51,355 nt of DNA, from assembly GCA_004431415.1 (NCBI GenBank), contig QPMI01000538.1:1-51355 (forward strand), in the 5' to 3' direction. Within the stretch, counting starts at the first letter, position 1. Each line of letters opens with the position of its first letter. This document shows, piece after piece, positions 1 to 51,355 of the stretch. The stretch comes from Cyanophora paradoxa CCMP329. Its lineage: Eukaryota > Plantae > Glaucophyta. The position numbers and the translations under genes are program-made. The notes beneath the pieces are model-generated. The model ran no database searches. It was not told the origin of the DNA and saw only the letters and a list, made by a program, of their open reading frames with translations.

Positions 1-2200
1 GCGTGCGCCCGGACCCGTCCCGTCCGGCCGACCGCGCGCATGTACCCCTGCCGCTCGCTCACCTGAGCCGTACCGCAGCGCGGGTGGGGGGTTCTCAGGG
101 CGACCCTGGCGCAACCAGCCCTAGCCCCGAGGTCGAGGGGCGATCATCCTGCTAGGGGAGCTGCTGAGCAGGGCGCCGCACTTGGACGCCGACAAGAGCG
201 TCGATATCGTCCAGGTGCGTCCCGTTTTCGAATCCGCCCGGCCGAACTGATGCATTAGTCTTAAGGCGTACGTGCCCGCAGCGCGTTCTGGACTGGGCAT
301 CGGCGAACGACCGCATGCCGGCGGTGAACATTGTGCTTCGGATACCACGGCACATCGCGGTCTCTCACTCAGGCCCGCCTTGCACCTCCCCGGCTGTGCA
401 TTTTACCACGTAAAACCGGCAGGAGCGGGCACTCCCCAAGGAAACCCTCAGGGCGCGAATGGACAGCAGACTGGAGACGCGCAGGCGGGAGAAGGAAGAG
501 CGGCAGCGGCGGAGGAGGAGCGCGAGCGGGCGCGGCGGGAGGCCGAGCGCGCCGAGCGCGCCGCCCGCGACGCCGCCGACCGCGTGCGCCGTCTGAGCCG
601 TCTGAGCCGTCTGAGCCGTCTGAGCTCGCCTTCGAATTCTGAGCTGCGCGGGGGGCAGGAGGCGGCAAAGAGGCGTATGGGGGGCTCGCAGTGGGCCCCC
701 GCTAAGAAGCTCCTTACGCGCCTTGACGCGCTTCTCAAGGTTAGTAAGCCTCTTTCCCCCCCTCCCCGCCTCCTCCCCTCCTCCCCTACCCCCCTCCCCC
801 CCCTCCCTTCGAATTCCGTCACACACACACACACACACACGCCCTCCCCGCCTCGAAATTAGAAAGCGCACCCCCTCCCCGGCCCTTACCCCAGCCGTCC
901 ACCCCTCCCCCCCCTCTCTCCCCCCTGCCTCCAAGAGTGCTGCCCCCCCCCCCCCCTCCTCCCCCCCTCCCCCCAATGCCTCTAAGAGGGCGCGCAGCGA
1001 TCGCCGGGCGACTTCGAGGGTCGCCTGCTCCGCATCCGTGCGCGAGCGAGCGAGCCGAGCCGAGCCGGTCCTCGGCTCTGATTTGATCTCGCTGACGGGC
1101 GGGCGGGGGACCCGGGGGGGCGCAGAGTGCATGGCAGGGGCGGGCCAGCTCGAGGAGGCGGGGCGGGAGGCGGAGCGGGCCGAGCGGGCGCTCGCCGGCG
1201 CCGGCGCCAGCGCGGACGCCCTCCAGAGGTGCGCATGCGCGGTTCGCCTCCCTCCCTCCAAGGCTCGACGGGCGCGCCCTGAGCCGCAGCGGCAGGGTCA
1301 GGATCAGCGGCGCGTCATCGCGGGCGAGCTGCTGCAGCGCGAGGAGGCGAAGAAGCGGGAGGAGGCGCAGAGGCGGGGGAATGGCGGGCGAAGAGGAAGG
1401 AGGAGGAAGAGGAGGCGCTGCGCGCGAGGAACAGCGGCGCGCGCAGTAGCGGCGGCAGCTGCAGCGGAAGGAGCAGAAGCGAGAAGAGGCGCGCCCGCAG
1501 GCGGAGGAGCCGAGCGGCAGCGTGCGGCGGAGCAGCTGCAGCAGCGGAGCGCGAGAAGAGCGGCGGGCCGCGCAGGCAGCTGCAGCCCGGCAGCGCCAGC
1601 GGAGACTCAAGCCCGCCGCCTTCCGAGGCCGGCCCAGCTCGGGCGTTGGTCGGAGGCTGCGGCTGCGGCTGCGCCTGCCGCTTCTTCGCGAGGGGCTCTG
1701 CCGCAACGGCGACCGCTGCCGGTGCGGAGTTGGGCGGGCCGGGGCTTCGAATTCCCCCGCGCCCCTAGCCTCTGCGCGGTCGTCCCGCCCCTCTGTCGAC
1801 TGTTGTTTGGCAGGTACCGGCACGAGGCGAGGGCGGACGCCGGGGCGGGGCGGGCGACTCGAGCCTGGGCCCGCGCCGACGCCTTTCGCGGCCCCGAGGG
1901 GCAGATCCAGGGCCCGCGGCGAGCCGGCCCGAGTGCGCCATCTGCCTCGGGCCCTGTTGCCGGCCCGCCGCCGCCGCCCTCCCCTGCGCCGTGCGCCCGC
2001 ACCCAAAGCGTCTCTTGCTTCTCTAATTATAATGCCTAAGATTTACCTTGCGCTTGCATCTCCGCAGACCGCTTCCACGGCCCTGCATCGAGGCGTGGAG
2101 AAGGGCGATCGCGAGCTCGGGCGGGCCGCCGCCGCCGCCGCCCTGCCCCTTCCGCTGCCCTCCCGGCGCGCCCCACTCGGCCCTACCTGCCCCCGGCCTC
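1..2200 (+). CDS. 3' part of the duplicated TPR/coiled-coil/CCCH/RING-H2 gene (multi-exon, partial, approximate end)
   Basis: Same exons as the 22617-24860 copy: CRFFARGLCRNGDRCR|YRH (CCCH), ECAICLGP...LPC|(H)RFHGPCIEAW...PTCP (RING-H2), E/R/K-rich coiled coil. Confidence 0.6.
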
Positions 2201-3009
2201 TTCTCCACTCGAGCCTCTTCCCAGTAATTTATTCGCCTTTCAGGCGTTTAGCTTGCAATTGCTGCACGACAGCCGATTAGCTGACGTCTTATCGTCTGCT
2301 CTGACCTATAGCTATATATATCAAGGGGGTCGACTGCTTTCCCCGCAGCGCTGGCAAACGCACAAGCACACTGCGACCGCATGTAAAGCGCAGGCTGCGC
2401 AGCCCGCCGAGCGATCGACTCGGCGACCTGCTGCCGCGCCGCTACGGCATGCGCAGCCGCGCGCTAGATATGCAGCTGCGGGCCTAGGCGCGAACGGTAC
2501 CGACAGCTTGCATGTGATCATGACCAGGACAGTCGGATATCTAGATCTTATAAATCAACGCGCGACCTGAGAAGAGGGCGCCGCGCGGGGAGGGGGCGCG
2601 GCCCAGCGCGGCTCTAGCTTGCTAGCTTGGTCCTAAGAAACCTGGTCTTGCAGCCCCAGAACGACCCTAAGAAGAGGCGCCGGGCGGGGGCGAGGCGCGA
2701 TGCTCTAGCTTGGCCGGCCCGGCGGGGTGGGGTGGGGCGGGGGGCGCCGCGCAGGCCGTGAACAGTTCGCATTGGACACGTACTCAAAACGCAGGTCCGG
2801 GCTACAAGTGTGGGAATGTACACTGCGGCCGCCGCGGCCGCGGCCCAGCCCACCAGCGAACTGGCCGGCCGGGCCCTGCGTGGCCCCTAAGGAGAGTAAT
2901 GCGCCTCCCGCGGACACTCTGGCTAGCTAAATAGCTACATGTGCCCGCATGCGCGGCGTGGTGCTGCATCGCGTCTTGTGGCGGCGGGGGTCGTCTAGGG
3001 GCGGTGGCG

Positions 3010-3400
3010 GGAGCCCCTACAGGCCATGGAGGGAACCCGACATGAGGTCAGCCTGCGGTGGGCGCGAAGAGGGGTCAGATCGTAATCCAAAATCAAAACA
3101 AACGGGGCCGCACTCGATCGACGAGCCTCCCACCCAGAGGAGCGCCTGCGCGGGCGGAGGACGATCAGCCGCCGAGCAGGCCGACGCTCCAGGGCACCTG
3201 CGCGCGCGGTGCGCACCTGGGGCGCGTCTTGGACGGGAGCCCCTACAGGCCTGTGGGGGCCGACATGGAGTCAGCCTGCGCCGGAGGGCGAAAAAGGGGG
3301 TCAGATCGATATATCGAAAAAGCCTTTGTTTTCAAAGGGAACGGGGGCGCACTCGATCGACGTGCCTCCCGCCAAAGGCGAACGCCTGCGCGCCGAAGGG
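3010..3400. repeat. Diverged ~228-bp tandem duplication (also at ~25678-26073)
   Basis: Blocks GGGAGCCCCTACAGGCC, GTCAGCCTGCG, GGGGTCAGATCG and GCACTCGATCGACG occur in the same order from ~3010 and ~3235. Confidence 0.7.
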
Positions 3401-3971
3401 CGCAACGATGCATCAGAGGACCATCGCGGCAGGACTTCATGAAGGACCAGGGCGCAGAACGAACTGGGCATTTGCTCGAGCACGATGGATGTGCCCGAAG
3501 CCTCGCCAGGCCGCGCGGAGGCGGCCCGCCGCTGATTCTGGTGACCTGTAACGCGTGCATTCGCTGAGCATGCGGACCACGATGAGGGGGAAGACGACGG
3601 GAAGACGCCAACGCACCTTGCAATGCTGCACGGAATGGAATGTGACCGCGAAACCAGTGTTGACCTGCTATATACGTGGTTCATAATGCAACGTTTCAGC
3701 TTTCGACTTTCGAGCATGAAAGGCGAGGGGAAAAAGTGGTTTTCGAGGGGAAAACGTAAGGAGGTCGGGTGAACAGTTCCGCTTCGAATTTAAATTTAAA
3801 TCATTGAGTCTTGTTGAAATCATTGAATTGCATTCCACTCCTAGAGATCTCCTCTCCTCTAGATCTCCTCTCGCTGCACGCGCGCGCATGCGCAGCTTCA
3901 GCTGCAGGCGCCCCCGCGAATATGGTGCGCCGTCTATCTGCATCACCGATGCGGACCGCTGATGCCTGCAT

Positions 3972-4252
3972 TGTCGCATCCGACATTATAGCGGATGCTC
4001 ATTTATATGTGAGCCGCTAGGGCTCTAGATCACGTCAGCCTTCGAGCTGCTGGACCGACGGCGCCTAGGCTAGTTAGAGCGCCGCGGTCACTTGTATTTG
4101 TGTCGGGGTACGCCGTATCTGGACGGGTACACCCAGTGAGTTGGATCTTAGCGACTACAGCAGCGACACTCGCCATTCCCCGCCCTGCCGAGCTTGCACT
4201 CCGCACGGGCTTCCCGCGCGCACGATTAGACACACTAATCTCGCACGCGACA
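3972..4252 (+). repeat. 5' LTR
   Basis: TG...CA ends with a 6-bp terminal inverted repeat; direct repeat of 8923-9203. Confidence 0.95.
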
Positions 4253-4277
4253 GGCGCCATTCTGCCGGAATCGAACC
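4253..4277 (+). promoter_or_regulatory. Primer binding site (tRNA 3'-end complement)
   Basis: GGCGCCATTCTGCCGGAATCGAACC directly follows the LTR. Its reverse complement contains the T-loop GGTTCGATTCC plus an acceptor-stem-like end. Confidence 0.75.
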
Positions 4278-4728
4278 TTCAAGGGTCGCTGGACTTCCAG
4301 GCTCTGCCCGCGCCGCGCGCCTCGCCGCGCCGCCTCGCATAAGCTTAAAGAGATCTGGGACGAGCTTTCCGGGCGACCGCCACTTGTGGCGTGCTACGCT
4401 GCACACTTCGGCCGCGTCGCCTCTGGGCGGGCTGATTGTGCTTCGGAAGTGACTCTAGTGTCCCTCGCGGGCTTCGGTGCATCCCCAGACCGAAGCGCAC
4501 GCACGAGCTCTCGCGAGAGTCTCAATCATTGTCTGTGTCCCTTCGCCGGTTGCACGCTTCGCGTCGCACACTGTGCCCCGGAGTCTGCCAGCGGCAGTTC
4601 TCTGAGTGTCCCTGAGTCGGTTCTCGCACGCCACGAGAAGACCGTGTCCCGGATCTGCAGTGCGCTGCAGATCAAATCTTGTGCCCTGGCATTCTGTTCT
4701 CGTGGCTATACGCTGCAAAGAGAGCAAT

Positions 4729-6298
4729 ATGTCGAACACTTCTGAACTGATCAGTTCTGAAGTCCGAAGCCGGCTGTCTGCCCTCGCGCACATCGAGCCC
4801 GCCCAGGGCTATGCTGCTGTGCATGTGCAGCAACTCGCTGCTGGCTCCGCCGCGGCGGATGATGATCCCGTGCGGATCGCATTCCTGCCTGCAAATCCGC
4901 GCCTCGCCGATGGCGACCGGTTCCGGAAGGACGTGCGGAACTTCCAGTCGTCCCTGCCGACGAAGTACTTGTTTGGCCCGGATTCTGCCGGTAGCCAGGA
5001 GTACTCAAAGTCAGAGGCGCTAGCCGGAGTGATTGTCGGGCGTATCCGCCCGGAGCTCTCCGCGCTGAGATTGAGCGCAAGCGCGACCTCTATGAGGCCT
5101 CTGTCACTGCCCTCGAGCATGACCGTGCCAGGCTCGCTCGTCTCGAAGCTGTCCGGCAGACCTGCGGTCCGCCGAGGATGATGCTGCTATCCTCACGCTG
5201 CAGCAGAGCTGTGTGCGTGATCAGGCCTCAATCGTGGCCGTGCGCGACTCGTACTTGCGTGCCCCCGGGCTGCTTGACACGATCACTGCGTGGATTCATG
5301 AGACCCGCCCGCACGCGGCCCGCCGGGCTCTCACTGAGCCGTACACGGGCGAGGACCCCCGCTCGTGGCATGACTGGTTCTTGCCCCTCGTACGGCACAC
5401 GCTGCCGCCGGGCCAGCAGTTTGCTGCGTACTACGCGGACTGCCTGCGCACCGCGCTCGAGGCCCGCTCGACGAGCGAGGACCCTGAATATCAGAACCTC
5501 GATGTTCGGATGGCCGGGTTCGCCCAGGCGAACGAGCGCACGCTGCGCGAGTTCCTCACGGCGCTGCGGCAGCGCCTCCTCGCCAATAACGGCGCTATCT
5601 CGCCGCTCGAGCTTGACAGTATTTTCGTCGAGCAGTGCAAGCGCCACGGCTGCCGCGCCGTGTTCCCGCCTGCGCTGGCAGCTGCCGATCGCGAGCTGCC
5701 CGAGGCAAAACGGACCCGTATCCTGCAGGCACAGTTTGCCGAGGATGAGTCCTCGTCCGCCGGCACCCCTGCCGCTGCACGAGCCTCGAGCTCCCCTGGC
5801 CCTGCTGAGCCTCGGGATGCAAATTCCAGGGCTCAGCCCTCGATTTCTGCACGTGGGTCCTCTTGGGCCGTGCAGTCCCGCTCGCCTGCCGCTGTTGCGG
5901 AGGTGCTGCGGCGCATGTCTGAGCTCGGGTACCCGGAGTACCCCCCCTCAGACTGCTACGGGTGCTCGGATGACCCCAGCGTCCCCGTTGAGGCGCGACG
6001 TCATTGGGCAAATGTGTGCCCCAAGCGCACCCCGTTCGCCCCAGTACGCCCCTGGGTCCGCCGCGGCCAGTACTATCGGCAAAAGCGATCCCAAGAGGAT
6101 GCTGCCGACGAGCAAGAGTACTGGTCCGACGAGAGAAAACAGGACCCAGACGAAGTCTGCGGTCGCTGCGGCGAGGCAGGGCACCACCACAGTGCCTGCC
6201 CCGACCCCCCCACACGGGCTGCTCGCTCGAGCTCTGCGCTTCCCGCGCCCTCGAGCTCAGCGGCTCCACCCGCGCGCCCTGCGGCGGAGCGTGAGTGA
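4729..6298 (+). CDS. gag: Gag-like protein with zinc knuckle(s) (two frameshifts around 5070-5160)
   Basis: ATG at 4729; C-terminal CGRCGEAGHHHSAC (CX2CX4HX4C) and a second atypical CYGC...H...C; lies directly after the PBS. Confidence 0.75.
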
Positions 6299-7799
6299 GC
6301 AAGTGCACCAGCTGCACTAGGGTCTGGCTGGCTTGGGCAGCCGCCAGAAAAGCCCTGCTCGTAACCGCGATCCGATTTTTCGCGGAGCCTGGGCCTCCCC
6401 TGCGAGAGCCCCATGTGTCGCTGTAATAAGCGGCCCATATACCTGCCTCTGAGCAGGGTGTATATTTGTACATTTGTACATAATTTCAGACGTCGGGGAC
6501 GACGTCTTCCGAGAGGAGGAGTGAGCACGGGCATGCTGCACGAGCAGTGCAAGCGCTGCCGCTCGCCCTCCCGCCCCGAGGCTTGCTTGGATCTGTGGCC
6601 GCTGGCCAAGATCAAATAGCACTCGCGAAAGAAGAGCCCCAATCGCGTGCTGTCGAGCACCCTGAGCGGCCACGGGTGCCCCTCTTTCCGAGAGGAGGAG
6701 CACCCCTTTCGCCGAAGCCTGCGAAGAGGCGCCACGGCCGGTGCCGCAATTGCGAGCCCTCCTGCTTGCCTCGATTTAGATCCATGGCCGGTGGCCGAGA
6801 TCTGATCTCAAACCCAACCGGGTACCAGTCTTTCCGAGAGGAGGAGTCCCTCCAAGACTCTCTCGTCGAAAGCCTGCGATTTCGCGCGGCGCACTGCAGT
6901 TGCTGAGCCTTGCGGTCAGAGCTTCAAAGGCTTGAGCCTGATCATGAGCCGAGCCGCCAAGCTGCAGCTGCAGCTGGCCCTCGCGGGAGGCTTTGAGCTC
7001 GAGCCCCACACTCGAGCGAGCAAGCGGCCTTAGCAGAGATGAGGCGTGATCCACAGAGCCTTGAGCTCGGGATGCACTCTCAAGAGAAGCTCGATGCCTG
7101 AGGCACGATGCCCAGCCGGCGAGCGCCTGACGGCGTGCCGTGAGCTCGACAGGCGGCCCGTGAGCCCCTGCAAAAATTGTGAGCCTCCGAGCTCCAATGA
7201 AGGCGAGCTTGAGCACAAGGTGCCCTCGAGAGCTCGAGCCCTGAAATAAAGTCCCGGCACGCCCCGAGGCGGCCAGGCAATAGCAGGCTCTGCCATGAGC
7301 TTTGCAGTTCTTTGAACTCAAGTCCTGGTGACGCCCGCCAAGTTGGCGCCCAGGCCGCGCGAGTCTGTTCCGGGATCATCGGATCCGGACTGAACGTTAG
7401 CGGGGCGAGGGGCCCAGTGCCCAGCCCAAAGACCTGGTGAACTGCCCGACGAGTTGGCATCCAGGCGGCACACTGCGGCTGCACTGCGGCAGGCCGAGTG
7501 GTGCGACGGGCTGCGAGCCCTGCTCACAAGCTAAGAGCTTCGAGACCCGGCGGCCAGCCTGTTGAGGCGGCGCCAGAAGGACACCCATGATTGCCAGTTG
7601 TGAGTCCCGTCTCGCATGTGGCCGGTCCGGCCCCAGGGCGGTCGTGACGGCGGGTGGTCCTGGCCAGGAGCGGCTTGAGAAAGCCGGCTCCCAGCCGCGT
7701 CCCGGCCCCACACGAGGGCGAGGACAAGAAGCGGCGATACCTGCCTCCGAGCAGAGTGAGCGCAAGAGGCCACCCGTGAGGGGCTAGCGCTGGGCTGAG

Positions 7800-8215
7800 A
7801 CGGGCCTCCGAGCCCCGCGAAACATCGCGAAAGTCCCGGGCAGAAAGGGTGAGCCACGGGCGGCCGGGGGCCTTGAGCACAGCTCGGCACGGCGACAGGG
7901 CAAGCGTCCCTCAGTAAGTCCCGAGCGGAAGGATGAGCCGCGGGCGGCCGTTAGCCTTGAGCACAGCTCGGCGCGGTGACAGGGCGAGAGACCCTTGCAA
8001 AGACCTAGCCGAGCCCTAGGACGCGCCTTGCGTCTGCAGAAGGGTCGGTGGGCGGCTGTGACGCCGGGTTCTGCCCCGGGTACAGCGACAGGGGATGACA
8101 AATTCCCCCTCCGTGTAAGACCTGGCGTGGTACCAGGGCGCGCCTTGCGCCGGCAGGGGTACACGCAGGCGGTCGTGACGCCGGGTTCCTGCCCCGGGTA
8201 CGACGACGGGGAAGC
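7800..8215. repeat. Internal tandem repeats of the LTR element
   Basis: GCCTTGAGCACAGCTCGGC occurs twice (~7870, ~7953); CGCGCCTTGCG...GTGACGCCGGGTT...CCCCGGG occurs twice (~8022, ~8139). Confidence 0.7.
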
Positions 8216-8908
8216 AAAAATACCCCCAGCAGGGCTCCGCACCAGGGACGCTTGGTGGCGGATCGCCTGAGAGGGCCACGTCCCCTTTTAATAGATGTGC
8301 ACCCGCGGGTCGGGCAGGGTACCTCCCGTCGCGCAATGGCGTGGAAGGGCACCTTGTGGGCGGCGTCTAGCCTCGCCCTGGAGATTCTAGCTCCACCGCC
8401 GTCGGGGGATTCCCGATCCGACGCCGTGATAATGCAGTGAAGGCACGGTGTTTGCCTGAGCAGCGGCGCTAGTCGAGCTGCTTAGCCCTAAGTTTTGGGA
8501 CGGGCATTTCGCTGTGGGCTGCTGAGCGCTGTCGCGAGCGCTGCGCCCCGCGTTGCTGTTGCAGCGTGTGCTTTCGCAGCTAACGTGCTGCACAATCGCG
8601 ATGAGGGCAGGGCTCCCTCGGCTTCCGTCCCCTTCCGCTCGCCTCGTGCGGGTTACCTGGGCCGCCGGCCCGAAGTTGGACCTCGCCCCCTGGGCACTAC
8701 ACGCTGGAGTCGTGCCGCGCCGGCACTTGCCGGGCATCAGTCTTTTCTATTCCCGGCAGTCGACGCCGGGCATGGACATGTACATAGCCGGACTTGGTGT
8801 CTTTTCTATTCCCGGCAGTTGCCGGACACGGACGGACGTTGAGCCTTTTTCGATTCCCGGCAGTAGCCGGTCGATATGTATTTATTTAGACCCGCGCGGA
8901 CGCGGGAT

Positions 8909-8921
8909 CCGAGAGGAGGAG
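8909..8921 (+). promoter_or_regulatory. Polypurine tract
   Basis: GAGAGGAGGAG immediately 5' of the 3' LTR. Confidence 0.85.
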
Positions 8922-8922
8922 T

Positions 8923-9203
8923 TGTCGCATCCGACATTATAGCGGATGCTCATTTATATGTGAGCCGCTAGGGCTCTAGATCACGTCAGCCTTCGAGCTG
9001 CTGGACCGACGGCGCCTAGGCTAGTTAGAGCGCCGCGGTCACTTGTATTTGTGTCGGGGTACGCCGTATCTGGACGGGTACACCCAGTGAGTTGGATCTT
9101 AGCGACTACAGCAGCGACACTCGCCATTCCCCGCCCTGCCGAGCTTGCACTCCGCACGGGCTTCCCGCGCGCACGATTAGACACACTAATCTCGCACGCG
9201 ACA
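8923..9203 (+). repeat. 3' LTR
   Basis: Copy of 3972-4252, followed by TSD TGCAT. Confidence 0.95.
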
Positions 9204-9229
9204 TGCATGCGAAAATCCGATTTTCGCAG

Positions 9230-10781
9230 CCGGAGACACGATCGAGGGCCAAGCGCCGCGGCTTCAGTGGCCCCAACGCCGCGGCGTCAGTGGCCCCAAC
9301 GCCGAAGCGGAAATGCGGGCGTCGAGGCAAAGCAGAAGGTGCGCGTCGATCGCCTCGAGCTTCTGCAATCGCAGATATCGATATCGATCGCGAGCGCTTT
9401 TTTGCAGCGAGTTCGCTCTCGCTGGAAACGCTGCCGGACGACGTTCTCTGGCAAGTGCTCGAGCACCTCGGAGCAGCGGACGCCTTCGACTCGCTGGCGG
9501 GCGCGCGCGAGCCGCCGCCTGCGGGACCTCGTCCGTGGCCACGGCACTTGGAGCTCGCTTTCGCTGCCGTGGCCCTACTTCCGCAAGCACCTCGGGCAAT
9601 TGCGGCACGAGGAGGAAAAGAAGTGGCCGATCGTCAGCCCGCGGCGAATTCTGGAGGCCTGGGCGGCGCGGGTGGAGAAGGGCCTCGTGAAGGTGCGCTC
9701 GAGCTCGCACGTGCGTCGGACGCGAAAAGCTTCGGCGTTCCATGGCCATGACTTCACTGCAGGCGCGGTCCTTTCAGGTGGACACGACGATCGATGGGGA
9801 AGACGTGGACCCGGACCTCTACGGAGACGACTTATACATTGACATTGAGGAGAAGTACGGGACGGATCTGGACGTGATGTGCGACGTCGACTCGCCACAC
9901 CCGAACAAGTACAACAATTACGGCAGCTCCGAGTTCTGGGGCCGGGCTGTCCCCTTCCTCCGCTTCCTTCGCCACATGGGCCCCGAGCTGCAGAGCATCT
10001 CCATCACCCACGGCGGCGTGCGCCCATTGATTACGACTGTCTGCGCGAATTTTTGAATCGATCGCGATTTCGCTTAAGCCTGTTTCGTGAATCAGATCTC
10101 GCCTCCGTACGGTCTCTCTCCGGTCCTGAATGCCAGCTGGGGGCCCGACTACGACTACAGGATGCTCTGGGAGGCGGAGGAAAAGGCAAGCTGCGAGCTC
10201 CTTAAAATTAGGCCTTTTCTTGACCGAAAACGGTACCGGTGCAGGCTCTGATGGGCAGGCTAGCGCTGTACGTGGCCGCGCTCCTGGCGCAGCTCGCGCC
10301 TCTCGGCTCCACCCTTCAGAGCTTCTCGATCCGCCTCTGCGGGGAGCCGCCTCGCGCCGGTGCGGATGCGCATGCGATACCGTAGAAGTTCTCGAGACCT
10401 TTCGCTGTTTTCCCTGGCTGAGCTGGGCCGGGGGCGCGACGCATGCAGTCAAAAGCTATCCCATTCGAGGGAGTTCGTGTGCTTTGTTCGCGAAATTGCG
10501 CACTCGAGCTCGTTGTCACATTTCGCGCAGTCTAGTCCTGCAGGGGTCACTGGCGCGAGCTGAAGCCGGCCCTCGCCCCTTTCTCCGCCCTCCGCCGCCT
10601 CCACATCTACGCCGTACACCTCCTCGAAGCCGAGGAGCTGCGCACCGTCGGCGCCGCGCTGCCGGCCCTCCGCGAGCTCGGCACCTGGTGCAAAGGGGAC
10701 GAGAAGAGGGGCGCAGTCGACCCCGCGGCGCGCCTCTCCCCCCTTCAGGAGCTCATCCCGAGCCTTGAAGCGGTGCCTTGA
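9230..10781 (+). CDS. F-box/LRR-like protein, multi-exon (putative first exon is the ATG at 3922-3924)
   Basis: F-box motif SLETLPDDVLWQVLEHL; LRR-like FSALRRLHI and LPALRELG; GT-AG introns (e.g. 9339-9408). Confidence 0.6.
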
Positions 10782-12230
10782 GCTTTTCGAATTACGGACT
10801 AGATTATCATCTCCCATCAGCGAGATCAAAGAATACGGGGACATATACTAGACTCGCGCCCAGTGATATCGATACGCCCCGGCCCCTTTAGTTTTACAGA
10901 CTGTGACCCCGTCGACGTCGTGTCGCGATCATGAGCCGCTGCACGGCCTCCAATTGCCCAAATTACAATTGCAAGCTGCCTCGTGCATTCGCCCCCCTGT
11001 GGCGAGCCGCCCTAGGCCTTTCGCCGCGCTTTGCGGCCTCCCTAGCTATATATAGGCCTCGGCCTGCCCCTTCTCCGGATCCCCTCCTTCCGTTTCCCCC
11101 ATTAATCACAGCAAGGTCGTTAATTCCTTGCTCCCCCTCTCTCCGCATATGATTGCGGGGGCGGGCGGCCGCGGGGGCGGGTGGGGGAGGGCGGGGCGGG
11201 GTAATGTATGGCGGGGCGGGCGGGGCGGGCGGGGGGGCGGGGGCCCGAGGCCGGCGGCCGGCGGCCGCGGCCCCCGACCTAATTGCGATCTAACTGAGTC
11301 GTCGACCTAATTGCAATTAGATCGCAATCAGGTCCTTGCAATTGGATCGCAATTAGGTCCTTATGCCCATTTTATTGTCGGAATTTAGTCGGGGGCGATC
11401 CAATATATTAAGTCTCAGTTAGGTCGTAATTAGATCAGTTGACGTTCGGACCCCTTTTTACTAGTGATCATGAGAAGGAGCCGTCGGGGCGGGGGAGCAG
11501 CGCCGAGACGGTTTCCGCGTCCTGCTTCGAATTCTATGTCAAATTTTGTCAAATTTGTCAAATGCGCCCAGCAGCAGGCGTAGAACAATTAGAACCTTTC
11601 CTTGGCCCGCAGACCCTGCGGCCAGCTTTCAGAGGAGTCCGCTCTTTCTCTCTTTTATTTTCTTTCCACGGACCGCTGCCTTTCTTTCACTTTCTTAGCA
11701 AACGTCTCATACCTTTTTTCGGGCCTGGCCCCTAGCCCGGTGCACCAGATTGTTTAGCACAGTCGGCTGCTAGCGGGGCTGCGCCCCCTCCCTTGAACAA
11801 CTACAGCTAGTTCTCTTGTATGGGCCCAGCCCCACTGCTTTCACGAAGGCTTTTTTGAGATTTTTGCCTTCGGCCCTGCAACTTAGACTAGAGATTAGAT
11901 AGGCCTAAGCCTGGATGTGGGGGGGGGGGGGGGGGGGGGGAGGGGGCGGGGGGAGGGGGGGCGGCGGGGCTAGGAAGAGGGTGCCCGCATAGGTAAGGAC
12001 GCGCCCGCTCAGGACCCCTCGGCGGCGACGGGAGCGGGAGGAGGTAAAAACAAATTTAAATCACAGGCATTCACGTTCAGCTACAGACTGCAAGCGCATG
12101 CGCAGCTGCACTGTCTCCTGCACAGTGCCTGCACTGCGGCAGCTACAAATTTCCTACAATTACTACTAGTATATATATAGGCTACTTGGCTTAGTAGGCT
12201 GCACATATCGTTGCAGGATTACTACGTATA

Positions 12231-12649
12231 CCGTACGTGTAACACTTAAGTAATTAATGCGGGCACTTTAGTATTTTTTTTGAGAGACTACGGAAGGGCA
12301 AACCCCCCGTATAGGTACTACGGTAGTAAAATTAAAAATCGACAAAGCAATCACAAATCAAAGATAGTCGTAGGCAATCGCGATCGCAAGACGTATATAC
12401 GCATAAGAACTAGGGATCACGACGAGGGACAATGCGGTCCCAAATTAATGCGTTTTTCGCTGTCAAAACGCATTAATTTGGGACCGCATTAATATCGAAA
12501 CGCTAAGAAAGTGCTGTATGTACCCCCTTACAGCAGCCAAAAGGCTTAAGCTTCAAAACGCATTAATTCGGTGCCACATTATTATCAATACCAGGGGTCC
12601 GGGTCCAAAAACGCATTTATTACTGGCGCATTAATTAAGTGTTACACGG
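12231..12649. mobile_element. MITE, Tc1/mariner-pogo-like
   Basis: TA-CCGT...ACGG-TA ends; imperfect TIR CCGT(AC)GTGTAACACTTAA / TTAAGTGTTACACGG; repeated AATTAATGCG/CGCATTAATT; AT-rich island. Confidence 0.7.
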
Positions 12650-12861
12650 TAGTATACTAGTAGCCTAGTAGCTAGTATTGGTAGTATGGTACTAGCGCAG
12701 AAAACAAAATCCGACCGTCGGACCGATGATATCGATCGTGTCTTTTGGCACTTCCGGGATCACGGCGGGATCGGATATCGAATCATATTAACGATACCGT
12801 AATACACAATATATTATGTCATGCAAATTTATGTCGTTTTAAAACCCGAGCCTTCAGACTC

Positions 12862-15800
12862 TTTCTACATGCATCATTGAAGTTGTCCTTCTAACCCAGG
12901 GCATGCGCAGAGCCGGCTCTGCCTTCGCGTACGCGTGCGCCCTCGGGCGCGTCGCCGTGACGCGACGACGGTAATGGTGGCCACTCCGCCCCGGACGCCC
13001 CGTGCGCCACGCCGCGCTCGCGCCATCCCTTCCCCCGCGCCGGGCCCCGCGGCGCTCCTCTGAGGCGGCGGGACAGGCCGCGGGCGGCTGTGGTGAGCGG
13101 GCGGCTGTGGTGAGCAGGCAGGCCCTCGCGGCCTCCGCCCAGCAGCTCATCGCCGCCTCCGCCTCGGGCGTCGGCGTGTGCGCGCCGGCCCCGCCCCGGC
13201 CTCCCGCCCCCGGCGCTTGCTGAGAAACAAGCCGCAGGCCGGCGGGGCGCGGGGCGCTGCGGCTCATGGAGGTGGCGGCGCTCGTCCTCGCCGCCGCCCT
13301 CAAGGCCGGCAACGAGCGCCTGTGCGCCGGCCGCCCCGCCCCCGCCCCGCCCCGCCCCCGCCGCCTCGCCCTGAGGGCGCGGGGTGCCCAGCAGCCTGAC
13401 GATGGCGGCGGACAAGTACGCGAGGCTCTTCGCGCACGCCGACGCCCCCGCGGCCCTCGCCCTGCAGCTCCTCCACCGCCACCGCGTCGACTCCCCGCTC
13501 CTCGCCGCCCCCACCGCCCACCCCGCCCGCTTCTCCCTCGTCGCCCTCCTCGGCCTGCCCGCCCCGCCCGCTCGTCCCTCGCGGGGCCTGACGGGGCGGG
13601 GCGGGGACAGATCCCGGGGCGGCCTCCTTCACGTCCCTCTTCCGGGCGCACGCGGCCGGCGCCTGAGACCGCGCCATCGCCATGCAGGCGCCCGGACCCC
13701 TCCCGCCCCGCCCCCGCCCCGCCCCGCCCCGCGCCCTCTGACGGAGCCGCAGGGCGCGCCCCGCCGCCCCTCCCTGCCCTCGTACACATCCCCGAACTCC
13801 TCTCTTCCCTCGTCTCCAGTGCGCCGTACCCCTCCCGAACCCGGCGCGGCGCCTCGTACCCCGCCCCGACGCCGGCGCCGCTCCGGCAGACGCGCCGCTG
13901 GTGGCCGGCTCGGCGACCTCTTCCACGAGCTCCCCAGCCGCGCCAGCGAGCTCCCCAGCCACGCCAGCAGGCCCGTACCCCCCCCCCAACTGGACTCGGC
14001 GTACCCCCTCAACCCCGGGCGCGCAGGGCGATGTACAGGGCGCTGCTGGAGGTGCTGGGGGGCCCGGTACCCCCAGGACGTCGGTCAGGCCTGCCTGGCC
14101 GCCGCCGTCGTCCTCCCGAGCCCCCATGGGCGCCCCCGCCGGCGCGCCGCTGGCGCGCTGCAGCGCCGCCGGCTGGCGCCGCCGGCTGGCGCCGCCGGGC
14201 TGCACGGGCGCCGCCACGGGCCCGAGGGCGCATCCCAGCGAACACGCTGCTCAACTGTCCGTGCGAGCTTTCTTCGCCCCGCCCCCCCCCCCCCCCCCCC
14301 TAGCTTGCTTCGTCCGCCGTTTTTTGGAGCGGATCCAACGCTGCCGTTTTTTCGCCCCCCCCCCCCCCCCCCCCTCTGCCGTTTTTTGGAGCGGAACCAA
14401 CGCTGACGCTGGCCGTGCAGCACGCATCCGCCGGCAAAGAGCTCTACTGTGCGTCGCCCCGGCCCTCCACTGAATGAAATGACTGACTGAATTCGACTGG
14501 CGGTGCAGTGGGTTAGACGTTGCTCTAGCTGCAGCAACGGCGGCCGGGGAGGCTGATCGCGGTGCCGTCCCTGCCCCGCCCACCCGAGCATGCGCAGCGG
14601 CTTCTGACGGTGCCGCGCCTCTTGGGCCAGGAAGCTGGCGGAAGCCCGGAGCCAGTGACCATCGCTGTTCCAGCCTGGCTAGCGGATCACACGTACGCCC
14701 GTACCCCTTCCGCGGCATCAATATATAACCCCTCCCCGCTCATTCTCTCCGCACTACAGGCAGGAAGCAGCGAAGCAGAGAGCAGCGCGCGCCCGAGTTC
14801 TTCAGCAGCGACGTCGACCGGCCGAGAGGAAGTCAATTTGATCCGTCATATAGGGGCAGGAAAGCATGTAGAAAGCGTTTCAGGAAGCATTTTTAGATCA
14901 GTGTAGATGCGCTATAATGTCTGAGCAGCGTTTGGTAGTCGGCAACCCGAGAAATTCGGTCTGCCAGCTGCCATACAAACCCAACCACAGGTGGTTGGGA
15001 ATGTATGGCAGTTGGCAAGCGAGGGGTACGGGGAAATCCGTGCAAATCGGGCGAGAATTGTGTTAATTTACGACAAAATTAAAACATAAAATAGACCGAA
15101 TTACCTAATTTTGGGGGGGAGAAACACGAAAATTGCGCTATTTTATCGAAATTTCGGCTCCCACCCCCCGATCAAAATCCCCACCGTGTGGCACCAAATT
15201 AAAATATTGAGCACGAAATTGGCCACTTCCTAGCGCGAGCTCTAGGTCGCCGGGCCGGCGCTCCTCGCCCAGGGCGCGTACAGACTCCGCGCATGTTCCA
15301 ACGCCTTCATAGACATATATATAAGATAGAGCACCCCTGTGAAACTTCAGAATCCGGGTTCTCAATAGTAGGCGGGCCTTAGCGCGAAATTGCCTAGGGG
15401 CGGCATCGAACCCGGGTTGTTCCATTCCAACAGAATTCTTGAAGTTCGGGTACCTTAGCGGGACTTAACAATAGGTAGCTAGCGACTCCGTGACGGGCCG
15501 GAGGTTCCTAGCGATCTTAGCTGGGTTTATGAGAAGGCTCTATTTCTACATGCATCATTGAAGTTGTCCTTCTAACCCAGGGCATGCGCAGAGCCGGCTC
15601 TGCCTTCGCGTACGCGTGCGCCCTCGGGCGCGTCGCCGTGACGCGACGACGGTAATGGTGGCCACTCCGCCCGGACGCCCCGTGCGCCACGCCGCGCTCG
15701 CGCCATCCCTTCCCCCGCGCCGGGCCCCGCGGCGCTCCTCTGAGGCGGCGGGACAGGCCGCGGGCGGCTGTGGTGAGCGGGCGGCTGTGGTGAGCAGGCA

Positions 15801-18800
15801 GGCCCTCGCGGCCTCCGCCCAGCAGCTCATCGCCGCCTCCGCCTCGGGCGTCGGCGTGTGCGCGCCGGCCCCCGCCCGGCCTCCCGCCCCCGGCGCTTGC
15901 TGAGAAACAAGCCGCAGGCCGGCGGGGCGCGGGGCGCTGCGGCTCATGGAGGTGGCGGCGCTCGTCCTCGCCGCCGCCCTCAAGGCCGGCAACGAGCGCC
16001 TGTGCGCCGGCCGCCCCGCCCCGCCCCGCCCCCGCCCCCGCCGCCTCGCCCTGAGGGGCGCGGGGTGCCCAGCAGCCTGACGATGGCGGCGGACAAGTAC
16101 GCGAGGCTCTTCGCGCACGCCGACGCCCCCGCGGCCCTCGCCCTGCAGCTCCTCCACCGCCACCGCGTCGACTCCCCGCTCCTCGCCGCCCCACCGCCCA
16201 CCCGCCCGCTTCTCCCTCGTCGCCCTCCTCGGCCTGCCCCGCCCCGCCCGCTCGTCCCTCGCGGGGCCTGACGGGGCGGGGCGGGGACAGATCCCGGGGC
16301 GGCCTCCTTCACGTCCCTCTTCCGGGCGCACGCGGCCGGCGCCTGAGACCGCGCCATCGCCATGCAGGCGCCCGGACCCCTCCCGCCCCGCCCCCCGCCC
16401 CGCCCCGCCCCGCGCCCTCTGACGGAGCCGCAGGGCGCGCCCCCGCCGCCCCTCCCTGCCCTCGTACACATCCCCGAACTCCTCTCTTCCCTCGTCTCCA
16501 GTGCGCCGTACCCCTCCCGAACCCGGCGCGGCGCCTCGTACCCCGCCCCGACGCCGGCGCCGCTCCGGCAGACGCGCCGCTGGTGGCCGGCTCGGCGACC
16601 TCTTCCACGAGCTCCCCAGCCGCGCCAGCGAGCTCCCCAGCCACGCCAGCAGGCCCGTACCCCCCCCCCAACTGGACTCGGCGTACCCCCCTCAACCCCG
16701 GGCGCGCAGGGCGATGTACAGGGCGCTGCTGGAGGTGCTGGGGGCCCGGTACCCCCCAGGACGTCGGTCAGGCCTGCCTGGCCGCCGCCGTCGTCCTCCC
16801 GAGCCCCCATGGGCGCCCCGCCGGCGCGCCGCTGGCGCGCTGCAGCGCCGCCGGCTGGCGCCGCCGGCTGGCGCCGCCGGGCTGCACGGGCGCCGCCACG
16901 GGCCCGAGGGCGCATCCCAGCGAACACGCTGCTCAACTGTCCGTGCGAGCTTTCTTCGCCCGCCCCTCCCCCCTCCCCCCCTAGCTTGCTTCGTCCGCCG
17001 TTTTTTGGAGCGGATCCAACGCTGCCGTTTTTTCGCCCCCCCCCCCCCCCCCCCTCTGCCGTTTTTTGGAGCGGAACCAACGCTGACGCTGGCCGTGCAG
17101 CACGCATCCGCCGGCAAAGAGCTCTACTGTGCGTCGCCCCGGCCCTCCACTGAATGAAATGACTGACTGAATTCGACTGGCGGTGCAGTGGGTTAGACGT
17201 TGCTCTAGCTGCAGCAACGGCGGCCGGGGAGGCTGATCGCGGTGCCGTCCCTGCCCCGCCCACCCGAGCATGCGCAGCGGCTTCTGACGGTGCCGCGCCT
17301 CTTGGGCCAGGAAGCTGGCGGAAGCCCGGAGCCAGTGACCATCGCTGTTCCAGCCTGGCTAGCGGATCACACGTACGCCCGTACCCCTTCCGCGGCATCA
17401 ATATATAACCCCTCCCCGCTCATTCTCTCCGCACTACAGGCAGGAAGCAGCGAAGCAGAGAGCAGCGCGCGCCCGAGTTCTTCAGCAGCGACGTCGACCG
17501 GCCGAGAGGAAGTCAATTTGATCCGTCATATAGGGGCAGGAAAGCATGTAGAAAGCGTTTCAGGAAGCATTTTTAGATCAGTGTAGATGCGCTATAATGT
17601 CTGAGCAGCGTTTGGTAGTCGGCAACCCGAGAAATTCGGTCTGCCAGCTGCCATACAAACCCAACCACAGGTGGTTGGGAATGTATGGCAGTTGGCAAGC
17701 GAGGGGTACGGGGAAATCCGTGCAAATCGGGCGAGAATTGTGTTAATTTACGACAAAATTAAAACATAAAATAGACCGAATTACCTAATTTTGGGGGGGA
17801 GAAACACGAAAATTGCGCTATTTTATCGAAATTTCGGCTCCCACCCCCCGATCAAAATCCCCACCGTGTGGCACCAAATTAAAATATTGAGCACGAAATT
17901 GGCCACTTCCTAGCGCGAGCTCTAGGTCGCCGGGCCGGCGCTCCTCGCCCAGGGCGCGTACAGACTCCGCGCATGTTCCAACGCCTTCATAGACATATAT
18001 ATAAGATAGAGCACCCCTGTGAAACTTCAGAATCCGGGTTCTCAATAGTAGGCGGGCCTTAGCGCGAAATTGCCTAGGGGCGGCATCGAACCCGGGTTGT
18101 TCCATTCCAACAGAATTCTTGAAGTTCGGGTACCTTAGCGGGACTTAACAATAGGTAGCTAGCGACTCCGTGACGGGCCGGAGGTTCCTAGCGATCTTAG
18201 CTGGGTTTATGAGAAGGCTCTATTTCTACATGCATCATTGAAGTTGTCCTTCTAACCCAGGGCATGCGCAGAGCCGGCTCTGCCTTCGCGTACGCGTGCG
18301 CCCTCGGGCGCGTCGCCGTGACGCGACGACGGTAATGGTGGCCACTCCGCCCCGGACGCCCCGTGCGCCACGCCGCGCTCGCGCCATCCCTTCCCCCGCG
18401 CCGGGCCCCGCGGCGCTCCTCTGAGGCGGCGGGACAGGCCGCGGGCGGCTGTGGTGAGCGGGCGGCTGTGGTGAGCAGGCAGGCCCTCGCGGCCTCCGCC
18501 CAGCAGCTCATCGCCGCCTCCGCCTCGGGCGTCGGCGTGTGCGCGCCGGCCCCCGCCCCGGCCTCCCGCCCCCGGCGCTTGCTGAGAAACAAGCCGCAGG
18601 CCGGCGGGGCGCGGGGCGCTGCGGCTCATGGAGGTGGCGGCGCTCGTCCTCGCCGCCGCCCTCAAGGCCGGCAACGAGCGCCTGTGCGCCGGCCGCCCCG
18701 CCCCCGCCCCGCCCCGCCCCGCCGCCTCGCCCTGAGGGGCGCGGGGTGCCCAGCAGCCTGACGATGGCGGCGGACAAGTACGCGAGGCTCTTCGCGCACG

Positions 18801-18940
18801 CCGACGCCCCCGCGGCCCTCGCCCTGCAGCTCCTCCACCGCCACCGCGTCGACTCCCCGCTCCTCGCCGCCCCACCGCCCACCCGCCCGCTTCTCCCTCG
18901 TCGCCCTCCTCGGCCTGCCCCGCCCCGCCCGCTCGTCCCT
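12862..18940. repeat. ~2.68-kb tandem array, 2.3 copies (units start at 12862, 15543, 18223)
   Basis: TTTCTACATGCATCATTGAAG recurs at ~2680-bp spacing. The ORF track gives identical translations at 14562/17242 and 15138/17818. Confidence 0.95.
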
Positions 18941-19464
18941 TGTGGAGGGTGCGGCGGCACTTGTCGAGGTTCTCCGCGTCCGCCGCGTCCACCACGAAGA
19001 TGCAGCAGAAGAGCTGGGGGGGTCAGGGGGGGGTAGAGGGCCGGCTGGGAGCGAGGGGGCGCGGGGGGGGGGGGGGGCGGCGGCCCGCGGCCGGGCCGTC
19101 GGGAAGAAAAGAGCTGGCGCGGGCTAGGGATTGGGTGGGGGCGAGGGGGAGCGGTGGCCCTCGGCCAGGTCGTCGGGGGGAGGGGGGGTACGCGGCGCAC
19201 GTCGATGAGATACCTGCGGGCGGGGGTAAGCGGGGCGGGGCGGGGCGGGACAGGGCGGGAGAGGCGGCGGGGGGCCGCTATGCTCGGCTGGGCGGGGCGG
19301 GTCGGCGGCGGCGGCGGCGGCGGCGGCGCGCCGCTAGGAGGCCGCGCTGCTCTGCTCTGCTCTGCTCTGCTTGGCGGGGCGCGGGGCGCTGCTCACTTGG
19401 ACCAGACCTCTGGGTCGATACGGTACGAGTGGCCCAGCTCGAACTTGCCCGTCGTGAAGCTCAC
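18939..19464 (-). pseudogene. Divergent Arf/Arl-like small GTPase fragment (3 exons)
   Basis: Phase-consistent GT-AG splicing of 19464-19397, 19213-19201 and 19013-18939 gives VSFTTGKFELGHSYRIDPEVWSKYLIDLFCCIFVVDAADAENLDKCRRTLHK. The fragment ends at the tandem-array junction. Confidence 0.5.
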
Positions 19465-20718
19465 CTGCCGCCGCGCCGGGCCGGGCCACAGTCAGCGACG
19501 TTTTAGGTGGCGCCTAAGCGGCGGCGTCCTTCGTCTATCCGCTGCGCTCGCGCCCGCGCGGCGCTGAGCTCTCCCTCCGGCGCCCCAGCGGCCTGCCCCG
19601 CCGACTCCGGCCGTCCTCTAGCCGCGAGCGGGGCGCGCGCTGACCTTCTCGCCCCCGCACTCGACGAGCTCCGGGCGCGCTGCGGCGTGACGCGACGCGC
19701 CTCAGCGCGCCGGGCACGCGGGTGGGCGGGCGCTGCGATGGGGCGGCGGCGGCGGCGCGCCTTTGAGGATCTCGCCAACGGCTCGCCGCAGCGGGTCCAT
19801 CAGCGTCTTCTTACCCGCGCCGATGTGCCCCGTGAGGCCGATCTGCGCGCGGAGGTTCGCCGCGGCCGATGCGGGTCCGAGCTACCGCGAACGTGCAAGC
19901 TTCAGGGCGCACCGGCATCATGGCGCCGCTTGGGCCCTTGGGCTTCGACGACGGTGCAGCGGGAGCCGCCATCGTTCGAGCGCGGTCCGGAGGGCTGCCT
20001 GCGTGTCGATCTTCGCCTAGTCTACGTCAGAGACGATTGCGCTACTCGTGCTGAGCCCGGCTGGGCGCTACGAGGCGCGCGCCGAAACCCAGACCAGGCT
20101 CGGGCGCAAGCTCGGACGACGCACGCCTGCCACTCTCCGAGTCGTCCGCAACACGCCTCGCTGGCCTACCTCGCCGGGCGCGCTGAGCCCGATTCGGCCG
20201 TGACGAAGCACAGCGTACCCCGTACACAAGCCAAACTTCGGTCCCAGCCGAGCGCGGCCATTACAGAAGCGCCGATAGGTGCGTGCGAGAGTTCTATGCG
20301 CTTCTTGCGCACAAGCCGCTCACTGCCGGTTGTTGCAGCCGCAATTCTCTCCGCAGCCCGACGCCGCAACGGTCGCCGCAACGATCGCTGACTGCTTCTA
20401 AGGCTTGTCTTGTATTCCCTCCATTGCGAGCGATCCGCCGCCGCCGCCGCGAACGAGCTCTTGCAATTGTTTCGCGAGGCGCGCGCCGGCGCGCGGAAAA
20501 TGCGTCATCATCGCCGACGGCGAGGTAAAGCAGCTCAAGCCGAAGGAGGCGCCCAATCAGCACACGTAGCGTCGTTGCGCGGCTTGTGGTCGTACGGCAT
20601 ACCGAGCTCGCTGGTACGTGAAGTTAAAGCCGCGCGCCTGCAGCTGCGGCGCTAGTCGTGCAGCTCGCGCAGCTTTAGCAAGCCCGTCCGCGACTGATCG
20701 CACCTTGCGCATGTGCAG

Positions 20719-23700
20719 GGCGTCTGGCTCCTGAGGAACCGCCTCAAGTGCAAGCTCTCCGCGGCCAATACCGGTCGCGGTCTGCGGCGCGGAACCCGCC
20801 GAAGCGCGACCGCGGCCGCGGCCACGGCCGGCGCCGGCCCTGCAGCATCCCCTTTCCCGTGTCGGTCGCAGCTCCGGCCGCGGCGCCGGCCACGGCGCCC
20901 GTCGCGGCAGCCAACGCTGTGTCCGTCAAGACTCCGCCCCATATCGGGATCGGCTCCTTTTCGTGCACGTGCACGCCCGCTAGCGTGTGCAGCGCGTGCA
21001 CGGATCTCGTCTCTACCTTGCACGAGTACCTCGGCCGCCTGCCCTCCAAGCTGCGCGACTACGCTGCAGACATGCAGGTTCGGCGCCCTCGCCCTCTCGC
21101 ATCTTCCCGCTCCTCACTGCCCGGCGCAGGAGTACCTAAACACGCTCGAGCAGACCGTCGGGCCGAAGCACGCCCTGACCGCCGCCTGCTCGCTCCGCCT
21201 CGCCCTCGCCCGCGTCGATCTCCGGGAAATGGACGAGGCTGCCAGGCTCTACGAGGTACTTGTACGTGCCCTGGCCTGGATCGCTCGATCTTACGATCGC
21301 GGCGCCCCGCAGCGGGCGCGGGCGCTCTACGCCGAGGACGGGAGGCTGCGGGCGGCGAGCAGCCCCGGCGCCCTCGCCGAGCACGGCGAAGTCCTGGGCG
21401 GCGTCCACCACGCCAGGGGCGACCTTCCCTCCGCCAAGAGGGCCTACCTCGTTCGCCCCTTTGAAATCGGCTAGCCCAAGTTGGCATGGCCTCTTCTCTC
21501 TCACACACACACGTGCAGTGGGCCCTTTCGTGCCGCGAGGAGCGCCTGCGGCCGCCGCTCGTGCCGACGCCCGAGAGCTTGATCTACATGGCCAAGACGG
21601 AGTACCACCTCGGCGTCTGCGTTTTCCTCATGGGCGACAACGACGCCTCGGAGTCTTACTTCAAGATACTCCATAAATATTGATCATGACAAGCTTCCGC
21701 TGACTGCCCCCGCAGTCCGGCTACGCGCACGAGCGGGAGGCGGGGGGCGGGGCGGGGATCGCGCGGCGCTGCTGCGACCTGCCGGTCCACGCCTACCTCA
21801 CCCTACTCGGGAGGGGGCACTCCGCCGCCGGCCGCCTGGACCGCCTCCACGACGTCATGCGGGTCCGTTATCGTACGACGCGGCCCGGCCCTGCCCTGGA
21901 GCTTAGCTTAAGCCCAGCCTAGATTAGAATCTTAGCTTAAGCTAAGCTTAGCTAAAGATAAAGCCTCGGCCGGTGCGGGCGTACGACGCGGCCGGGCCGG
22001 GGCGGCGCCCGTGCTTAAGCTAAGCTTAAGCTTGCGCCGCCTCGGCCGACCCGGCCGGCCTGGCTTCGGCTGGGGCGGCGCCCGCGCTTCAGCCTTAGCT
22101 TCAGCCGCCTCGGCCGACCCGGCCGGCCTGGCTAAGCTTAAGCTCGAGTCGCCTCGCAGATGGCTGCGGCGATCGCGGAGCGCGGGCTGTGCCGCGCCTG
22201 CGTCGCGCGCGGCGACCTCGCCGGAGTCGCCAAGGCGTTCTCAAGCATCTGCTGCAAGCGCGGCGACTTCGCCAGCGCAGAGGCGTTCTTAGAGGTGGGC
22301 GGGCGATCCCGGCCCTCGCCTTGTGCTTGATAAGGACACCGAACGCGTGCCAGGCACGCGTGCCGGGGTTGCCCGGCAGGGCAGAGTCCTCCTCCTTAGA
22401 CTATCTGCCCGCCGTCCTAGGCATAGCTATATAGCCTTCTGCCTGCGCGGCCTTAGACGTCGACGTCGCTGACGCCCTCTGCTCTACAGCGCCTCGTGGC
22501 GGAGACCGAACGGCTCCTGGGCGCCGAGCACCGCCGCCTCGGCTCGGCCCTCGTGCTCCTCGCCCGCTGCAAGCTGGACGCCGGCGAGCCGCCGGAGACC
22601 ATCTACCCCCTCGCCCGCGTGCGCCCGGACCCGTCCCGTCCGGCCGACGCGCGCTGTACCCCTGCCGCTCGCTCACCTGAGCCGTACCGCAGCGCGGGTG
22701 GGGGGTTCTCAGGGCGACCCTGGGCGCAACCAGCCCTAGCCCCGAGGTCGAGGGGGCGATCATCCTGCTAGGGGAGCTGCTGAGCAGGGCGCCGCACTTG
22801 GACGCCGACAAGAGCGTCGATATCGTCCAGGTGCGTCCCGTTTTCGAATCCGCCCGGCCCGAACTGATGCATTAGTCTTAAGGCGTACGTGCCCGCAGCG
22901 CGTTCTGGACTGGGCATCGGCGAACGACCGCATGCCGGCGGTGAACATTGTGCTTCGGATACCACGGCACATCGCGGTCTCTCACTCAGGCCCGCCTTGC
23001 ACCTCCCCGGCTGTGCATTTACCACGTAAAACCGGCAGGAGCGGGCACTCCCCAAGGAAACCCTCAGGGCGCGAATGGACAGCAGACTGGAGACGCGCAG
23101 GCGGGAGAAGGAAGAGCGGCAGCGGGCGGAGGAGGAGCGCGAGCGGGCGCGGCGGGAGGCCGAGCGCGCCGAGCGCGCCGCCCGCGACGCCGCCGACCGC
23201 GTGCGCCGTCTGAGCCGTCTGAGCCGTCTGAGCCGTCTGAGCTCGCCTTCGAATTCTGAGCTGCGCGGGGGCAGGAGGCGGCAAAGAGGCGTATGGGGGG
23301 CTCGCAGTGGGCCCCCGCTAAGAAGCTCCTTACGCGCCTTGACGCGCTTCTCAAGGTTAGTAAGCCTCTTTCCCCCCTCCCCGCCTCCTCCCCTCCTCCC
23401 CTACCCCCTCCCCCCCTCCCTTCGAATTCCGTCACACACACACACACACACACGCCCTCCCCGCCTCGAAATTAGAAAGCGCACCCCCTCCCCGGCCCTT
23501 ACCCCAGCCGTCCACCCCTCCCCCCCCTCTCTCCCCCCTGCCTCCAAGAGTGCTGCCCCCCCCCCCCTCCTCCCCCCCCCTCCCCCCCAATGCCTCTAAG
23601 AGGGGCGCGCAGCGATCGCCGGGCGACTTCGAGGGTCGCCTGCTCCGCATCCGTGCGCGAGCGAGCGAGCCGAGCCGAGCCGGTCCTCGGCTCTGATTTG

Positions 23701-24860
23701 ATCTCGCTGACGGGCGGGCGGGCGGACCCGGGGGGGCGCAGAGTGCATGGCAGGGGCGGGCCAGCTCGAGGAGGCGGGGCGGGAGGCGGAGCGGGCCGAG
23801 CGGGCGCTCGCCGGCGCCGGCGCCAGCGCGGACGCCCTCCAGAGGTGCGCATGCGCGGTCCGGTCGCCCTCCCTCCAAGGCTCGACGGGCGCGCCCTGAG
23901 CCGCAGCGGCAGGGTTCAGGATCAGCGGCGCGTCATCGCGGGCGAGCTGCTGCAGCGCGAGGAGGCGAAGAAGCGGGAGGAGGCGCAGAGGCGGGAGGAA
24001 ATGGCGGCGAAGAGGAAGGAGGAGGAAGAGGAGGCGCTGCGCGCGAAGGAACAGCGGCGCGCGCAGGAGCGGCGGCAGCTGCAGCGGAAGGAGCAGAAGC
24101 GAGAAGAGGCGCGCCCGCAGGCGGAGGGAGCCGAGCGGCAGCGTGCGGCGGAGCAGCTGCAGCAGCGGAGGCGCGAGGAAGAGCGGCGGGCCGCGCAGGC
24201 AGCTGCAGCCGCGGCAGCGCCAGCGGAGACCTCAAGCCCGCCGCCTTCCGAGGCCGGCCCCAGCTCGGGCCGTTGGTCGGAGGCTGCGGCTGCGGCTGCC
24301 GCCTGCCGCTTCTTCGCGAGGGGCCTCTGCCGCAACGGCGACCGCTGCCGGTGCGGGAGGTTGGGCGGGCCGGGGCTTCGAATTCCCCCGCGCGCCCCTA
24401 GCCTCTCGCGCGGTCGTCCCGCCCCTCTGTCGACTGTTTGTTTGGCAGGTACCGGCACGAGGCGAGGGCGGACGCCGGGGCGGGGGCGGGCGACCTCGAG
24501 CCTGGGCCCGCGCCGGCGCCTTTCGCGGCCCCCGAGGGGGCAGATCCAGGGCCCGCGGGCGAGCCCGGGCCCGAGTGCGCCATCTGCCTCGGGCCCCTGT
24601 CTGCCGGCCCGCCCGCCGCCGCCCTCCCCTGCCGCCGTGCGCCCCGCACCCAAAGCGTCTCTTGCTTCTCTAATTATAATGCCTAAGATTTACCTTGCGC
24701 TTGCATCTCCGCAGACCGCTTCCACGGCCCCTGCATCGAGGCGTGGAGAAGGGCGATCGCGAGCTCGGGCGGGGCCGCCGCCGGCCGCCGCCCCTGCCCC
24801 TTCCGCTGCCCCCTCCCGGCGCGCCCCACTCGGCCCTACCTGCCCCCCGGCCTCTTCTCC
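20719..24860 (+). CDS. Multi-exon TPR/helical-repeat, coiled-coil, CCCH zinc finger and RING-H2 protein (boundaries approximate)
   Basis: TPR-like exons (VGPKHALTAACSLRLALA, LGGVHHARGDLPSAKRAY, LLGAEHRRLGSALVLLARC); CCCH CRFFARGLCRNGDRCR|YRH; RING-H2 CAIC...LPC|HRFH..CIEAW...CP; short GT-AG introns with CTGAC branch sites. Confidence 0.65.
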
Positions 24861-26334
24861 ACTCGAGCCTCTTCCCAGTAATTTATTCGCCTTTCAGGCG
24901 TTTAGCTTGCAATTGCTGCACGACAGCCGATTAGCTGACGTCTTATCGTCTGCTCTGACCTATAGCTATATATATCAAGGGGGGGTCGACTGCTTTTCCC
25001 CGCAGCGCTGGCAAACGCACAAGCACACTGCGACCGCATGTAAAGCGCAGGCTGCGCAGCCCGCCGAGCGATCGACTCGGCGACCTGCTGCCGGCGCCGC
25101 TACGGCATGCGCAGCCGCGCGCTAGATATGCAGCTGCGGGCCTAGGCGCGAACGGTACCGACAGCTTGCATGTGATCATGACCAGGACAGTCGGATATCT
25201 AGATCTTATAAATCAACCGCGCGACCCTGAGAAGAGGGCGCCGCGCGGGGGAGGGGGCGCGGCCCAGCGCGGCTCTAGCTTGCTAGCTTGGTCCTAAGAA
25301 ACCTGGTCTTGCAGCCCCAGAACGACCCTAAGAAGAGGGCGCCGGGCGGGGCGAGGCGCGATGCTCTAGCTTGGCCGGCCCGGGCGGGGGTGGGGGTGGG
25401 GCGGGGGGCGCCGCGCAGGCCGTGAACAGTTCGCATTTGGACACGTACTCAAAACGCAGGTCCGGGCTACAAGTGTGGGAATGTACACTGCGGCCGCCGC
25501 GGCCGCGGGCCCAGCCCACCAGCGAACTGGCCGGCCGGGCCCTGCGTGGCCCCCTAAGGAGAGTAATGCGCCTCCCCGCGGACACTCTGGCTAGCTAAAT
25601 AGCTACATGTGCCCGCATGCGCGGCGTGGTGCTGCATCGCGTCTTGTGGCGGCGGGGGGTCGTCTAGGGGCGGTGGCGGGAGCCCCTACAGGCCCATGGA
25701 GGGAACCCGACATGAGGTCAGCCTGCGGTGGGCGCGAAGAGGGGTCAGATCGTAATCCAAAATCAAAACAAACGGGGCCGCACTCGATCGACGAGCCTCC
25801 CACCCAGAGGAGCGCCTGCGCGGGCGGAGGACGATCAGCCGCCGAGCAGGCCGACGCTCCAGGGCACCTGCGCGCGCGGTGCGCACCTGGGGCGCGTCTT
25901 GGACGGGAGCCCCTACAGGCCCTGTGGGGGGCCCGACATGGAGTCAGCCTGCGCCGGAGGGCGAAAAAGGGGGTCAGATCGATATATCGAAAAAGCCTTT
26001 GTTTTCAAAGGGAACGGGGGCGCACTCGATCGACGTGCCTCCCGCCAAAGGCGAACGCCTGCGCGCCGAAGGGCGCAACGATGCATCAGAGGACCATCGC
26101 GGCAGGACTTCATGAAGGACCAGGGCGCAGAACGAACTGGGCATTTGCTCGAGCACGATGGATGTGCCCGAAGCCTCGCCAGGCCGCGCGGAGGCGGCCC
26201 GCCGCTGATTCTGGTGACCTGTAACGCGTGCATTCGCTGAGCATGCGGACCACGATGAGGGGGAAGACGACGGGAAGACGCCAACGCACCTTGCAATGCT
26301 GCACGGAATGGAATGTGACCGCGAAACCAGTGTT
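22617..26334. repeat. Segmental duplicate of 1-3661, interrupted by the viral insertion
   Basis: Direct sequence comparison with 1-3661. Confidence 0.95.
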
Positions 26335-26618
26335 ACACATAGTAAAATGCGGAGTTTTAACCCTCGGCTTAATCTTAATTGATTTTGTTGATATATCTCG
26401 TATATTCTATTTCAATCAATCGATAATCTGTGTATATCTTATCGAATATTCATTTATTTCGTTTATTTTGTATTCTTTTCGATATTTTATCGTAAATTTC
26501 TCTTATTTTCCGATTAGTCTTACTGAGTCTATCGATAATCTGTATATATTTCCGAATAATATAACTGAATCTCAATTAGATCTTGCCTCTGGTTAAAACT
26601 CCGCATTTTACTATGTGT
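26335..26618. repeat. Terminal imperfect palindrome/hairpin with a perfect 28-bp stem
   Basis: ACACATAGTAAAATGCGGAGTTTTAACC (26335-26362) is the exact reverse complement of 26591-26618; the interior is partially self-complementary. Confidence 0.9.
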
Positions 26619-26859
26619 GATTGGTCTAAAAGTTAATTGATTTAATCGATATTATATTCATGTACTTTCTCGATTAAATTTAATTAAATTTAATTCATTT
26701 AATCGGAAACATATCGCTAAACTCGATTAAGATCCATAAATGATTCATTTGTTTATATTAACAAATCGATCTCTTATTGAATTCAATCGTAATTATACAT
26801 GAAATTGATATGTTTTTATCATGTTTTATTGAGTCTAAGGGGGGACCCTTAGAAAATTG

Positions 26860-26962
26860 GGTGTCACAGGTGTCACAGGTGTCACAGGTCAATCCCAAGG
26901 AAAGTCCTAGTGAGAAATTGATTTTTAAAATCCACGGGATAGACCTGTGACACCTGTGACAC
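26860..26962. promoter_or_regulatory. Iteron-type origin-like element, copy 1
   Basis: (GGTGTCACA)x3, an AT-rich core with GATTTTTAAAATC, then inverted TGTGACACC-TGTGACAC. Confidence 0.6.
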
Positions 26963-27295
26963 AAACCATATTCAGTAAGGACCTCATATATTGTGAAAAT
27001 CTCAGTGTTAGTTGGTGTAGTTGATTCAAAAAATGCATTTTATACTCTGATTCATTGTTATTTCCTGTGAAATTTGAGTCAACTCAACCCACTTAGTCAA
27101 CCCTTGCATTGAATTCGTAACAAAATCCATATACTATTACTACTTTTACGATTAATATGAGTCAACCTTGAGTCCACTTTAATTATAGGGGGAATCTAGG
27201 GGAATGTTGAGTTTTACTGTAATGAAATCGAACATTATTCCAATTACTTACAATAGAATTCTATCGTAAAAAATGTCCGGAATCCGGAAAATAAT

Positions 27296-27360
27296 CATTG
27301 TATAAAGCTACTGTAGTGAAAGGATATATTATATCTTTTTGTTACAGTAGCTTATCAATG
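27296..27360 (-). terminator. Imperfect hairpin downstream of the leftward gene block
   Basis: AAGCTACTGTA...TACAGTAGCTT with further paired flanks (CATTG/CAATG), about 50 bp after the AdoMetDC stop. Confidence 0.45.
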
Positions 27361-27410
27361 TTATTGTTAGAAAACAAAGGAATCCTTTAGAAATTCATTA
27401 TAGAAACCCA

Positions 27411-27809
27411 TCAAAACGGGAATCTATCATGTTTATGTCTCTCAGTCTTCTCAAATGTTAAGAAATTCATTGTTTTATCGATCTCATCTGCTACTGATTG
27501 TGTTTTATGCTGAGCTTCTTTACCACAACTGAATATATCAATTGCTAACATGCCTTCATTGGAATAACAATGAGCTGTACAATGGCTTTCATCTAATAGC
27601 AGAACCAAAGCAAAACCAGGAGGTGATAGTTTGCCATCAAATATCTCACAGTGTTTATGAACAATCCTAATACCTTGTCTCAATATTGCTTGTTCAAGGG
27701 TTCTCATAATCCAATTACCAAGAAAGCTAACATGCTCATAACCTGTTGCTATAGCTGTTTTAGCCTTGTAATCAAGCATTACATGAAAGCCTCTGTATTT
27801 AGTCTCCAT
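27411..27809 (-). CDS. speD: S-adenosylmethionine decarboxylase proenzyme (short prokaryote-type)
   Basis: LLLDESHCTAHCY...LAIDIFSCG: ESH autocleavage (pyruvoyl) motif plus the D..SCG motif; 132 aa. Confidence 0.85.
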   Translation of the reverse strand: METKYRGFHVMLDYKAKTAIATGYEHVSFLGNWIMRTLEQAILRQGIRIVHKHCEIFDGKLSPPGFALVLLLDESHCTAHCYSNEGMLAIDIFSCGKEAQHKTQSVADEIDKTMNFLTFEKTERHKHDRFPF

Positions 27810-27838
27810 TAAGAATACCTTAGAAAAATTAATTAATC

Positions 27839-28111
27839 CTAATCGAACCTAATGCAAATATCCCTGTACTCTACTTTGATTGATGAAGTAGCCCTTTTCC
27901 TGTAAGCCTGAGAATGCTTTTTGTTGCATTCCCTACAACCTGATCCCTTCACATGATTAAAGGGATATGTAAGGATCACCTTGTTACACTGCAAACATCT
28001 AACAGATACTTTCTCTTGAGCTTTGATGTAATGTGTCTCACTGTAATCGAATTTATCTTTACCATGAACTGTCATAGCAGCATCAATAAACTTTTTTGTT
28101 TTACTATCCAT
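27839..28111 (-). CDS. Small zinc-binding protein (DUF723-like, the module found in viral homing endonucleases)
   Basis: FIDAAMTVHGKDKFDYSETHY...VRCLQC...NHVKGSGCREC. Confidence 0.65.
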   Translation of the reverse strand: MDSKTKKFIDAAMTVHGKDKFDYSETHYIKAQEKVSVRCLQCNKVILTYPFNHVKGSGCRECNKKHSQAYRKRATSSIKVEYRDICIRFD

Positions 28112-28133
28112 ACTCTATATATAACCAATATTC

Positions 28134-28970
28134 TTATGGAGCAGTATCCTGTCCAAAAATGGGGAAATATCGATTTGTGCCATAATACTCAGCATAGGTA
28201 TTCTGCCTTGCAATAAAATCGGTTCTCTCAGCATATAATACACACTTGTAGATACCAAACTTGGTGGCTCTCACTAAGAACTGATAATCTTCCAAACCGA
28301 AATTGACTCCATGATAAGCAATACCAAAATTATCATATGGGGTGATCACAACAGCAAAATTAGGAGTTCCACCCTCTACTTGGCAAACAGCATAAACATC
28401 AGGTGGAATATCAACAACTACCTTATAGTGGTCACCAATCTCAACAAGAGAGTCTACTACTGCTGTTTGTTCATTCACAACAATTGGGAATATCTTGATT
28501 ATATAGGGGGCATTCATGCTGGGGACATAGGTTCGAATTCTTGTGTTAGGATCAATGGGATTGGGTTGATCATTCACAAATAGAGGCGCTCCAACAGCCC
28601 CACCAACCCTAAGACCATCACCAATATAAGCTCCCCCCGATTTGCAGTTAATAGCTCCAGACCTAGATTCAAAAGAATAAGTAGACAGAGGATCTCCATA
28701 GCTATCTGGGTCTCCATAATGAGCAGAAAAGTTTGCATTTGTGACAAGTAGCTTAGTTGTCTTAACTATTCCATTATTTTTATCACATCTGAGTTCCTGC
28801 AATCTCAGTTTGTGGGTGGAACCAAAAGTATTCATGGTAGGTTGGACCTCTGTGGATTGGAGACCTTCCACATCATCAAAAGTAGCATGCTGTAAAACAT
28901 GGTTTGCTGGGGCAGCTAATGATAGCTGTGGTGTTATAATTCGCTCTATTGGTGTGGGTGCCTCTGCCAT
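28134..28970 (-). CDS. Putative virion fibre/spike protein, paralogue of 29538-30392
   Basis: ELRCDKNNGIVKTTKLLVTNANF versus ELRADKNSGVVKTTRLLVTNANF; GGAYIGDGLRVGG fibre-like motif. Confidence 0.55.
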   Translation of the reverse strand: MAEAPTPIERIITPQLSLAAPANHVLQHATFDDVEGLQSTEVQPTMNTFGSTHKLRLQELRCDKNNGIVKTTKLLVTNANFSAHYGDPDSYGDPLSTYSFESRSGAINCKSGGAYIGDGLRVGGAVGAPLFVNDQPNPIDPNTRIRTYVPSMNAPYIIKIFPIVVNEQTAVVDSLVEIGDHYKVVVDIPPDVYAVCQVEGGTPNFAVVITPYDNFGIAYHGVNFGLEDYQFLVRATKFGIYKCVLYAERTDFIARQNTYAEYYGTNRYFPIFGQDTAP

Positions 28971-28993
28971 TTTACATTAAAGGGATATATCTT

Positions 28994-29488
28994 TTATGGG
29001 GTTGGCTCATCAATTACATTCAAATATGCAAACTCTCCTTTAATTTCGATTGCCCGGGCATTGTATGCTCTTGCTGCGTCTTCTTCTTTTTCAAAGTAGC
29101 CAATAATAATTTGTTTATAGTCGTGTTTGATTTTTGCAAGCCATTTCTTCATTCCTTTACTCCAAGAGACACCTTTGTATTTACTGGTGGATTCTTGTGT
29201 AGTTTTGGGTTTGTTCATCTGATTCTGTGCATGTGTGCATCTCCGAAGATTGGTTTTTCTATTGTCCAACTTGTCGTGATTGATATGATCAATCTGAATC
29301 TTAGGGTCAATTTCAGACATTGCATATCTGTGCGCCCTGGTGAGTGTTTGACCAATTCTGCAATTTACATAACCTCTCGTATCAATTGACCAAGTATACC
29401 TCTCAAACCGTTCTTTATCTTCATAATCAATTTTCATAAACTTCCCATGACCTTTTTTTCCTGAGAGAGCGATTAAAGCATAATCCAT
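28994..29488 (-). CDS. HNH endonuclease with AP2 DNA-binding domain
   Basis: IDHINHDKLDNRKTNLR (HNH) and SKYKGVSW...WLAKI...IGYFEKEEDAARAYN (AP2). Confidence 0.9.
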   Translation of the reverse strand: MDYALIALSGKKGHGKFMKIDYEDKERFERYTWSIDTRGYVNCRIGQTLTRAHRYAMSEIDPKIQIDHINHDKLDNRKTNLRRCTHAQNQMNKPKTTQESTSKYKGVSWSKGMKKWLAKIKHDYKQIIIGYFEKEEDAARAYNARAIEIKGEFAYLNVIDEPTP

Positions 29489-29537
29489 GATGGTGAATTC
29501 TTATACGTTTTACCAAGCTATTTTTTATATCATTTTT

Positions 29538-30392
29538 TTATGGGGTCGGGTCATCAATAATATCTGGCTCCGCATAGAATCCGGTTGTGAAGATATCAGC
29601 AACATTTACCCCACGAAGTGCTGATACAGCTGCTATATCTGTTCTCAGTCCCATAATCATAGTATTGTATACTCCAACCTCAGTGACAAACAGATCATAA
29701 GTAAATGTCAGATTGTTATAAACACAATATCCCCGACCAAAATGGTTGGATGCTTGAACAAAGAATAGGTAATTGTGACCTTGTTGGTTATTATTTGCTC
29801 TACACATTGAGAGCATTGCTGTGGGAAGAGGAATATTCCTTCTCACTCGATCAGTTCCTGTAATGGAAACCAATTCTGAATTTTCAAGAGTGACAGATGA
29901 TGCAACATAGAAATGCAGAAAAGGTTGCTGTGCAACTGGTGTATAGAACCGAATTCTTTGTGGGTTCTCTACATTTTGTTCAAGAGTATCTGGGACATCA
30001 TTGTAGGAAACAGAGGATGAAAGCTGACCTGAAACTCTGCAACCACCACCAATAAAAGCTCCTCCTGATCTCACAGTAACAGCAGCAGTATTCTTATCGA
30101 AATCTAGGGCTTTCAGATCAACACTGTAAGCATCAGGACCTCCATTTGTAGGTTGGAAGAAGTTTGCATTAGTCACAAGAAGTCGAGTTGTTTTAACCAC
30201 ACCAGAATTCTTATCAGCTCTCAGCTCTTTAACTCGAATAATCGAATTCTTATCAAAGGAGTTACCATTGGAATTGGGTCTCTCTGTGGATTCTAATCCA
30301 CGAACCTCATCATTTACTTCATGCTGGCGAAAATGCATTGCAGGGGATCCAAGGGAATATATTGGAAGTTGAACTCGATTATATTCACCCAT
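29538..30392 (-). CDS. Putative virion fibre/spike protein, paralogue of 28134-28970
   Basis: Shared N-terminal and GGAFIGGGCRVSG motifs, shared C-terminal RTD. Confidence 0.55.
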   Translation of the reverse strand: MGEYNRVQLPIYSLGSPAMHFRQHEVNDEVRGLESTERPNSNGNSFDKNSIIRVKELRADKNSGVVKTTRLLVTNANFFQPTNGGPDAYSVDLKALDFDKNTAAVTVRSGGAFIGGGCRVSGQLSSSVSYNDVPDTLEQNVENPQRIRFYTPVAQQPFLHFYVASSVTLENSELVSITGTDRVRRNIPLPTAMLSMCRANNNQQGHNYLFFVQASNHFGRGYCVYNNLTFTYDLFVTEVGVYNTMIMGLRTDIAAVSALRGVNVADIFTTGFYAEPDIIDDPTP

Positions 30393-30431
30393 TGCTTCTT
30401 TTACTAAGAAGGAAAGAAAAATAAACTACCA

Positions 30432-30737
30432 TCAAGCCAAAGTGATTAAATTCGATCCAAGGGATTGGTAAACAGTTGAAAGAACTTGCAGGTTGGACGT
30501 CATTGCTTTAATGTTGTTATCACACTCATTGTATTTAGCAACAGGGTCACCATATGCAGCTTGAGCAAGGACATTAACCAAGAGGTTTTTATACTCATTT
30601 ACAACTGGTGAGAGCTTGTTAGTTTGCTGAATCGTTTTTTCCACTGTTTGTAATGCGTTTACAAGGGTGATTGTATCAAAAGAAAGCGCAACAGGCTCAG
30701 TAGAATAGGTGGTTCCACCAAGTGGATAGGTCGCCAT
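30432..30737 (-). CDS. Hypothetical protein (101 aa)
   Basis: Intact ORF tightly packed behind the fibre gene. Confidence 0.6.
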   Translation of the reverse strand: MATYPLGGTTYSTEPVALSFDTITLVNALQTVEKTIQQTNKLSPVVNEYKNLLVNVLAQAAYGDPVAKYNECDNNIKAMTSNLQVLSTVYQSLGSNLITLA

Positions 30738-30740
30738 TTA

Positions 30741-33700
30741 TTATACTGTGACATTTTTAATTTGGTCTATTTGACTTTGGAGATTTTCACATGTTTGTGT
30801 TAAATATTTGCATTTCTGGGATAATTCCTTTACAGCTTCTATGAGAACTGGAATTAAACCGGTGTATTCGAGAGCTAAGTAGCCATCGTCTTGTTTTGCT
30901 CTCACAACTTCTGGTATTACCTGTTGCACATCTTGCGCAATTAAACCTAATCTTGTTCCATCTTTTTCACTTCCGATTCGTTTAAAACTCACTCCTTCTA
31001 ATTTCTCTATTGCTGAAAGAGCGCCAGTTATCTTTTTAATATCGGTTTTGTATCTTCTATCGCTACCTTGTCCGAGATAGTTTCTAACCCACATGTATCC
31101 ATCATCATTTATAAATGCTACATGTGTATCCCACGTATTTCTAAATTCTACTACTGTTGTTGCATGTCCTCTAATATATGTAGTTGATGCTGAACCGAAA
31201 TATATTCTTGAATAACCTTCACTTGAAGTAATCCAAGTTCCGGTTGCCCAAGTTGTGCGTTCATCTTTACTAAAAACGTTATCCCAACTTATAAAACCAT
31301 TTGCTGGGGCTGTTCTTCCTTTTTCTTTTGTCCATCCAATCATACCAATATGACATCTCCCTTTTCTTGCAACAAATCTTACATAGGAGAATGTATCACA
31401 ATGGAAAGAAGTCCATGTTAAGCCATCATGCCAATCTGAATCGTAATTATTTGAAACGGCTTGGTAGCAATTCACCCTCATAATGTGATGCCACCTCCCA
31501 TTTCGATAGCCTCCAATATCGAAATATCTGCAATTTGTCCAACACATATACTGAACATGACATGTTTTCATATTGGCTGGGACTTCAATTTGCGCCCAAC
31601 CACCATCTGTTTCATCGCCTGAAATGTTACTATAAAATCCATCGACTGGATTTGTGTAGGTTGGTGTCCAACCTGTTGTCCAAGATCCACTAAATGATAA
31701 GCTGTAAGAACCTGTTCCACTCCAAGTATCAAAACCTGTAATGTTTCCTATCGAATTAGTCACATTTGTTAATGTAAGCATAGAAGGTTTACTATAAACA
31801 TTATCCCAGTGGATAAAACCTGTGTGACCACCATAACTGGATCCATTCCATACTTTCATAAAACTAATACCCATAATGTGAACCCTTCCAACTTTTGCAT
31901 AAATCCGAATGCGAATAAAACGATTTCCAAGATGGATTTGAACATTATTTACACCACTATGGTTACCATCTGCTGAGGTGCTATATGGGTTGTAACTGTT
32001 GACAGTTGTAATATAAATACCATTTCCTTGTCGATTAATTCCCCAAATCTCAAACAATCGACAGTTTCCCCAAGGTAAATATGTTAAATATGCTGTTCCT
32101 GTGTGTAAACCATCGGGTATATTGTATTCTATCCAAGCGGAAGAAGTTTGGTCATCAACTTCATTATTAAATGCATACCCACCATAATTATAATATGGAT
32201 CCCATGATGATCCATACCCGAAATTCCAACCAGAAGAATAATTATATGGAGAACTACCTGCAACTGAGGCATCTGCTGTGTGAAACTTTGGAACAGCATT
32301 ACCATTTATTTGGAGATTTGTAGTAGCATTTATAGTGGTTGCTGTAATGGTATTATTGACCCAAAGGTTACCATTGTCATAAGATTTTAATAATGCTGTA
32401 TCTCCTGAGTTTCTAAATTCGATAGAGACACCTTCACCATTCCCATACCCTCGAATATATGTTGTATTCCCACTACCAAACCAAAACCTTGGAATATTAT
32501 CTGTTGATTTGTGCCAGTCCACAGAGTTCACTGTCAATAGATCACCTAAAACGTTAGGGACTTCTGCCTTTGTTGCATAAGTGCCTGCAAAATCAGGTTT
32601 ACTAAATACATTATCCCAAGAGATCATGCCCAATTCATTATCTGTTGCTCTCTGTCTGCTCCAACCAAAAACACCTGTGAGATGAATGCGACCTTTTCGA
32701 CCTTGAACATAAATATATTTGTAGAATTCGCAATTGACAGAGACAAACAAGATTGTATTGTGTGTTCCATCCTGATTAACCTGTTGAATTCCCTGATAGG
32801 CATTAACTCGTTTTAAGAAATGTTGATATCCATTAGTTGTTTGTCCATAGATATCGAAATATCTACAATTATACCAAGGCATATGCTGGATATAAAACGA
32901 TTTCATCCCTGCTGGAATAAGCCATCTCATCCAACAGCCACTGCAATCAGCATCATTCTCTGGTGTGGTGTAGCAACCATTTTGCCCTGTTCTTGATGCC
33001 CATGTAACAGTCCAGTTATCTGGAGATCTGTCTGTCGAAATAACATCTAATTGGTCGAAATCATAACCTTTTGGTATTGTGGTTCCCCCAATTTGTAGAG
33101 TGGTAGCATTCACAGTTCCATTAACAGTTCCACCTGTAAGAGGTAAATAATTCCCAAGAGCTGCTGTCAACTCTGCATCTGTTGCATAGCTATTTAAACT
33201 GGCTGAGGTCAGATATCCTTTATTGTTAAGGTAATCATCTGTCACTACTCCTGAAAGGGTGGTATTGTGTAAGTTTTTGGCTGCCATCCTCTGATTGACT
33301 TCTAAGGCTCCACCTGATGTCGTTTTAACCCAAGCAATCTCGCATTTTCCATGATCATCTGTGGGTTGTCCCGCAACAGGAAGGTAGTTTACAACTTTCT
33401 CCCTTGTGAACACAATTTTAGGTCTTGCTCCATCATATGCGCTTTGATCTGTAACGTTTATTTGAATAGCTGCTGAAAAATCGGCTACTTGTCCTGTTTC
33501 ACCTGGGTGATAATTCGTAACATAGATACTGGGGAAAGTATCATTTACTCCTACATTAAAATCACCATCATAAACTCCATTTACGATTGGATCCCTGGGT
33601 AATCTTACTGCAAGAGTTCCCTCCATTGGAGTGCCTGTTTGACCTGTAAAAGTCCCATTAAGACTGACATAATGATCATTCAAATATAACCTTTCAGGTG

Positions 33701-36250
33701 TATTACTGGATTGGTAAAGTGTGACTCCATTGAAAACATTTCCAATCGCATTCAATTGTGCAAATACTGGTTGTTGATCGATTTCACTCCAAGGGTGTCT
33801 GTGATTGCAGTTGGTGATCTGGGAATAATCATGACTGTGTGGATCAGGTGGAAAAGTTAATGGTGGATTTACGATTTGCTCCCATAAATGCCCATGGGAA
33901 CTGGGAGGGAATGTTAATGGTGGATTTGTTATATGCTCCCATAAATGCTCATGTGCAAAATCTGTTATTTCATCTTTTGTGTGGGTGTGGTTGTCGATCC
34001 AACCTAAAACTACATTGGATGTAGGATGATTTGGTAGATTTGCTGCAATATTCACAGTCAAATAGTCGACTTCTAGATTACTTCCGTAAATATTGCTTGC
34101 CCATAGATTACTGGTGTAAATGTTACTTGTATAAAGGTTACTGGTGAAAATGTTACTTGTGACTGTAAGGTTTGTGTCATTTTTGATCACAAAAAGAGAA
34201 AGAATGTTTGTTAATTCACCTTCATCAATATATCCTTGCTCTTCTAAATAATCCTCTGTGACCACTCTCGAAATAGTCTCATTGTGAATATTCTTTGCAG
34301 CCATCCTCTGATTGGCTTCCAGAACCCCACCATAGTTTGTTTTAATCCATGCAAGCTCTGCCCTTCCATAGTTATCATTTGCAGTTCCCACTATGGGAAT
34401 ATAGGAATATTTATCTCGACTGAAAACTATCATTGGTCTTGATCCATCTAGACTGCTTACATCTGCTACATGAACCTGTATAGCAGAGTTGTAATTTTGG
34501 TAGGTTGCTGGGTCTGTTGGGACTCTGAATGTATCTGTGGGAATGTCAGCCTCCATGTAGCTTGACACAAAGATATTTGGTATGGTTGCTCCTGGTTCAG
34601 GTGGTGGATTATAAGAGCCTGGTAATGTCCTAATATGAAGTGGTCCTCTCATAGCTGAATTCGCAAGTGTCCCATTCACATGAACATAGTGGTGATTCAA
34701 AAAGATCCTTTCAGGGACATTGCAAGTCTGGTAAAGAGAAACCCCCAAGTTATCAAGAGGCTCTACCTTTGCGAATTCTGGTTGGTCATTAATCTCATCC
34801 CAAGTATGTTCATGTTTGCTTGGTGGGAACTCAGTTGGAATCCCATCAATATCACCCCAATCATGCCTGTGGTCTTCTGGTGGGTATTTCTGTGGTTTGC
34901 CTAAGATCTCATCCCAGTCATGATTGTGGTCCTCTGGGGGATACTTTGCAGGTTTATTATTAATTTGTTCATAATCAGGGAAGAACTCCCAGATCTCAGG
35001 TCGAAATCCATCTGGTAACAATTCCTCATGGGGTTCATAAGGTTGCTCATAGTCAACAGCTGGTGGATCATGACCATCTGGTAAATACTCCTCATCAGGT
35101 TCATAGTTCTGTTCATACTCATATTCTTGTGGGTCAAAACCATCTGGGAGTATCTCCTCCTCATTGGGGTCAAACTGATCATACTCATATTCTTGTGGGT
35201 CGAAACCATCTGGTAAATACTCTTCCTCATCTGGAACGAATTGATATTCATCAAGCTCTAATATATCGACTTCAGGAGGTAAATACTGCTCATCTATTTG
35301 CTTTCTGGGTTCAATTATAGGTTTATTGCGAACTTGCTCCCAACTAACAATATGCTGCCAAAGGCTACATCTTCAGTTGCTGTGTATTCTCTTCCAGGCT
35401 GTTTCTTTGGTGTTAAATCGGGAGGTCCATTTGGAAATGGAATAGGGAATGGAACTGTTGGTCCATTGGGACCATAATGCTCAATTATTTCCCTTAGAGT
35501 TTTCTCACTCACAAGTTTCTCCCCATTTGCATACACATTGCTGCCATGGATATTTCGCCATTGCCTGGTTCTAATTCCAAGGTCTTTCACATTGCTATAC
35601 AAAGGCAAAAGGTGCCTATCCATTTCGACTAAATCAGGATGTAAATGGATTGCTACTGGTTGACTGGGGCTACTGTTGATTGTAATTGATGGCTTTTTTT
35701 GATGGACATCTTTTGGAGTAAAAAACCCAAAAGGCTCATTCCTCGCAAAGTCATATGTAATATCCTTGGGGTATACATCATTTGTGTAGGAGACCTGATT
35801 TGTGTTGGCAATGGGACCCACTTGCAATACTTGGGGGACCTCAGCTTTTGCAGTGCTGCCCTCATTGTAAATTCGCAAAGCTGTGTTCTGTTTGCCCTGC
35901 TCATCTTGAACATTGAAAATCAATCGACCACTATCGAACCTGGAAGGTATATCTGGGTGAGTGCCACTGGTTTTTAGTTTCCTAGGTCTCCTTCTTGTTG
36001 CTTTGATCTCTGCTACTTGGTTTGCTTTCACATTACCCAAACTAAAGGCTACACTGACATCCTCTTTATCTGGATCGGTTTGATTCACAGATAAAGCATG
36101 CTCCCTTGATTGAGTCTTTGATGAATTATCAGAGCTGTGGTCAATTGAAACTGAACCCTTTACTTTAATATTATCAAAGTTCACATGCTTGGTGCTGCTT
36201 GCATTATCATCTTGAATGGTTTCTAGATTTGGTGGGTAATTGAAGCTCAT
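30741..36250 (-). CDS. Large fibre protein with C-terminal intramolecular chaperone (peptidase S74); ~1836 aa if one missing T near 35360 is restored
   Basis: The frame of the 1426-aa ORF stays open to ~35365 and joins the 311-aa ORF (GCCTTT[T]GG). HxHxWxxIxxxP repeats, acidic LPDGFDPQEYEY repeats, and SDRRYK...GLIAQDV...YTGLIPVLIEAVKEL (S74). Confidence 0.82.
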
Positions 36251-36293
36251 GGCTTTTACTATATGGATTTATAAAATTCCTGATAAGTAAAAG

Positions 36294-37850
36294 ATGCCTC
36301 TCAAAGTAGTTCTCAGTTTGTCAGGGGGAGGTGCAAGGGGCATTATCATAACCAGGCTGCTCAAAGAAATCGAAAATCGAACTGGCAGGAGAATAATCGA
36401 TCTTGTGGATCTTGTGAGTGGAACTTCCACTGGTGGGATCATTGCTATTGGGTTAAACATCAGGCATCCTGATAAACCAGGTGAACCTAAACTGACAGCA
36501 AACGATTTACACAATATTTACCTAACTCAACTGCCCTTGATTTTCGCAAATCCTCGAAATATAATCGAAAATGCCCTATTTAACACAAAGTATGATGTGG
36601 GACCCTTGGAGACTGCAATCAATTCAGTTACTGGTGAATCACTAATACAGGATTCCCTTAAGGACATTGTGATCACATCCTTTGATACTCAGAATATGAA
36701 ACCAATATTTATCACAAATGACAACAATTACAACTTTATGCCTTGTAAGATTGCTGCTAGGGCTACTTCTGCTGCTCCTACATATTTCTCTCCTGTAAGC
36801 ATTGTTGATTTCAATAGGGGAGTATATGTCTGTCTCATTGATGGTGCCATTTCGGGAAACAATAATCCCAGTGTGTGTGGTTACAGCCATGCAAAGAAGA
36901 TTTACAGTGATGATGATGACATTATAGTAATAAGCATCTCTTGTGGAGAGGTGGACCCACATTTAGAGTCTGATTATGTGGGTTATGCTTATGAGACTGT
37001 AAACAGCTGGGGCATTCTCTCATGGATTGCCTCAACAGATGGAAGCCCATTGATTAACATGCTCATGGCTGCAAGTGAGCTATCTGCCCTTGATAAGATG
37101 GAGGAGTTGTTACCCTACAACTATGATCAGGATTATGGGAGATACTATAGGTTATCAGTCCCTCTTCCAAATCATATAGTAAGCTCCCTGGATGACACAT
37201 CTAAGATCCCAGACATGCTTGCATTCACTGAAACATACATTGCAGCAAACAATGATATGATTAATAAGCTTTGCAGCCTACTAGTAGCAAACTATGAACT
37301 AAAGAACCCTACAAAGGCTTACATTTCATCCACTCTCACTACATCACCTCCTTTGGATGCCAATTGGTATCAGCTTGCAGATGATGCCTTTACTGCCTCA
37401 TCCTCTGTGACAGGTAAAGAGCCTTTCATGGCTAGACCTTCAGCATTTGGCTGGGAAGCTGGAGCCTATGCTCCTGAACAGATATGGGAAACCCCCACTG
37501 AATACCTTCAAGTTGCTTTTCCATATACTTTTGAACTCTCCTCTGTGATTGCCTATGGATCAGGGGACACCAATGCTTTTATTAAGACTTTCAATGTGGC
37601 AACATCCACTGATGGGATCAACTGGTCTTTTATTCGATCAGATGGGCAAAACAAAATATATGTCTGTGAGAACATTAACAATGCTCACAACTCTGGTGAT
37701 GTGGCTCTATTGAGTGGGTTCCCTCTCAGCATCAAGGATGCTTTTTACATAGGTTATTCTCTGAGAATAAGATATATTCGCATTTATCCCCTTGTGTATG
37801 TGAATGCTCCCACAATGAGAGTTGACTTTACAGGTGCCTTTATTCGATAA
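36294..37850 (+). CDS. Patatin-like phospholipase fused to a discoidin (F5/8 type C)-like domain
   Basis: SGGGARG, GTSTG, ATSAAPTYF, IDG; C-terminal STDGINW...RYIRIYP...MRVDFTG. Confidence 0.88.
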   Translation: MPLKVVLSLSGGGARGIIITRLLKEIENRTGRRIIDLVDLVSGTSTGGIIAIGLNIRHPDKPGEPKLTANDLHNIYLTQLPLIFANPRNIIENALFNTKYDVGPLETAINSVTGESLIQDSLKDIVITSFDTQNMKPIFITNDNNYNFMPCKIAARATSAAPTYFSPVSIVDFNRGVYVCLIDGAISGNNNPSVCGYSHAKKIYSDDDDIIVISISCGEVDPHLESDYVGYAYETVNSWGILSWIASTDGSPLINMLMAASELSALDKMEELLPYNYDQDYGRYYRLSVPLPNHIVSSLDDTSKIPDMLAFTETYIAANNDMINKLCSLLVANYELKNPTKAYISSTLTTSPPLDANWYQLADDAFTASSSVTGKEPFMARPSAFGWEAGAYAPEQIWETPTEYLQVAFPYTFELSSVIAYGSGDTNAFIKTFNVATSTDGINWSFIRSDGQNKIYVCENINNAHNSGDVALLSGFPLSIKDAFYIGYSLRIRYIRIYPLVYVNAPTMRVDFTGAFIR

Positions 37851-38772
37851 ACTCCAACTGAAAAGAATTATCGATTCCATTCATATCAATCAGTTCACCA
37901 AAGTAATCTTTAAACTCCACAGTGAGTTCCCTTATCACCAGGTTTCTGTCATTGATTTGAATAAATTCTGCATGTTCACCACTATGGTAAACATAGCCCC
38001 CTATATCTTTACTCAATTGCAATCTAAGGATAGCTCCCTGGTTTTGTGGTTGCGATTTTGGAATTATATTGTGTCTGCTGGCAAAGGGGGACAGCTCTTT
38101 AATATGCATGTACAGATACTGCTCAGCATTCATATCAGACATCTTCCTGCTGTCAAAATAATATTGCAAGGGCTTAGAGGAGAGTCTGGGTCCTGAGAAG
38201 GTGATTCCCCATGCTGGGTGATCAGGTGTAATAGGTTTGCCATCATACTTTAAAAGGTTCTCAGGTCGATAGGGAGATCCACCAACAGGAGGAGTGCTAT
38301 AATACCCAGTGGTGTATTCAGTAGAACTTACACCCAAAAGCTTTCCTATTCTCTGGTTGCTTGCAATAAAACGAAACTCATGGTTACTGTAAAACTCCAC
38401 TTTATAGGTTGTTGGGTTGTAGAATATCTTGAACTCAAAAGCTACTGTTTTGCCTGCAATAGTTTGGAAGCTTGAATAGTTCAGCCCATAATTATAAGGG
38501 TGTGTGACCCCAAAATGACCCTGATTGATGTAGCCACTGGGAAGGGGATACACTTGTTGTGTGATCACTTGGTTATATGAACCATCTTGGTAATTAAACT
38601 GAACTGTTAGATGATCAGTTCCCACACTGTTATAGATACTGTTTGGAATCTCTGCATAGAGAACCCTACATTCCCTTGGTCTCTCTACTGGAGTTGTGAG
38701 GGTGACCCTGTAAGAGTTTTCATTTTGTCCTTGGCTTCTATCCCTGCTATCAATATTAACGAGCCGGTTCAT
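37840..38772 (-). CDS. Minor capsid protein (penton) 1
   Basis: N-terminal NIDSRDR...AEIPNSIYN and C-terminal LTVEFKDYFGELIDMNGIDNSFQLEF, typical of the single-jelly-roll penton. Confidence 0.8.
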   Translation of the reverse strand: MNRLVNIDSRDRSQGQNENSYRVTLTTPVERPRECRVLYAEIPNSIYNSVGTDHLTVQFNYQDGSYNQVITQQVYPLPSGYINQGHFGVTHPYNYGLNYSSFQTIAGKTVAFEFKIFYNPTTYKVEFYSNHEFRFIASNQRIGKLLGVSSTEYTTGYYSTPPVGGSPYRPENLLKYDGKPITPDHPAWGITFSGPRLSSKPLQYYFDSRKMSDMNAEQYLYMHIKELSPFASRHNIIPKSQPQNQGAILRLQLSKDIGGYVYHSGEHAEFIQINDRNLVIRELTVEFKDYFGELIDMNGIDNSFQLEFIE

Positions 38773-38801
38773 TTTAATATATAAATATAGATAAAAGAAG
38801 A

Positions 38802-39811
38802 ATGCCTGTGGATTACATCGAGGTTAGCTCATTTAATACAATCTCTGGTGATGGTCCCACATCAAGCTTTGTGGCTAGACTCCCAGTAGTTATGAGAATG
38901 TGAGGGCTGTGAGACTGGTCTCAGCCGAATTTTATAACAGTATCCCTATGGTGAGTGGTGAAACCAAAGCAGGAGATGTGACAGTTGACAATGCATTTAG
39001 CATTTATTATTCTGAACAAACTCCTGGAGCTGGAAGCTCAGGAATTCCAACAGTTCGCCCAGCTGCTGACTATGAACAATGGAAACAATTCATTATAAGT
39101 CGAAACACCCCCATCCAAAGCCACCAGCAACTGGTGAATGTAATTAACTCTAAATTCGAAGGCAGAAATCCCCAACCATCCATTCGCTGCAAATGGGATG
39201 AATCACTGAAACGAATTATATTCCACTCAGCAGTACCATTTTACTTGGCTTTCTCAGTAGCTGTGAACCCAAGCCAACAAACAATCCAAAAGCTGTTGAG
39301 TTCAGCTAGACTGCTGGGTCTTGATCCTGGAAGATATGGTAACTCCCCAATCCAATCACAGGTCTATGATGCTCTCACTGATGGAATCTTTACTGGTGGT
39401 CGCGTGAATGGCATTATATCTTCTTTTGAGCCTGAGAAGACCAGGGACAGTGTTTTGTTTGTGAGAGTAAAGGAGCTGGGTGATCTGGTGCAATGTGGGG
39501 ATGGTCTTCTGACTGGTTACTTTCACAAAATAGTGGTCCCTGATAAAGACTATGGTGAGCATGTTGTTTACAATTCAACAGAAGCTCACCCACTTTACAA
39601 ATACTATAATAAAAAGGTTGGATTATCCACTTTCTCGGTTGATATTGTAAATGCTATTAATGAACCAATTGATTTTGAGGGTCAACCTGTTCATCTTACC
39701 TTTGAAATTCGCTATGGTGATGAGCCAGCTGGGGACCCAGTTTATGAATACTTCAAGATGCGAATGTCACAGCTTCACCCTTCCTATCCAGTTATTACAA
39801 ACTTCGCATAA
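38802..39811 (+). CDS. Minor capsid protein (penton) 2 (frameshift near 38885)
   Basis: ATG at 38802, MPVDYIEVSS...YENVRAVRLVSAEFYNS; C-terminal VDIVNAINEPIDFEGQPVHLTFEI. Confidence 0.72.
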
Positions 39812-39864
39812 ATTAAGGATCATTGGTAGATTTTTTATGTTGCAGTATAATAAAAGAGAATATA

Positions 39865-41231
39865 ATGGATATCACTTCCACTCTTCAAAGACTTTCGCTG
39901 AAAGAAGCCCTAACAACCCCAGAAGAGGCGAAAGCCTTTTTCCTGGATAACTCCCTTATGCTTGGTCTCGAATCCAAATCTAAGCCAGTTCTAGTTGTTG
40001 TGAATCCCAGCAATACTTTTGAGAATAATGTTGGAAATCGCATTTCCTTCAAGCTACCTCGCTACAATTTCTGTGGAAAACTCGAACTTGCTTTCGACCT
40101 TCCAGCCATCACTTTTGGTGGTGAAGATCTTGTTCGAAATGGATACACTCGCCCTGTTGGTGCTTTAGTTCAGCGACTTGAAATTACCTATGGATCTTAC
40201 ACCTACCATATTCCATCTGATTTCCTTGCTCATTTCCCCCTGGTCTATTATTCGGAGGATCAACTAGCTAAAAAGAAACGCTCAATGGGCATGGTTCATG
40301 GTATCCCTGCTCATGGAACCAACCGACTTGGTGGCTCATTCTTTGTTGAAATCCAGTGCCTTGGCTCAATCACTACCTTCCCCTTGGTGCTTTATCTGGT
40401 GAAATGGTTGTTACTGTTTGGTTTAAGGATGCTGATAAGGGTTATGTTGAGACTTCCTATGGTGGTCGCTCTCTTCCTGTTGTTGGTGGGACAGCTGCTG
40501 ATAAGACAGAAGATGATGGTCTTGGTGATACTGCTAATGCTACACTTGCCCATGTTGGTCAAAATATCACAACTTTCAGCCTTGGTGCAACAACCCCTGG
40601 TATTACAATTACCTCTCCTCGCCTTTACATGCATGCTGTTAATGTTTCTGATGAGCTTTTCGCTACTGTAATTGAAAAGGTTAAGACTACTGGCATGGCT
40701 ATTCCTGCTCTAGACATTGGGTTTGTTGATGCTAGTGCTTTCCCTGCCAAGGGCAATGCCCAACCCAATCGAATTAACCTCTCTCAAATATCAGGTCTTG
40801 TATATGCTCTGCTTGTTTCAGTTCGTGATAATGCAACTGTTGACAAAGCCAATGGCTCCCACAGTGTTCTTAAGACCTATGCCAACTCCAAAGATATTAC
40901 TTTCACTGTTGAAATTAATGGACAACGACTTTATGCCACTGAGCCAATTCCACTGCTCAAAGGTGCTGAGCTAATTGCTGATGCCTTCAAATGCTCTAAC
41001 ATGGATAAGGTTGCTGATCGCTATGTCCTTTCGGGTATGAGTTTCTGCATTGATGGAGAGAAGGCAATTCGAAATATTGCCCAGTCTGGTTATGTTGATT
41101 TAACAAATTCCTCCTCTTCATTCCTCACCCTGTACATGCCTTCAGATAAGGTAATCGATGTTAATGTTCGCGCTCTCATGCATTCCTATATAATTTTGGA
41201 CAAAGATGGTCTCCGAAGAATTAATTTATAG
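39865..41231 (+). CDS. Major capsid protein, double jelly-roll (~455 aa; one frameshift near 40354)
   Basis: ISFKLPR...LELAFDLP...LVQRLEITYG; adding one C restores VEIPVPWLNHYLPL. Size and position between penton and ATPase fit. Confidence 0.78.
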
Positions 41232-41296
41232 ATTGTTACGATATTCAGTCTCTCTGCATTATTTTTATCTGTATTTATTTAGAAAGATATACAACA

Positions 41297-42079
41297 ATGA
41301 CTGATTTGGATGAATTTGTGGCTGGTGAAATGATTAATCCCCCTTTTCGAGTCCTAGCCATTGGTAAATCGGCTACTGGTAAATCAGAAGCTGTAAAGTA
41401 TTGGTTGAAGCAGTTGCATGATGCCAAAAAGATTGATGTTGTATTAGTTGTGAGTGGAACCAGCTTCAATCATTTCTGGGATAAAGTTGCAACATTGCAA
41501 CTGGGAAAATGGGATGCCCCTTACATTGCTAAATTGCTAGATGAAAGGCAAGAGAAAATAGAAAAAGGTGAACCTGTTAACCAGTTATGTGTGGTTCTAG
41601 ATGATTTAATCGATAATGAGATTGTAGACCTAACTCGTGATAAAATTATTGGCTCTCTGTATTCCAGAGGTCGCCATTCGAAAATATCCATTATCTGCAT
41701 CACACAAAAGCTAAGGAAAGTCTCTTCGACTATTCGAGTTAATTCGGACTATGCAATGTTTCTAAGTGCTGCAAATCGCAAAGAACTTGAAGCCATAGAG
41801 GAAGAATACAATATAATGCGAAATAAAGAGGATTTTTACAAGATGTTTGAAGAGTATGTTCACTCCTATCAGTATATTATTTGGTCCTCTGCAAACTACT
41901 CAGTTAAATACTATGTAGATAAAGCTGAGCTTGTGAAAGATTTTCCATTTCCTCGCTTCCACAGGAAGCCAAAAAAGAAAGAAGATGAACTGAAACCTCC
42001 AGAGAAAGAGGAAGCCCCTAAAGAAGTGAAAAGCCAAGTCCATAGCAATAAATTGATGCGATATAAACGCGGTTTATAA
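41297..42079 (+). CDS. A32/FtsK-HerA-type DNA packaging ATPase
   Basis: Walker A GKSATGKS, Walker B VVLDD, SRGRH (Arg finger), ICITQ, IRVNSDY. Confidence 0.92.
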   Translation: MTDLDEFVAGEMINPPFRVLAIGKSATGKSEAVKYWLKQLHDAKKIDVVLVVSGTSFNHFWDKVATLQLGKWDAPYIAKLLDERQEKIEKGEPVNQLCVVLDDLIDNEIVDLTRDKIIGSLYSRGRHSKISIICITQKLRKVSSTIRVNSDYAMFLSAANRKELEAIEEEYNIMRNKEDFYKMFEEYVHSYQYIIWSSANYSVKYYVDKAELVKDFPFPRFHRKPKKKEDELKPPEKEEAPKEVKSQVHSNKLMRYKRGL

Positions 42080-42107
42080 AATTATCTCTCATTCTAATAA
42101 AGATACA

Positions 42108-42548
42108 ATGCCTCCCAAACGAAAGATAGGGATCCCAGCTGGGGCTGTTGGCTATTCAGGTGGTGGAAACAATGGATCCATTAATACTGAACCAATGAAA
42201 TTCAATGGTATGAATGAGGTAAAGCCCTCACAACAAGAAGAGGACCCCCTCAATGCTGCCTATGAGGAATCAGTCGATGACAAAGCCCCACAGGCTTCAA
42301 CCAGTGACCAACTCAATATATCACCAGAAGCCTCAAAAATGAAAGCTGTTGCTGAGGGTGCCAGGCGAATTATTGGTGCTGCTGATGATAAAGGTTTAGG
42401 CTTGCAAGATCTATCACTGGCTCGCAAAGGTGAAGGTCTAAGTAAGGAATCAGACAAGGTTATCCAGTCTATGGCTGGTGAAGTCACATATAAGACTGCT
42501 CCCACTCAAAATATTCATCGAATCCCCAAGGCTCAATGGATGAGATGA
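42108..42548 (+). CDS. Hypothetical protein with N-terminal NLS-like PPKRK
   Basis: ORF of 146 aa with an upstream TAATAAAG; may continue into 42536-43124 through frameshifts. Confidence 0.55.
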   Translation: MPPKRKIGIPAGAVGYSGGGNNGSINTEPMKFNGMNEVKPSQQEEDPLNAAYEESVDDKAPQASTSDQLNISPEASKMKAVAEGARRIIGAADDKGLGLQDLSLARKGEGLSKESDKVIQSMAGEVTYKTAPTQNIHRIPKAQWMR

Positions 42549-43124
42549 CTGCTAAACTTAAAGATCTGGAAGCCAAATCAAGTGCCTTGGAGCAGTATGT
42601 TACTGAGAAGAAAGAGAGAGCTAAGCTAAAGGAGATGCTTCGAAAGGAAGTTATAAAATGGGCATTACTGGTGTCCCAGATAAACAGTTCATTGCTAAGA
42701 AAGAGACCAAATCGATGAGCAAGCAGTAGATGAAATGAAAACAAAGACCCAGAAGGGAACTATTGAACCTGGTGCCACCAAAGCTGAAGTAGAAAAGGGA
42801 GTAGCCCAACAGTATATAAAAGACGAGTTTGGCTTTAATTTTCTCTGTTTTATTAGAGATATGGACATAATACGAAAGTTCTTCGAGATGTTCAGTCTGC
42901 ATGTGGTGAGCAATTGCCACAGTGGATGTTGTGAGACAACAGTGGAGTTTGAGATGTCAGATAATGAGGATAATGCCTCAGAAGCAAGAGAGAGAAGGAG
43001 GTCTACAGTTTCTGTGGAGTCAATGCCAGCAGACCCCACAGAGTATACATATGAGCAACAGGAGCAACAGGAGTATCCAAGGAGAAGTTCTCTGTCAGCA
43101 GAAAACGTTTTCTCTGGAATATAA
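42536..43124 (+). CDS. Hypothetical coiled-coil/acidic protein (probably frameshifted)
   Basis: Adjacent same-strand ORFs 42536-42718 and 42735-43124. Confidence 0.4.
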
Positions 43125-43201
43125 ATGGAGGACACTATTAGTTTAATCGAGTTTACCAGTGATGAACCTGTTACTGAGGTTCTATAAGACACATTCTAGC
43201 A

Positions 43202-43465
43202 ATGCAGAAACGATATAGAGAGGACCCAGCATATAGAGAGTATAAAAAGCAGCAAGCCTGGCATCCTATTATCGCAGAAAAGCCCAAAAAGAGGAGCAGA
43301 GACCCAGAGGGAGACCGATTAAATATTATTTGCCAACTGAAAGTAGCAATGGACCCCCAGGTCTATAAGATAATTGAGAAAAAGCGGTCTCAGTATGCAA
43401 CTGAGGCAGCTATAAAAATATATACAAAGGAATTGGCTTTATACTTGCAATCAAGTCACAGATAA
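43202..43465 (+). CDS. Hypothetical basic protein
   Basis: ORF beginning MQKRYREDPAYREYKKQQA; the true start may be 43126. Confidence 0.4.
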   Translation: MQKRYREDPAYREYKKQQAWHPIIAEKPKKRSRDPEGDRLNIICQLKVAMDPQVYKIIEKKRSQYATEAAIKIYTKELALYLQSSHR

Positions 43466-43677
43466 CTTTTGTAAATATGCTTTTGTTGTTTTTTGTTTGC
43501 ATTCTCAGACACTGAAACAGTTATGTGAATGTTTACTGATCTATTTCTCTTTGGTTTTGTTGCATACATATTGTAACCTTTTAATCTCTGTGACATTTCG
43601 ATATATGCCCCTATATCTCCATGCTTTATGCATTTATCTAACTCAGTCATGGTCATCTCATCAAGAGTCTTTGCCAT
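43456..43677 (-). CDS. Small hypothetical protein (MAKTLDEM...)
   Basis: ATG at 43677 preceded by a TACTTAAG motif like those of the other leftward genes in this block. Confidence 0.4.
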   Translation of the reverse strand: MAKTLDEMTMTELDKCIKHGDIGAYIEMSQRLKGYNMYATKPKRNRSVNIHITVSVSENANKKQQKHIYKSYL

Positions 43678-43744
43678 TTTGTCTTCACTATACACAATCA
43701 AGTAAGCCTTAAGTATTCTTGTCAAATTTTGGTCTTTTTCGATC

Positions 43745-43846
43745 GGTGTCACAGGTGTCACAGGTGTCACAGGTCTATCCCACCGATTTTCAAAATCATT
43801 TTTTATGTTTGACTTTCCCTGGGATGGACCTGTGACACCTGTGAAC
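43745..43846. promoter_or_regulatory. Iteron-type origin-like element, copy 2 (core inverted relative to copy 1)
   Basis: (GGTGTCACA)x3...GATTTTCAAAATC...TGTGACACC, about 60 bp downstream of the primase-helicase stop. Confidence 0.65.
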
Positions 43847-43906
43847 AACACCATTTCCAGTAAGGCTATAAACATTACATATACAATCAATCATTTATCG
43901 TTTTGT

Positions 43907-46213
43907 TTAATATTCAACATCCTCTCCATTGTCTTCTTGAACCCTTGTTATCTTTCGAAGTCCAATGTAGCCCCTTGCTCTGGTTCCATGAATTCGTTTA
44001 ACCTCTGATTTAACATTGAAGATTTCCCTTACTCTTTTCATAACAGATACACATTCAACTTTATCATCTACACTTTTGTATGATCTGTAAATGATATCAC
44101 TGGAAACAAAGTCGTTAGCATTATGTGTAACCTCGAAATTATCTCGAAGCCATTCACCAATCTTGTCATTTTCAGCTATAAAGTTAATTCCCTGTTCAAT
44201 AATCGATTGAGGGGGACTTCTTAAGATCTCTTCAACCTCTTTGTTCTTCCACATATCCAGTAATATCTTCATGTGAGCCATCTTATACTCATCATCATTG
44301 TGAAGAAGTGTGAACAGAGTTGGATCAGCTTTCTTCTGACCAGCTTCAGGCTTCTCTCTGAAAATATTGTTGAATCTCTGGTATGAAAGTCTTCTTTGAA
44401 TTGCGAAGTCTGGTTTATTAATAGTCAAATTGTCATTAGTTGTAATGTAAACTTGAAACATTGGAGTGAGGATAACTGGATCTTTGAACAAGGCTCTCAC
44501 AGTCATTTCATTTCCACCTGTGACCTCCTTAATCTTGGAGATCTGCAGTTTATCACCATCTTCAGCCTCATTACTGAATACAAGTCGCTTTCCAAGGAGT
44601 TTGGCAAGTTCAGGAGTAGCCTCTGATGAGTTCTTTTTAGGCTTAGTCCAATAGGATATTTCGAGAGGGCTGTAATAACGACCAGATATCTGTTTGCAGT
44701 ATTCCTGAACAAGTGATTTACCATTAGCACCAGCACCAGTCCACATATAGAACTTCTGGGATTTAGTTGATCCACTAAGGGCAATTGCAATGGATGCCAG
44801 AAGATACTTTCGCTCTGCTGGATCATCCACAATCTCTTTATAAATCTGATTTAGATGCTCTATTTTCTTGGGGTCTACATTTTCAGTATAGTCATAACCC
44901 ACAGTCTTACTCACCATATCTTCCAGTTTACCCTTTCTGAAAGTCATAGTGGTCAGATCAAATACACCATTTTCGAATCCAATCACATATGGAACAGTGT
45001 CAATCTTCTCAAAGAATTCATCATCATTCAGCAGTGGGACCAAGTCAGTCAGAAGGGATTTGCGAAATCCTGATTGTTTAAGGTTTTTGGCAATGGTCAT
45101 CAATGTTTTGGATCTTTCTTCGAAAGTTGCTTTGTTTTCCTCATCCTTTAAGCTCTTTGACTATAATGCACAGCCCTTCCAAGGTATTGGGGACAACAAG
45201 ACGGCTTATATCTAGGTAAATCTTAAGGTTTGTGTCATCAAGCTCCCAAATCCAGTATCAGTATTGAGTTTGAACCATGACTTTTTGGAGTATCTCCAAG
45301 TGTGTTTCAGAACCTCTTTGCATACTAAACTTACATCATAATGAGCGCCACCTGAACCAGCGGATTTATCTATAAGATTAAAGATATCAGATTGCATTCC
45401 AATGCAGATGAATCGTTTTTTGCAATTTCCACTGTAGCTTGACACAATGTATTTGTTATCATCTCCTTAGCTTTCATAACATACCAGTTATTCGATTCAT
45501 GTGAACCGTTACAGCATGGGCAATTGAGTCCCTTGTTAGCAGCATCAAAGTTAAAGCCAAGTTCAGTTTAGAGATTATATTGGATGCATAAATCCCATAT
45601 CCACCAGCTCTTTGATAATATTGTTTTCCAGTTCATCATATGAGTAGCATTAGCAGTATACTCACTCTTATAGATGTAGTTATCGATAATCCACTTTTGA
45701 AGTCATCAGTAGGCTCATTGAATCACAGGTATCATCCCATGGGAGATCACCAAGCCTTGTTGACACTGGACAAACATTAATTAATCCAGAAGTTCCAGTT
45801 CCAGTGATTGTTTTCAGGTCACTTTTCAAAGCCTTTAAGCCTGGAGCCTTATCGTGATTTTGAGTTTAGTGAACTCCTCAGTCGTTTAAAGTAGACATGA
45901 TAGCCTTTTTTAGTTTTGCCATGGGCTGATTGGCATCAAAGTCATCAGGAACATATCCGGAATTTCTCAAAGTTCTCCTCATCATCAAAGTCAATAACCA
46001 TCATGTTGTCTGAGAGCAGAATGCCCCAAGATACATACTGATTAGTTGCCAGCGCTTCCTCATACTTTTCCCAGGACCAAGCACCTCCCTTATGCTTGAA
46101 AACTGGGTCTTTGCTGTCAGGTTTCACTGGGATAATCATGTTTTGGACAGTTCCTCATCAGAACGAAGCCAGTTAGCGAGCGATTTAATTAACTTGGTCT
46201 GTTTGGCGTTCAT
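43907..46213 (-). CDS. Prim-Pol primase fused to a D5-like SF3 helicase (several frameshifts)
   Basis: N-terminal IIPVKPDSKDP...WGILLSDNMMVIDFD...KKGYHVYF (Prim-Pol); IGFENGVFDL (D5_N); Walker A GAGANGKS; FSNE; ITTND; IQRRL. Confidence 0.88.
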
Positions 46214-46342
46214 TTTCAGCGATTGGGGTCCTTTTATATATATAGAGATTTTTCTTAAGTAGTTTTGGGTCCCCCAATCATTTTTTGTTGGAAATCGAGA
46301 AAGTATCCCTACGAAATTTATCCACATGATATATCGAGTGGT

Positions 46343-46672
46343 TTAGATACAAAAAGGATGAATGGGTATTTCAGCGATTAAACAGCATATCCCCAGCCTA
46401 GTTATATGCTGGGAAAAATAATTTAGACATGTTTCGATTTCTCCTCGATTGAGTAGGGACATCATACAAATACTTGACAAAGCAGACTGCATTGGCTGCA
46501 TACTTTCGCTGACATGAACTGCAATTTTCATTGTTCTGTAGGTATCATCGGTTTGATATAGATCTCTAAGCTGTGTGGCTATTTTTTTCGTTAAACTTTT
46601 TGATTTGAGCCTTACCTTTTTCAGTTTGCTGGTATCTCTTCATAGCTCTCTTCTGGGCTTCACTGATGGCAT
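46343..46672 (-). CDS. Small hypothetical basic protein (frameshifted)
   Basis: ATG at 46672 downstream of the conserved TATATATA promoter-like motif. Confidence 0.35.
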
Positions 46673-46727
46673 TTTTCCTCTGTCTCTCTTAATATATATA
46701 GAGAATTCTTTAAATCATTTTTGTTCT

Positions 46728-47542
46728 CTAACCTCTTTGTCCAAATCGCTCAATATACATAAGTTTGAAATGCTTACCTAGCAATGCTACAAATGGTTCG
46801 ATTTCCAAGGTCTCCCATGTTTTCTTGTCCTTATTCCATCTGCAATCTAATCCTTTTGCGATATCTTTTTTAAGATAAGGCACCTGAAACCCAGCAACCA
46901 ATGTATTTGTTGTACTGAGTTCTGCATACATTTCAATCAATGCAGATCTGCCCTCTCTGAACCTCTCTATATCATCTCTGCGAAGATTATCCATTTTCGG
47001 AATAAATTGGTTGCACCAAATCAGGAAAAGATTAACTGCATGTTTATTCCTTGCTCTTTCTTGTTCTAATTCTCTCTGTCTTCGCTCTCTTTCTTCTAAT
47101 TCAAGCTGCCTCTTTCGAGCTTCCTCTTGTTTTTCAAGTTCTCTTTTTCTTTCCAGTTCTTCTTGCTTTAAAGCGATTCTGCACTTATTACAGAAATTAT
47201 CCTTTCGGTTTTTATGCCGATCTCCACATCTTTCACATATATCTTGACCTCTGGCACCCTTCGGAATAAATCGTAAAATGCAGCAATTCCCAACAATGAC
47301 CACAATCTTTTATTAACATGCAGAATATAGCATTGCTCTTTAATTGGATGATCACAGGCGCAATGCTCAGACTCTGGAGGCAGGTCATAGTCACTTAATC
47401 CATATTTTGCAAGCTTTGCCCAAAGAGGGAGCGGTTTCCTGTTACTTCCAAGAGCAACATAATCATTGAAGTTATCAGATCCACAAAGCAACATTAAAGC
47501 CGCTTTGAGCTTTTCCAGGCAATACGATTTCTTCTCTGCCAT
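46728..47542 (-). CDS. Cys-rich, coiled-coil, DUF5710-like protein (frameshift near 47305)
   Basis: CACDHPIKEQCYI...VGNCCILRF...CERCGDRHKNRKDNFCNKC; C-terminal VPYLKKDIAKGLDCRWNKDKKTW. Confidence 0.6.
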
Positions 47543-47651
47543 TGTCCTTTTATATATATAGAAGATATTTCTTTAAGTAGTTTTCATCAAATTTTGTGTT
47601 CAGAATTCCCCATTTAAAACCTCTCCTTTTAGTAGGAACAAGTTAGGAACT

Positions 47652-50600
47652 ATGCCCCGAATTAGCAACAGACTCATTAGAGAGAAGAAATGGGAACTCA
47701 TGGGATTACTGGGAACACTGTATGCAGCCCATGAAATCACAGAGGCTGAATATGACCGGGAAATCGGATTTATTTCAAGGGGCAGACCCACTTTAGCAAA
47801 ATTAACCAGAAAAGCCAATAACCTCTATGACAAAGTTGAGACTCTTGATGAACTCGATCGCCTGAGGCAAATAGAACCAGAGGCAGAAGATGGAACAGCC
47901 ATGAATGAATTATATCGCTGGCTCACATACAGAGCCAGAAGGGAAGTTGTTGTTAGATGTGATTGAATATTTAGATAGAATTGCAACCTCTCTACCAAAA
48001 CGTTTAAGGATAGTCTGGATCAATTCAGGGCAATCAAAGTTCGCTTGTCGTTTATCTGCAAGTTCGTAAAAGTCAGCAATCCACAGGTTTGGATATCGAA
48101 ATACATTTACAGCGATTATTTTGTATTAACCAAATCGAGAAATATTCGAACTGAGCTGAATAAAGCAGCCCAAATGTGTCAGGAACAGATGAATGTTGTT
48201 GATAGCTATCGATTGGAGAGAATCGAAATGCTAAGAGTTGCTATTATGAGTTATGCCCCAACTGGTGGCTGCTATGTTAAAACACCAGAATCAATTGCAG
48301 CCAAGAGAGCCACAGTGAATATTCGAAATATTGATGATTCTTGCTTTGAAAATGCCATTTTGGCATGGATCCATAGGAAAGATGTAAATTCCCACAAGAG
48401 AAGTGAGCTTACACAATATCGCAAATGGAAATACTCACCAACCACATACAATCCTTTGGCTCTCAATTTCGACAATATCCCATTCCCTGTTCCTTGTGAT
48501 GCTGAAATCATTGATAAATTCGAATCTCAAAATGCAGGCATCAGCATAAACATATTTGGAATGGATGGAGATGTTATATATCCCTACATCAATCCAGCAA
48601 CCCAGGCAGAAAGCAAAAGATTAATCTAATGCTCATTCATGATGATGAAGGGAATGGTCACTATATTACAATCATGTCCCTTTCAAGACTTCTCAGAGTT
48701 GCCCTTGATAAAACCAAGGATCAAAAGTTACACTACTGTGATACATGCTTATCTCGATTCAGGTCTGAGGCTAAACTCACTGCTCATGTGGACTCAAACA
48801 GATGCATTGATTGGAGACTCTCAAAGGGAATCACCCTAACCTGAACCACCATAGAGTTTGGACTGAAAAACCTCAGGAAAACTGTCTGGCTTCCTGTTGT
48901 GGTTTACTGCAAGATTGAACATAGAAGCATCCCCATTGATGCATCGAAATCCAAGAGGGAAGTCTCAGCAGTCAACCTAGAATAGTCACTGGGGCAGATG
49001 TTCAGATTTTCGATTTGAGGGCAGGATCCAATGGGAGGTCTGTTTGAATGCTTGGAGTCCAAAGCAAGAGAGCTAATCGATTTCCTGTTCACCAATATTC
49101 CCATGAATGAACTCACAGATGAGCAAAAGGCTATTTACAGAGCTACAAACACTGTTACCTTTGCAGTGAGAGGTTCACCAAGGAAAACTTCAAATGCAGG
49201 GATCATGATCACCACACAGGTAATTACATTGCTCCTGCATGCAGAAACTGCAATCTCCATAGGAGAATCTCAAAGCAAACAAAGTAGCAGTGGTTGTTGA
49301 CCAAATGGATGACTGTGGGACATTCATTTTCAGAAAAATAGCAGGCATGGGTGATAAAAAGCGAATCGAAATCCTTTCGAAAAACTTTGATCAATACCTT
49401 TCATTGCAATGGGGTCTTTACAAGTTCATTGATGCAAGTAATTTATGGACTTTGGGGCTGCTGATGTAGATGAGTTAATGAGCAAATTCCAGGCTTTCAG
49501 AAGGCTTTCACACTCAGTATATGGATTGGACCCAGTTCATTATGTATCTGCACCTGGGTTATCTTGGGATGCTATGCTTAGGACCACCAAGGCAAAAATA
49601 GAGCTTATAAGTGATGTAGAGCAATACGAATTTGTTGAGAGGGGAATCAGGGGTGGCTTTGCAACAATGCCTTGTAGGTATGCTGAGGCTGATGGTGAGA
49701 ACTCCCATATAATGCTGTTTGATGCTAACAACTTGTATGGCTACTGTTTGAGTCAGCCAATCCAGTTGGTGATTTTAGATGGGAGACCGAATTCAACCCA
49801 CAAGATAACAGATCCAGTTTCCTGGAAGTTGATCTGGATTACCCAATTAGGCTATATCTAGACCACAGTGATTTCCCCCTAATTATTAACAAGAAAATAG
49901 TAGAATATGCGAATTATCACAATATCAAAAGAGCCTATTAGATCTCTCAGGAGAAGAGCTTGATAAGACCCCTAAGCTAACTGCAACCTTTGGTTCTGTG
50001 ACCAACTATGTGATTTCTGAGCCTCTTCTACAGTATCTGTTGGACAAAGGGGTGAAACTAAAGAAGGTTCACAGGGTCCTATCATTTACTGTGGCTCCTG
50101 TAATGAAACCCTACATTGAGCTGAATACTGAGATGAGAAGGAAAGCAGTGAATAAATTCGAGGCTGATTTCTATAAACTCATGAATAACTCAATCTATGG
50201 GAAATGCATTGAATCTTGCAGAGGTAGATCTGTGGTTAAGATTGCAAACAGTGAGAAACTGTTTATGAAATATGCAGCCTCTCCCATTGGTGAAATCAAC
50301 AAGTCCCATAAACGAAAAAGCAGTTGCCTTTGAGTTTTACACAAAGCATGTGAAGCTAGATAAGCCAGTTGCTATTGGGGCTTATGTTTGGATGCAGCCA
50401 AACTGCATAACTACAAGTTCTTCTATGATACTGTAAGGTCCCAATGGACAAAGCAAAGTTACTATTCCATGATACTGACTCCTTGTCTATATATGAATCT
50501 AAGACCCTCAAAAAGATAGGAATATATCTTTATGCATTGGACCTAGGGGGGTCTAACAGAATGACCCCAGGTAAATACAAAAATGAAATGCCTGGCTCTG

Positions 50601-50878
50601 CTATATTGGAGTATGTGGGTCTGAGAGCTAAAGTTTACAGTTTCAGAACTGCTGAGATTGAGAGGAGTAAGCTCTCTGGGACTTCAACTGAGGAACTCCA
50701 ATTTAATGATTTTAAACAGTGTTTATTTGCAGGTATCAGCAAGACTGTGACTGCAAAGCAGAAGAGAAGGGCAGATCACACAATAATAGATACTGTGAGT
50801 AGAAGGGTTGCCCTAAACTGCTTTGATGCAAAGAGATACATCTTACCAGATGGTATTAATTCTGTTCCTTTTAATTAA
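47652..50878 (+). CDS. polB: Protein-primed family B DNA polymerase, Maverick-type (multiple frameshifts)
   Basis: NIRNIDDSCF; C2H2 finger CDTCL...H...C; RDHDHHTG...CRNCN; YGLDPVHYVSAPGLSWDAML; IRGG; motif A DANNLYG; motif B KLMNNSIYGK; motif C HDTDS; GLRAKVYS. Confidence 0.92.
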
Positions 50879-50881
50879 GAG

Positions 50882-51355
50882 ATGCCAGCAACTGGAAGAA
50901 TAGTTAGAAGAACCACTGAGCAACTGCAAGGTAACCTCTGCCTATCACATTCCAAAGGAGGAAAAGGGGAATCTCGAATTGTTCAAAAAGTCAGAATGAA
51001 AGAGCTTGTCCCAGTAGAGATCCCAGTTGCTATTGCAGTGAAAGAAACCAGCAAGATTGCCAAGAGATTCTATGATGTGAGAACTGGTTACAAAGGGCTT
51101 CAAGCTATGAGGGCTGAGTTACCTGATGAATCCTATAAGCAGTTGCAAGAGTTCTATAAAAACAAGAAGTTGTTCAGATCAATGCACCTGCTATATCTAG
51201 GAAGAGAGATCCCATGGTCAATTAGGCAACCCTTGATACCTATGTGATTGATTTACTCTTTTTCCCAGTTATAAGAAACAAACAATGGCTATGATACATT
51301 TATGACTGCAATGGAATCACACTAAGAACTGGGTATATTATACCTATAAGGGATA
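50882..51355 (+). CDS. Retroviral-like (rve) integrase, Polinton type; 5' part only, frameshifted
   Basis: FYDVRTGYKG N-terminal block. At 51241, YVIDLLFFP.YKK.NNGYDTFMTAM...GYIIP resembles the Polinton-INT block (D-L..M..Y.K.N.GY.YIL..ID). Confidence 0.72.

Follow-up and report, generated by a model that had tools for sequence, protein, structure and literature searches.

What kind of element occupies the right-hand half of this window, a stretch of 51,355 nucleotides (contig QPMI01000538.1) from Cyanophora paradoxa, a member of the glaucophytes, which make up one of the three lineages with primary plastids and from which, to our knowledge, no virus has been isolated? Base composition changes abruptly at position 26335, where GC content falls from 0.53-0.74 to 0.36-0.42 and remains low up to the end of the window; the C. 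paradoxa genome has a GC content of 67.6% (PMC6704402). The initial annotation took the GC-low stretch for an endogenous virus of the Maverick/Polinton class extending over at least 25 kb. We retain both the class, supported by a capsid gene, a packaging ATPase, a fibre, replication genes and the sharp GC boundary, and the extent, as the GC-low stretch runs from 26335 to the window end. In our reading, positions 26335-51355 are probably the left-hand 25 kb of the genome of a polinton-like virus (PLV), likely integrated in Cyanophora-type glaucophyte nuclear DNA and likely belonging to a multicopy family whose members have already been counted. The window covers the left terminus and 25 kb of the element, and the right end lies outside it. 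Inside a eukaryotic genome, at least 25 kb long and set off from host DNA by the GC step at 26335, the element fits the range of 14-40 kb that PMC12220804 gives for endogenous PLV-type elements. For the part shown, this best explains what is observed, namely the gene set, a sharp boundary, palindromes and the contigs in 19 sequencing runs; the virion and replication roles proposed below are inferred.

The boundary can be placed to the base. The host flank (22617-26334) is a GC-rich repeat, 97.8% identical by blastn to window positions 1-3661, and the first base of the element is the exact point where homology between the two flank copies stops. Position 26335 is a common edge of this host-repeat homology, of an inverted-repeat arm and of one contig from run X20, which starts there. 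Neither the sequence beyond 3661 nor a low-GC island at 12200-12800 shows similarity to the element. Ten and then 65 flank ORFs scanned against Pfam yielded no domain, with a weak CCCH zinc-finger match at most, and searches for tRNAs and Rfam families found none. Because no contig or read shown spans 26334/26335, integration of the present copy rests on the assembly. We may also consider free or episomal virus DNA in the culture, joined by the assembler to a repeated host sequence: the lack of a bridging contig, the X20 contig beginning exactly at the terminus and the repetitive flank would all suit it. However, 20 kb of the element is covered at 90% identity or more by 8312, 3029 and 4227 contigs in three DNA runs, and many near-identical and variant contigs are found across the 19 runs; thousands of variants at 90-99% identity are more readily explained by many diverged genomic copies than by a single virus population. 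In published surveys, capsid genes by the hundred are also located on contigs of the C. paradoxa genome (PMC10120064), and homology of the two flank copies halts precisely at the inverted-repeat boundary. We regard free virus DNA as very unlikely and favour an integrated element.

The element opens with a 284-bp unit (26335-26618), in which inverted arms of 41 nt (26335-26375 and 26578-26618, 28 nt perfect) flank an AT-rich core of 202 nt; the arms are real, far above chance, with a DNA fold z of -10.95. A palindrome follows at 26860-26962, composed of three copies of GGTGTCACA, a spacer and two inverted copies (fold z -7.68). A second palindrome, 86% like the first, lies at 43745-43844, just past the 3' end of the helicase gene (z -7.51), and both GGTGTCACA arrays are real and well above chance expectation. 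Where a hairpin end and iteron origins had been proposed, the inverted repeat and the two palindromes stand as sequence features, and their roles are putative. Separately, TATATATAGAG was considered as a promoter; it has seven matches against 0.51 expected, yet its orientation relative to the genes is inconsistent and we did not accept it.

The putative major capsid protein gene (39865-41231, plus strand) carries one frame break at 40353-40355. Two relatives were found among 1,835,955,588 representative proteins; the nearest, EP00741_Cyanophora_paradoxa_P015758 (456 aa, here P0002), aligns with each of the two frame halves (64% and 58% identity), and a word-indexed search with the capsid profile recovered just the two known relatives among 7998 candidates. 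The alignment of four rows gave no Pfam match at E<=10, the PDB sequence search with the profile gave nothing meaningful, and no relative emerged when IMG/VR was scanned for patterns from the capsid C-half, capsid alignment A2, the ATPase and the helicase, or the JGI metagenomes for the pattern from alignment A2. In the ESM Atlas, the capsid protein matches viral clusters at 0.98, with Capsid_N or Capsid_NCLDV in 12-18% of their members. AlphaFold2 produced a poor model of P0002 from the four-row alignment (pLDDT 37.6, TM 0.18-0.28). A Foldseek search of the PDB with this poor model gave 22 matches at E<=0.001, and the 35 matches listed are all double jelly-roll capsid or scaffold proteins, including those of PBCV-1, SGIV, mavirus and Sputnik, as well as D13 and p72. 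Against BFVD we obtained 19 double jelly-roll matches, with a protein of Tetraselmis viridis virus S1 and capsids of NCLDV or virophages at the head. By comparison, an equally poor model (minor capsid candidate a below, AlphaFold2 from a single sequence, pLDDT 32.6) returned no Foldseek match at E<=0.001. The structure prediction called for in the initial annotation has thus given a poor model with uniform fold matches among those listed, from which we infer that the capsid protein is probably a divergent double jelly-roll.

An A32/FtsK-type packaging ATPase gene (41297-42079, plus strand; Pox_A32, E 5.2e-11, above the Pfam cut-off) lies 66 bp downstream of the capsid gene, as in PLVs. A word-indexed search found one relative of the ATPase, at 86% identity, among 542 candidates, and tblastn against phage records found none. 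On the other side of the capsid gene are two candidates for minor capsid or penton-like proteins: candidate a (37840-38772, minus strand), with a sub-threshold DUF5901 match (E 0.012), and candidate b (38948-39811, plus strand), immediately upstream of the capsid gene, with a language-model match of 0.97 to a viral Atlas cluster in which 13% of members have DUF5901. Neither has a Pfam match above cut-off or any meaningful hit in PDB sequence searches. Of the two pentons annotated initially, each has a lead, and the candidates are unlike each other by BLASTP. The virion would be an icosahedral shell built from the divergent capsid protein, its vertices occupied by one or two minor proteins, and the A32 ATPase would fill it with DNA. 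A32, D5 and capsid matches are common to giant viruses, and most Atlas neighbours bear the label Nucleocytoviricota; we considered whether the stretch might be part of an integrated giant virus and rejected this as extremely unlikely. The polymerase is protein-primed and not of the giant-virus PolB type, the capsid protein has a short chain (456 aa in P0002), gene packing is dense and the genome small, an element terminus lies at 26335, and the gene content is that of catalogued PLV-type elements (PMC12220804).

The PLV would attach by a fibre (about 1,850 aa) that forms trimers with the help of its S74 chaperone. The fibre gene (30741-36250, minus strand) is read in two frame pieces (about 30744-35372 and 35318-36268) and ends in a Peptidase_S74 intramolecular chaperone domain (E 2.2e-16, above the Pfam cut-off, in the ORF at 30741-35021), preceded by 22-aa repeats and three internal repeats of about 445 aa. 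Short-read contigs carry an extra base at 35357, within the gene, and the ORF at 35315-36250 is probably the N-terminal part of the same gene. We find the fibre domain in this gene only, where three fibre-like genes had been claimed. The middle part of the fibre has few close matches among the copies.

Three accessory genes were correctly named from the start. A patatin-like phospholipase with a fused discoidin (F5/8 C) domain is encoded at 36294-37850 (plus strand), with Patatin and F5_F8_type_C above their Pfam cut-offs and the catalytic motifs GGGxRG, GTSTGG and DGA aligned to solved enzymes; it may help breach the host membrane. The pyruvoyl-type S-adenosylmethionine decarboxylase (AdoMetDC) gene (27411-27809, minus strand; AdoMet_dc, E 2.5e-11, above cut-off) retains an ES cleavage site, His and Cys that align with the Thermotoga maritima proenzyme (1vr7/1tlu), and its product could shift host polyamine or SAM pools. 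Both genes are apparently active. The third is an HNH-AP2 homing-type endonuclease gene (28994-29488, minus strand), with HNH_3 above the Pfam cut-off and AP2 below it, the latter confirmed against the PDB. It sits between paralogues A (28134-28970, minus strand), possibly a virion protein, and B (29538-30392, minus strand), which share 33% identity (E 1e-40); one run X3 contig jumps over 29020-29577, and the HNH-AP2 gene may be a selfish insert. Smaller features are a Cys-rich protein (27839-28111, minus strand) with a weak treble-clef zinc-finger match (DUF4379, E 0.0094, below cut-off), a 101-aa ORF (30432-30737, minus strand), one or more ORFs in several frame pieces at 42108-43465 (plus strand), where contigs have extra bases at 42537, 42804, 43115 and 43256, and ORFs at 46343-46639, 46728-47309 (zinc ribbon, coiled coil and weak DUF5710) and 47168-47572 on the minus strand and at 47577-47966 on the plus strand.

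The initial annotation proposed a recently integrated, possibly reactivatable virus; the copy as assembled contains about 20 or more frame breaks. Comparison with short-read contigs, as had been advised, shows a base missing from the window at 18 of 20 distinct indel places listed, while the capsid break is absent among the listed differences. Most of 14 sequence contexts (13 listed indel places and the capsid break) adjoin runs of C or G. Because the contigs carry the base at those 18 places, many breaks are assembly errors or private to the present copy, and we consider it likely that most frame breaks here are long-read assembly errors or private lesions. In AT-rich multicopy insertions assembled from long reads, frame breaks are not readable as decay without a check against reads.

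Two replication systems are encoded. The primase-helicase gene (43907-46342, minus strand) has an intact D5_N and S3H part (43907-45160), with D5_N and DUF5906 above Pfam cut-off at 43907-45103, and a Prim-Pol part (45160-46342) in about eight frame pieces; the D5 half of the Prim-Pol/D5 assignment holds, and the Prim-Pol match reaches just E 0.093 in fragmented sequence. The protein-primed family B DNA polymerase (pPolB) gene (47979-50878, plus strand) is split into at least seven frame pieces with three in-frame stops. Collinear DNA_pol_B_2 matches (E 2e-5 and 0.022, both below Pfam cut-off) and the motifs DANNLYG, KLMNNSIYGK and HDTDSL, in this order, which we take to be pPolB palm motifs A, B and C, agree with the annotated pPolB of Mavericks/Polintons, in a broken gene. 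Read contigs have extra bases at 48581, 49021, 49145, 49760 and 50449; the three stops are not explained by indel errors. An OTU-like domain at the N-terminus, suggested by a motif, lacked Pfam support and was dropped. The gene that follows (50879-51355, plus strand) is a possible integrase start, read from sequence and cut by the window end. What had been annotated as rve integrase amounts to an N-terminal stretch plus some 45 residues of possible core; this part has no Pfam match and no homologue (0 of 68 word-indexed candidates among longer proteins). As a working model, the protein-primed polymerase would replicate from the genome ends, the primase-helicase of this copy would in addition work on both GGTGTCACA palindromes, the one near the left end and the one next to its own gene, and integration would proceed via the rve integrase.

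Such a double endowment raises the question of a composite origin. PMC10120064 describes pPolB 'or' Pri-Hel. A PolB-integrase PLV backbone may have picked up a separate cassette (about 43400-47561, some 4.2 kb) in which the primase-helicase comes with an iteron palindrome, or two elements may lie side by side; in either form, the 'chimeric' gene set would not be one ancestral genome. The second palindrome lies inside this segment, contigs of runs X1, X3 and X6 all stop at 47561, and in three DNA runs the contig depth, summed over 43460-47419, drops 4-10-fold relative to both sides, such depth being neither copy number nor a means to rank parts of a stretch. However, the segment edges show no GC step, terminal-repeat copy or duplicated target, and the tallies in PMC12220804 (pPolB 49 and D5_N 40 of 156 elements) are silent on co-occurrence of the two. 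We hold a composite to be unlikely and treat the element as a single PLV.

Is this PLV unusual? In C. paradoxa, Table S4 of PMC10120064 counts 366 capsid matches in two clusters (272 and 94) and estimates the share of the elements at 7.3% of 99.9 Mb. Table S6 of PMC12220804 tallies, for 156 Glaucocystophyceae elements, AdoMetDC in 66, lipase in 89, rve in 85, pPolB in 49, D5 in 40, HNH in 40 and protease in none; standard MCP profiles match 2 of the 156, and the text notes a discoidin fused to patatin. The gene set here (A32 ATPase, AdoMet_dc, discoidin-bearing lipase, HNH_3, S74 fibre, pPolB, candidate rve and D5, no protease) is the same as far as these tables show, and the nearest capsid relative from C. 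paradoxa, the host GC and the multicopy state agree, which likely places the element in the C. paradoxa endogenous virus population. The window capsid is only 58-64% identical to its C. paradoxa relative. The 'unusually rich, chimeric' gene set is thus not supported as unusual, and the poorly described lineage of the initial annotation proves to be tabulated, with the same gene content catalogued, although never described; a known clade of equal gene content was what that annotation had itself named as grounds against its reading. Our verdict is a further member of a catalogued yet undescribed family; in the parts of PMC10120064 and PMC12220804 available to us, no description is given of the capsid gene itself, of termini and palindromes, or of the paralogues on either side of the HNH gene.

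Among related systems, algal PLVs (Tetraselmis viridis virus S1/TsV-N1 and Phaeocystis PgVV/Gezel-14T) share the size class, the capsid-ATPase module, long S74 fibres, lipase genes, primase-helicase replication and the first BFVD fold match of the capsid. In contrast to them, the element also has pPolB and probably rve, and no IMG/VR contig shows recognisable sequence similarity to its capsid, ATPase or helicase. With Mavericks/Polintons it shares an A32-type ATPase, protein-primed PolB and, as far as predicted, an rve integrase and a double jelly-roll capsid; it differs by the additional primase-helicase, AdoMetDC and lipase genes and by the absence of an adenain-like cysteine protease, no protease family being found in the ORFs scanned within the window (left 25 kb) or in the tabulated 156 glaucophyte elements (PMC12220804). 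The EMALEs of Cafeteria, endogenous virophages of mavirus type, are a further parallel, and mavirus capsid is among the fold matches of our poor capsid model. Their host has about 70% GC, and we know of no giant-virus partner for the glaucophyte host. EMALEs (PMC8547959) are likewise AT-rich, multicopy viral insertions in a GC-rich host, with an rve integrase that is a candidate here; the present element differs in having neither a protease nor a virophage-type capsid sequence match.

A viral family at several percent of a model glaucophyte genome has so far been known from supplementary counts only. The window lets one copy be followed gene by gene: its capsid gene is highly divergent, it encodes two replication systems, and it offers candidate sequences for origins and a terminus. 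The value is descriptive, and current views of polinton-like viruses are not overturned. A more speculative idea, rather unlikely in our estimate, is that the primase-helicase and its GGTGTCACA palindrome form a self-contained replication cassette moving among PolB-type copies. Because the same palindrome lies near the left end of the common backbone, a few cassette-bearing copies could then replicate many cassette-less ones in trans. If so, autonomous and non-autonomous members would form a hierarchy within one population of endogenous viruses that makes up about 7% of a glaucophyte genome and has a capsid lineage diverged beyond the reach of standard profiles.

A single capsid gene is split between two open reading frames, 39823-40671 and 40356-41231, that lie in different frames. 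An exhaustive phmmer search of 1.84 billion representatives with the second frame (the C-half) returned two relatives: a 456-aa protein (P0002; EukProt EP00741_Cyanophora_paradoxa_P015758) and a 431-aa protein from a Logan contig (P0003). No sequence match to the capsid was found in Pfam, PDB sequences, IMG/VR or JGI metagenomes. Residues 1-165 of P0002 are 64% identical to the first frame and residues 166-456 are 58% identical to the second; since this relative aligns end to end over both frames, the gene has a single break, at 40353-40355, which falls in a short C run.

The gene very probably encodes a divergent double jelly-roll capsid protein. The structure prediction for this protein favors such a fold, but from a poor model: AlphaFold2, with an alignment of four rows only, yielded a pLDDT of 37.6 for P0002. 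Foldseek with this model gave 22 PDB matches at E ≤ 0.001, and each of the 35 PDB matches listed is a capsid or scaffold protein of the double jelly-roll type, including PBCV-1 Vp54, vaccinia D13, ASFV p72 and proteins of SGIV, mavirus, Faustovirus, Melbournevirus and Sputnik. Against BFVD, 19 matches at E ≤ 0.001 were obtained, topped by a protein of Tetraselmis viridis virus S1 together with giant-virus and virophage capsids. TM-scores are low, at 0.18-0.28. A comparably poor model of a different protein, which serves as an approximate control, had no Foldseek match at E ≤ 0.001. In the ESM Atlas, the capsid's neighbors (score 0.98) are viral clusters with Capsid_N or Capsid_NCLDV present in 12-18% of their members.

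The segment 38001-48000 is present in 20 of the 24 listed runs, in 19 of them with about half of its words (15 studies, one organism label). In three DNA runs, 8312, 3029 and 4227 contigs lie on 25400-45399 at 90% identity or more, in every identity class, and certain unique-looking parts have contigs with zero differences. Two contig comparisons listed 24 indel rows, with 28 further unlisted ones in each; those listed fall at 20 distinct places. Among them, contigs carry a base absent from the window at 18 of the 20 places and lack a base at the other two. Most of 14 breaks (13 of the listed places and the capsid break) adjoin C or G runs, and frame switches coincide exactly with indels at 35357, 45251, 48581, 49145, 49760 and 50449; the capsid break is absent among the indels listed. 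One-sided missing bases, mostly next to C or G runs, look like the pattern of uncorrected long-read errors in multicopy DNA. Indel errors do not account for three in-frame stops in the polymerase gene (pPolB), and the frame breaks may alternatively be lesions confined to this copy. For C. paradoxa, the published assembly combined PacBio reads, Canu, Quiver and Illumina correction (PMC6704402). Low-depth contigs of a further run under a second organism label (X20, organism B, only guessed to be RNA) resemble the element at 95-99% in many places; one such contig, within 26335-26740, starts at the terminus.

GC content in 2-kb windows is 53-74% over the first 26 kb and 36-42% over the remainder, and the step around 26335 is complete in about 100 bases. 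The GC-rich flank ends in a 3.7-kb direct repeat, 22617-26334, which is 97.8% identical to 1-3661. Homology between the two flank copies breaks off exactly at 3661 and 26334, beyond which one continues into unrelated DNA and the other into the AT-rich element. Position 26335 is the outermost base of a 41-nt inverted repeat, and the X20 contig also starts there. These three observations agree on 26335 as the true left end of the element, which is seen from this point to the window edge, its right end lying outside the window.

Scans of 10 and then 65 ORFs on the GC-rich side revealed no recognizable protein domain, only a weak CCCH zinc finger, and neither copy of the 3.7-kb repeat holds a recognizable gene. 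The flank copy at 22617-26334 seems itself to be multicopy. Summed contig depth over 25400-26066 is likewise in the thousands. A tandem duplication at 12859-18940 has a period of 2681 bp (2.68 kb), 99.3% identity and about 2.3 copies, in DNA of 64-74% GC. Two 282-bp stretches 5 kb apart (3971-4252 and 8922-9203) are 100% identical. The host part also includes a low-GC island (40-45%) at 12200-12800 with a 60-nt palindrome at 12431-12490; no likeness of this island to the viral element was found.

In the AT-rich part, 29 ORFs were scanned against Pfam. Ten match at E ≤ 0.01, six of these above the curated cut-off: AdoMet_dc, HNH_3 (with AP2), Peptidase_S74 at the end of a 1426-aa ORF, Patatin with F5_F8_type_C, Pox_A32, and D5_N with DUF5906. 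The gene list of the initial annotation proved largely correct. Aligned to the solved structure of the Thermotoga proenzyme, the AdoMetDC retains the Glu-Ser cleavage site, His and Cys, and is probably active. Comparison with solved structures shows that the lipase keeps patatin's glycine-rich loop, GxSxG serine and DGA aspartate and corresponds, towards its C-terminus, to the C domains of factor VIII; the AP2 domain is borne out by plant AP2 structures. Two paralogues with 33% identity, 28134-28970 and 29538-30392, lie on either side of the HNH-AP2 gene. One contig from a DNA run (X3), its shorter side only 28 letters long, leaps 29020-29577, a hint of a skip that would delete the HNH-AP2 gene. 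No protease was found in the element within the window.

Two genes proposed as pentons, 37840-38772 (minus strand) and 38948-39811 (plus strand), each have a DUF5901 lead and stand as candidates only. The first has a DUF5901 match below threshold (E 0.012) and the second resembles a DUF5901-bearing viral cluster in language-model features (0.97), but the two are mutually unlike by BLASTP, and neither gave a match to a solved structure or a usable fold. Of the three fibre-like genes initially proposed, one alone has a fibre domain. From stop to stop, the frame of this gene spans 30744-35372 (1543 aa) and overlaps that of a 311-aa ORF upstream, and read contigs carry an extra base at 35357, exactly inside the overlap; the two frames probably form a single gene of some 1,850 aa. 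Within it, a 66-nt (22-aa) repeat occurs 3.5 times at 34999-35229, and an ...NCRYFDI... motif is found in each of three internal units some 445 aa long (repeats 31516/32851). Close read contigs are scarce over the middle of the gene.

In the primase-helicase gene, the helicase part is intact and the upstream Prim-Pol part lies in about eight frame pieces, with a best Pfam match at E 0.093. The pPolB gene is broken into at least seven pieces and interrupted by in-frame stops near 48842, 48983 and 50331. Two collinear DNA_pol_B_2 matches, to profile positions 150-247 (E 0.022) and 303-385 (E 2e-5), support its assignment, but both are below the cut-off. DANNLYG, KLMNNSIYGK and HDTDSL, which we take to be palm motifs A, B and C, occur in that order in the pieces. 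Only the presumed start of the rve integrase gene is inside the window, and it gave neither a family match nor a homologue that would confirm it.

In all three DNA runs, summed contig depth, which does not equal copy number, is 4-10 times lower over 43460-47419 than to its left and right, and each run has contigs ending at 47561; depth is also reduced over the fibre middle, 30736-33403. These data are only a hint of variation among copies in the primase-helicase segment and in the fibre middle.

The terminal 284 bp folds far better than shuffled sequences (z -10.95), with pairing confined to the outer 41 nt. The hairpin end claimed earlier falls short of a complete hairpin, being a stem that encloses a 202-nt core. 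Palindromes lie at 26860-26962 and at 43745-43844, the latter just past the 3' end of the helicase gene; in each, three GGTGTCACA units face two inverted ones. The two are 86% alike (fold z about -7.6) and may be origins for the primase-helicase. A TATATATAGAG-type motif recurs in short intergenic spacers, in mixed orientation to genes (7 matches versus 0.51 expected; among them 46233-46267, 46689-46723, 47551-47585 and 28113-28123).

The gene set had been called unusual and chimeric, which is not upheld: the same genes are tallied for 156 Glaucocystophyceae elements in Table S6 of PMC12220804 (Pox_A32 139, lipases 89, rve 85, AdoMet_dc 66, DNA_pol_B_2 49, D5_N 40, HNH_3 40, S74 37). There, every protease column is 0 and the standard capsid profile is at 2. 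The available text of that paper notes a discoidin-patatin fusion in glaucophyte elements and does not discuss AdoMetDC. Table S4 of PMC10120064, under the heading 'Iterative HMM searches', gives C. paradoxa (QPMI01) 366 capsid hits in clusters of 272 and 94, a density of 3.66 per Mb and an estimated 7.3% of the 99.94-Mb genome; the species goes unmentioned in the available main text, although locus figures for QPMI01 in the supplements of that paper may already depict the present gene layout. Adintovirus-like contigs with PolB and integrase are reported in C. paradoxa data (PMC8502044), and the genome paper (PMC6704402) gives a GC content of 67.6%, its accessible part leaving viruses unmentioned. 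Across the accessible literature on Cyanophora viruses or polintons, no text was found on termini, palindromes or the capsid gene of the glaucophyte family, which is thus catalogued, not described. By its gene set, the host GC content and its nearest capsid relative, the element fits the tabulated C. paradoxa population, and it is most likely a genuine endogenous copy of a polinton-like virus, new within the tabulated glaucophyte family.

Follow-up and report, generated by a model that had tools for sequence, protein, structure and literature searches.

Why does a virus that is integrated into host DNA carry two copies of the same 103-bp iteron hairpin, one close to its terminus and the other just behind its primase-helicase gene? 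An initial annotation of the window, by which we mean the whole stretch of DNA that was analyzed (51,355 nucleotides), regarded the copies as internal origins onto which the helicase is loaded. Our analysis upholds this in part: the position and architecture of the elements, a predicted winged helix in the helicase and the location of the same iterons in phages (7/7 non-coding IMG/VR arrays) argue for it, on the basis of comparison and not of experiment. Hence, we regard it as a partly supported proposal that the two elements are probably replication origins, or an origin and a partner site resembling crr of P4, recognized by the virus's own primase-helicase.

Two iteron hairpins and their cores

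26860..26962, no strand: copy 1 of the iteron hairpin element (repeat anatomy and ssDNA fold)
26963..26980, + strand: flank motif ACCATATTCAGTAAGG adjoining the right arm of copy 1 (sequence comparison of the copies)
43745..43847, no strand: copy 2 of the iteron hairpin element (repeat anatomy and ssDNA fold)

In both elements, three tandem 9-bp GGTGTCACA iterons are opposed to two inverted ones around a 51-nt core with 5-bp stem extensions and a 39-nt loop, an anatomy that is seen directly. The left arm of copy 1 (26860-26890) consists of GGTGTCACA three times and GGTC; its core (26891-26941) comprises a mismatch base, ATCCC, the loop (26897-26935), GGGAT and a further mismatch base; and its right arm (26942-26962) reads GACC, TGTGACACC and TGTGACAC, that is, two inverted iterons. 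Copy 2 has a 31-nt left arm (43745-43775) with no difference from that of copy 1, a core at 43776-43826 with the loop at 43782-43820, and a right arm (43827-43847) made of GACC, TGTGACACC and a degenerate TGTGAACA, which gives one perfect and one degenerate inverted iteron. GTG is present on both strands of each iteron. Folded as single-stranded DNA, copy 1 reaches −34.2 kcal/mol (z −8.5) and copy 2 −33 kcal/mol (z −9.0), and a 26-bp interrupted stem (21 + 5 bp) with the 39-nt loop forms on either strand (z −7.6 to −9.0).

The elements at both sites are real. A scan of the whole window with the iteron pattern GGTGTCACAGGT, allowing up to 2 mismatches, gave 14 matches against 1.72 expected, a number reached in 0 of 100 shuffles. 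All 9 matches with 0 or 1 mismatch fall inside the two elements, no further iteron cluster of the same kind was found elsewhere in the window, and within the window the GATTTTKAAAATC palindrome occurs only in the two cores. The earlier description of iterons converging on an AT-rich core is correct for the opposed iterons, but the core is moderately AT-rich (69% and 72% in the two loops versus 61% for the integrated element) and one inverted iteron of copy 2 is degenerate.

No inverted repeat in the window is longer than the one that the two elements form (90 nt, 86% identity; BLASTN E value of 4e−26). As the initial annotation claimed, the cores are homologous in opposite orientation: the loops agree at 27 of 39 positions in this orientation and at 17 of 39 in the same orientation, and 27 was reached in 0 of 100,000 shuffles. 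The elements as a whole, however, are not inverted. The core alone is clearly so, whereas the iteron asymmetry (three on the left and two on the right of the + strand) and the right flank are co-linear. The flank common to both copies on the same strand is ACCATWTYCAGTAAGG (14/16; 43848-43865 at copy 2), and a weaker inverted version, CCTTAGAAAATTGG, lies to the left of copy 1; beyond about 20 nt the surroundings of the copies are unrelated. The loops are 69% identical, with mismatches (judged by eye) mostly in one 12-nt stretch and the last 3 positions. We read the identity of the left arms next to the divergence of the loops as a probable sign of constraint, and we count it in favor of an origin. 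The inversion of the loop amid co-linear outer parts suggests a hairpin-type flip and is best accounted for by the loop having turned around when the identical arms recombined or served for template switching.

Replication genes beside copy 2

26335..26618, no strand: left terminus, a 284-bp foldback with 41-nt inverted arms at 26335-26375 and 26578-26618 (inverted-repeat search and alignment with a duplicated host copy)
39865..42079, + strand: morphogenetic genes between the copies, a capsid-like ORF and an A32-type packaging ATPase (Atlas features, Pfam)
43907..45160, − strand: C-terminal half of a P4/D5-type primase-helicase, D5_N + DUF5906 (Pfam, homologues, PDB, AF2 model)
45212..46400, − strand: fragments of the N-terminal (primase) half in several reading frames (stop-to-stop frames)
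47979..51355, + strand: fragmented Polinton-type protein-primed DNA polymerase B in 7 consecutive frames, running off the window (Pfam and homologues)

Alignment with the duplicated host copy places the host/element junction at 26334/26335; the right terminus lies beyond the end of the window at 51,355. Copy 1 is located 525 bp inward from the element's left end and 450 nt after the − strand gene at 27411-27809, and the copies are 16.8 kb apart. Between them lie a capsid-like ORF in two overlapping frames (39865-40671 and 40404-41231; Capsid_N clusters of the Atlas with a score of 0.96, to be taken as a lead only) and the packaging ATPase (41297-42079; Pfam Pox_A32, E value of 5e−11). To the right of the helicase lies another replication gene, of a different kind, which encodes polymerase B; the polymerase fragments match Pfam DNA_pol_B_2 below the cut-off (E value of 2e−5) and have 52 homologues (E values down to 2.5e−21), mostly of 1100-1340 aa (range, 263-1581 aa), a few of which carry PF03175. 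The ATPase, the capsid lead, the fragmented polymerase and the D5-type helicase fit the eukaryotic Polinton-like virus that had been proposed. With both replication genes in pieces, this virus copy has decayed, and function cannot be taken for granted for its elements.

The distance between the end of copy 2 and the TAA stop of the helicase gene (43907-43909, − strand) is 59 nt, which is directly observed, and the copy occupies the 229-nt gap between this stop and the next − strand ATG (43677), 67 nt before that ATG. Hence, copy 2 does follow the primase-helicase gene, as had been stated, but the ORF represents the C-terminal half only, and the primase half is split over frames in which Pfam gave no match. 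Beside copy 1, tblastn detected no helicase remnant (no match below an E value of 0.04). Homologues of the helicase have 813-968 aa and 35-36% identity, some being named P4 family primase, and the full-length homologues have about 850 aa. A search of the PDB matched African swine fever virus (ASFV) C962R (E value of 1e−15), and the family profile matched C962R (4e−87), poxvirus D5 (4e−19) and, in the ATPase core, SaPI5 PriRep5 (7OLA; 4e−6). A winged-helix domain is predicted at the C terminus, where the AF2 model (pLDDT of 79.8 overall and at least 87 over model residues 31-110) resembles the RFX DNA-binding domain (Z of 7.8 and 7.5, rmsd of 3.1 and 2.2, 70 and 62 residues); the P4 origin-binding domain is absent among the fold matches listed.

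We hypothesize that the predicted winged-helix domain would bind the 9-bp iterons on both arms and that two helicase hexamers would assemble face to face across the 51-bp core. The AT-richer loop with its palindrome would then melt or extrude as a hairpin, and the primase half would begin synthesis.

The same iteron elsewhere and competing explanations

The exact 21-mer of the iteron triplet occurs at 14 IMG/VR loci. All 7 non-coding triplets among them lie 3-312 nt 3' of an SF3 helicase gene (VapE-like/D5-type, DUF5906), a location that is directly observed, whereas of 68 other loci from these scans, 1 has a VapE-like gene (Fisher p = 4e−9), and this exception (L177) turned out to have a genuine array, located 50 nt 3' of its helicase gene. 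When the spacing was loosened, 4 of 13 further non-coding arrays were found 120-174 nt 3' of SF3 primase-helicase genes, and two loci encoding PrimPol, D5_N and DUF5906 (L179 and L214) have three iterons, a 45-nt spacer and two inverted iterons, the layout seen in the window. Another 8 of the 13 have other contexts (terminase, integrase, capsid or unknown). Of 8 non-coding arrays in prokaryote genomes, only 2 have a primase or helicase gene in their vicinity (directly for L141, at 1.6 kb for L134), and the remainder adjoin resolvase, metabolic or unknown genes; an Alistipes contig carries two arrays 760 bp apart, away from replication genes. In all 5 phage records (5/5), the iteron boxes are grouped in one place, so a second copy far away is not the norm. 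We take the recurrence on virus contigs, a matter of sequence comparison, to be the main independent support for an origin.

Among themselves, the phage helicases with the shared iteron have identities of 22-39% (except one pair at 79%), and BLASTP found no similarity to the helicase of the window apart from a weak C-terminal match; in that single comparison, the best local match of the L214 protein runs from C terminus to C terminus (E value of 6e−4). Because these helicases are dissimilar to each other and to that of the window, the identical iterons do not follow the helicase tree. The initial annotation had suggested looking for co-varying iterons downstream of D5 genes in related Polinton-like viruses. 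We compared 78 loci whose D5-type helicases have 27-36% identity to that of the window: none has two GGTGTCAC boxes, and iteron-like repeats 3' of the gene were not enriched (7/78 as the best of up to four windows, versus 253/7770 single background windows); long inverted repeats were mildly enriched (16/78 versus 12/156). Conservation thus goes with the iteron and not along the helicase tree, and the objection that an origin should be conserved next to homologous helicases holds by half, with conservation alongside the iteron in phages but not at the 78 related helicases.

In the host species, contigs of 4 of 4 runs examined at that stretch contain the copy 1 element with its flanks, and the stretch 26300-36200, whole or in part, is present in 20 runs among the matches listed. 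No close relative was found outside the host species, and the junction pattern gave nothing but chance matches in IMG/VR (1) and JGI metagenomes (30). The multi-copy state in the host species is counted for the origin, as are the position, the opposed-iteron architecture, the two clusters, the phage recurrence and the predicted DNA-binding domain. Against it stand the protein-primed polymerase that the virus also encodes, which would initiate from the genome termini without an internal origin, the search for close relatives that found none, the lack of enrichment at the 78 related helicases, iterons that do not track the helicase tree, the single clusters of the phage records, the decay of this copy, the arrays in other prokaryote and phage contexts, and a core that is short and moderately AT-rich relative to SaPI origins.

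Could the elements instead be module boundaries or recombination sites? The helicase end module would then be exchanged between viruses, or a recombinase acting on the inverted cores would flip the 17-kb segment. We consider this unlikely, although it is compatible with origin function. It has a precedent in the terminal and module-flanking repeat of Gezel-14T (PMC11296320), and the presence of a primase-helicase alongside a decayed polymerase B is in line with the replicon-replacement model published earlier (PMC11296320). The opposite orientation of the cores agrees with it, and so does the summed contig depth, a measure that is not a copy number, which falls in all 4 runs from about 12000-23000 (bin 42700-43363) to about 2200-5000 (bin 43364-44027), so that fewer host copies may share the helicase side right of copy 2. 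However, the ORFs of 26.2-51.4 kb (the element continues past the window) showed no match to a recombinase or integrase family, a repeat of ~100 bp at 86% identity is poor for homologous exchange, and the same iterons 3' of phage helicase genes would be left unexplained. The earlier idea of module swapping is thus backed by hints (the depth drop and Gezel-14T) and by nothing beyond them, and inversion of the 17-kb segment found no backing: the contigs of 4 runs show 0 strand-changing joints at copy 1, an absence that is uninformative because the contigs end at the arms. Host contigs do contain variants with a different core after the same left arm (loose end at 26904). Such variants would suit a selfish miniature palindromic (foldback or MITE-like) element, or a neutral duplicated palindrome, inserted twice by chance. 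This explanation also draws on the compact 103-bp unit with inverted arms that occurs twice in unrelated surroundings and on bacterial arrays away from replication genes, such as the Alistipes pair. We regard it as very improbable, as neither copy is flanked by a target-site duplication, the 26 kb of host DNA within the window holds no copy, the left arm is fully kept while the loop diverged, and unrelated phages repeatedly have such arrays just 3' of helicase genes.

A role in transcription, with the stem as a 3'-end hairpin for the helicase and upstream transcripts and/or as an operator for repression by the winged-helix domain, seems rather improbable to us. Both copies do lie downstream of − strand genes, the stem with its loop forms on either strand, and pRN1 has a terminator between gene and origin (PMC4234260). 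But the element is found at just two of about 30 genes, a terminator requires neither 9-bp iterons nor conserved loop blocks, and RNA loops would differ between the copies because the loop is inverted. Prediction of bacterial-type terminators gave none at the element, Rfam gave no match to it, and the non-coding phage triplets are always 3' of helicase genes specifically.

Comparison with known origins

How does an origin of this kind compare with known systems? In Polinton-like viruses, terminal repeats have been proposed as origins recognized by the primase-helicase (the "replicative end-module" hypothesis; PMC11296320). In Gezel-14T, a repeat of >300 bp is present in the terminal repeat and again directly behind the replication/integration end module, an arrangement taken to indicate that the module is mobile (PMC11296320), and the window similarly has copies 525 bp from a terminus and just behind the primase-helicase gene. 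The published repeat is direct and is described without iterons, whereas the window has an iteron palindrome of 103 bp whose core is inverted.

SaPI/PICI replicons use self-loading SF3 helicases of the Rep/PriRep kind, and the SaPI origin comes directly after rep (PMC9371898; bioRxiv 10.64898/2026.10.17.759575), as copy 2 lies directly 3' of the helicase gene. In SaPI origins, the AT-rich region has to be flanked on either side by at least 2 iterons, pointing in opposite directions (PMC9371898), and both copies have such opposed sets (3 + 2, with one degenerate iteron in copy 2). In SaPI5, three 7-nt iterons separated by AA, and thus with the 9-bp period of the iterons in the window, are bound by three neighboring C-terminal domains (bioRxiv 10.64898/2026.10.17.759575); the SaPI helicase reads its iterons with a winged helix, and the helicase of the window has a predicted one. 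SaPI origins differ in their size (~300 bp, 6-12 iterons of 5-7 nt and a ~100-bp AT-rich center) from the 103-bp element with 5 iterons of 9 nt and a 39-51-nt, only moderately AT-rich core, which resides in a eukaryotic host and has a second copy 16.8 kb away.

The archaeal plasmid pRN1 has an essential ~100-bp stem-loop (21-nt stem, 58-nt loop) that begins 54 bp after orf904, is sufficient in cis and carries GTG/CAC motifs in its stem (PMC4234260). Copy 2 has its 26-bp interrupted stem and 39-nt loop 59 nt after the helicase gene, and GTG in its iterons. Hence, it shares with pRN1 a ~100-bp stem-loop within ~60 bp 3' of a prim-pol/SF3/winged-helix gene, with the primase half visible here as broken frames only. 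The pRN1 stem differs in being single copy, without tandem iterons and not conserved in sequence among relatives.

P4 also has a helicase of the P4/D5 family, one iteron cluster directly 3' of its gene and a distant second cluster with the same iteron. In its record (X51522), crr (4291-4590), which P4 requires in cis, lies 46 nt after alpha (4636-6969) and 4.7 kb from ori (9086-9809), compared with 16.8 kb between the copies in the window. The iteron is used in both orientations, and P4 ori, with three direct iterons, one inverted, an AT-rich stretch and two direct, starts with three tandem iterons as the window's elements do. GGTGAACAG resembles GGTGTCACAG, with A versus TC as the difference; the type 1 iteron TGTTCACC differs from the GGTGTCACA of the window, and because the latter is the iteron here, the likeness is a resemblance to GGTGAACAG only. 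The P4 iteron is 8 nt long with a 10-11-bp period, lies in 120-bp direct repeats and forms clusters that are not single hairpins. Judged by this comparison, the element would work like a P4 site, and it is not a member of the P4-type ori/crr pair.

Two iteron hairpins in an integrated Polinton-like virus

Window positions 1 to ~26334 are repeat rich and have 60 to 74% G+C; from 26335 to the end, the G+C content is 36 to 42% and virus genes are present. The repeats include a host segmental duplication, in which 1-3551 matches 22617-26224. This duplication (window 1-3660 versus 22617-26334) is near-identical up to 26333/26334, and alignment of the two duplicates places the left host/virus junction at 26334/26335. 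This junction and the genes listed here bear out the identification as an integrated Polinton-like virus (PLV), the right end of which lies outside the window.

Features of the viral part
26335-26618: foldback of 284 bp at the left terminus of the virus; inverted arms of 41 nt (85%)
26860-26890: copy 1, left arm, GGTGTCACA three times in tandem plus GGTC
26891-26941: copy 1, core, with mismatch base, ATCCC, 39-nt loop, GGGAT, mismatch base
26942-26962: copy 1, right arm, GACC plus two inverted iterons
within 27411-29488, minus strand: HNH + AP2 endonuclease-like ORF
within 27411-29488, minus strand: S-adenosylmethionine decarboxylase-like ORF (E 2.5e-11)
36294-37850: patatin lipase fused to an F5/8 type C domain
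39865-40671: capsid-like ORF, with an Atlas lead to Capsid_N clusters
41297-42079, plus strand: packaging ATPase, Pox_A32 type
43745-43847: copy 2, 31-nt left arm identical to that of copy 1, right arm of one perfect and one degenerate iteron
43907-45160, minus strand: helicase, D5_N + DUF5906
47979-51355, plus strand: Polinton-type protein-primed polymerase B in seven consecutive frames, running off the right edge
1303 aa: fibre with an S74 chaperone domain

Several other features of the sequence were seen. Copy B of the host duplication runs on into the virus, and copy A (from ~3661) runs into a different, G+C-richer sequence, the first bases of which weakly resemble the virus terminus (AAATGC..GTTT..TCG.CTT). 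The G+C-rich host part has a 2.68-kb unit three times in tandem (12859-19000, 78 to 100% identical). The 284-bp foldback may represent a terminal structure or else a miniature derivative element, and the ~240 bp between it and copy 1 are AT rich with short repeats (TCGATAATCTGT.TATAT twice, TTAATCGA). The decarboxylase-like and HNH/AP2 ORFs and the patatin lipase are unusual cargo for such a virus. CCAGATGG occurs four times at a 66-bp period (35008-35213, minus strand) inside a 116-aa ORF (34901-35251), hence as a 22-residue coding tandem repeat.

The virus query stretch was found, whole or in part, in 20 sequencing runs of one single species, 14 of which have at least half its words; no RNA runs were among the matches listed. 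Thousands of short contigs match the stretch at 90 to 100% identity, and the species therefore has many diverged virus copies. The capsid-like gene (39865-41231, plus strand) and the primase half of the helicase gene (45212-46400, minus strand) are each broken over overlapping frames in the window, and host-species contigs differ by single-letter length in both regions. The virus copy in the window looks decayed, and other copies may be intact.

Direct inspection of the sequence found both elements as the initial annotation had described them, and they are real and non-random. The window holds 14 iteron matches versus 1.72 expected, all nine matches with 0 or 1 mismatch lie inside the two elements, and a sliding count of repeated 8-mers gave no comparable cluster elsewhere in the viral part. 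No inverted repeat in the window is longer than the one formed by the two elements (90 nt, 86%). Because the iterons are inverted, the elements fold on either strand into a stem-loop with a 21 + 5-bp stem and a 39-nt loop (z -7.6 to -9.0). The annotated AT-rich core holds in part: the loops, with 69% and 72% AT, exceed the virus (61%), but the enrichment is moderate. The loop palindrome GATTTTKAAAATC is absent from the rest of the window. Rfam gave no match in 26000-51355, and a simple terminator scan found none at the element.

How do the two copies relate to each other? The cores had been called homologous in opposite orientation, which applies to the loops: these are identical at 27 of 39 positions when one is inverted versus 17 of 39 in the same orientation, none of 100,000 shuffles reached 27, and the inverted reading is also the better fit for the two mismatch bases. 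However, iteron counts and right flank are co-linear: on the plus strand, both copies have three iterons to the left of the core, two to its right, and a common right flank, ACCATWTYCAGTAAGG (14/16). Loop flips occur at hairpin-forming inverted repeats, and a flip of the loop between identical arms would be the simplest, not a proven, account of this alignment. The alignment would also fit an inversion of the whole element with later gain and loss of one iteron, since the flank motif recurs to the left of copy 1 in a weaker, inverted form.

The proposed inversion of the 17-kb segment between the copies is unsupported. The contigs of four runs stop at the element arms (e.g., 43734, 43827); at this reach, no contig joints at copy 1 were listed, and no loose ends with a flipped core were among the matches listed. 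As an additional role, the repeats may plausibly serve for replication-module exchange.

The same contigs contain variants. At position 26949, C replaces G in about one-third of the summed contig depth in all four runs; this position is the center of TGTGACA, the core of an inverted iteron, and the change is equivalent to reversing the orientation of that 7-mer. Another common change is G>A at 26942. Loose ends at 26904 (runs X1, X2, and X11) retain the left arm and the adjoining 14 nt of the core before passing into an unrelated core (GGAAAATCACTC...); hence, variant elements with other loops exist.

Iteron arrays in phages and prokaryotes

An exact 21-mer (two and a third iterons) was found at 14 IMG/VR loci. 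Half of these are coding repeats of the Gly-Val-Thr type or lie in other contexts. The other seven (L002, L004, L006, L007, L008, L009, and L012) are noncoding and consist of three iterons, a spacer, and inverted copies, and in all seven the array starts 3 to 312 nt past the stop of a VapE-like/DUF5906 SF3 helicase gene, with a Prim-Pol or Toprim primase domain fused or preceding. Among 68 control loci rated coding or other, a search with eleven SF3 proteins found such a gene at only one (7/7 versus 1/68, Fisher 4e-9). At this one, L177, which the filter had counted as coding, a true convergent array lies in G+C-rich DNA, 50 nt 3' of a VapE-like gene.

A second scan, for three GGTGTCAC boxes 1 to 14 nt apart, gave at least 120 stretches, with 80 loci among the matches listed; an open-frame filter rated 61 of these coding-like and 19 noncoding. 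After removal of L202 and L231 (same contigs as L002 and L004) and of four long tandem repeats (L188, L204, L205, and L210), 13 arrays were examined; L196 had no ORF to test. Among these listed matches, four arrays lie 120 to 174 nt 3' of SF3 primase-helicase genes (L158, L179, L214, and L229), one (L174) follows 76 nt after a DnaB-type helicase gene, and eight are elsewhere, beside terminase, integrase, capsid, or unknown genes. The L179 and L214 proteins are of the PrimPol + D5_N + DUF5906 type, and their arrays, with three iterons, a 45-nt spacer, and two inverted iterons, have the plan of the window's elements.

The link is weaker in prokaryote genomes, where leaving out loci with open frames of at least 150 aa and two long degenerate tandem repeats (L133 and L139) gave eight noncoding arrays among 27 loci. 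One array is directly 3' of the gene for an 846-aa Toprim protein (L141), one is 1.6 kb from a DUF5906 gene (L134), and the remaining six have other or unknown genes as neighbors.

Whole-record searches of five phage records showed a single box cluster in each, none longer than 280 bp, and a distant second copy is therefore peculiar to the window. In one phage contig (L004, record G004), the arrays make up a larger two-part palindrome 3' of the VapE-like gene (minus-strand arrays at 8750-8851, plus-strand arrays at 8936-9028), amounting to two opposed elements ~100 bp apart. An Alistipes MAG contig (L137, 3001-3781) has two opposed GGTGTCAC hairpin arrays 760 bp apart, each followed by AAAGG/TAAGG-type repeats, between glyoxalase and S1-domain genes and with no helicase nearby.

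Searches of IMG/VR and the JGI metagenomes gave no close relative of the element itself. The junction pattern GTGTCACAGGTCNATCCC had 1 IMG/VR and 30 metagenome matches, which were single boxes in GC-rich or coding DNA and were judged to be chance.

The primase-helicase and its predicted reader domain

Copy 2 adjoins the helicase gene, as annotated: it lies 59 nt from the stop and 67 nt from the next same-strand ATG (43677), in the middle of the 229-nt gap between the two. Beside copy 1, tblastn found nothing below E 0.04 that would represent a helicase remnant. The ORF at 43907-45160 is the C-terminal half of a primase-helicase, the upstream primase half being split into several broken frames. 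Full-length homologues have 813 to 968 aa, are 35 to 36% identical, and combine PF23162, PF08707, PF08706, and PF19263; some are labelled P4-family primase by their source. The family profile matched ASFV C962R (E 4e-87), poxvirus D5 (4e-19), and 7OLA (4e-6), the SaPI5 PriRep5 helicase according to the portions of PMC9371898 consulted. In a sequence search of the PDB with the ORF, ASFV C962R was the sole match, and an IMG/VR query with the helicase alone gave no relative.

The last 132 residues were modelled with 32 homologues (pLDDT 79.8; at least 87 over model residues 31 to 110). Model residues 46 to 111 match winged-helix DNA-binding domains, the best being the RFX domain (Z 7.8, rmsd 3.1, 70 residues; Z 7.5, rmsd 2.2, 62 residues), followed by a long list of other winged helices at Z 4 to 5, values that the fold-search tool's own note rates as middling. 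A C terminus of the winged-helix fold class is thus a credible prediction. Neither the P4 alpha origin-binding domain nor the SaPI Rep C-terminal domain was among the fold matches listed.

Does the iteron follow the helicase? The initial annotation had looked to co-varying iterons downstream of related D5 genes, and this expectation was not borne out among the relatives searched: two GGTGTCAC boxes occur at none of the best 79 IMG/VR relatives, which are 27 to 36% identical to the window's helicase and mostly in giant-virus bins. Iteron-like repeats 3' of the gene were no commoner than elsewhere (78 loci with enough downstream sequence), and long inverted repeats 3' of D5-type genes were mildly enriched. 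Conversely, the helicases that share the iteron are 22 to 39% identical to each other, except for one pair at 79%, and the phage members gave one weak C-terminus-to-C-terminus BLASTP match to the window's helicase (E 6e-4, single comparison) and otherwise none. Shared without helicase similarity and absent from these relatives, the iteron is not distributed along the helicase tree. The explanation is either an independent exchange of the reader domain or a motif favored for another reason. Such a reason might be the presence of GTG on both of its strands, GTG being the start site of the pRN1 primase (PMC4234260, in the portions consulted). A 24-kb IMG/VR contig (L048) has a ~100-nt stem-loop at 7297-7397, with 14-nt arms and AGCCTACAT repeats, 58 nt past a D5-type helicase gene; its geometry is like that of the window's elements and its sequence is different.

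Putative origins and their known counterparts

By analogy, we consider it rather probable that the elements are helicase-cognate origins: copy 2 would be the origin next to the gene, and copy 1, near the terminus, either another origin or a crr-like partner. Position, architecture, the predicted reader domain, and the same array beside phage SF3 helicase genes argue for this assignment, and the missing co-variation along the helicase tree weakens it. Two further points stand against it. To the right of the helicase lies the fragmented polymerase B, with homologues at E values down to 2.5e-21 and mostly 1,100 to 1,340 aa long (full range, 263 to 1,581 aa), and protein-primed polymerases start at genome ends; the virus therefore has the remains of two different replication systems side by side. 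Moreover, both replication genes are in pieces in the window copy. A wider hypothesis, which we regard as unlikely, would take the GGTGTCAC-box origin and the SF3 primase-helicase as one replicon cassette common, by descent or winged-helix reader exchange, to bacterial tailed-phage-like elements and eukaryotic PLVs. The PLV copies would then be a P4-like ori/crr pair around the 17-kb capsid module, the flipped loop a trace of hairpin or cruciform intermediates at a working origin, and the decayed polymerase a sign of ongoing replicon replacement.

For PLVs and virophages with a primase-helicase, the sections of PMC11296320 consulted offer only the hypothesis that terminal repeats are the origins. 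The element, 103 bp long, is a concrete origin candidate: it has a defined protein site of 9 bp and lies next to the presumed reader, which makes the question of where replication starts directly testable. The phage arrays 3' of VapE/D5-type helicase genes suggest a widespread, undescribed origin type, for which they provide easy bacterial systems, and hint at a link between bacterial and eukaryotic mobile replicons. By title and abstract, papers co-mentioning iterons with polintons or virophages concern bacteria or archaea, and none tying the two together was found. Literature searches did not find the tandem motif (16-mer), found the 8-mer only in primers and similar sequences, and gave no relevant paper on VapE and iterons.

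In Gezel-14T, a repeat of >300 bp is present in the terminal repeat and just behind the replication/integration module (PMC11296320, same sections). The likeness is in placement, copies 1 and 2 of the window lying 525 bp from the terminus and behind the helicase, respectively, whereas the form of the repeat differs.

The pRN1 plasmid has a 100-bp stem-loop (21-nt stem, 58-nt loop) 54 bp past its prim-pol/SF3/winged-helix gene; this stem-loop is essential, and sufficient on transfer to another place, and similar stem-loops are reported 3' of such genes in phages (PMC4234260, in the portions consulted). In the excerpts available of PMC9371898 and bioRxiv 10.64898/2026.10.17.759575, the SaPI origin is directly downstream of rep and requires an AT-rich region flanked at either end by at least two iterons, the two sets pointing in opposite directions, and binding depends on the C-terminal winged helix. 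In the PriRep5-DNA structure described there, three neighboring C-terminal domains sit on three AA-separated iterons with the wing in the major groove, and a fourth contacts an inverted iteron beyond the AT-rich gap. The SaPI5 iteron of 7 nt plus AA gives a 9-bp period, as in the window.

In the annotated P4 record, the cis-required crr (4291-4590) lies on the 3' side of the gene for the alpha primase-helicase, 46 nt from it, with ori 4.7 kb off; both have the same "type 1" iteron in both orientations; ori has GGTGAACAG three times in tandem, an inverted copy, an AT-rich stretch, and two further copies. The plan is the same as in the window, and the window's iteron is related yet different; its elements would work like the P4 sites without being a P4 member. 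Iteron origins 3' of SF3 primase-helicase genes are a kind already known from bacterial and archaeal mobile elements. The new points are that the setting is a eukaryotic virus, that the form is a compact iteron hairpin, that two copies are present and differ by a flipped loop, and that the exact iteron is common to phage replicons.

Follow-up and report, generated by a model that had tools for sequence, protein, structure and literature searches.

CpG loss that spares TCGA in an integrated virus-like element of Cyanophora paradoxa

Within GC-rich DNA of Cyanophora paradoxa CCMP329 lies an AT-rich element in which about two thirds of CG steps have been lost, TCGA excepted, and the locus raises the question of which process could purge CpG and leave one tetranucleotide in place. 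The window analyzed here is the whole stretch of 51,355 nucleotides (contig QPMI01000538.1, positions 1 to 51,355).

A virus-like element in GC-rich host DNA

The host flank (1 to 26330) was used as an internal control and, in agreement with its first-pass annotation as CG-rich, had a GC content of 0.67 and a CpG observed/expected ratio (O/E) of 1.06 (values for 1 to 26000), compared to 0.39 and 0.34 in the part of the element within the window (26330 to 51355). The sole identification among the host-flank ORFs was a makorin-like zinc finger, which is eukaryotic.

The element is an integrated, AT-rich, virus-like sequence within GC-rich eukaryote DNA. Features of polinton-like viruses and virophages included an A32-type packaging ATPase (41297 to 42079, plus strand; Pfam PF04665, E = 5.2e-11), for which a search of 1.84 billion gave 4 representatives below E = 1e-30, and a replication gene, a D5-like primase-helicase fragment (43907 to 45100, minus strand; Pfam D5_N and DUF5906, above the cut-off). 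An ORF of unknown function (38948 to 39811, plus strand) was penton- or minor-capsid-like as a lead only; its nearest protein-atlas clusters, DUF5901 (0.97) and V18-19 (0.96), were viral, and Pfam gave no match. This lead aside, no double jelly-roll major capsid protein or penton was matched by Pfam among the visible ORFs. A protein-primed DNA polymerase B (pPolB; 49445 to 51355, plus strand) was present as at least four frame-shifted pieces running off the window, with PF03175 matches below the cut-off (E = 2.7e-4 and 0.022); other copies of the family carried single extra bases at 49021, 49145, 50386, 50965, 51229, and 51279. Other ORFs were annotated as an S-adenosylmethionine decarboxylase-like gene (27411 to 27809, minus strand; PF02675, E = 2.5e-11, 44.3 bits with a cut-off of 25), an HNH-AP2 endonuclease (28994 to 29488, minus strand; Pfam HNH_3 and AP2), a fiber gene (30741 to 35021, minus strand; 1426 aa from the first start and 1303 aa from the first ATG, with Pfam Peptidase_S74 at the tip), and a patatin-like phospholipase with an F5/8 type C domain (36294 to 37850, plus strand; 518 aa). 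No integrase or terminal repeats were seen in the visible 25 kb, and no methyltransferase gene was found by Pfam among its 29 ORFs; the right part of the element runs beyond the window.

At the left end, 41-nt inverted repeat arms (26335 to 26375 and 26578 to 26618) enclose a TCGA-rich noncoding stretch. Left-end noncoding DNA (26330 to 27410) carried repeated ATCGATAATCTGT units and had a CpG O/E of 1.05, with 21 of 26 CpGs preceded by T or followed by A (T/A context), and its TCGA excess hints at a positive role of TCGA-like words there. A palindrome (26851 to 26980), each arm of which contains three GGTGTCACA units, had a second copy at 43736 to 43865.

The element represents a multicopy family in the host, with 8161 contig pieces at 80 to 100% likeness over 20 kb and as many as 14 contigs at a single place (run X1; sequencing runs were compared as contigs). 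Such families are the kind of DNA that is methylated by genome defense. The ATPase and proteins P0002, P0004, P0005, and P0008, used as single-protein and alignment queries against viral_contigs, produced no relatives, nor did phage records; 40 aligned ATPases shared no sufficiently conserved stretch. A metagenome scan produced one 1050-base contig with 25% identity, of no use for comparing composition, and a word-index protein search produced one homologue (86%).

CpG loss by flanking base

The TCGA-sparing pattern began at approximately 26335, the left end of the element, and extended beyond the interval from 36294 to 51355. Within that interval, 161 of 181 CpGs (89%) had a 5' T or a 3' A, compared to 51% expected from base frequencies; the corresponding counts were 270 of 322 (84%) in 26330 to 51355 and 271 of 325 (83%) in 26300 to 51355, where 52% was expected. 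These counts, together with CpG O/E values of 0.17 in the patatin gene and 0.08 in pPolB, bear out the first-pass observations that CG is rare in the virus genes and that nearly every remaining CG has one of these two neighbors.

TCGA accounted for 110 of the 325 CpGs in 26300 to 51355 and was not depleted in the element relative to base composition (O/E = 1.24), whereas VCGB had an O/E of about 0.12, a ten-fold range. All ten VCGB words, palindromic and nonpalindromic alike, fell between 0.06 and 0.30 (GCGC, 0.30; CCGG, 0.25; GCGG, 0.14; ACGT, 0.09; ACGC and ACGG, 0.06), and the half-sites were at 0.59 (TCGC/GCGA), 0.36 (TCGG/CCGA), and 0.29 (TCGT/ACGA). By 5' base, depletion was greatest after A and least after T. 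The commonest CG hexamers were ATCGAA/TTCGAT (32), ATCGAT (16), TTCGAA (13), and AACGAA (10). Flanking shares were alike on both strands (5' T in 62% and 3' A in 55% of CpGs), and the effects of the two flanking bases were approximately multiplicative, with 110 TCGA observed and 111 expected from TCG x CGA / CG.

Active retention of TCGA could produce such an exception, either through TaqI-type adenine methylation that blocks cytosine methylation or cleavage or through TCGA-like words that serve as binding sites. TCGA adenine methyltransferases of the TaqI type are known from chloroviruses, and both the TCGA O/E in noncoding DNA (1.76) and the undepleted left end with its repeated units are consistent with retention. 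However, the half-sites TCGB and VCGA were also spared, about three-fold, and TCGA equaled the product of the half-site effects, which is not what would be expected of an enzyme specific for four bases. TCGA in coding DNA was at expectation and not above it. A role as a promoter word was rejected, as TCGA had no fixed position in the 80 nt upstream of 24 ORFs. We regard retention as quite improbable.

Sequence composition offers another account, in which the pattern is an artefact of AT richness, amino acid content, or codon usage: CGA was the commonest Arg CGN codon (55 of 98), codons starting with GA (Asp and Glu) were common, and a change of C to T in CGA produces a stop codon, so that purifying selection would protect CGA. 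Compared to 500 synonymous-codon shuffles within genes, however, the genes contained 237 CpGs rather than 467 and 38 VCGB rather than 186, with TCGA (78) near the 68 expected, and the share of CpGs in T/A context was 0.84 (shuffles, 0.60; maximum, 0.667). At NNY-GNN codon junctions, the C share was 0.307 at TC-GA (baseline, 0.389; P = 0.089), 0.092 at TC-GB, 0.072 at VC-GA, and 0.037 at VC-GB (baseline, 0.441), so that at synonymous sites only, TC-GA and VC-GB differed with an odds ratio (OR) of 11.5 (P = 2e-16). T preceded 66 of 98 Arg CGN codons, compared to 322 of 981 other codons starting with C (OR = 4.2, P = 4e-11). Noncoding DNA (5522 nt) matched the coding pattern, with a VCGB O/E of 0.17, and an AT-rich patch of host DNA (12040 to 12860; GC = 0.43) kept CpG in every context (O/E = 1.35; 21 of 50 CpGs in T/A context). 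Codon usage, AT content, and Arg codons do not account for the CpG pattern; the bias described in the first-pass annotation persisted after each correction, and the shuffles, junction tests, noncoding DNA, and host patch together leave an artefact with almost no probability.

The strand-symmetric flanking bases and the presence of the pattern in noncoding DNA indicate a DNA-level process, and the mirrored 5' T and 3' A shares argue for one that acts on duplex DNA. The same two observations count against CpG sensing at the RNA level (ZAP-like), the effect of which would be confined to the transcribed strand and to transcribed DNA. Where a four-fold site is followed by G, the share of C fell from 0.236 to 0.031, and T gained 0.173 of the 0.205 lost, where proportional replacement would amount to 0.088. 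Methylation with deamination thus fits better than an RNA-level sensor, since the process is DNA-level and C was replaced mainly by T.

The HNH gene and the fiber tip had been described as breaking the rule, and they did so within one block (28994 to 31500, minus strand) comprising the HNH-AP2 endonuclease, two unknown ORFs, and the C-terminal fiber tip with its S74 chaperone domain. VCGB made up 18 of 48 CpGs in this block, compared to 34 of 274 elsewhere (OR = 4.2, P = 7e-5). Taken singly, the fiber tip had 8 of 17 (P = 0.002) and the HNH gene 4 of 10 (P = 0.064), with both P values uncorrected for 28 segments; the patatin gene had 0 of 11. The block shows that modules exchanged recently can be recognized by such footprints. 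The suggestion that they could date gene acquisitions is supported only qualitatively, by a single contiguous outlier block.

Loss of GGCC and GTAC sites

The element contained no GGCC sites, compared to about 27 to 36 expected, and the whole visible element contained 7 GTAC sites; host DNA (1 to 26000) contained 280 and 91, respectively. In coding DNA, 0 GGCC sites were observed where 23.2 were expected (300 codon shuffles; minimum, 13) and 5 GTAC sites where 46.3 were expected (300 codon shuffles; minimum, 33), while one-letter neighbors of GGCC were normal (0.88 to 1.42). This loss is a restriction-avoidance signature beyond composition and codon nulls, and it is new here. It would reflect selection exerted by nucleases of the restriction type, either from the host or from a co-infecting giant virus. 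A GTAC endonuclease occurs in chloroviruses.

As in restriction-site avoidance by bacteriophages, short palindromes were purged beyond both nulls. Unlike in bacteriophages, the carrier here is a virus-like element integrated in a eukaryote, with no methyltransferase visible in it, and its CpG pattern is not limited to palindromes. Two reports propose that giant viruses are in restriction-modification conflict with virophages or polinton-like viruses (10.1101/2019.12.21.884833; 10.64898/2026.06.19.733378).

An element that evolves by site avoidance might have lost CpG by selection as well. A DNA-level defense would read CpG, through a nuclease or through methylation silencing that costs expression, and copies with fewer recognizable CpGs would replicate or reactivate better; TCGA, being unrecognized, would be neutral. 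Several observations are consistent with this main rival, including the multiplicative flanking effect, which resembles binding energy, the enrichment of T before Arg CGN codons, which is expected if the flanking base is selected, and the neutral count of TCGA in genes (78 compared to 70). That C gave way mainly to T, and not to the other bases in proportion, counts against selection, yet transitions also dominate mutational supply. Nonpalindromic VCGB words were depleted like the palindromes, so ordinary four-base restriction enzymes are no explanation, and we know of no CpG-reading nuclease in a eukaryote or giant virus. We consider selection of this kind unlikely, although it is the strongest competitor to the reading that follows.

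Causes and meaning of the CpG pattern

The reading that we favor, with a probability of roughly 0.45, is that flank-dependent CpG methylation and deamination of 5-methylcytosine (5mC) eroded the CpG of the element. Cytosine would have been methylated at CpG over the long term and the resulting 5mC deaminated, by way of a putative enzyme that methylates CpG poorly when T precedes C on either strand; TCGA would escape, the half-sites would be partly spared, and VCGB would be nearly purged. Methylation would have acted while the lineage was under purifying selection, with most genes still open, and would have been aimed at the element and not at the whole host genome. The hallmarks of methylation with deamination were present: CpG was low, TpG (O/E = 1.30) and CpA (1.24) were in excess, and C at silent sites was replaced mainly by T. 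Since the long fiber and patatin ORFs are intact, the CpG loss probably accumulated under selection on proteins. The host O/E values (1.06 in the flank and 1.35 in the AT-rich patch) exclude CpG methylation with deamination as a general process of the host, and because the host flank is not CpG depleted, any methylation must have been targeted or have acted elsewhere. The first-pass proposal of long exposure to a context-specific methyltransferase or CpG sensor is partly supported, namely, as to a DNA-level process in which C was replaced mainly by T; the enzyme itself we infer, and it may have belonged to the host, a helper virus, or an earlier host.

Other observations fit methylation less well. 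The TpG excess reached beyond the depleted contexts (TTG, 1.34; CTG, 1.55; ATG, 1.20; GTG, 1.00) and had no clear link to them, and the multiplicative flanking effect is fitted somewhat better by a binding or selection model than by two independent per-strand mutation rates. Of the well-supported differences that set this copy apart from its family, 0 of 30 touched a CpG (30 of the 40 listed among 1988 variable places; 10 clustered rows were left out, of which the cluster at 44679 to 44681 overlaps a CG of the window). Ongoing CpG decay was thus not seen among these differences, yet most CpGs that survive belong to the spared class.

The same 0 of 30 is consistent with an inherited viral signature, unrelated to the present host and simply retained. 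Such a signature would stem from a bias in mutation or repair that is independent of methylation and arose in the replication machinery of the virus itself or of a helper virus, or in an earlier host. The adjoining host DNA without such a bias and the uniformity of the pattern across modules of differing function also point that way. To our knowledge, CpG-specific, strand-symmetric loss of C to T has no cause but 5mC, and we judge an inherited signature improbable, more so than selection.

Low CpG O/E, excess TpG and CpA, and silent change of C mainly to T are shared with vertebrate genomes, methylated transposons, and small or latent DNA viruses. In contrast to CpG loss in those systems, the element had a ten-fold flank dependence, TCGA was wholly spared, and the surrounding host DNA was undepleted. 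Strong discrimination among flanks by eukaryotic CpG methyltransferases is described in the accessible portions of two studies. Mammalian DNMT1 varies almost 100-fold among NNCGNN flanks, with TCCGTA high and CGCGAG low (PMC7381644), and in the protist Amoebidium appalachense, whose integrated viruses are methylated, the level of CG methylation is about 70% in GCG/CGC contexts, compared to about 20% at the remaining CG (PMC11244446). The preferred contexts given there do not match the order in the element (5' A most and T least depleted), and those portions report no sequence footprint of flank preference in viral DNA. Genes for methyltransferases or Tet-like proteins are frequent in polinton-like viruses, which the authors read as methylation conflict (10.64898/2026.06.19.733378). 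In the literature searched, no report of TCGA-sparing CpG depletion was found, and a phage-style sequence footprint in integrated protist polinton-like viruses was not found in print.

That viruses and transposons lose CpG is well known; a flank rule that is graded and symmetric and leaves a single tetranucleotide untouched amounts to a precise, testable prediction of the enzyme responsible. Methylation as the cause predicts that, across the element family, VCGB is methylated and TCGA bare. It is possible, if doubtful, that the element is a joint readout of three DNA-level defenses, namely, a CpG methylation or CpG-reading system of a protist or giant virus that is blind to TCGA and two restriction-type nucleases for GGCC and GTAC. 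If so, k-mer footprints would reveal conflict between eukaryotic viruses and their hosts or among the viruses, as they do for phages, and sequence alone would predict which flanks an uncharacterized eukaryotic methyltransferase prefers. Taken with the loss of GGCC and GTAC, the CpG pattern suggests that polinton-like viruses integrated in protist genomes bear marks of the nucleases and methyltransferases that they have met, much as phages do.

CpG depletion and its dependence on flanking bases

CpG was depleted in the integrated, AT-rich, virus-like element at 26330-51355 (observed/expected [O/E], 0.34) compared with the GC-rich host flank to its left (1.06); TpG and CpA in the element stood at 1.30 and 1.24. 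A 5' T or 3' A accompanied 271 of the 325 element CpGs (83%, versus 52% expected from base frequencies) and 161 of 181 (89%) at 36294-51355, the range to which a first-pass annotation had assigned CpG depletion sparing TCG and CGA. That observation is confirmed and extends to the whole element. TCGA accounted for 110 of the 325 CpGs. Relative to base composition, O/E was 1.24 for TCGA, 0.29 to 0.59 for half-sites (TCGB and VCGA), and 0.06 to 0.30 for the ten words of the form VCGB; 5' bases ranked T > G, C > A. Multiplying the effects of TCG and CGA predicts 111 TCGA sites, against 110 observed, and both flanks therefore act approximately independently. Surviving CpGs also had A/T-rich surroundings, with an A/T share of 0.73 to 0.76 (versus 0.60) at positions -4 to -2 and +2 to +4.

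In 26 ORFs, synonymous codons were shuffled gene by gene over 500 rounds, a null that is conservative because within-codon CpGs were kept. The ORFs contained 237 CpGs (467 expected), 78 TCGA (68 expected), and 38 VCGB (186 expected), with a T/A-context share of 0.84 (shuffles, 0.60; maximum, 0.667). At codon junctions (NNY-GNN), where the choice between C and T is purely silent, the C share was 0.307 at TC-GA (baseline, 0.389; P = 0.089), 0.092 at TC-GB, 0.072 at VC-GA, and 0.037 at VC-GB (baseline, 0.441). Within codons, TCG made up 7% of TCN and CCG, ACG, and GCG only 1 to 3%; arginine codons comprised 55 CGA, 26 CGC, 10 CGG, and 7 CGT, and T preceded 66 of 98 CGN codons versus 322 of 981 other C-starting codons. 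Noncoding DNA of the element (5,522 nt) gave O/E values of 1.76 for TCGA and 0.17 for VCGB, and a host patch of like composition (12040-12860; GC, 0.43) had a CpG O/E of 1.35, with 21 of 50 CpGs in T/A context. The bias persisted through all these controls and is therefore not explained by AT content or arginine codon usage. A run of ~30 G (11925-11960) adjoins the host patch.

The element, its copies, and a divergent block

GC content was 0.67 over the first 26.3 kb of the window and 0.39 over the next 25 kb, from ~26335 to the window end. The AT-rich part encoded an A32-type packaging ATPase, a D5-like primase-helicase, a protein-primed DNA polymerase B (pPolB) in pieces, a 1,426-aa fibre with an S74 chaperone domain at its end, a patatin-like phospholipase, an HNH-AP2 endonuclease, an S-adenosylmethionine decarboxylase-like protein (27411-27809, minus strand; PF02675, E = 2.5e-11), and an unknown ORF with a penton-like lead. 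Judged by these visible genes, the element, whose right end lies beyond the window, is integrated and virus-like, probably of polinton-like virus or virophage type. Public sequencing runs of one organism contained about half of the words sampled from it, and contig pieces 80 to 100% like it numbered in the thousands (8,161 in one run; at most 14 contigs at any one place), so it is a member of a multicopy, diverged family in that host.

The pPolB frame was broken several times (49021-51279), and other copies had single extra bases at 49021, 49145, 50386, 50965, 51229, and 51279; this reflects either a decayed copy or one-base assembly deletions in a repeat. Two overlapping plus-strand ORFs in different frames (268 and 275 aa; 39865-41231), adjoining the ATPase, are probably one 455-aa gene cut by a frameshift, and their position suggests a candidate major capsid protein. 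The N-terminal portion of the fibre region (35044-35240) contained three tandem 66-nt units that were 70 to 80% alike. A palindrome with three GGTGTCACA units in its arms occurred close to the left end (26851-26980) and immediately downstream of the D5-like gene (43736-43865); the two copies, 82 to 97% alike, are candidate origins or protein-binding iterons. Exactly at the GC-content break, inverted repeat arms of 41 nt (26335-26618; 85% complementary) flank a 202-nt stretch in which a ATCGATAATCTGT unit is repeated twice; they represent either a terminal structure of the element or a small inserted repeat.

The contiguous block at 28994-31500 (HNH-AP2, two ORFs, and the fibre tip) broke the CpG rule, as had been remarked for the HNH gene and fibre tip. 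Of its 48 CpGs, 18 stood in VCGB context, compared with 34 of 274 in the rest of the element (P = 7e-5). Its CpG O/E ranged from 0.40 to 0.69, versus about 0.2 to 0.3 in the core. Neither GGCC nor GTAC occurred in the block. Summed contig depth, which here is not copy number, dropped several-fold across 31400-33400. The block is plausibly a module that was gained later or exchanged. The suggestion that CpG footprints could date acquisitions holds insofar as the block stands out as an outlier, but a date requires a rate.

Nature and possible causes of the CpG loss

The flank rule was mirror-symmetric (5' T at 62% and 3' A at 55% of plus-strand CpGs, with genes on both strands) and present outside genes; the process therefore acted on duplex DNA, not mRNA. 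The loss is of the transition type: at 4-fold sites before G, C fell from 0.236 to 0.031 and T took up 0.173 of the lost 0.205, a gain twice that of proportional replacement. Because long genes of the element are still open, the 10-fold purge of silent CpGs must have accrued in a still-replicating lineage under protein selection, not through decay of this copy. In accord with this, CpG was created or destroyed in none of the 30 best-supported copy-versus-family differences examined (40 of 1,988 places were listed; ten clustered rows were left out, at 31700-31710 and at 44679-44681, of which the second cluster overlaps a CG of the window).

The best explanation, with a probability of roughly 45%, is that CpGs on the element would have been methylated depending on flanking bases and then lost through deamination of 5-methylcytosine. 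Flank discrimination of this magnitude has precedent among eukaryotic enzymes: two reports describe almost 100-fold discrimination by DNMT1 (PMC7381644) and organism-level discrimination in Amoebidium, in which integrated viruses are methylated (PMC11244446). The flank orders in these reports differ from that of the element. The context-specific methyltransferase or CpG sensor proposed by the first-pass annotation is partly supported, by the DNA-level, transition-type, flank-dependent loss, but the enzyme is putative and the undepleted host flank counts against methylation and deamination. Speculatively, the decarboxylase-like enzyme, which uses up methyl donor, may be relevant to a methylation conflict.

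The multiplicative flank effect also counts against methylation and deamination and suits a recognition or selection model; selection against a CpG-reading defense is the main alternative, if a considerably less probable one, made credible by avoidance of GGCC and GTAC. The element contained no GGCC (36 expected from composition, 27 from a Markov model) versus 280 in the host flank; 300 pooled codon shuffles gave 23.2 in coding DNA (minimum, 13), and all one-letter neighbors were normal (0.88 to 1.42). GTAC occurred 7 times versus 88 and 46 expected, and 5 times in coding DNA versus 46.3 (minimum, 33). The GTAC at 41132 was private to this copy, with CTAC in nearly all contigs of three runs. 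GTGC/GCAC had an O/E of 0.40. GTGCAC and GAGCTC were absent from the element, and CTGCAG occurred once (9 expected by Markov model). The GGCC/GTAC purge looks like a signature of restriction-site avoidance. Two reports propose that giant viruses and the parasites of such viruses are in conflict through restriction-modification (10.1101/2019.12.21.884833; 10.64898/2026.06.19.733378). No methyltransferase was found in the visible part of the element (25 kb), which seems to rely on site avoidance.

An inherited bias independent of the host is an unlikely source of the pattern. Active maintenance of TCGA, for example, via adenine methylation, is more doubtful still, since half-sites were also spared. 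The CpG flank pattern of the element is open to a clear experimental test.
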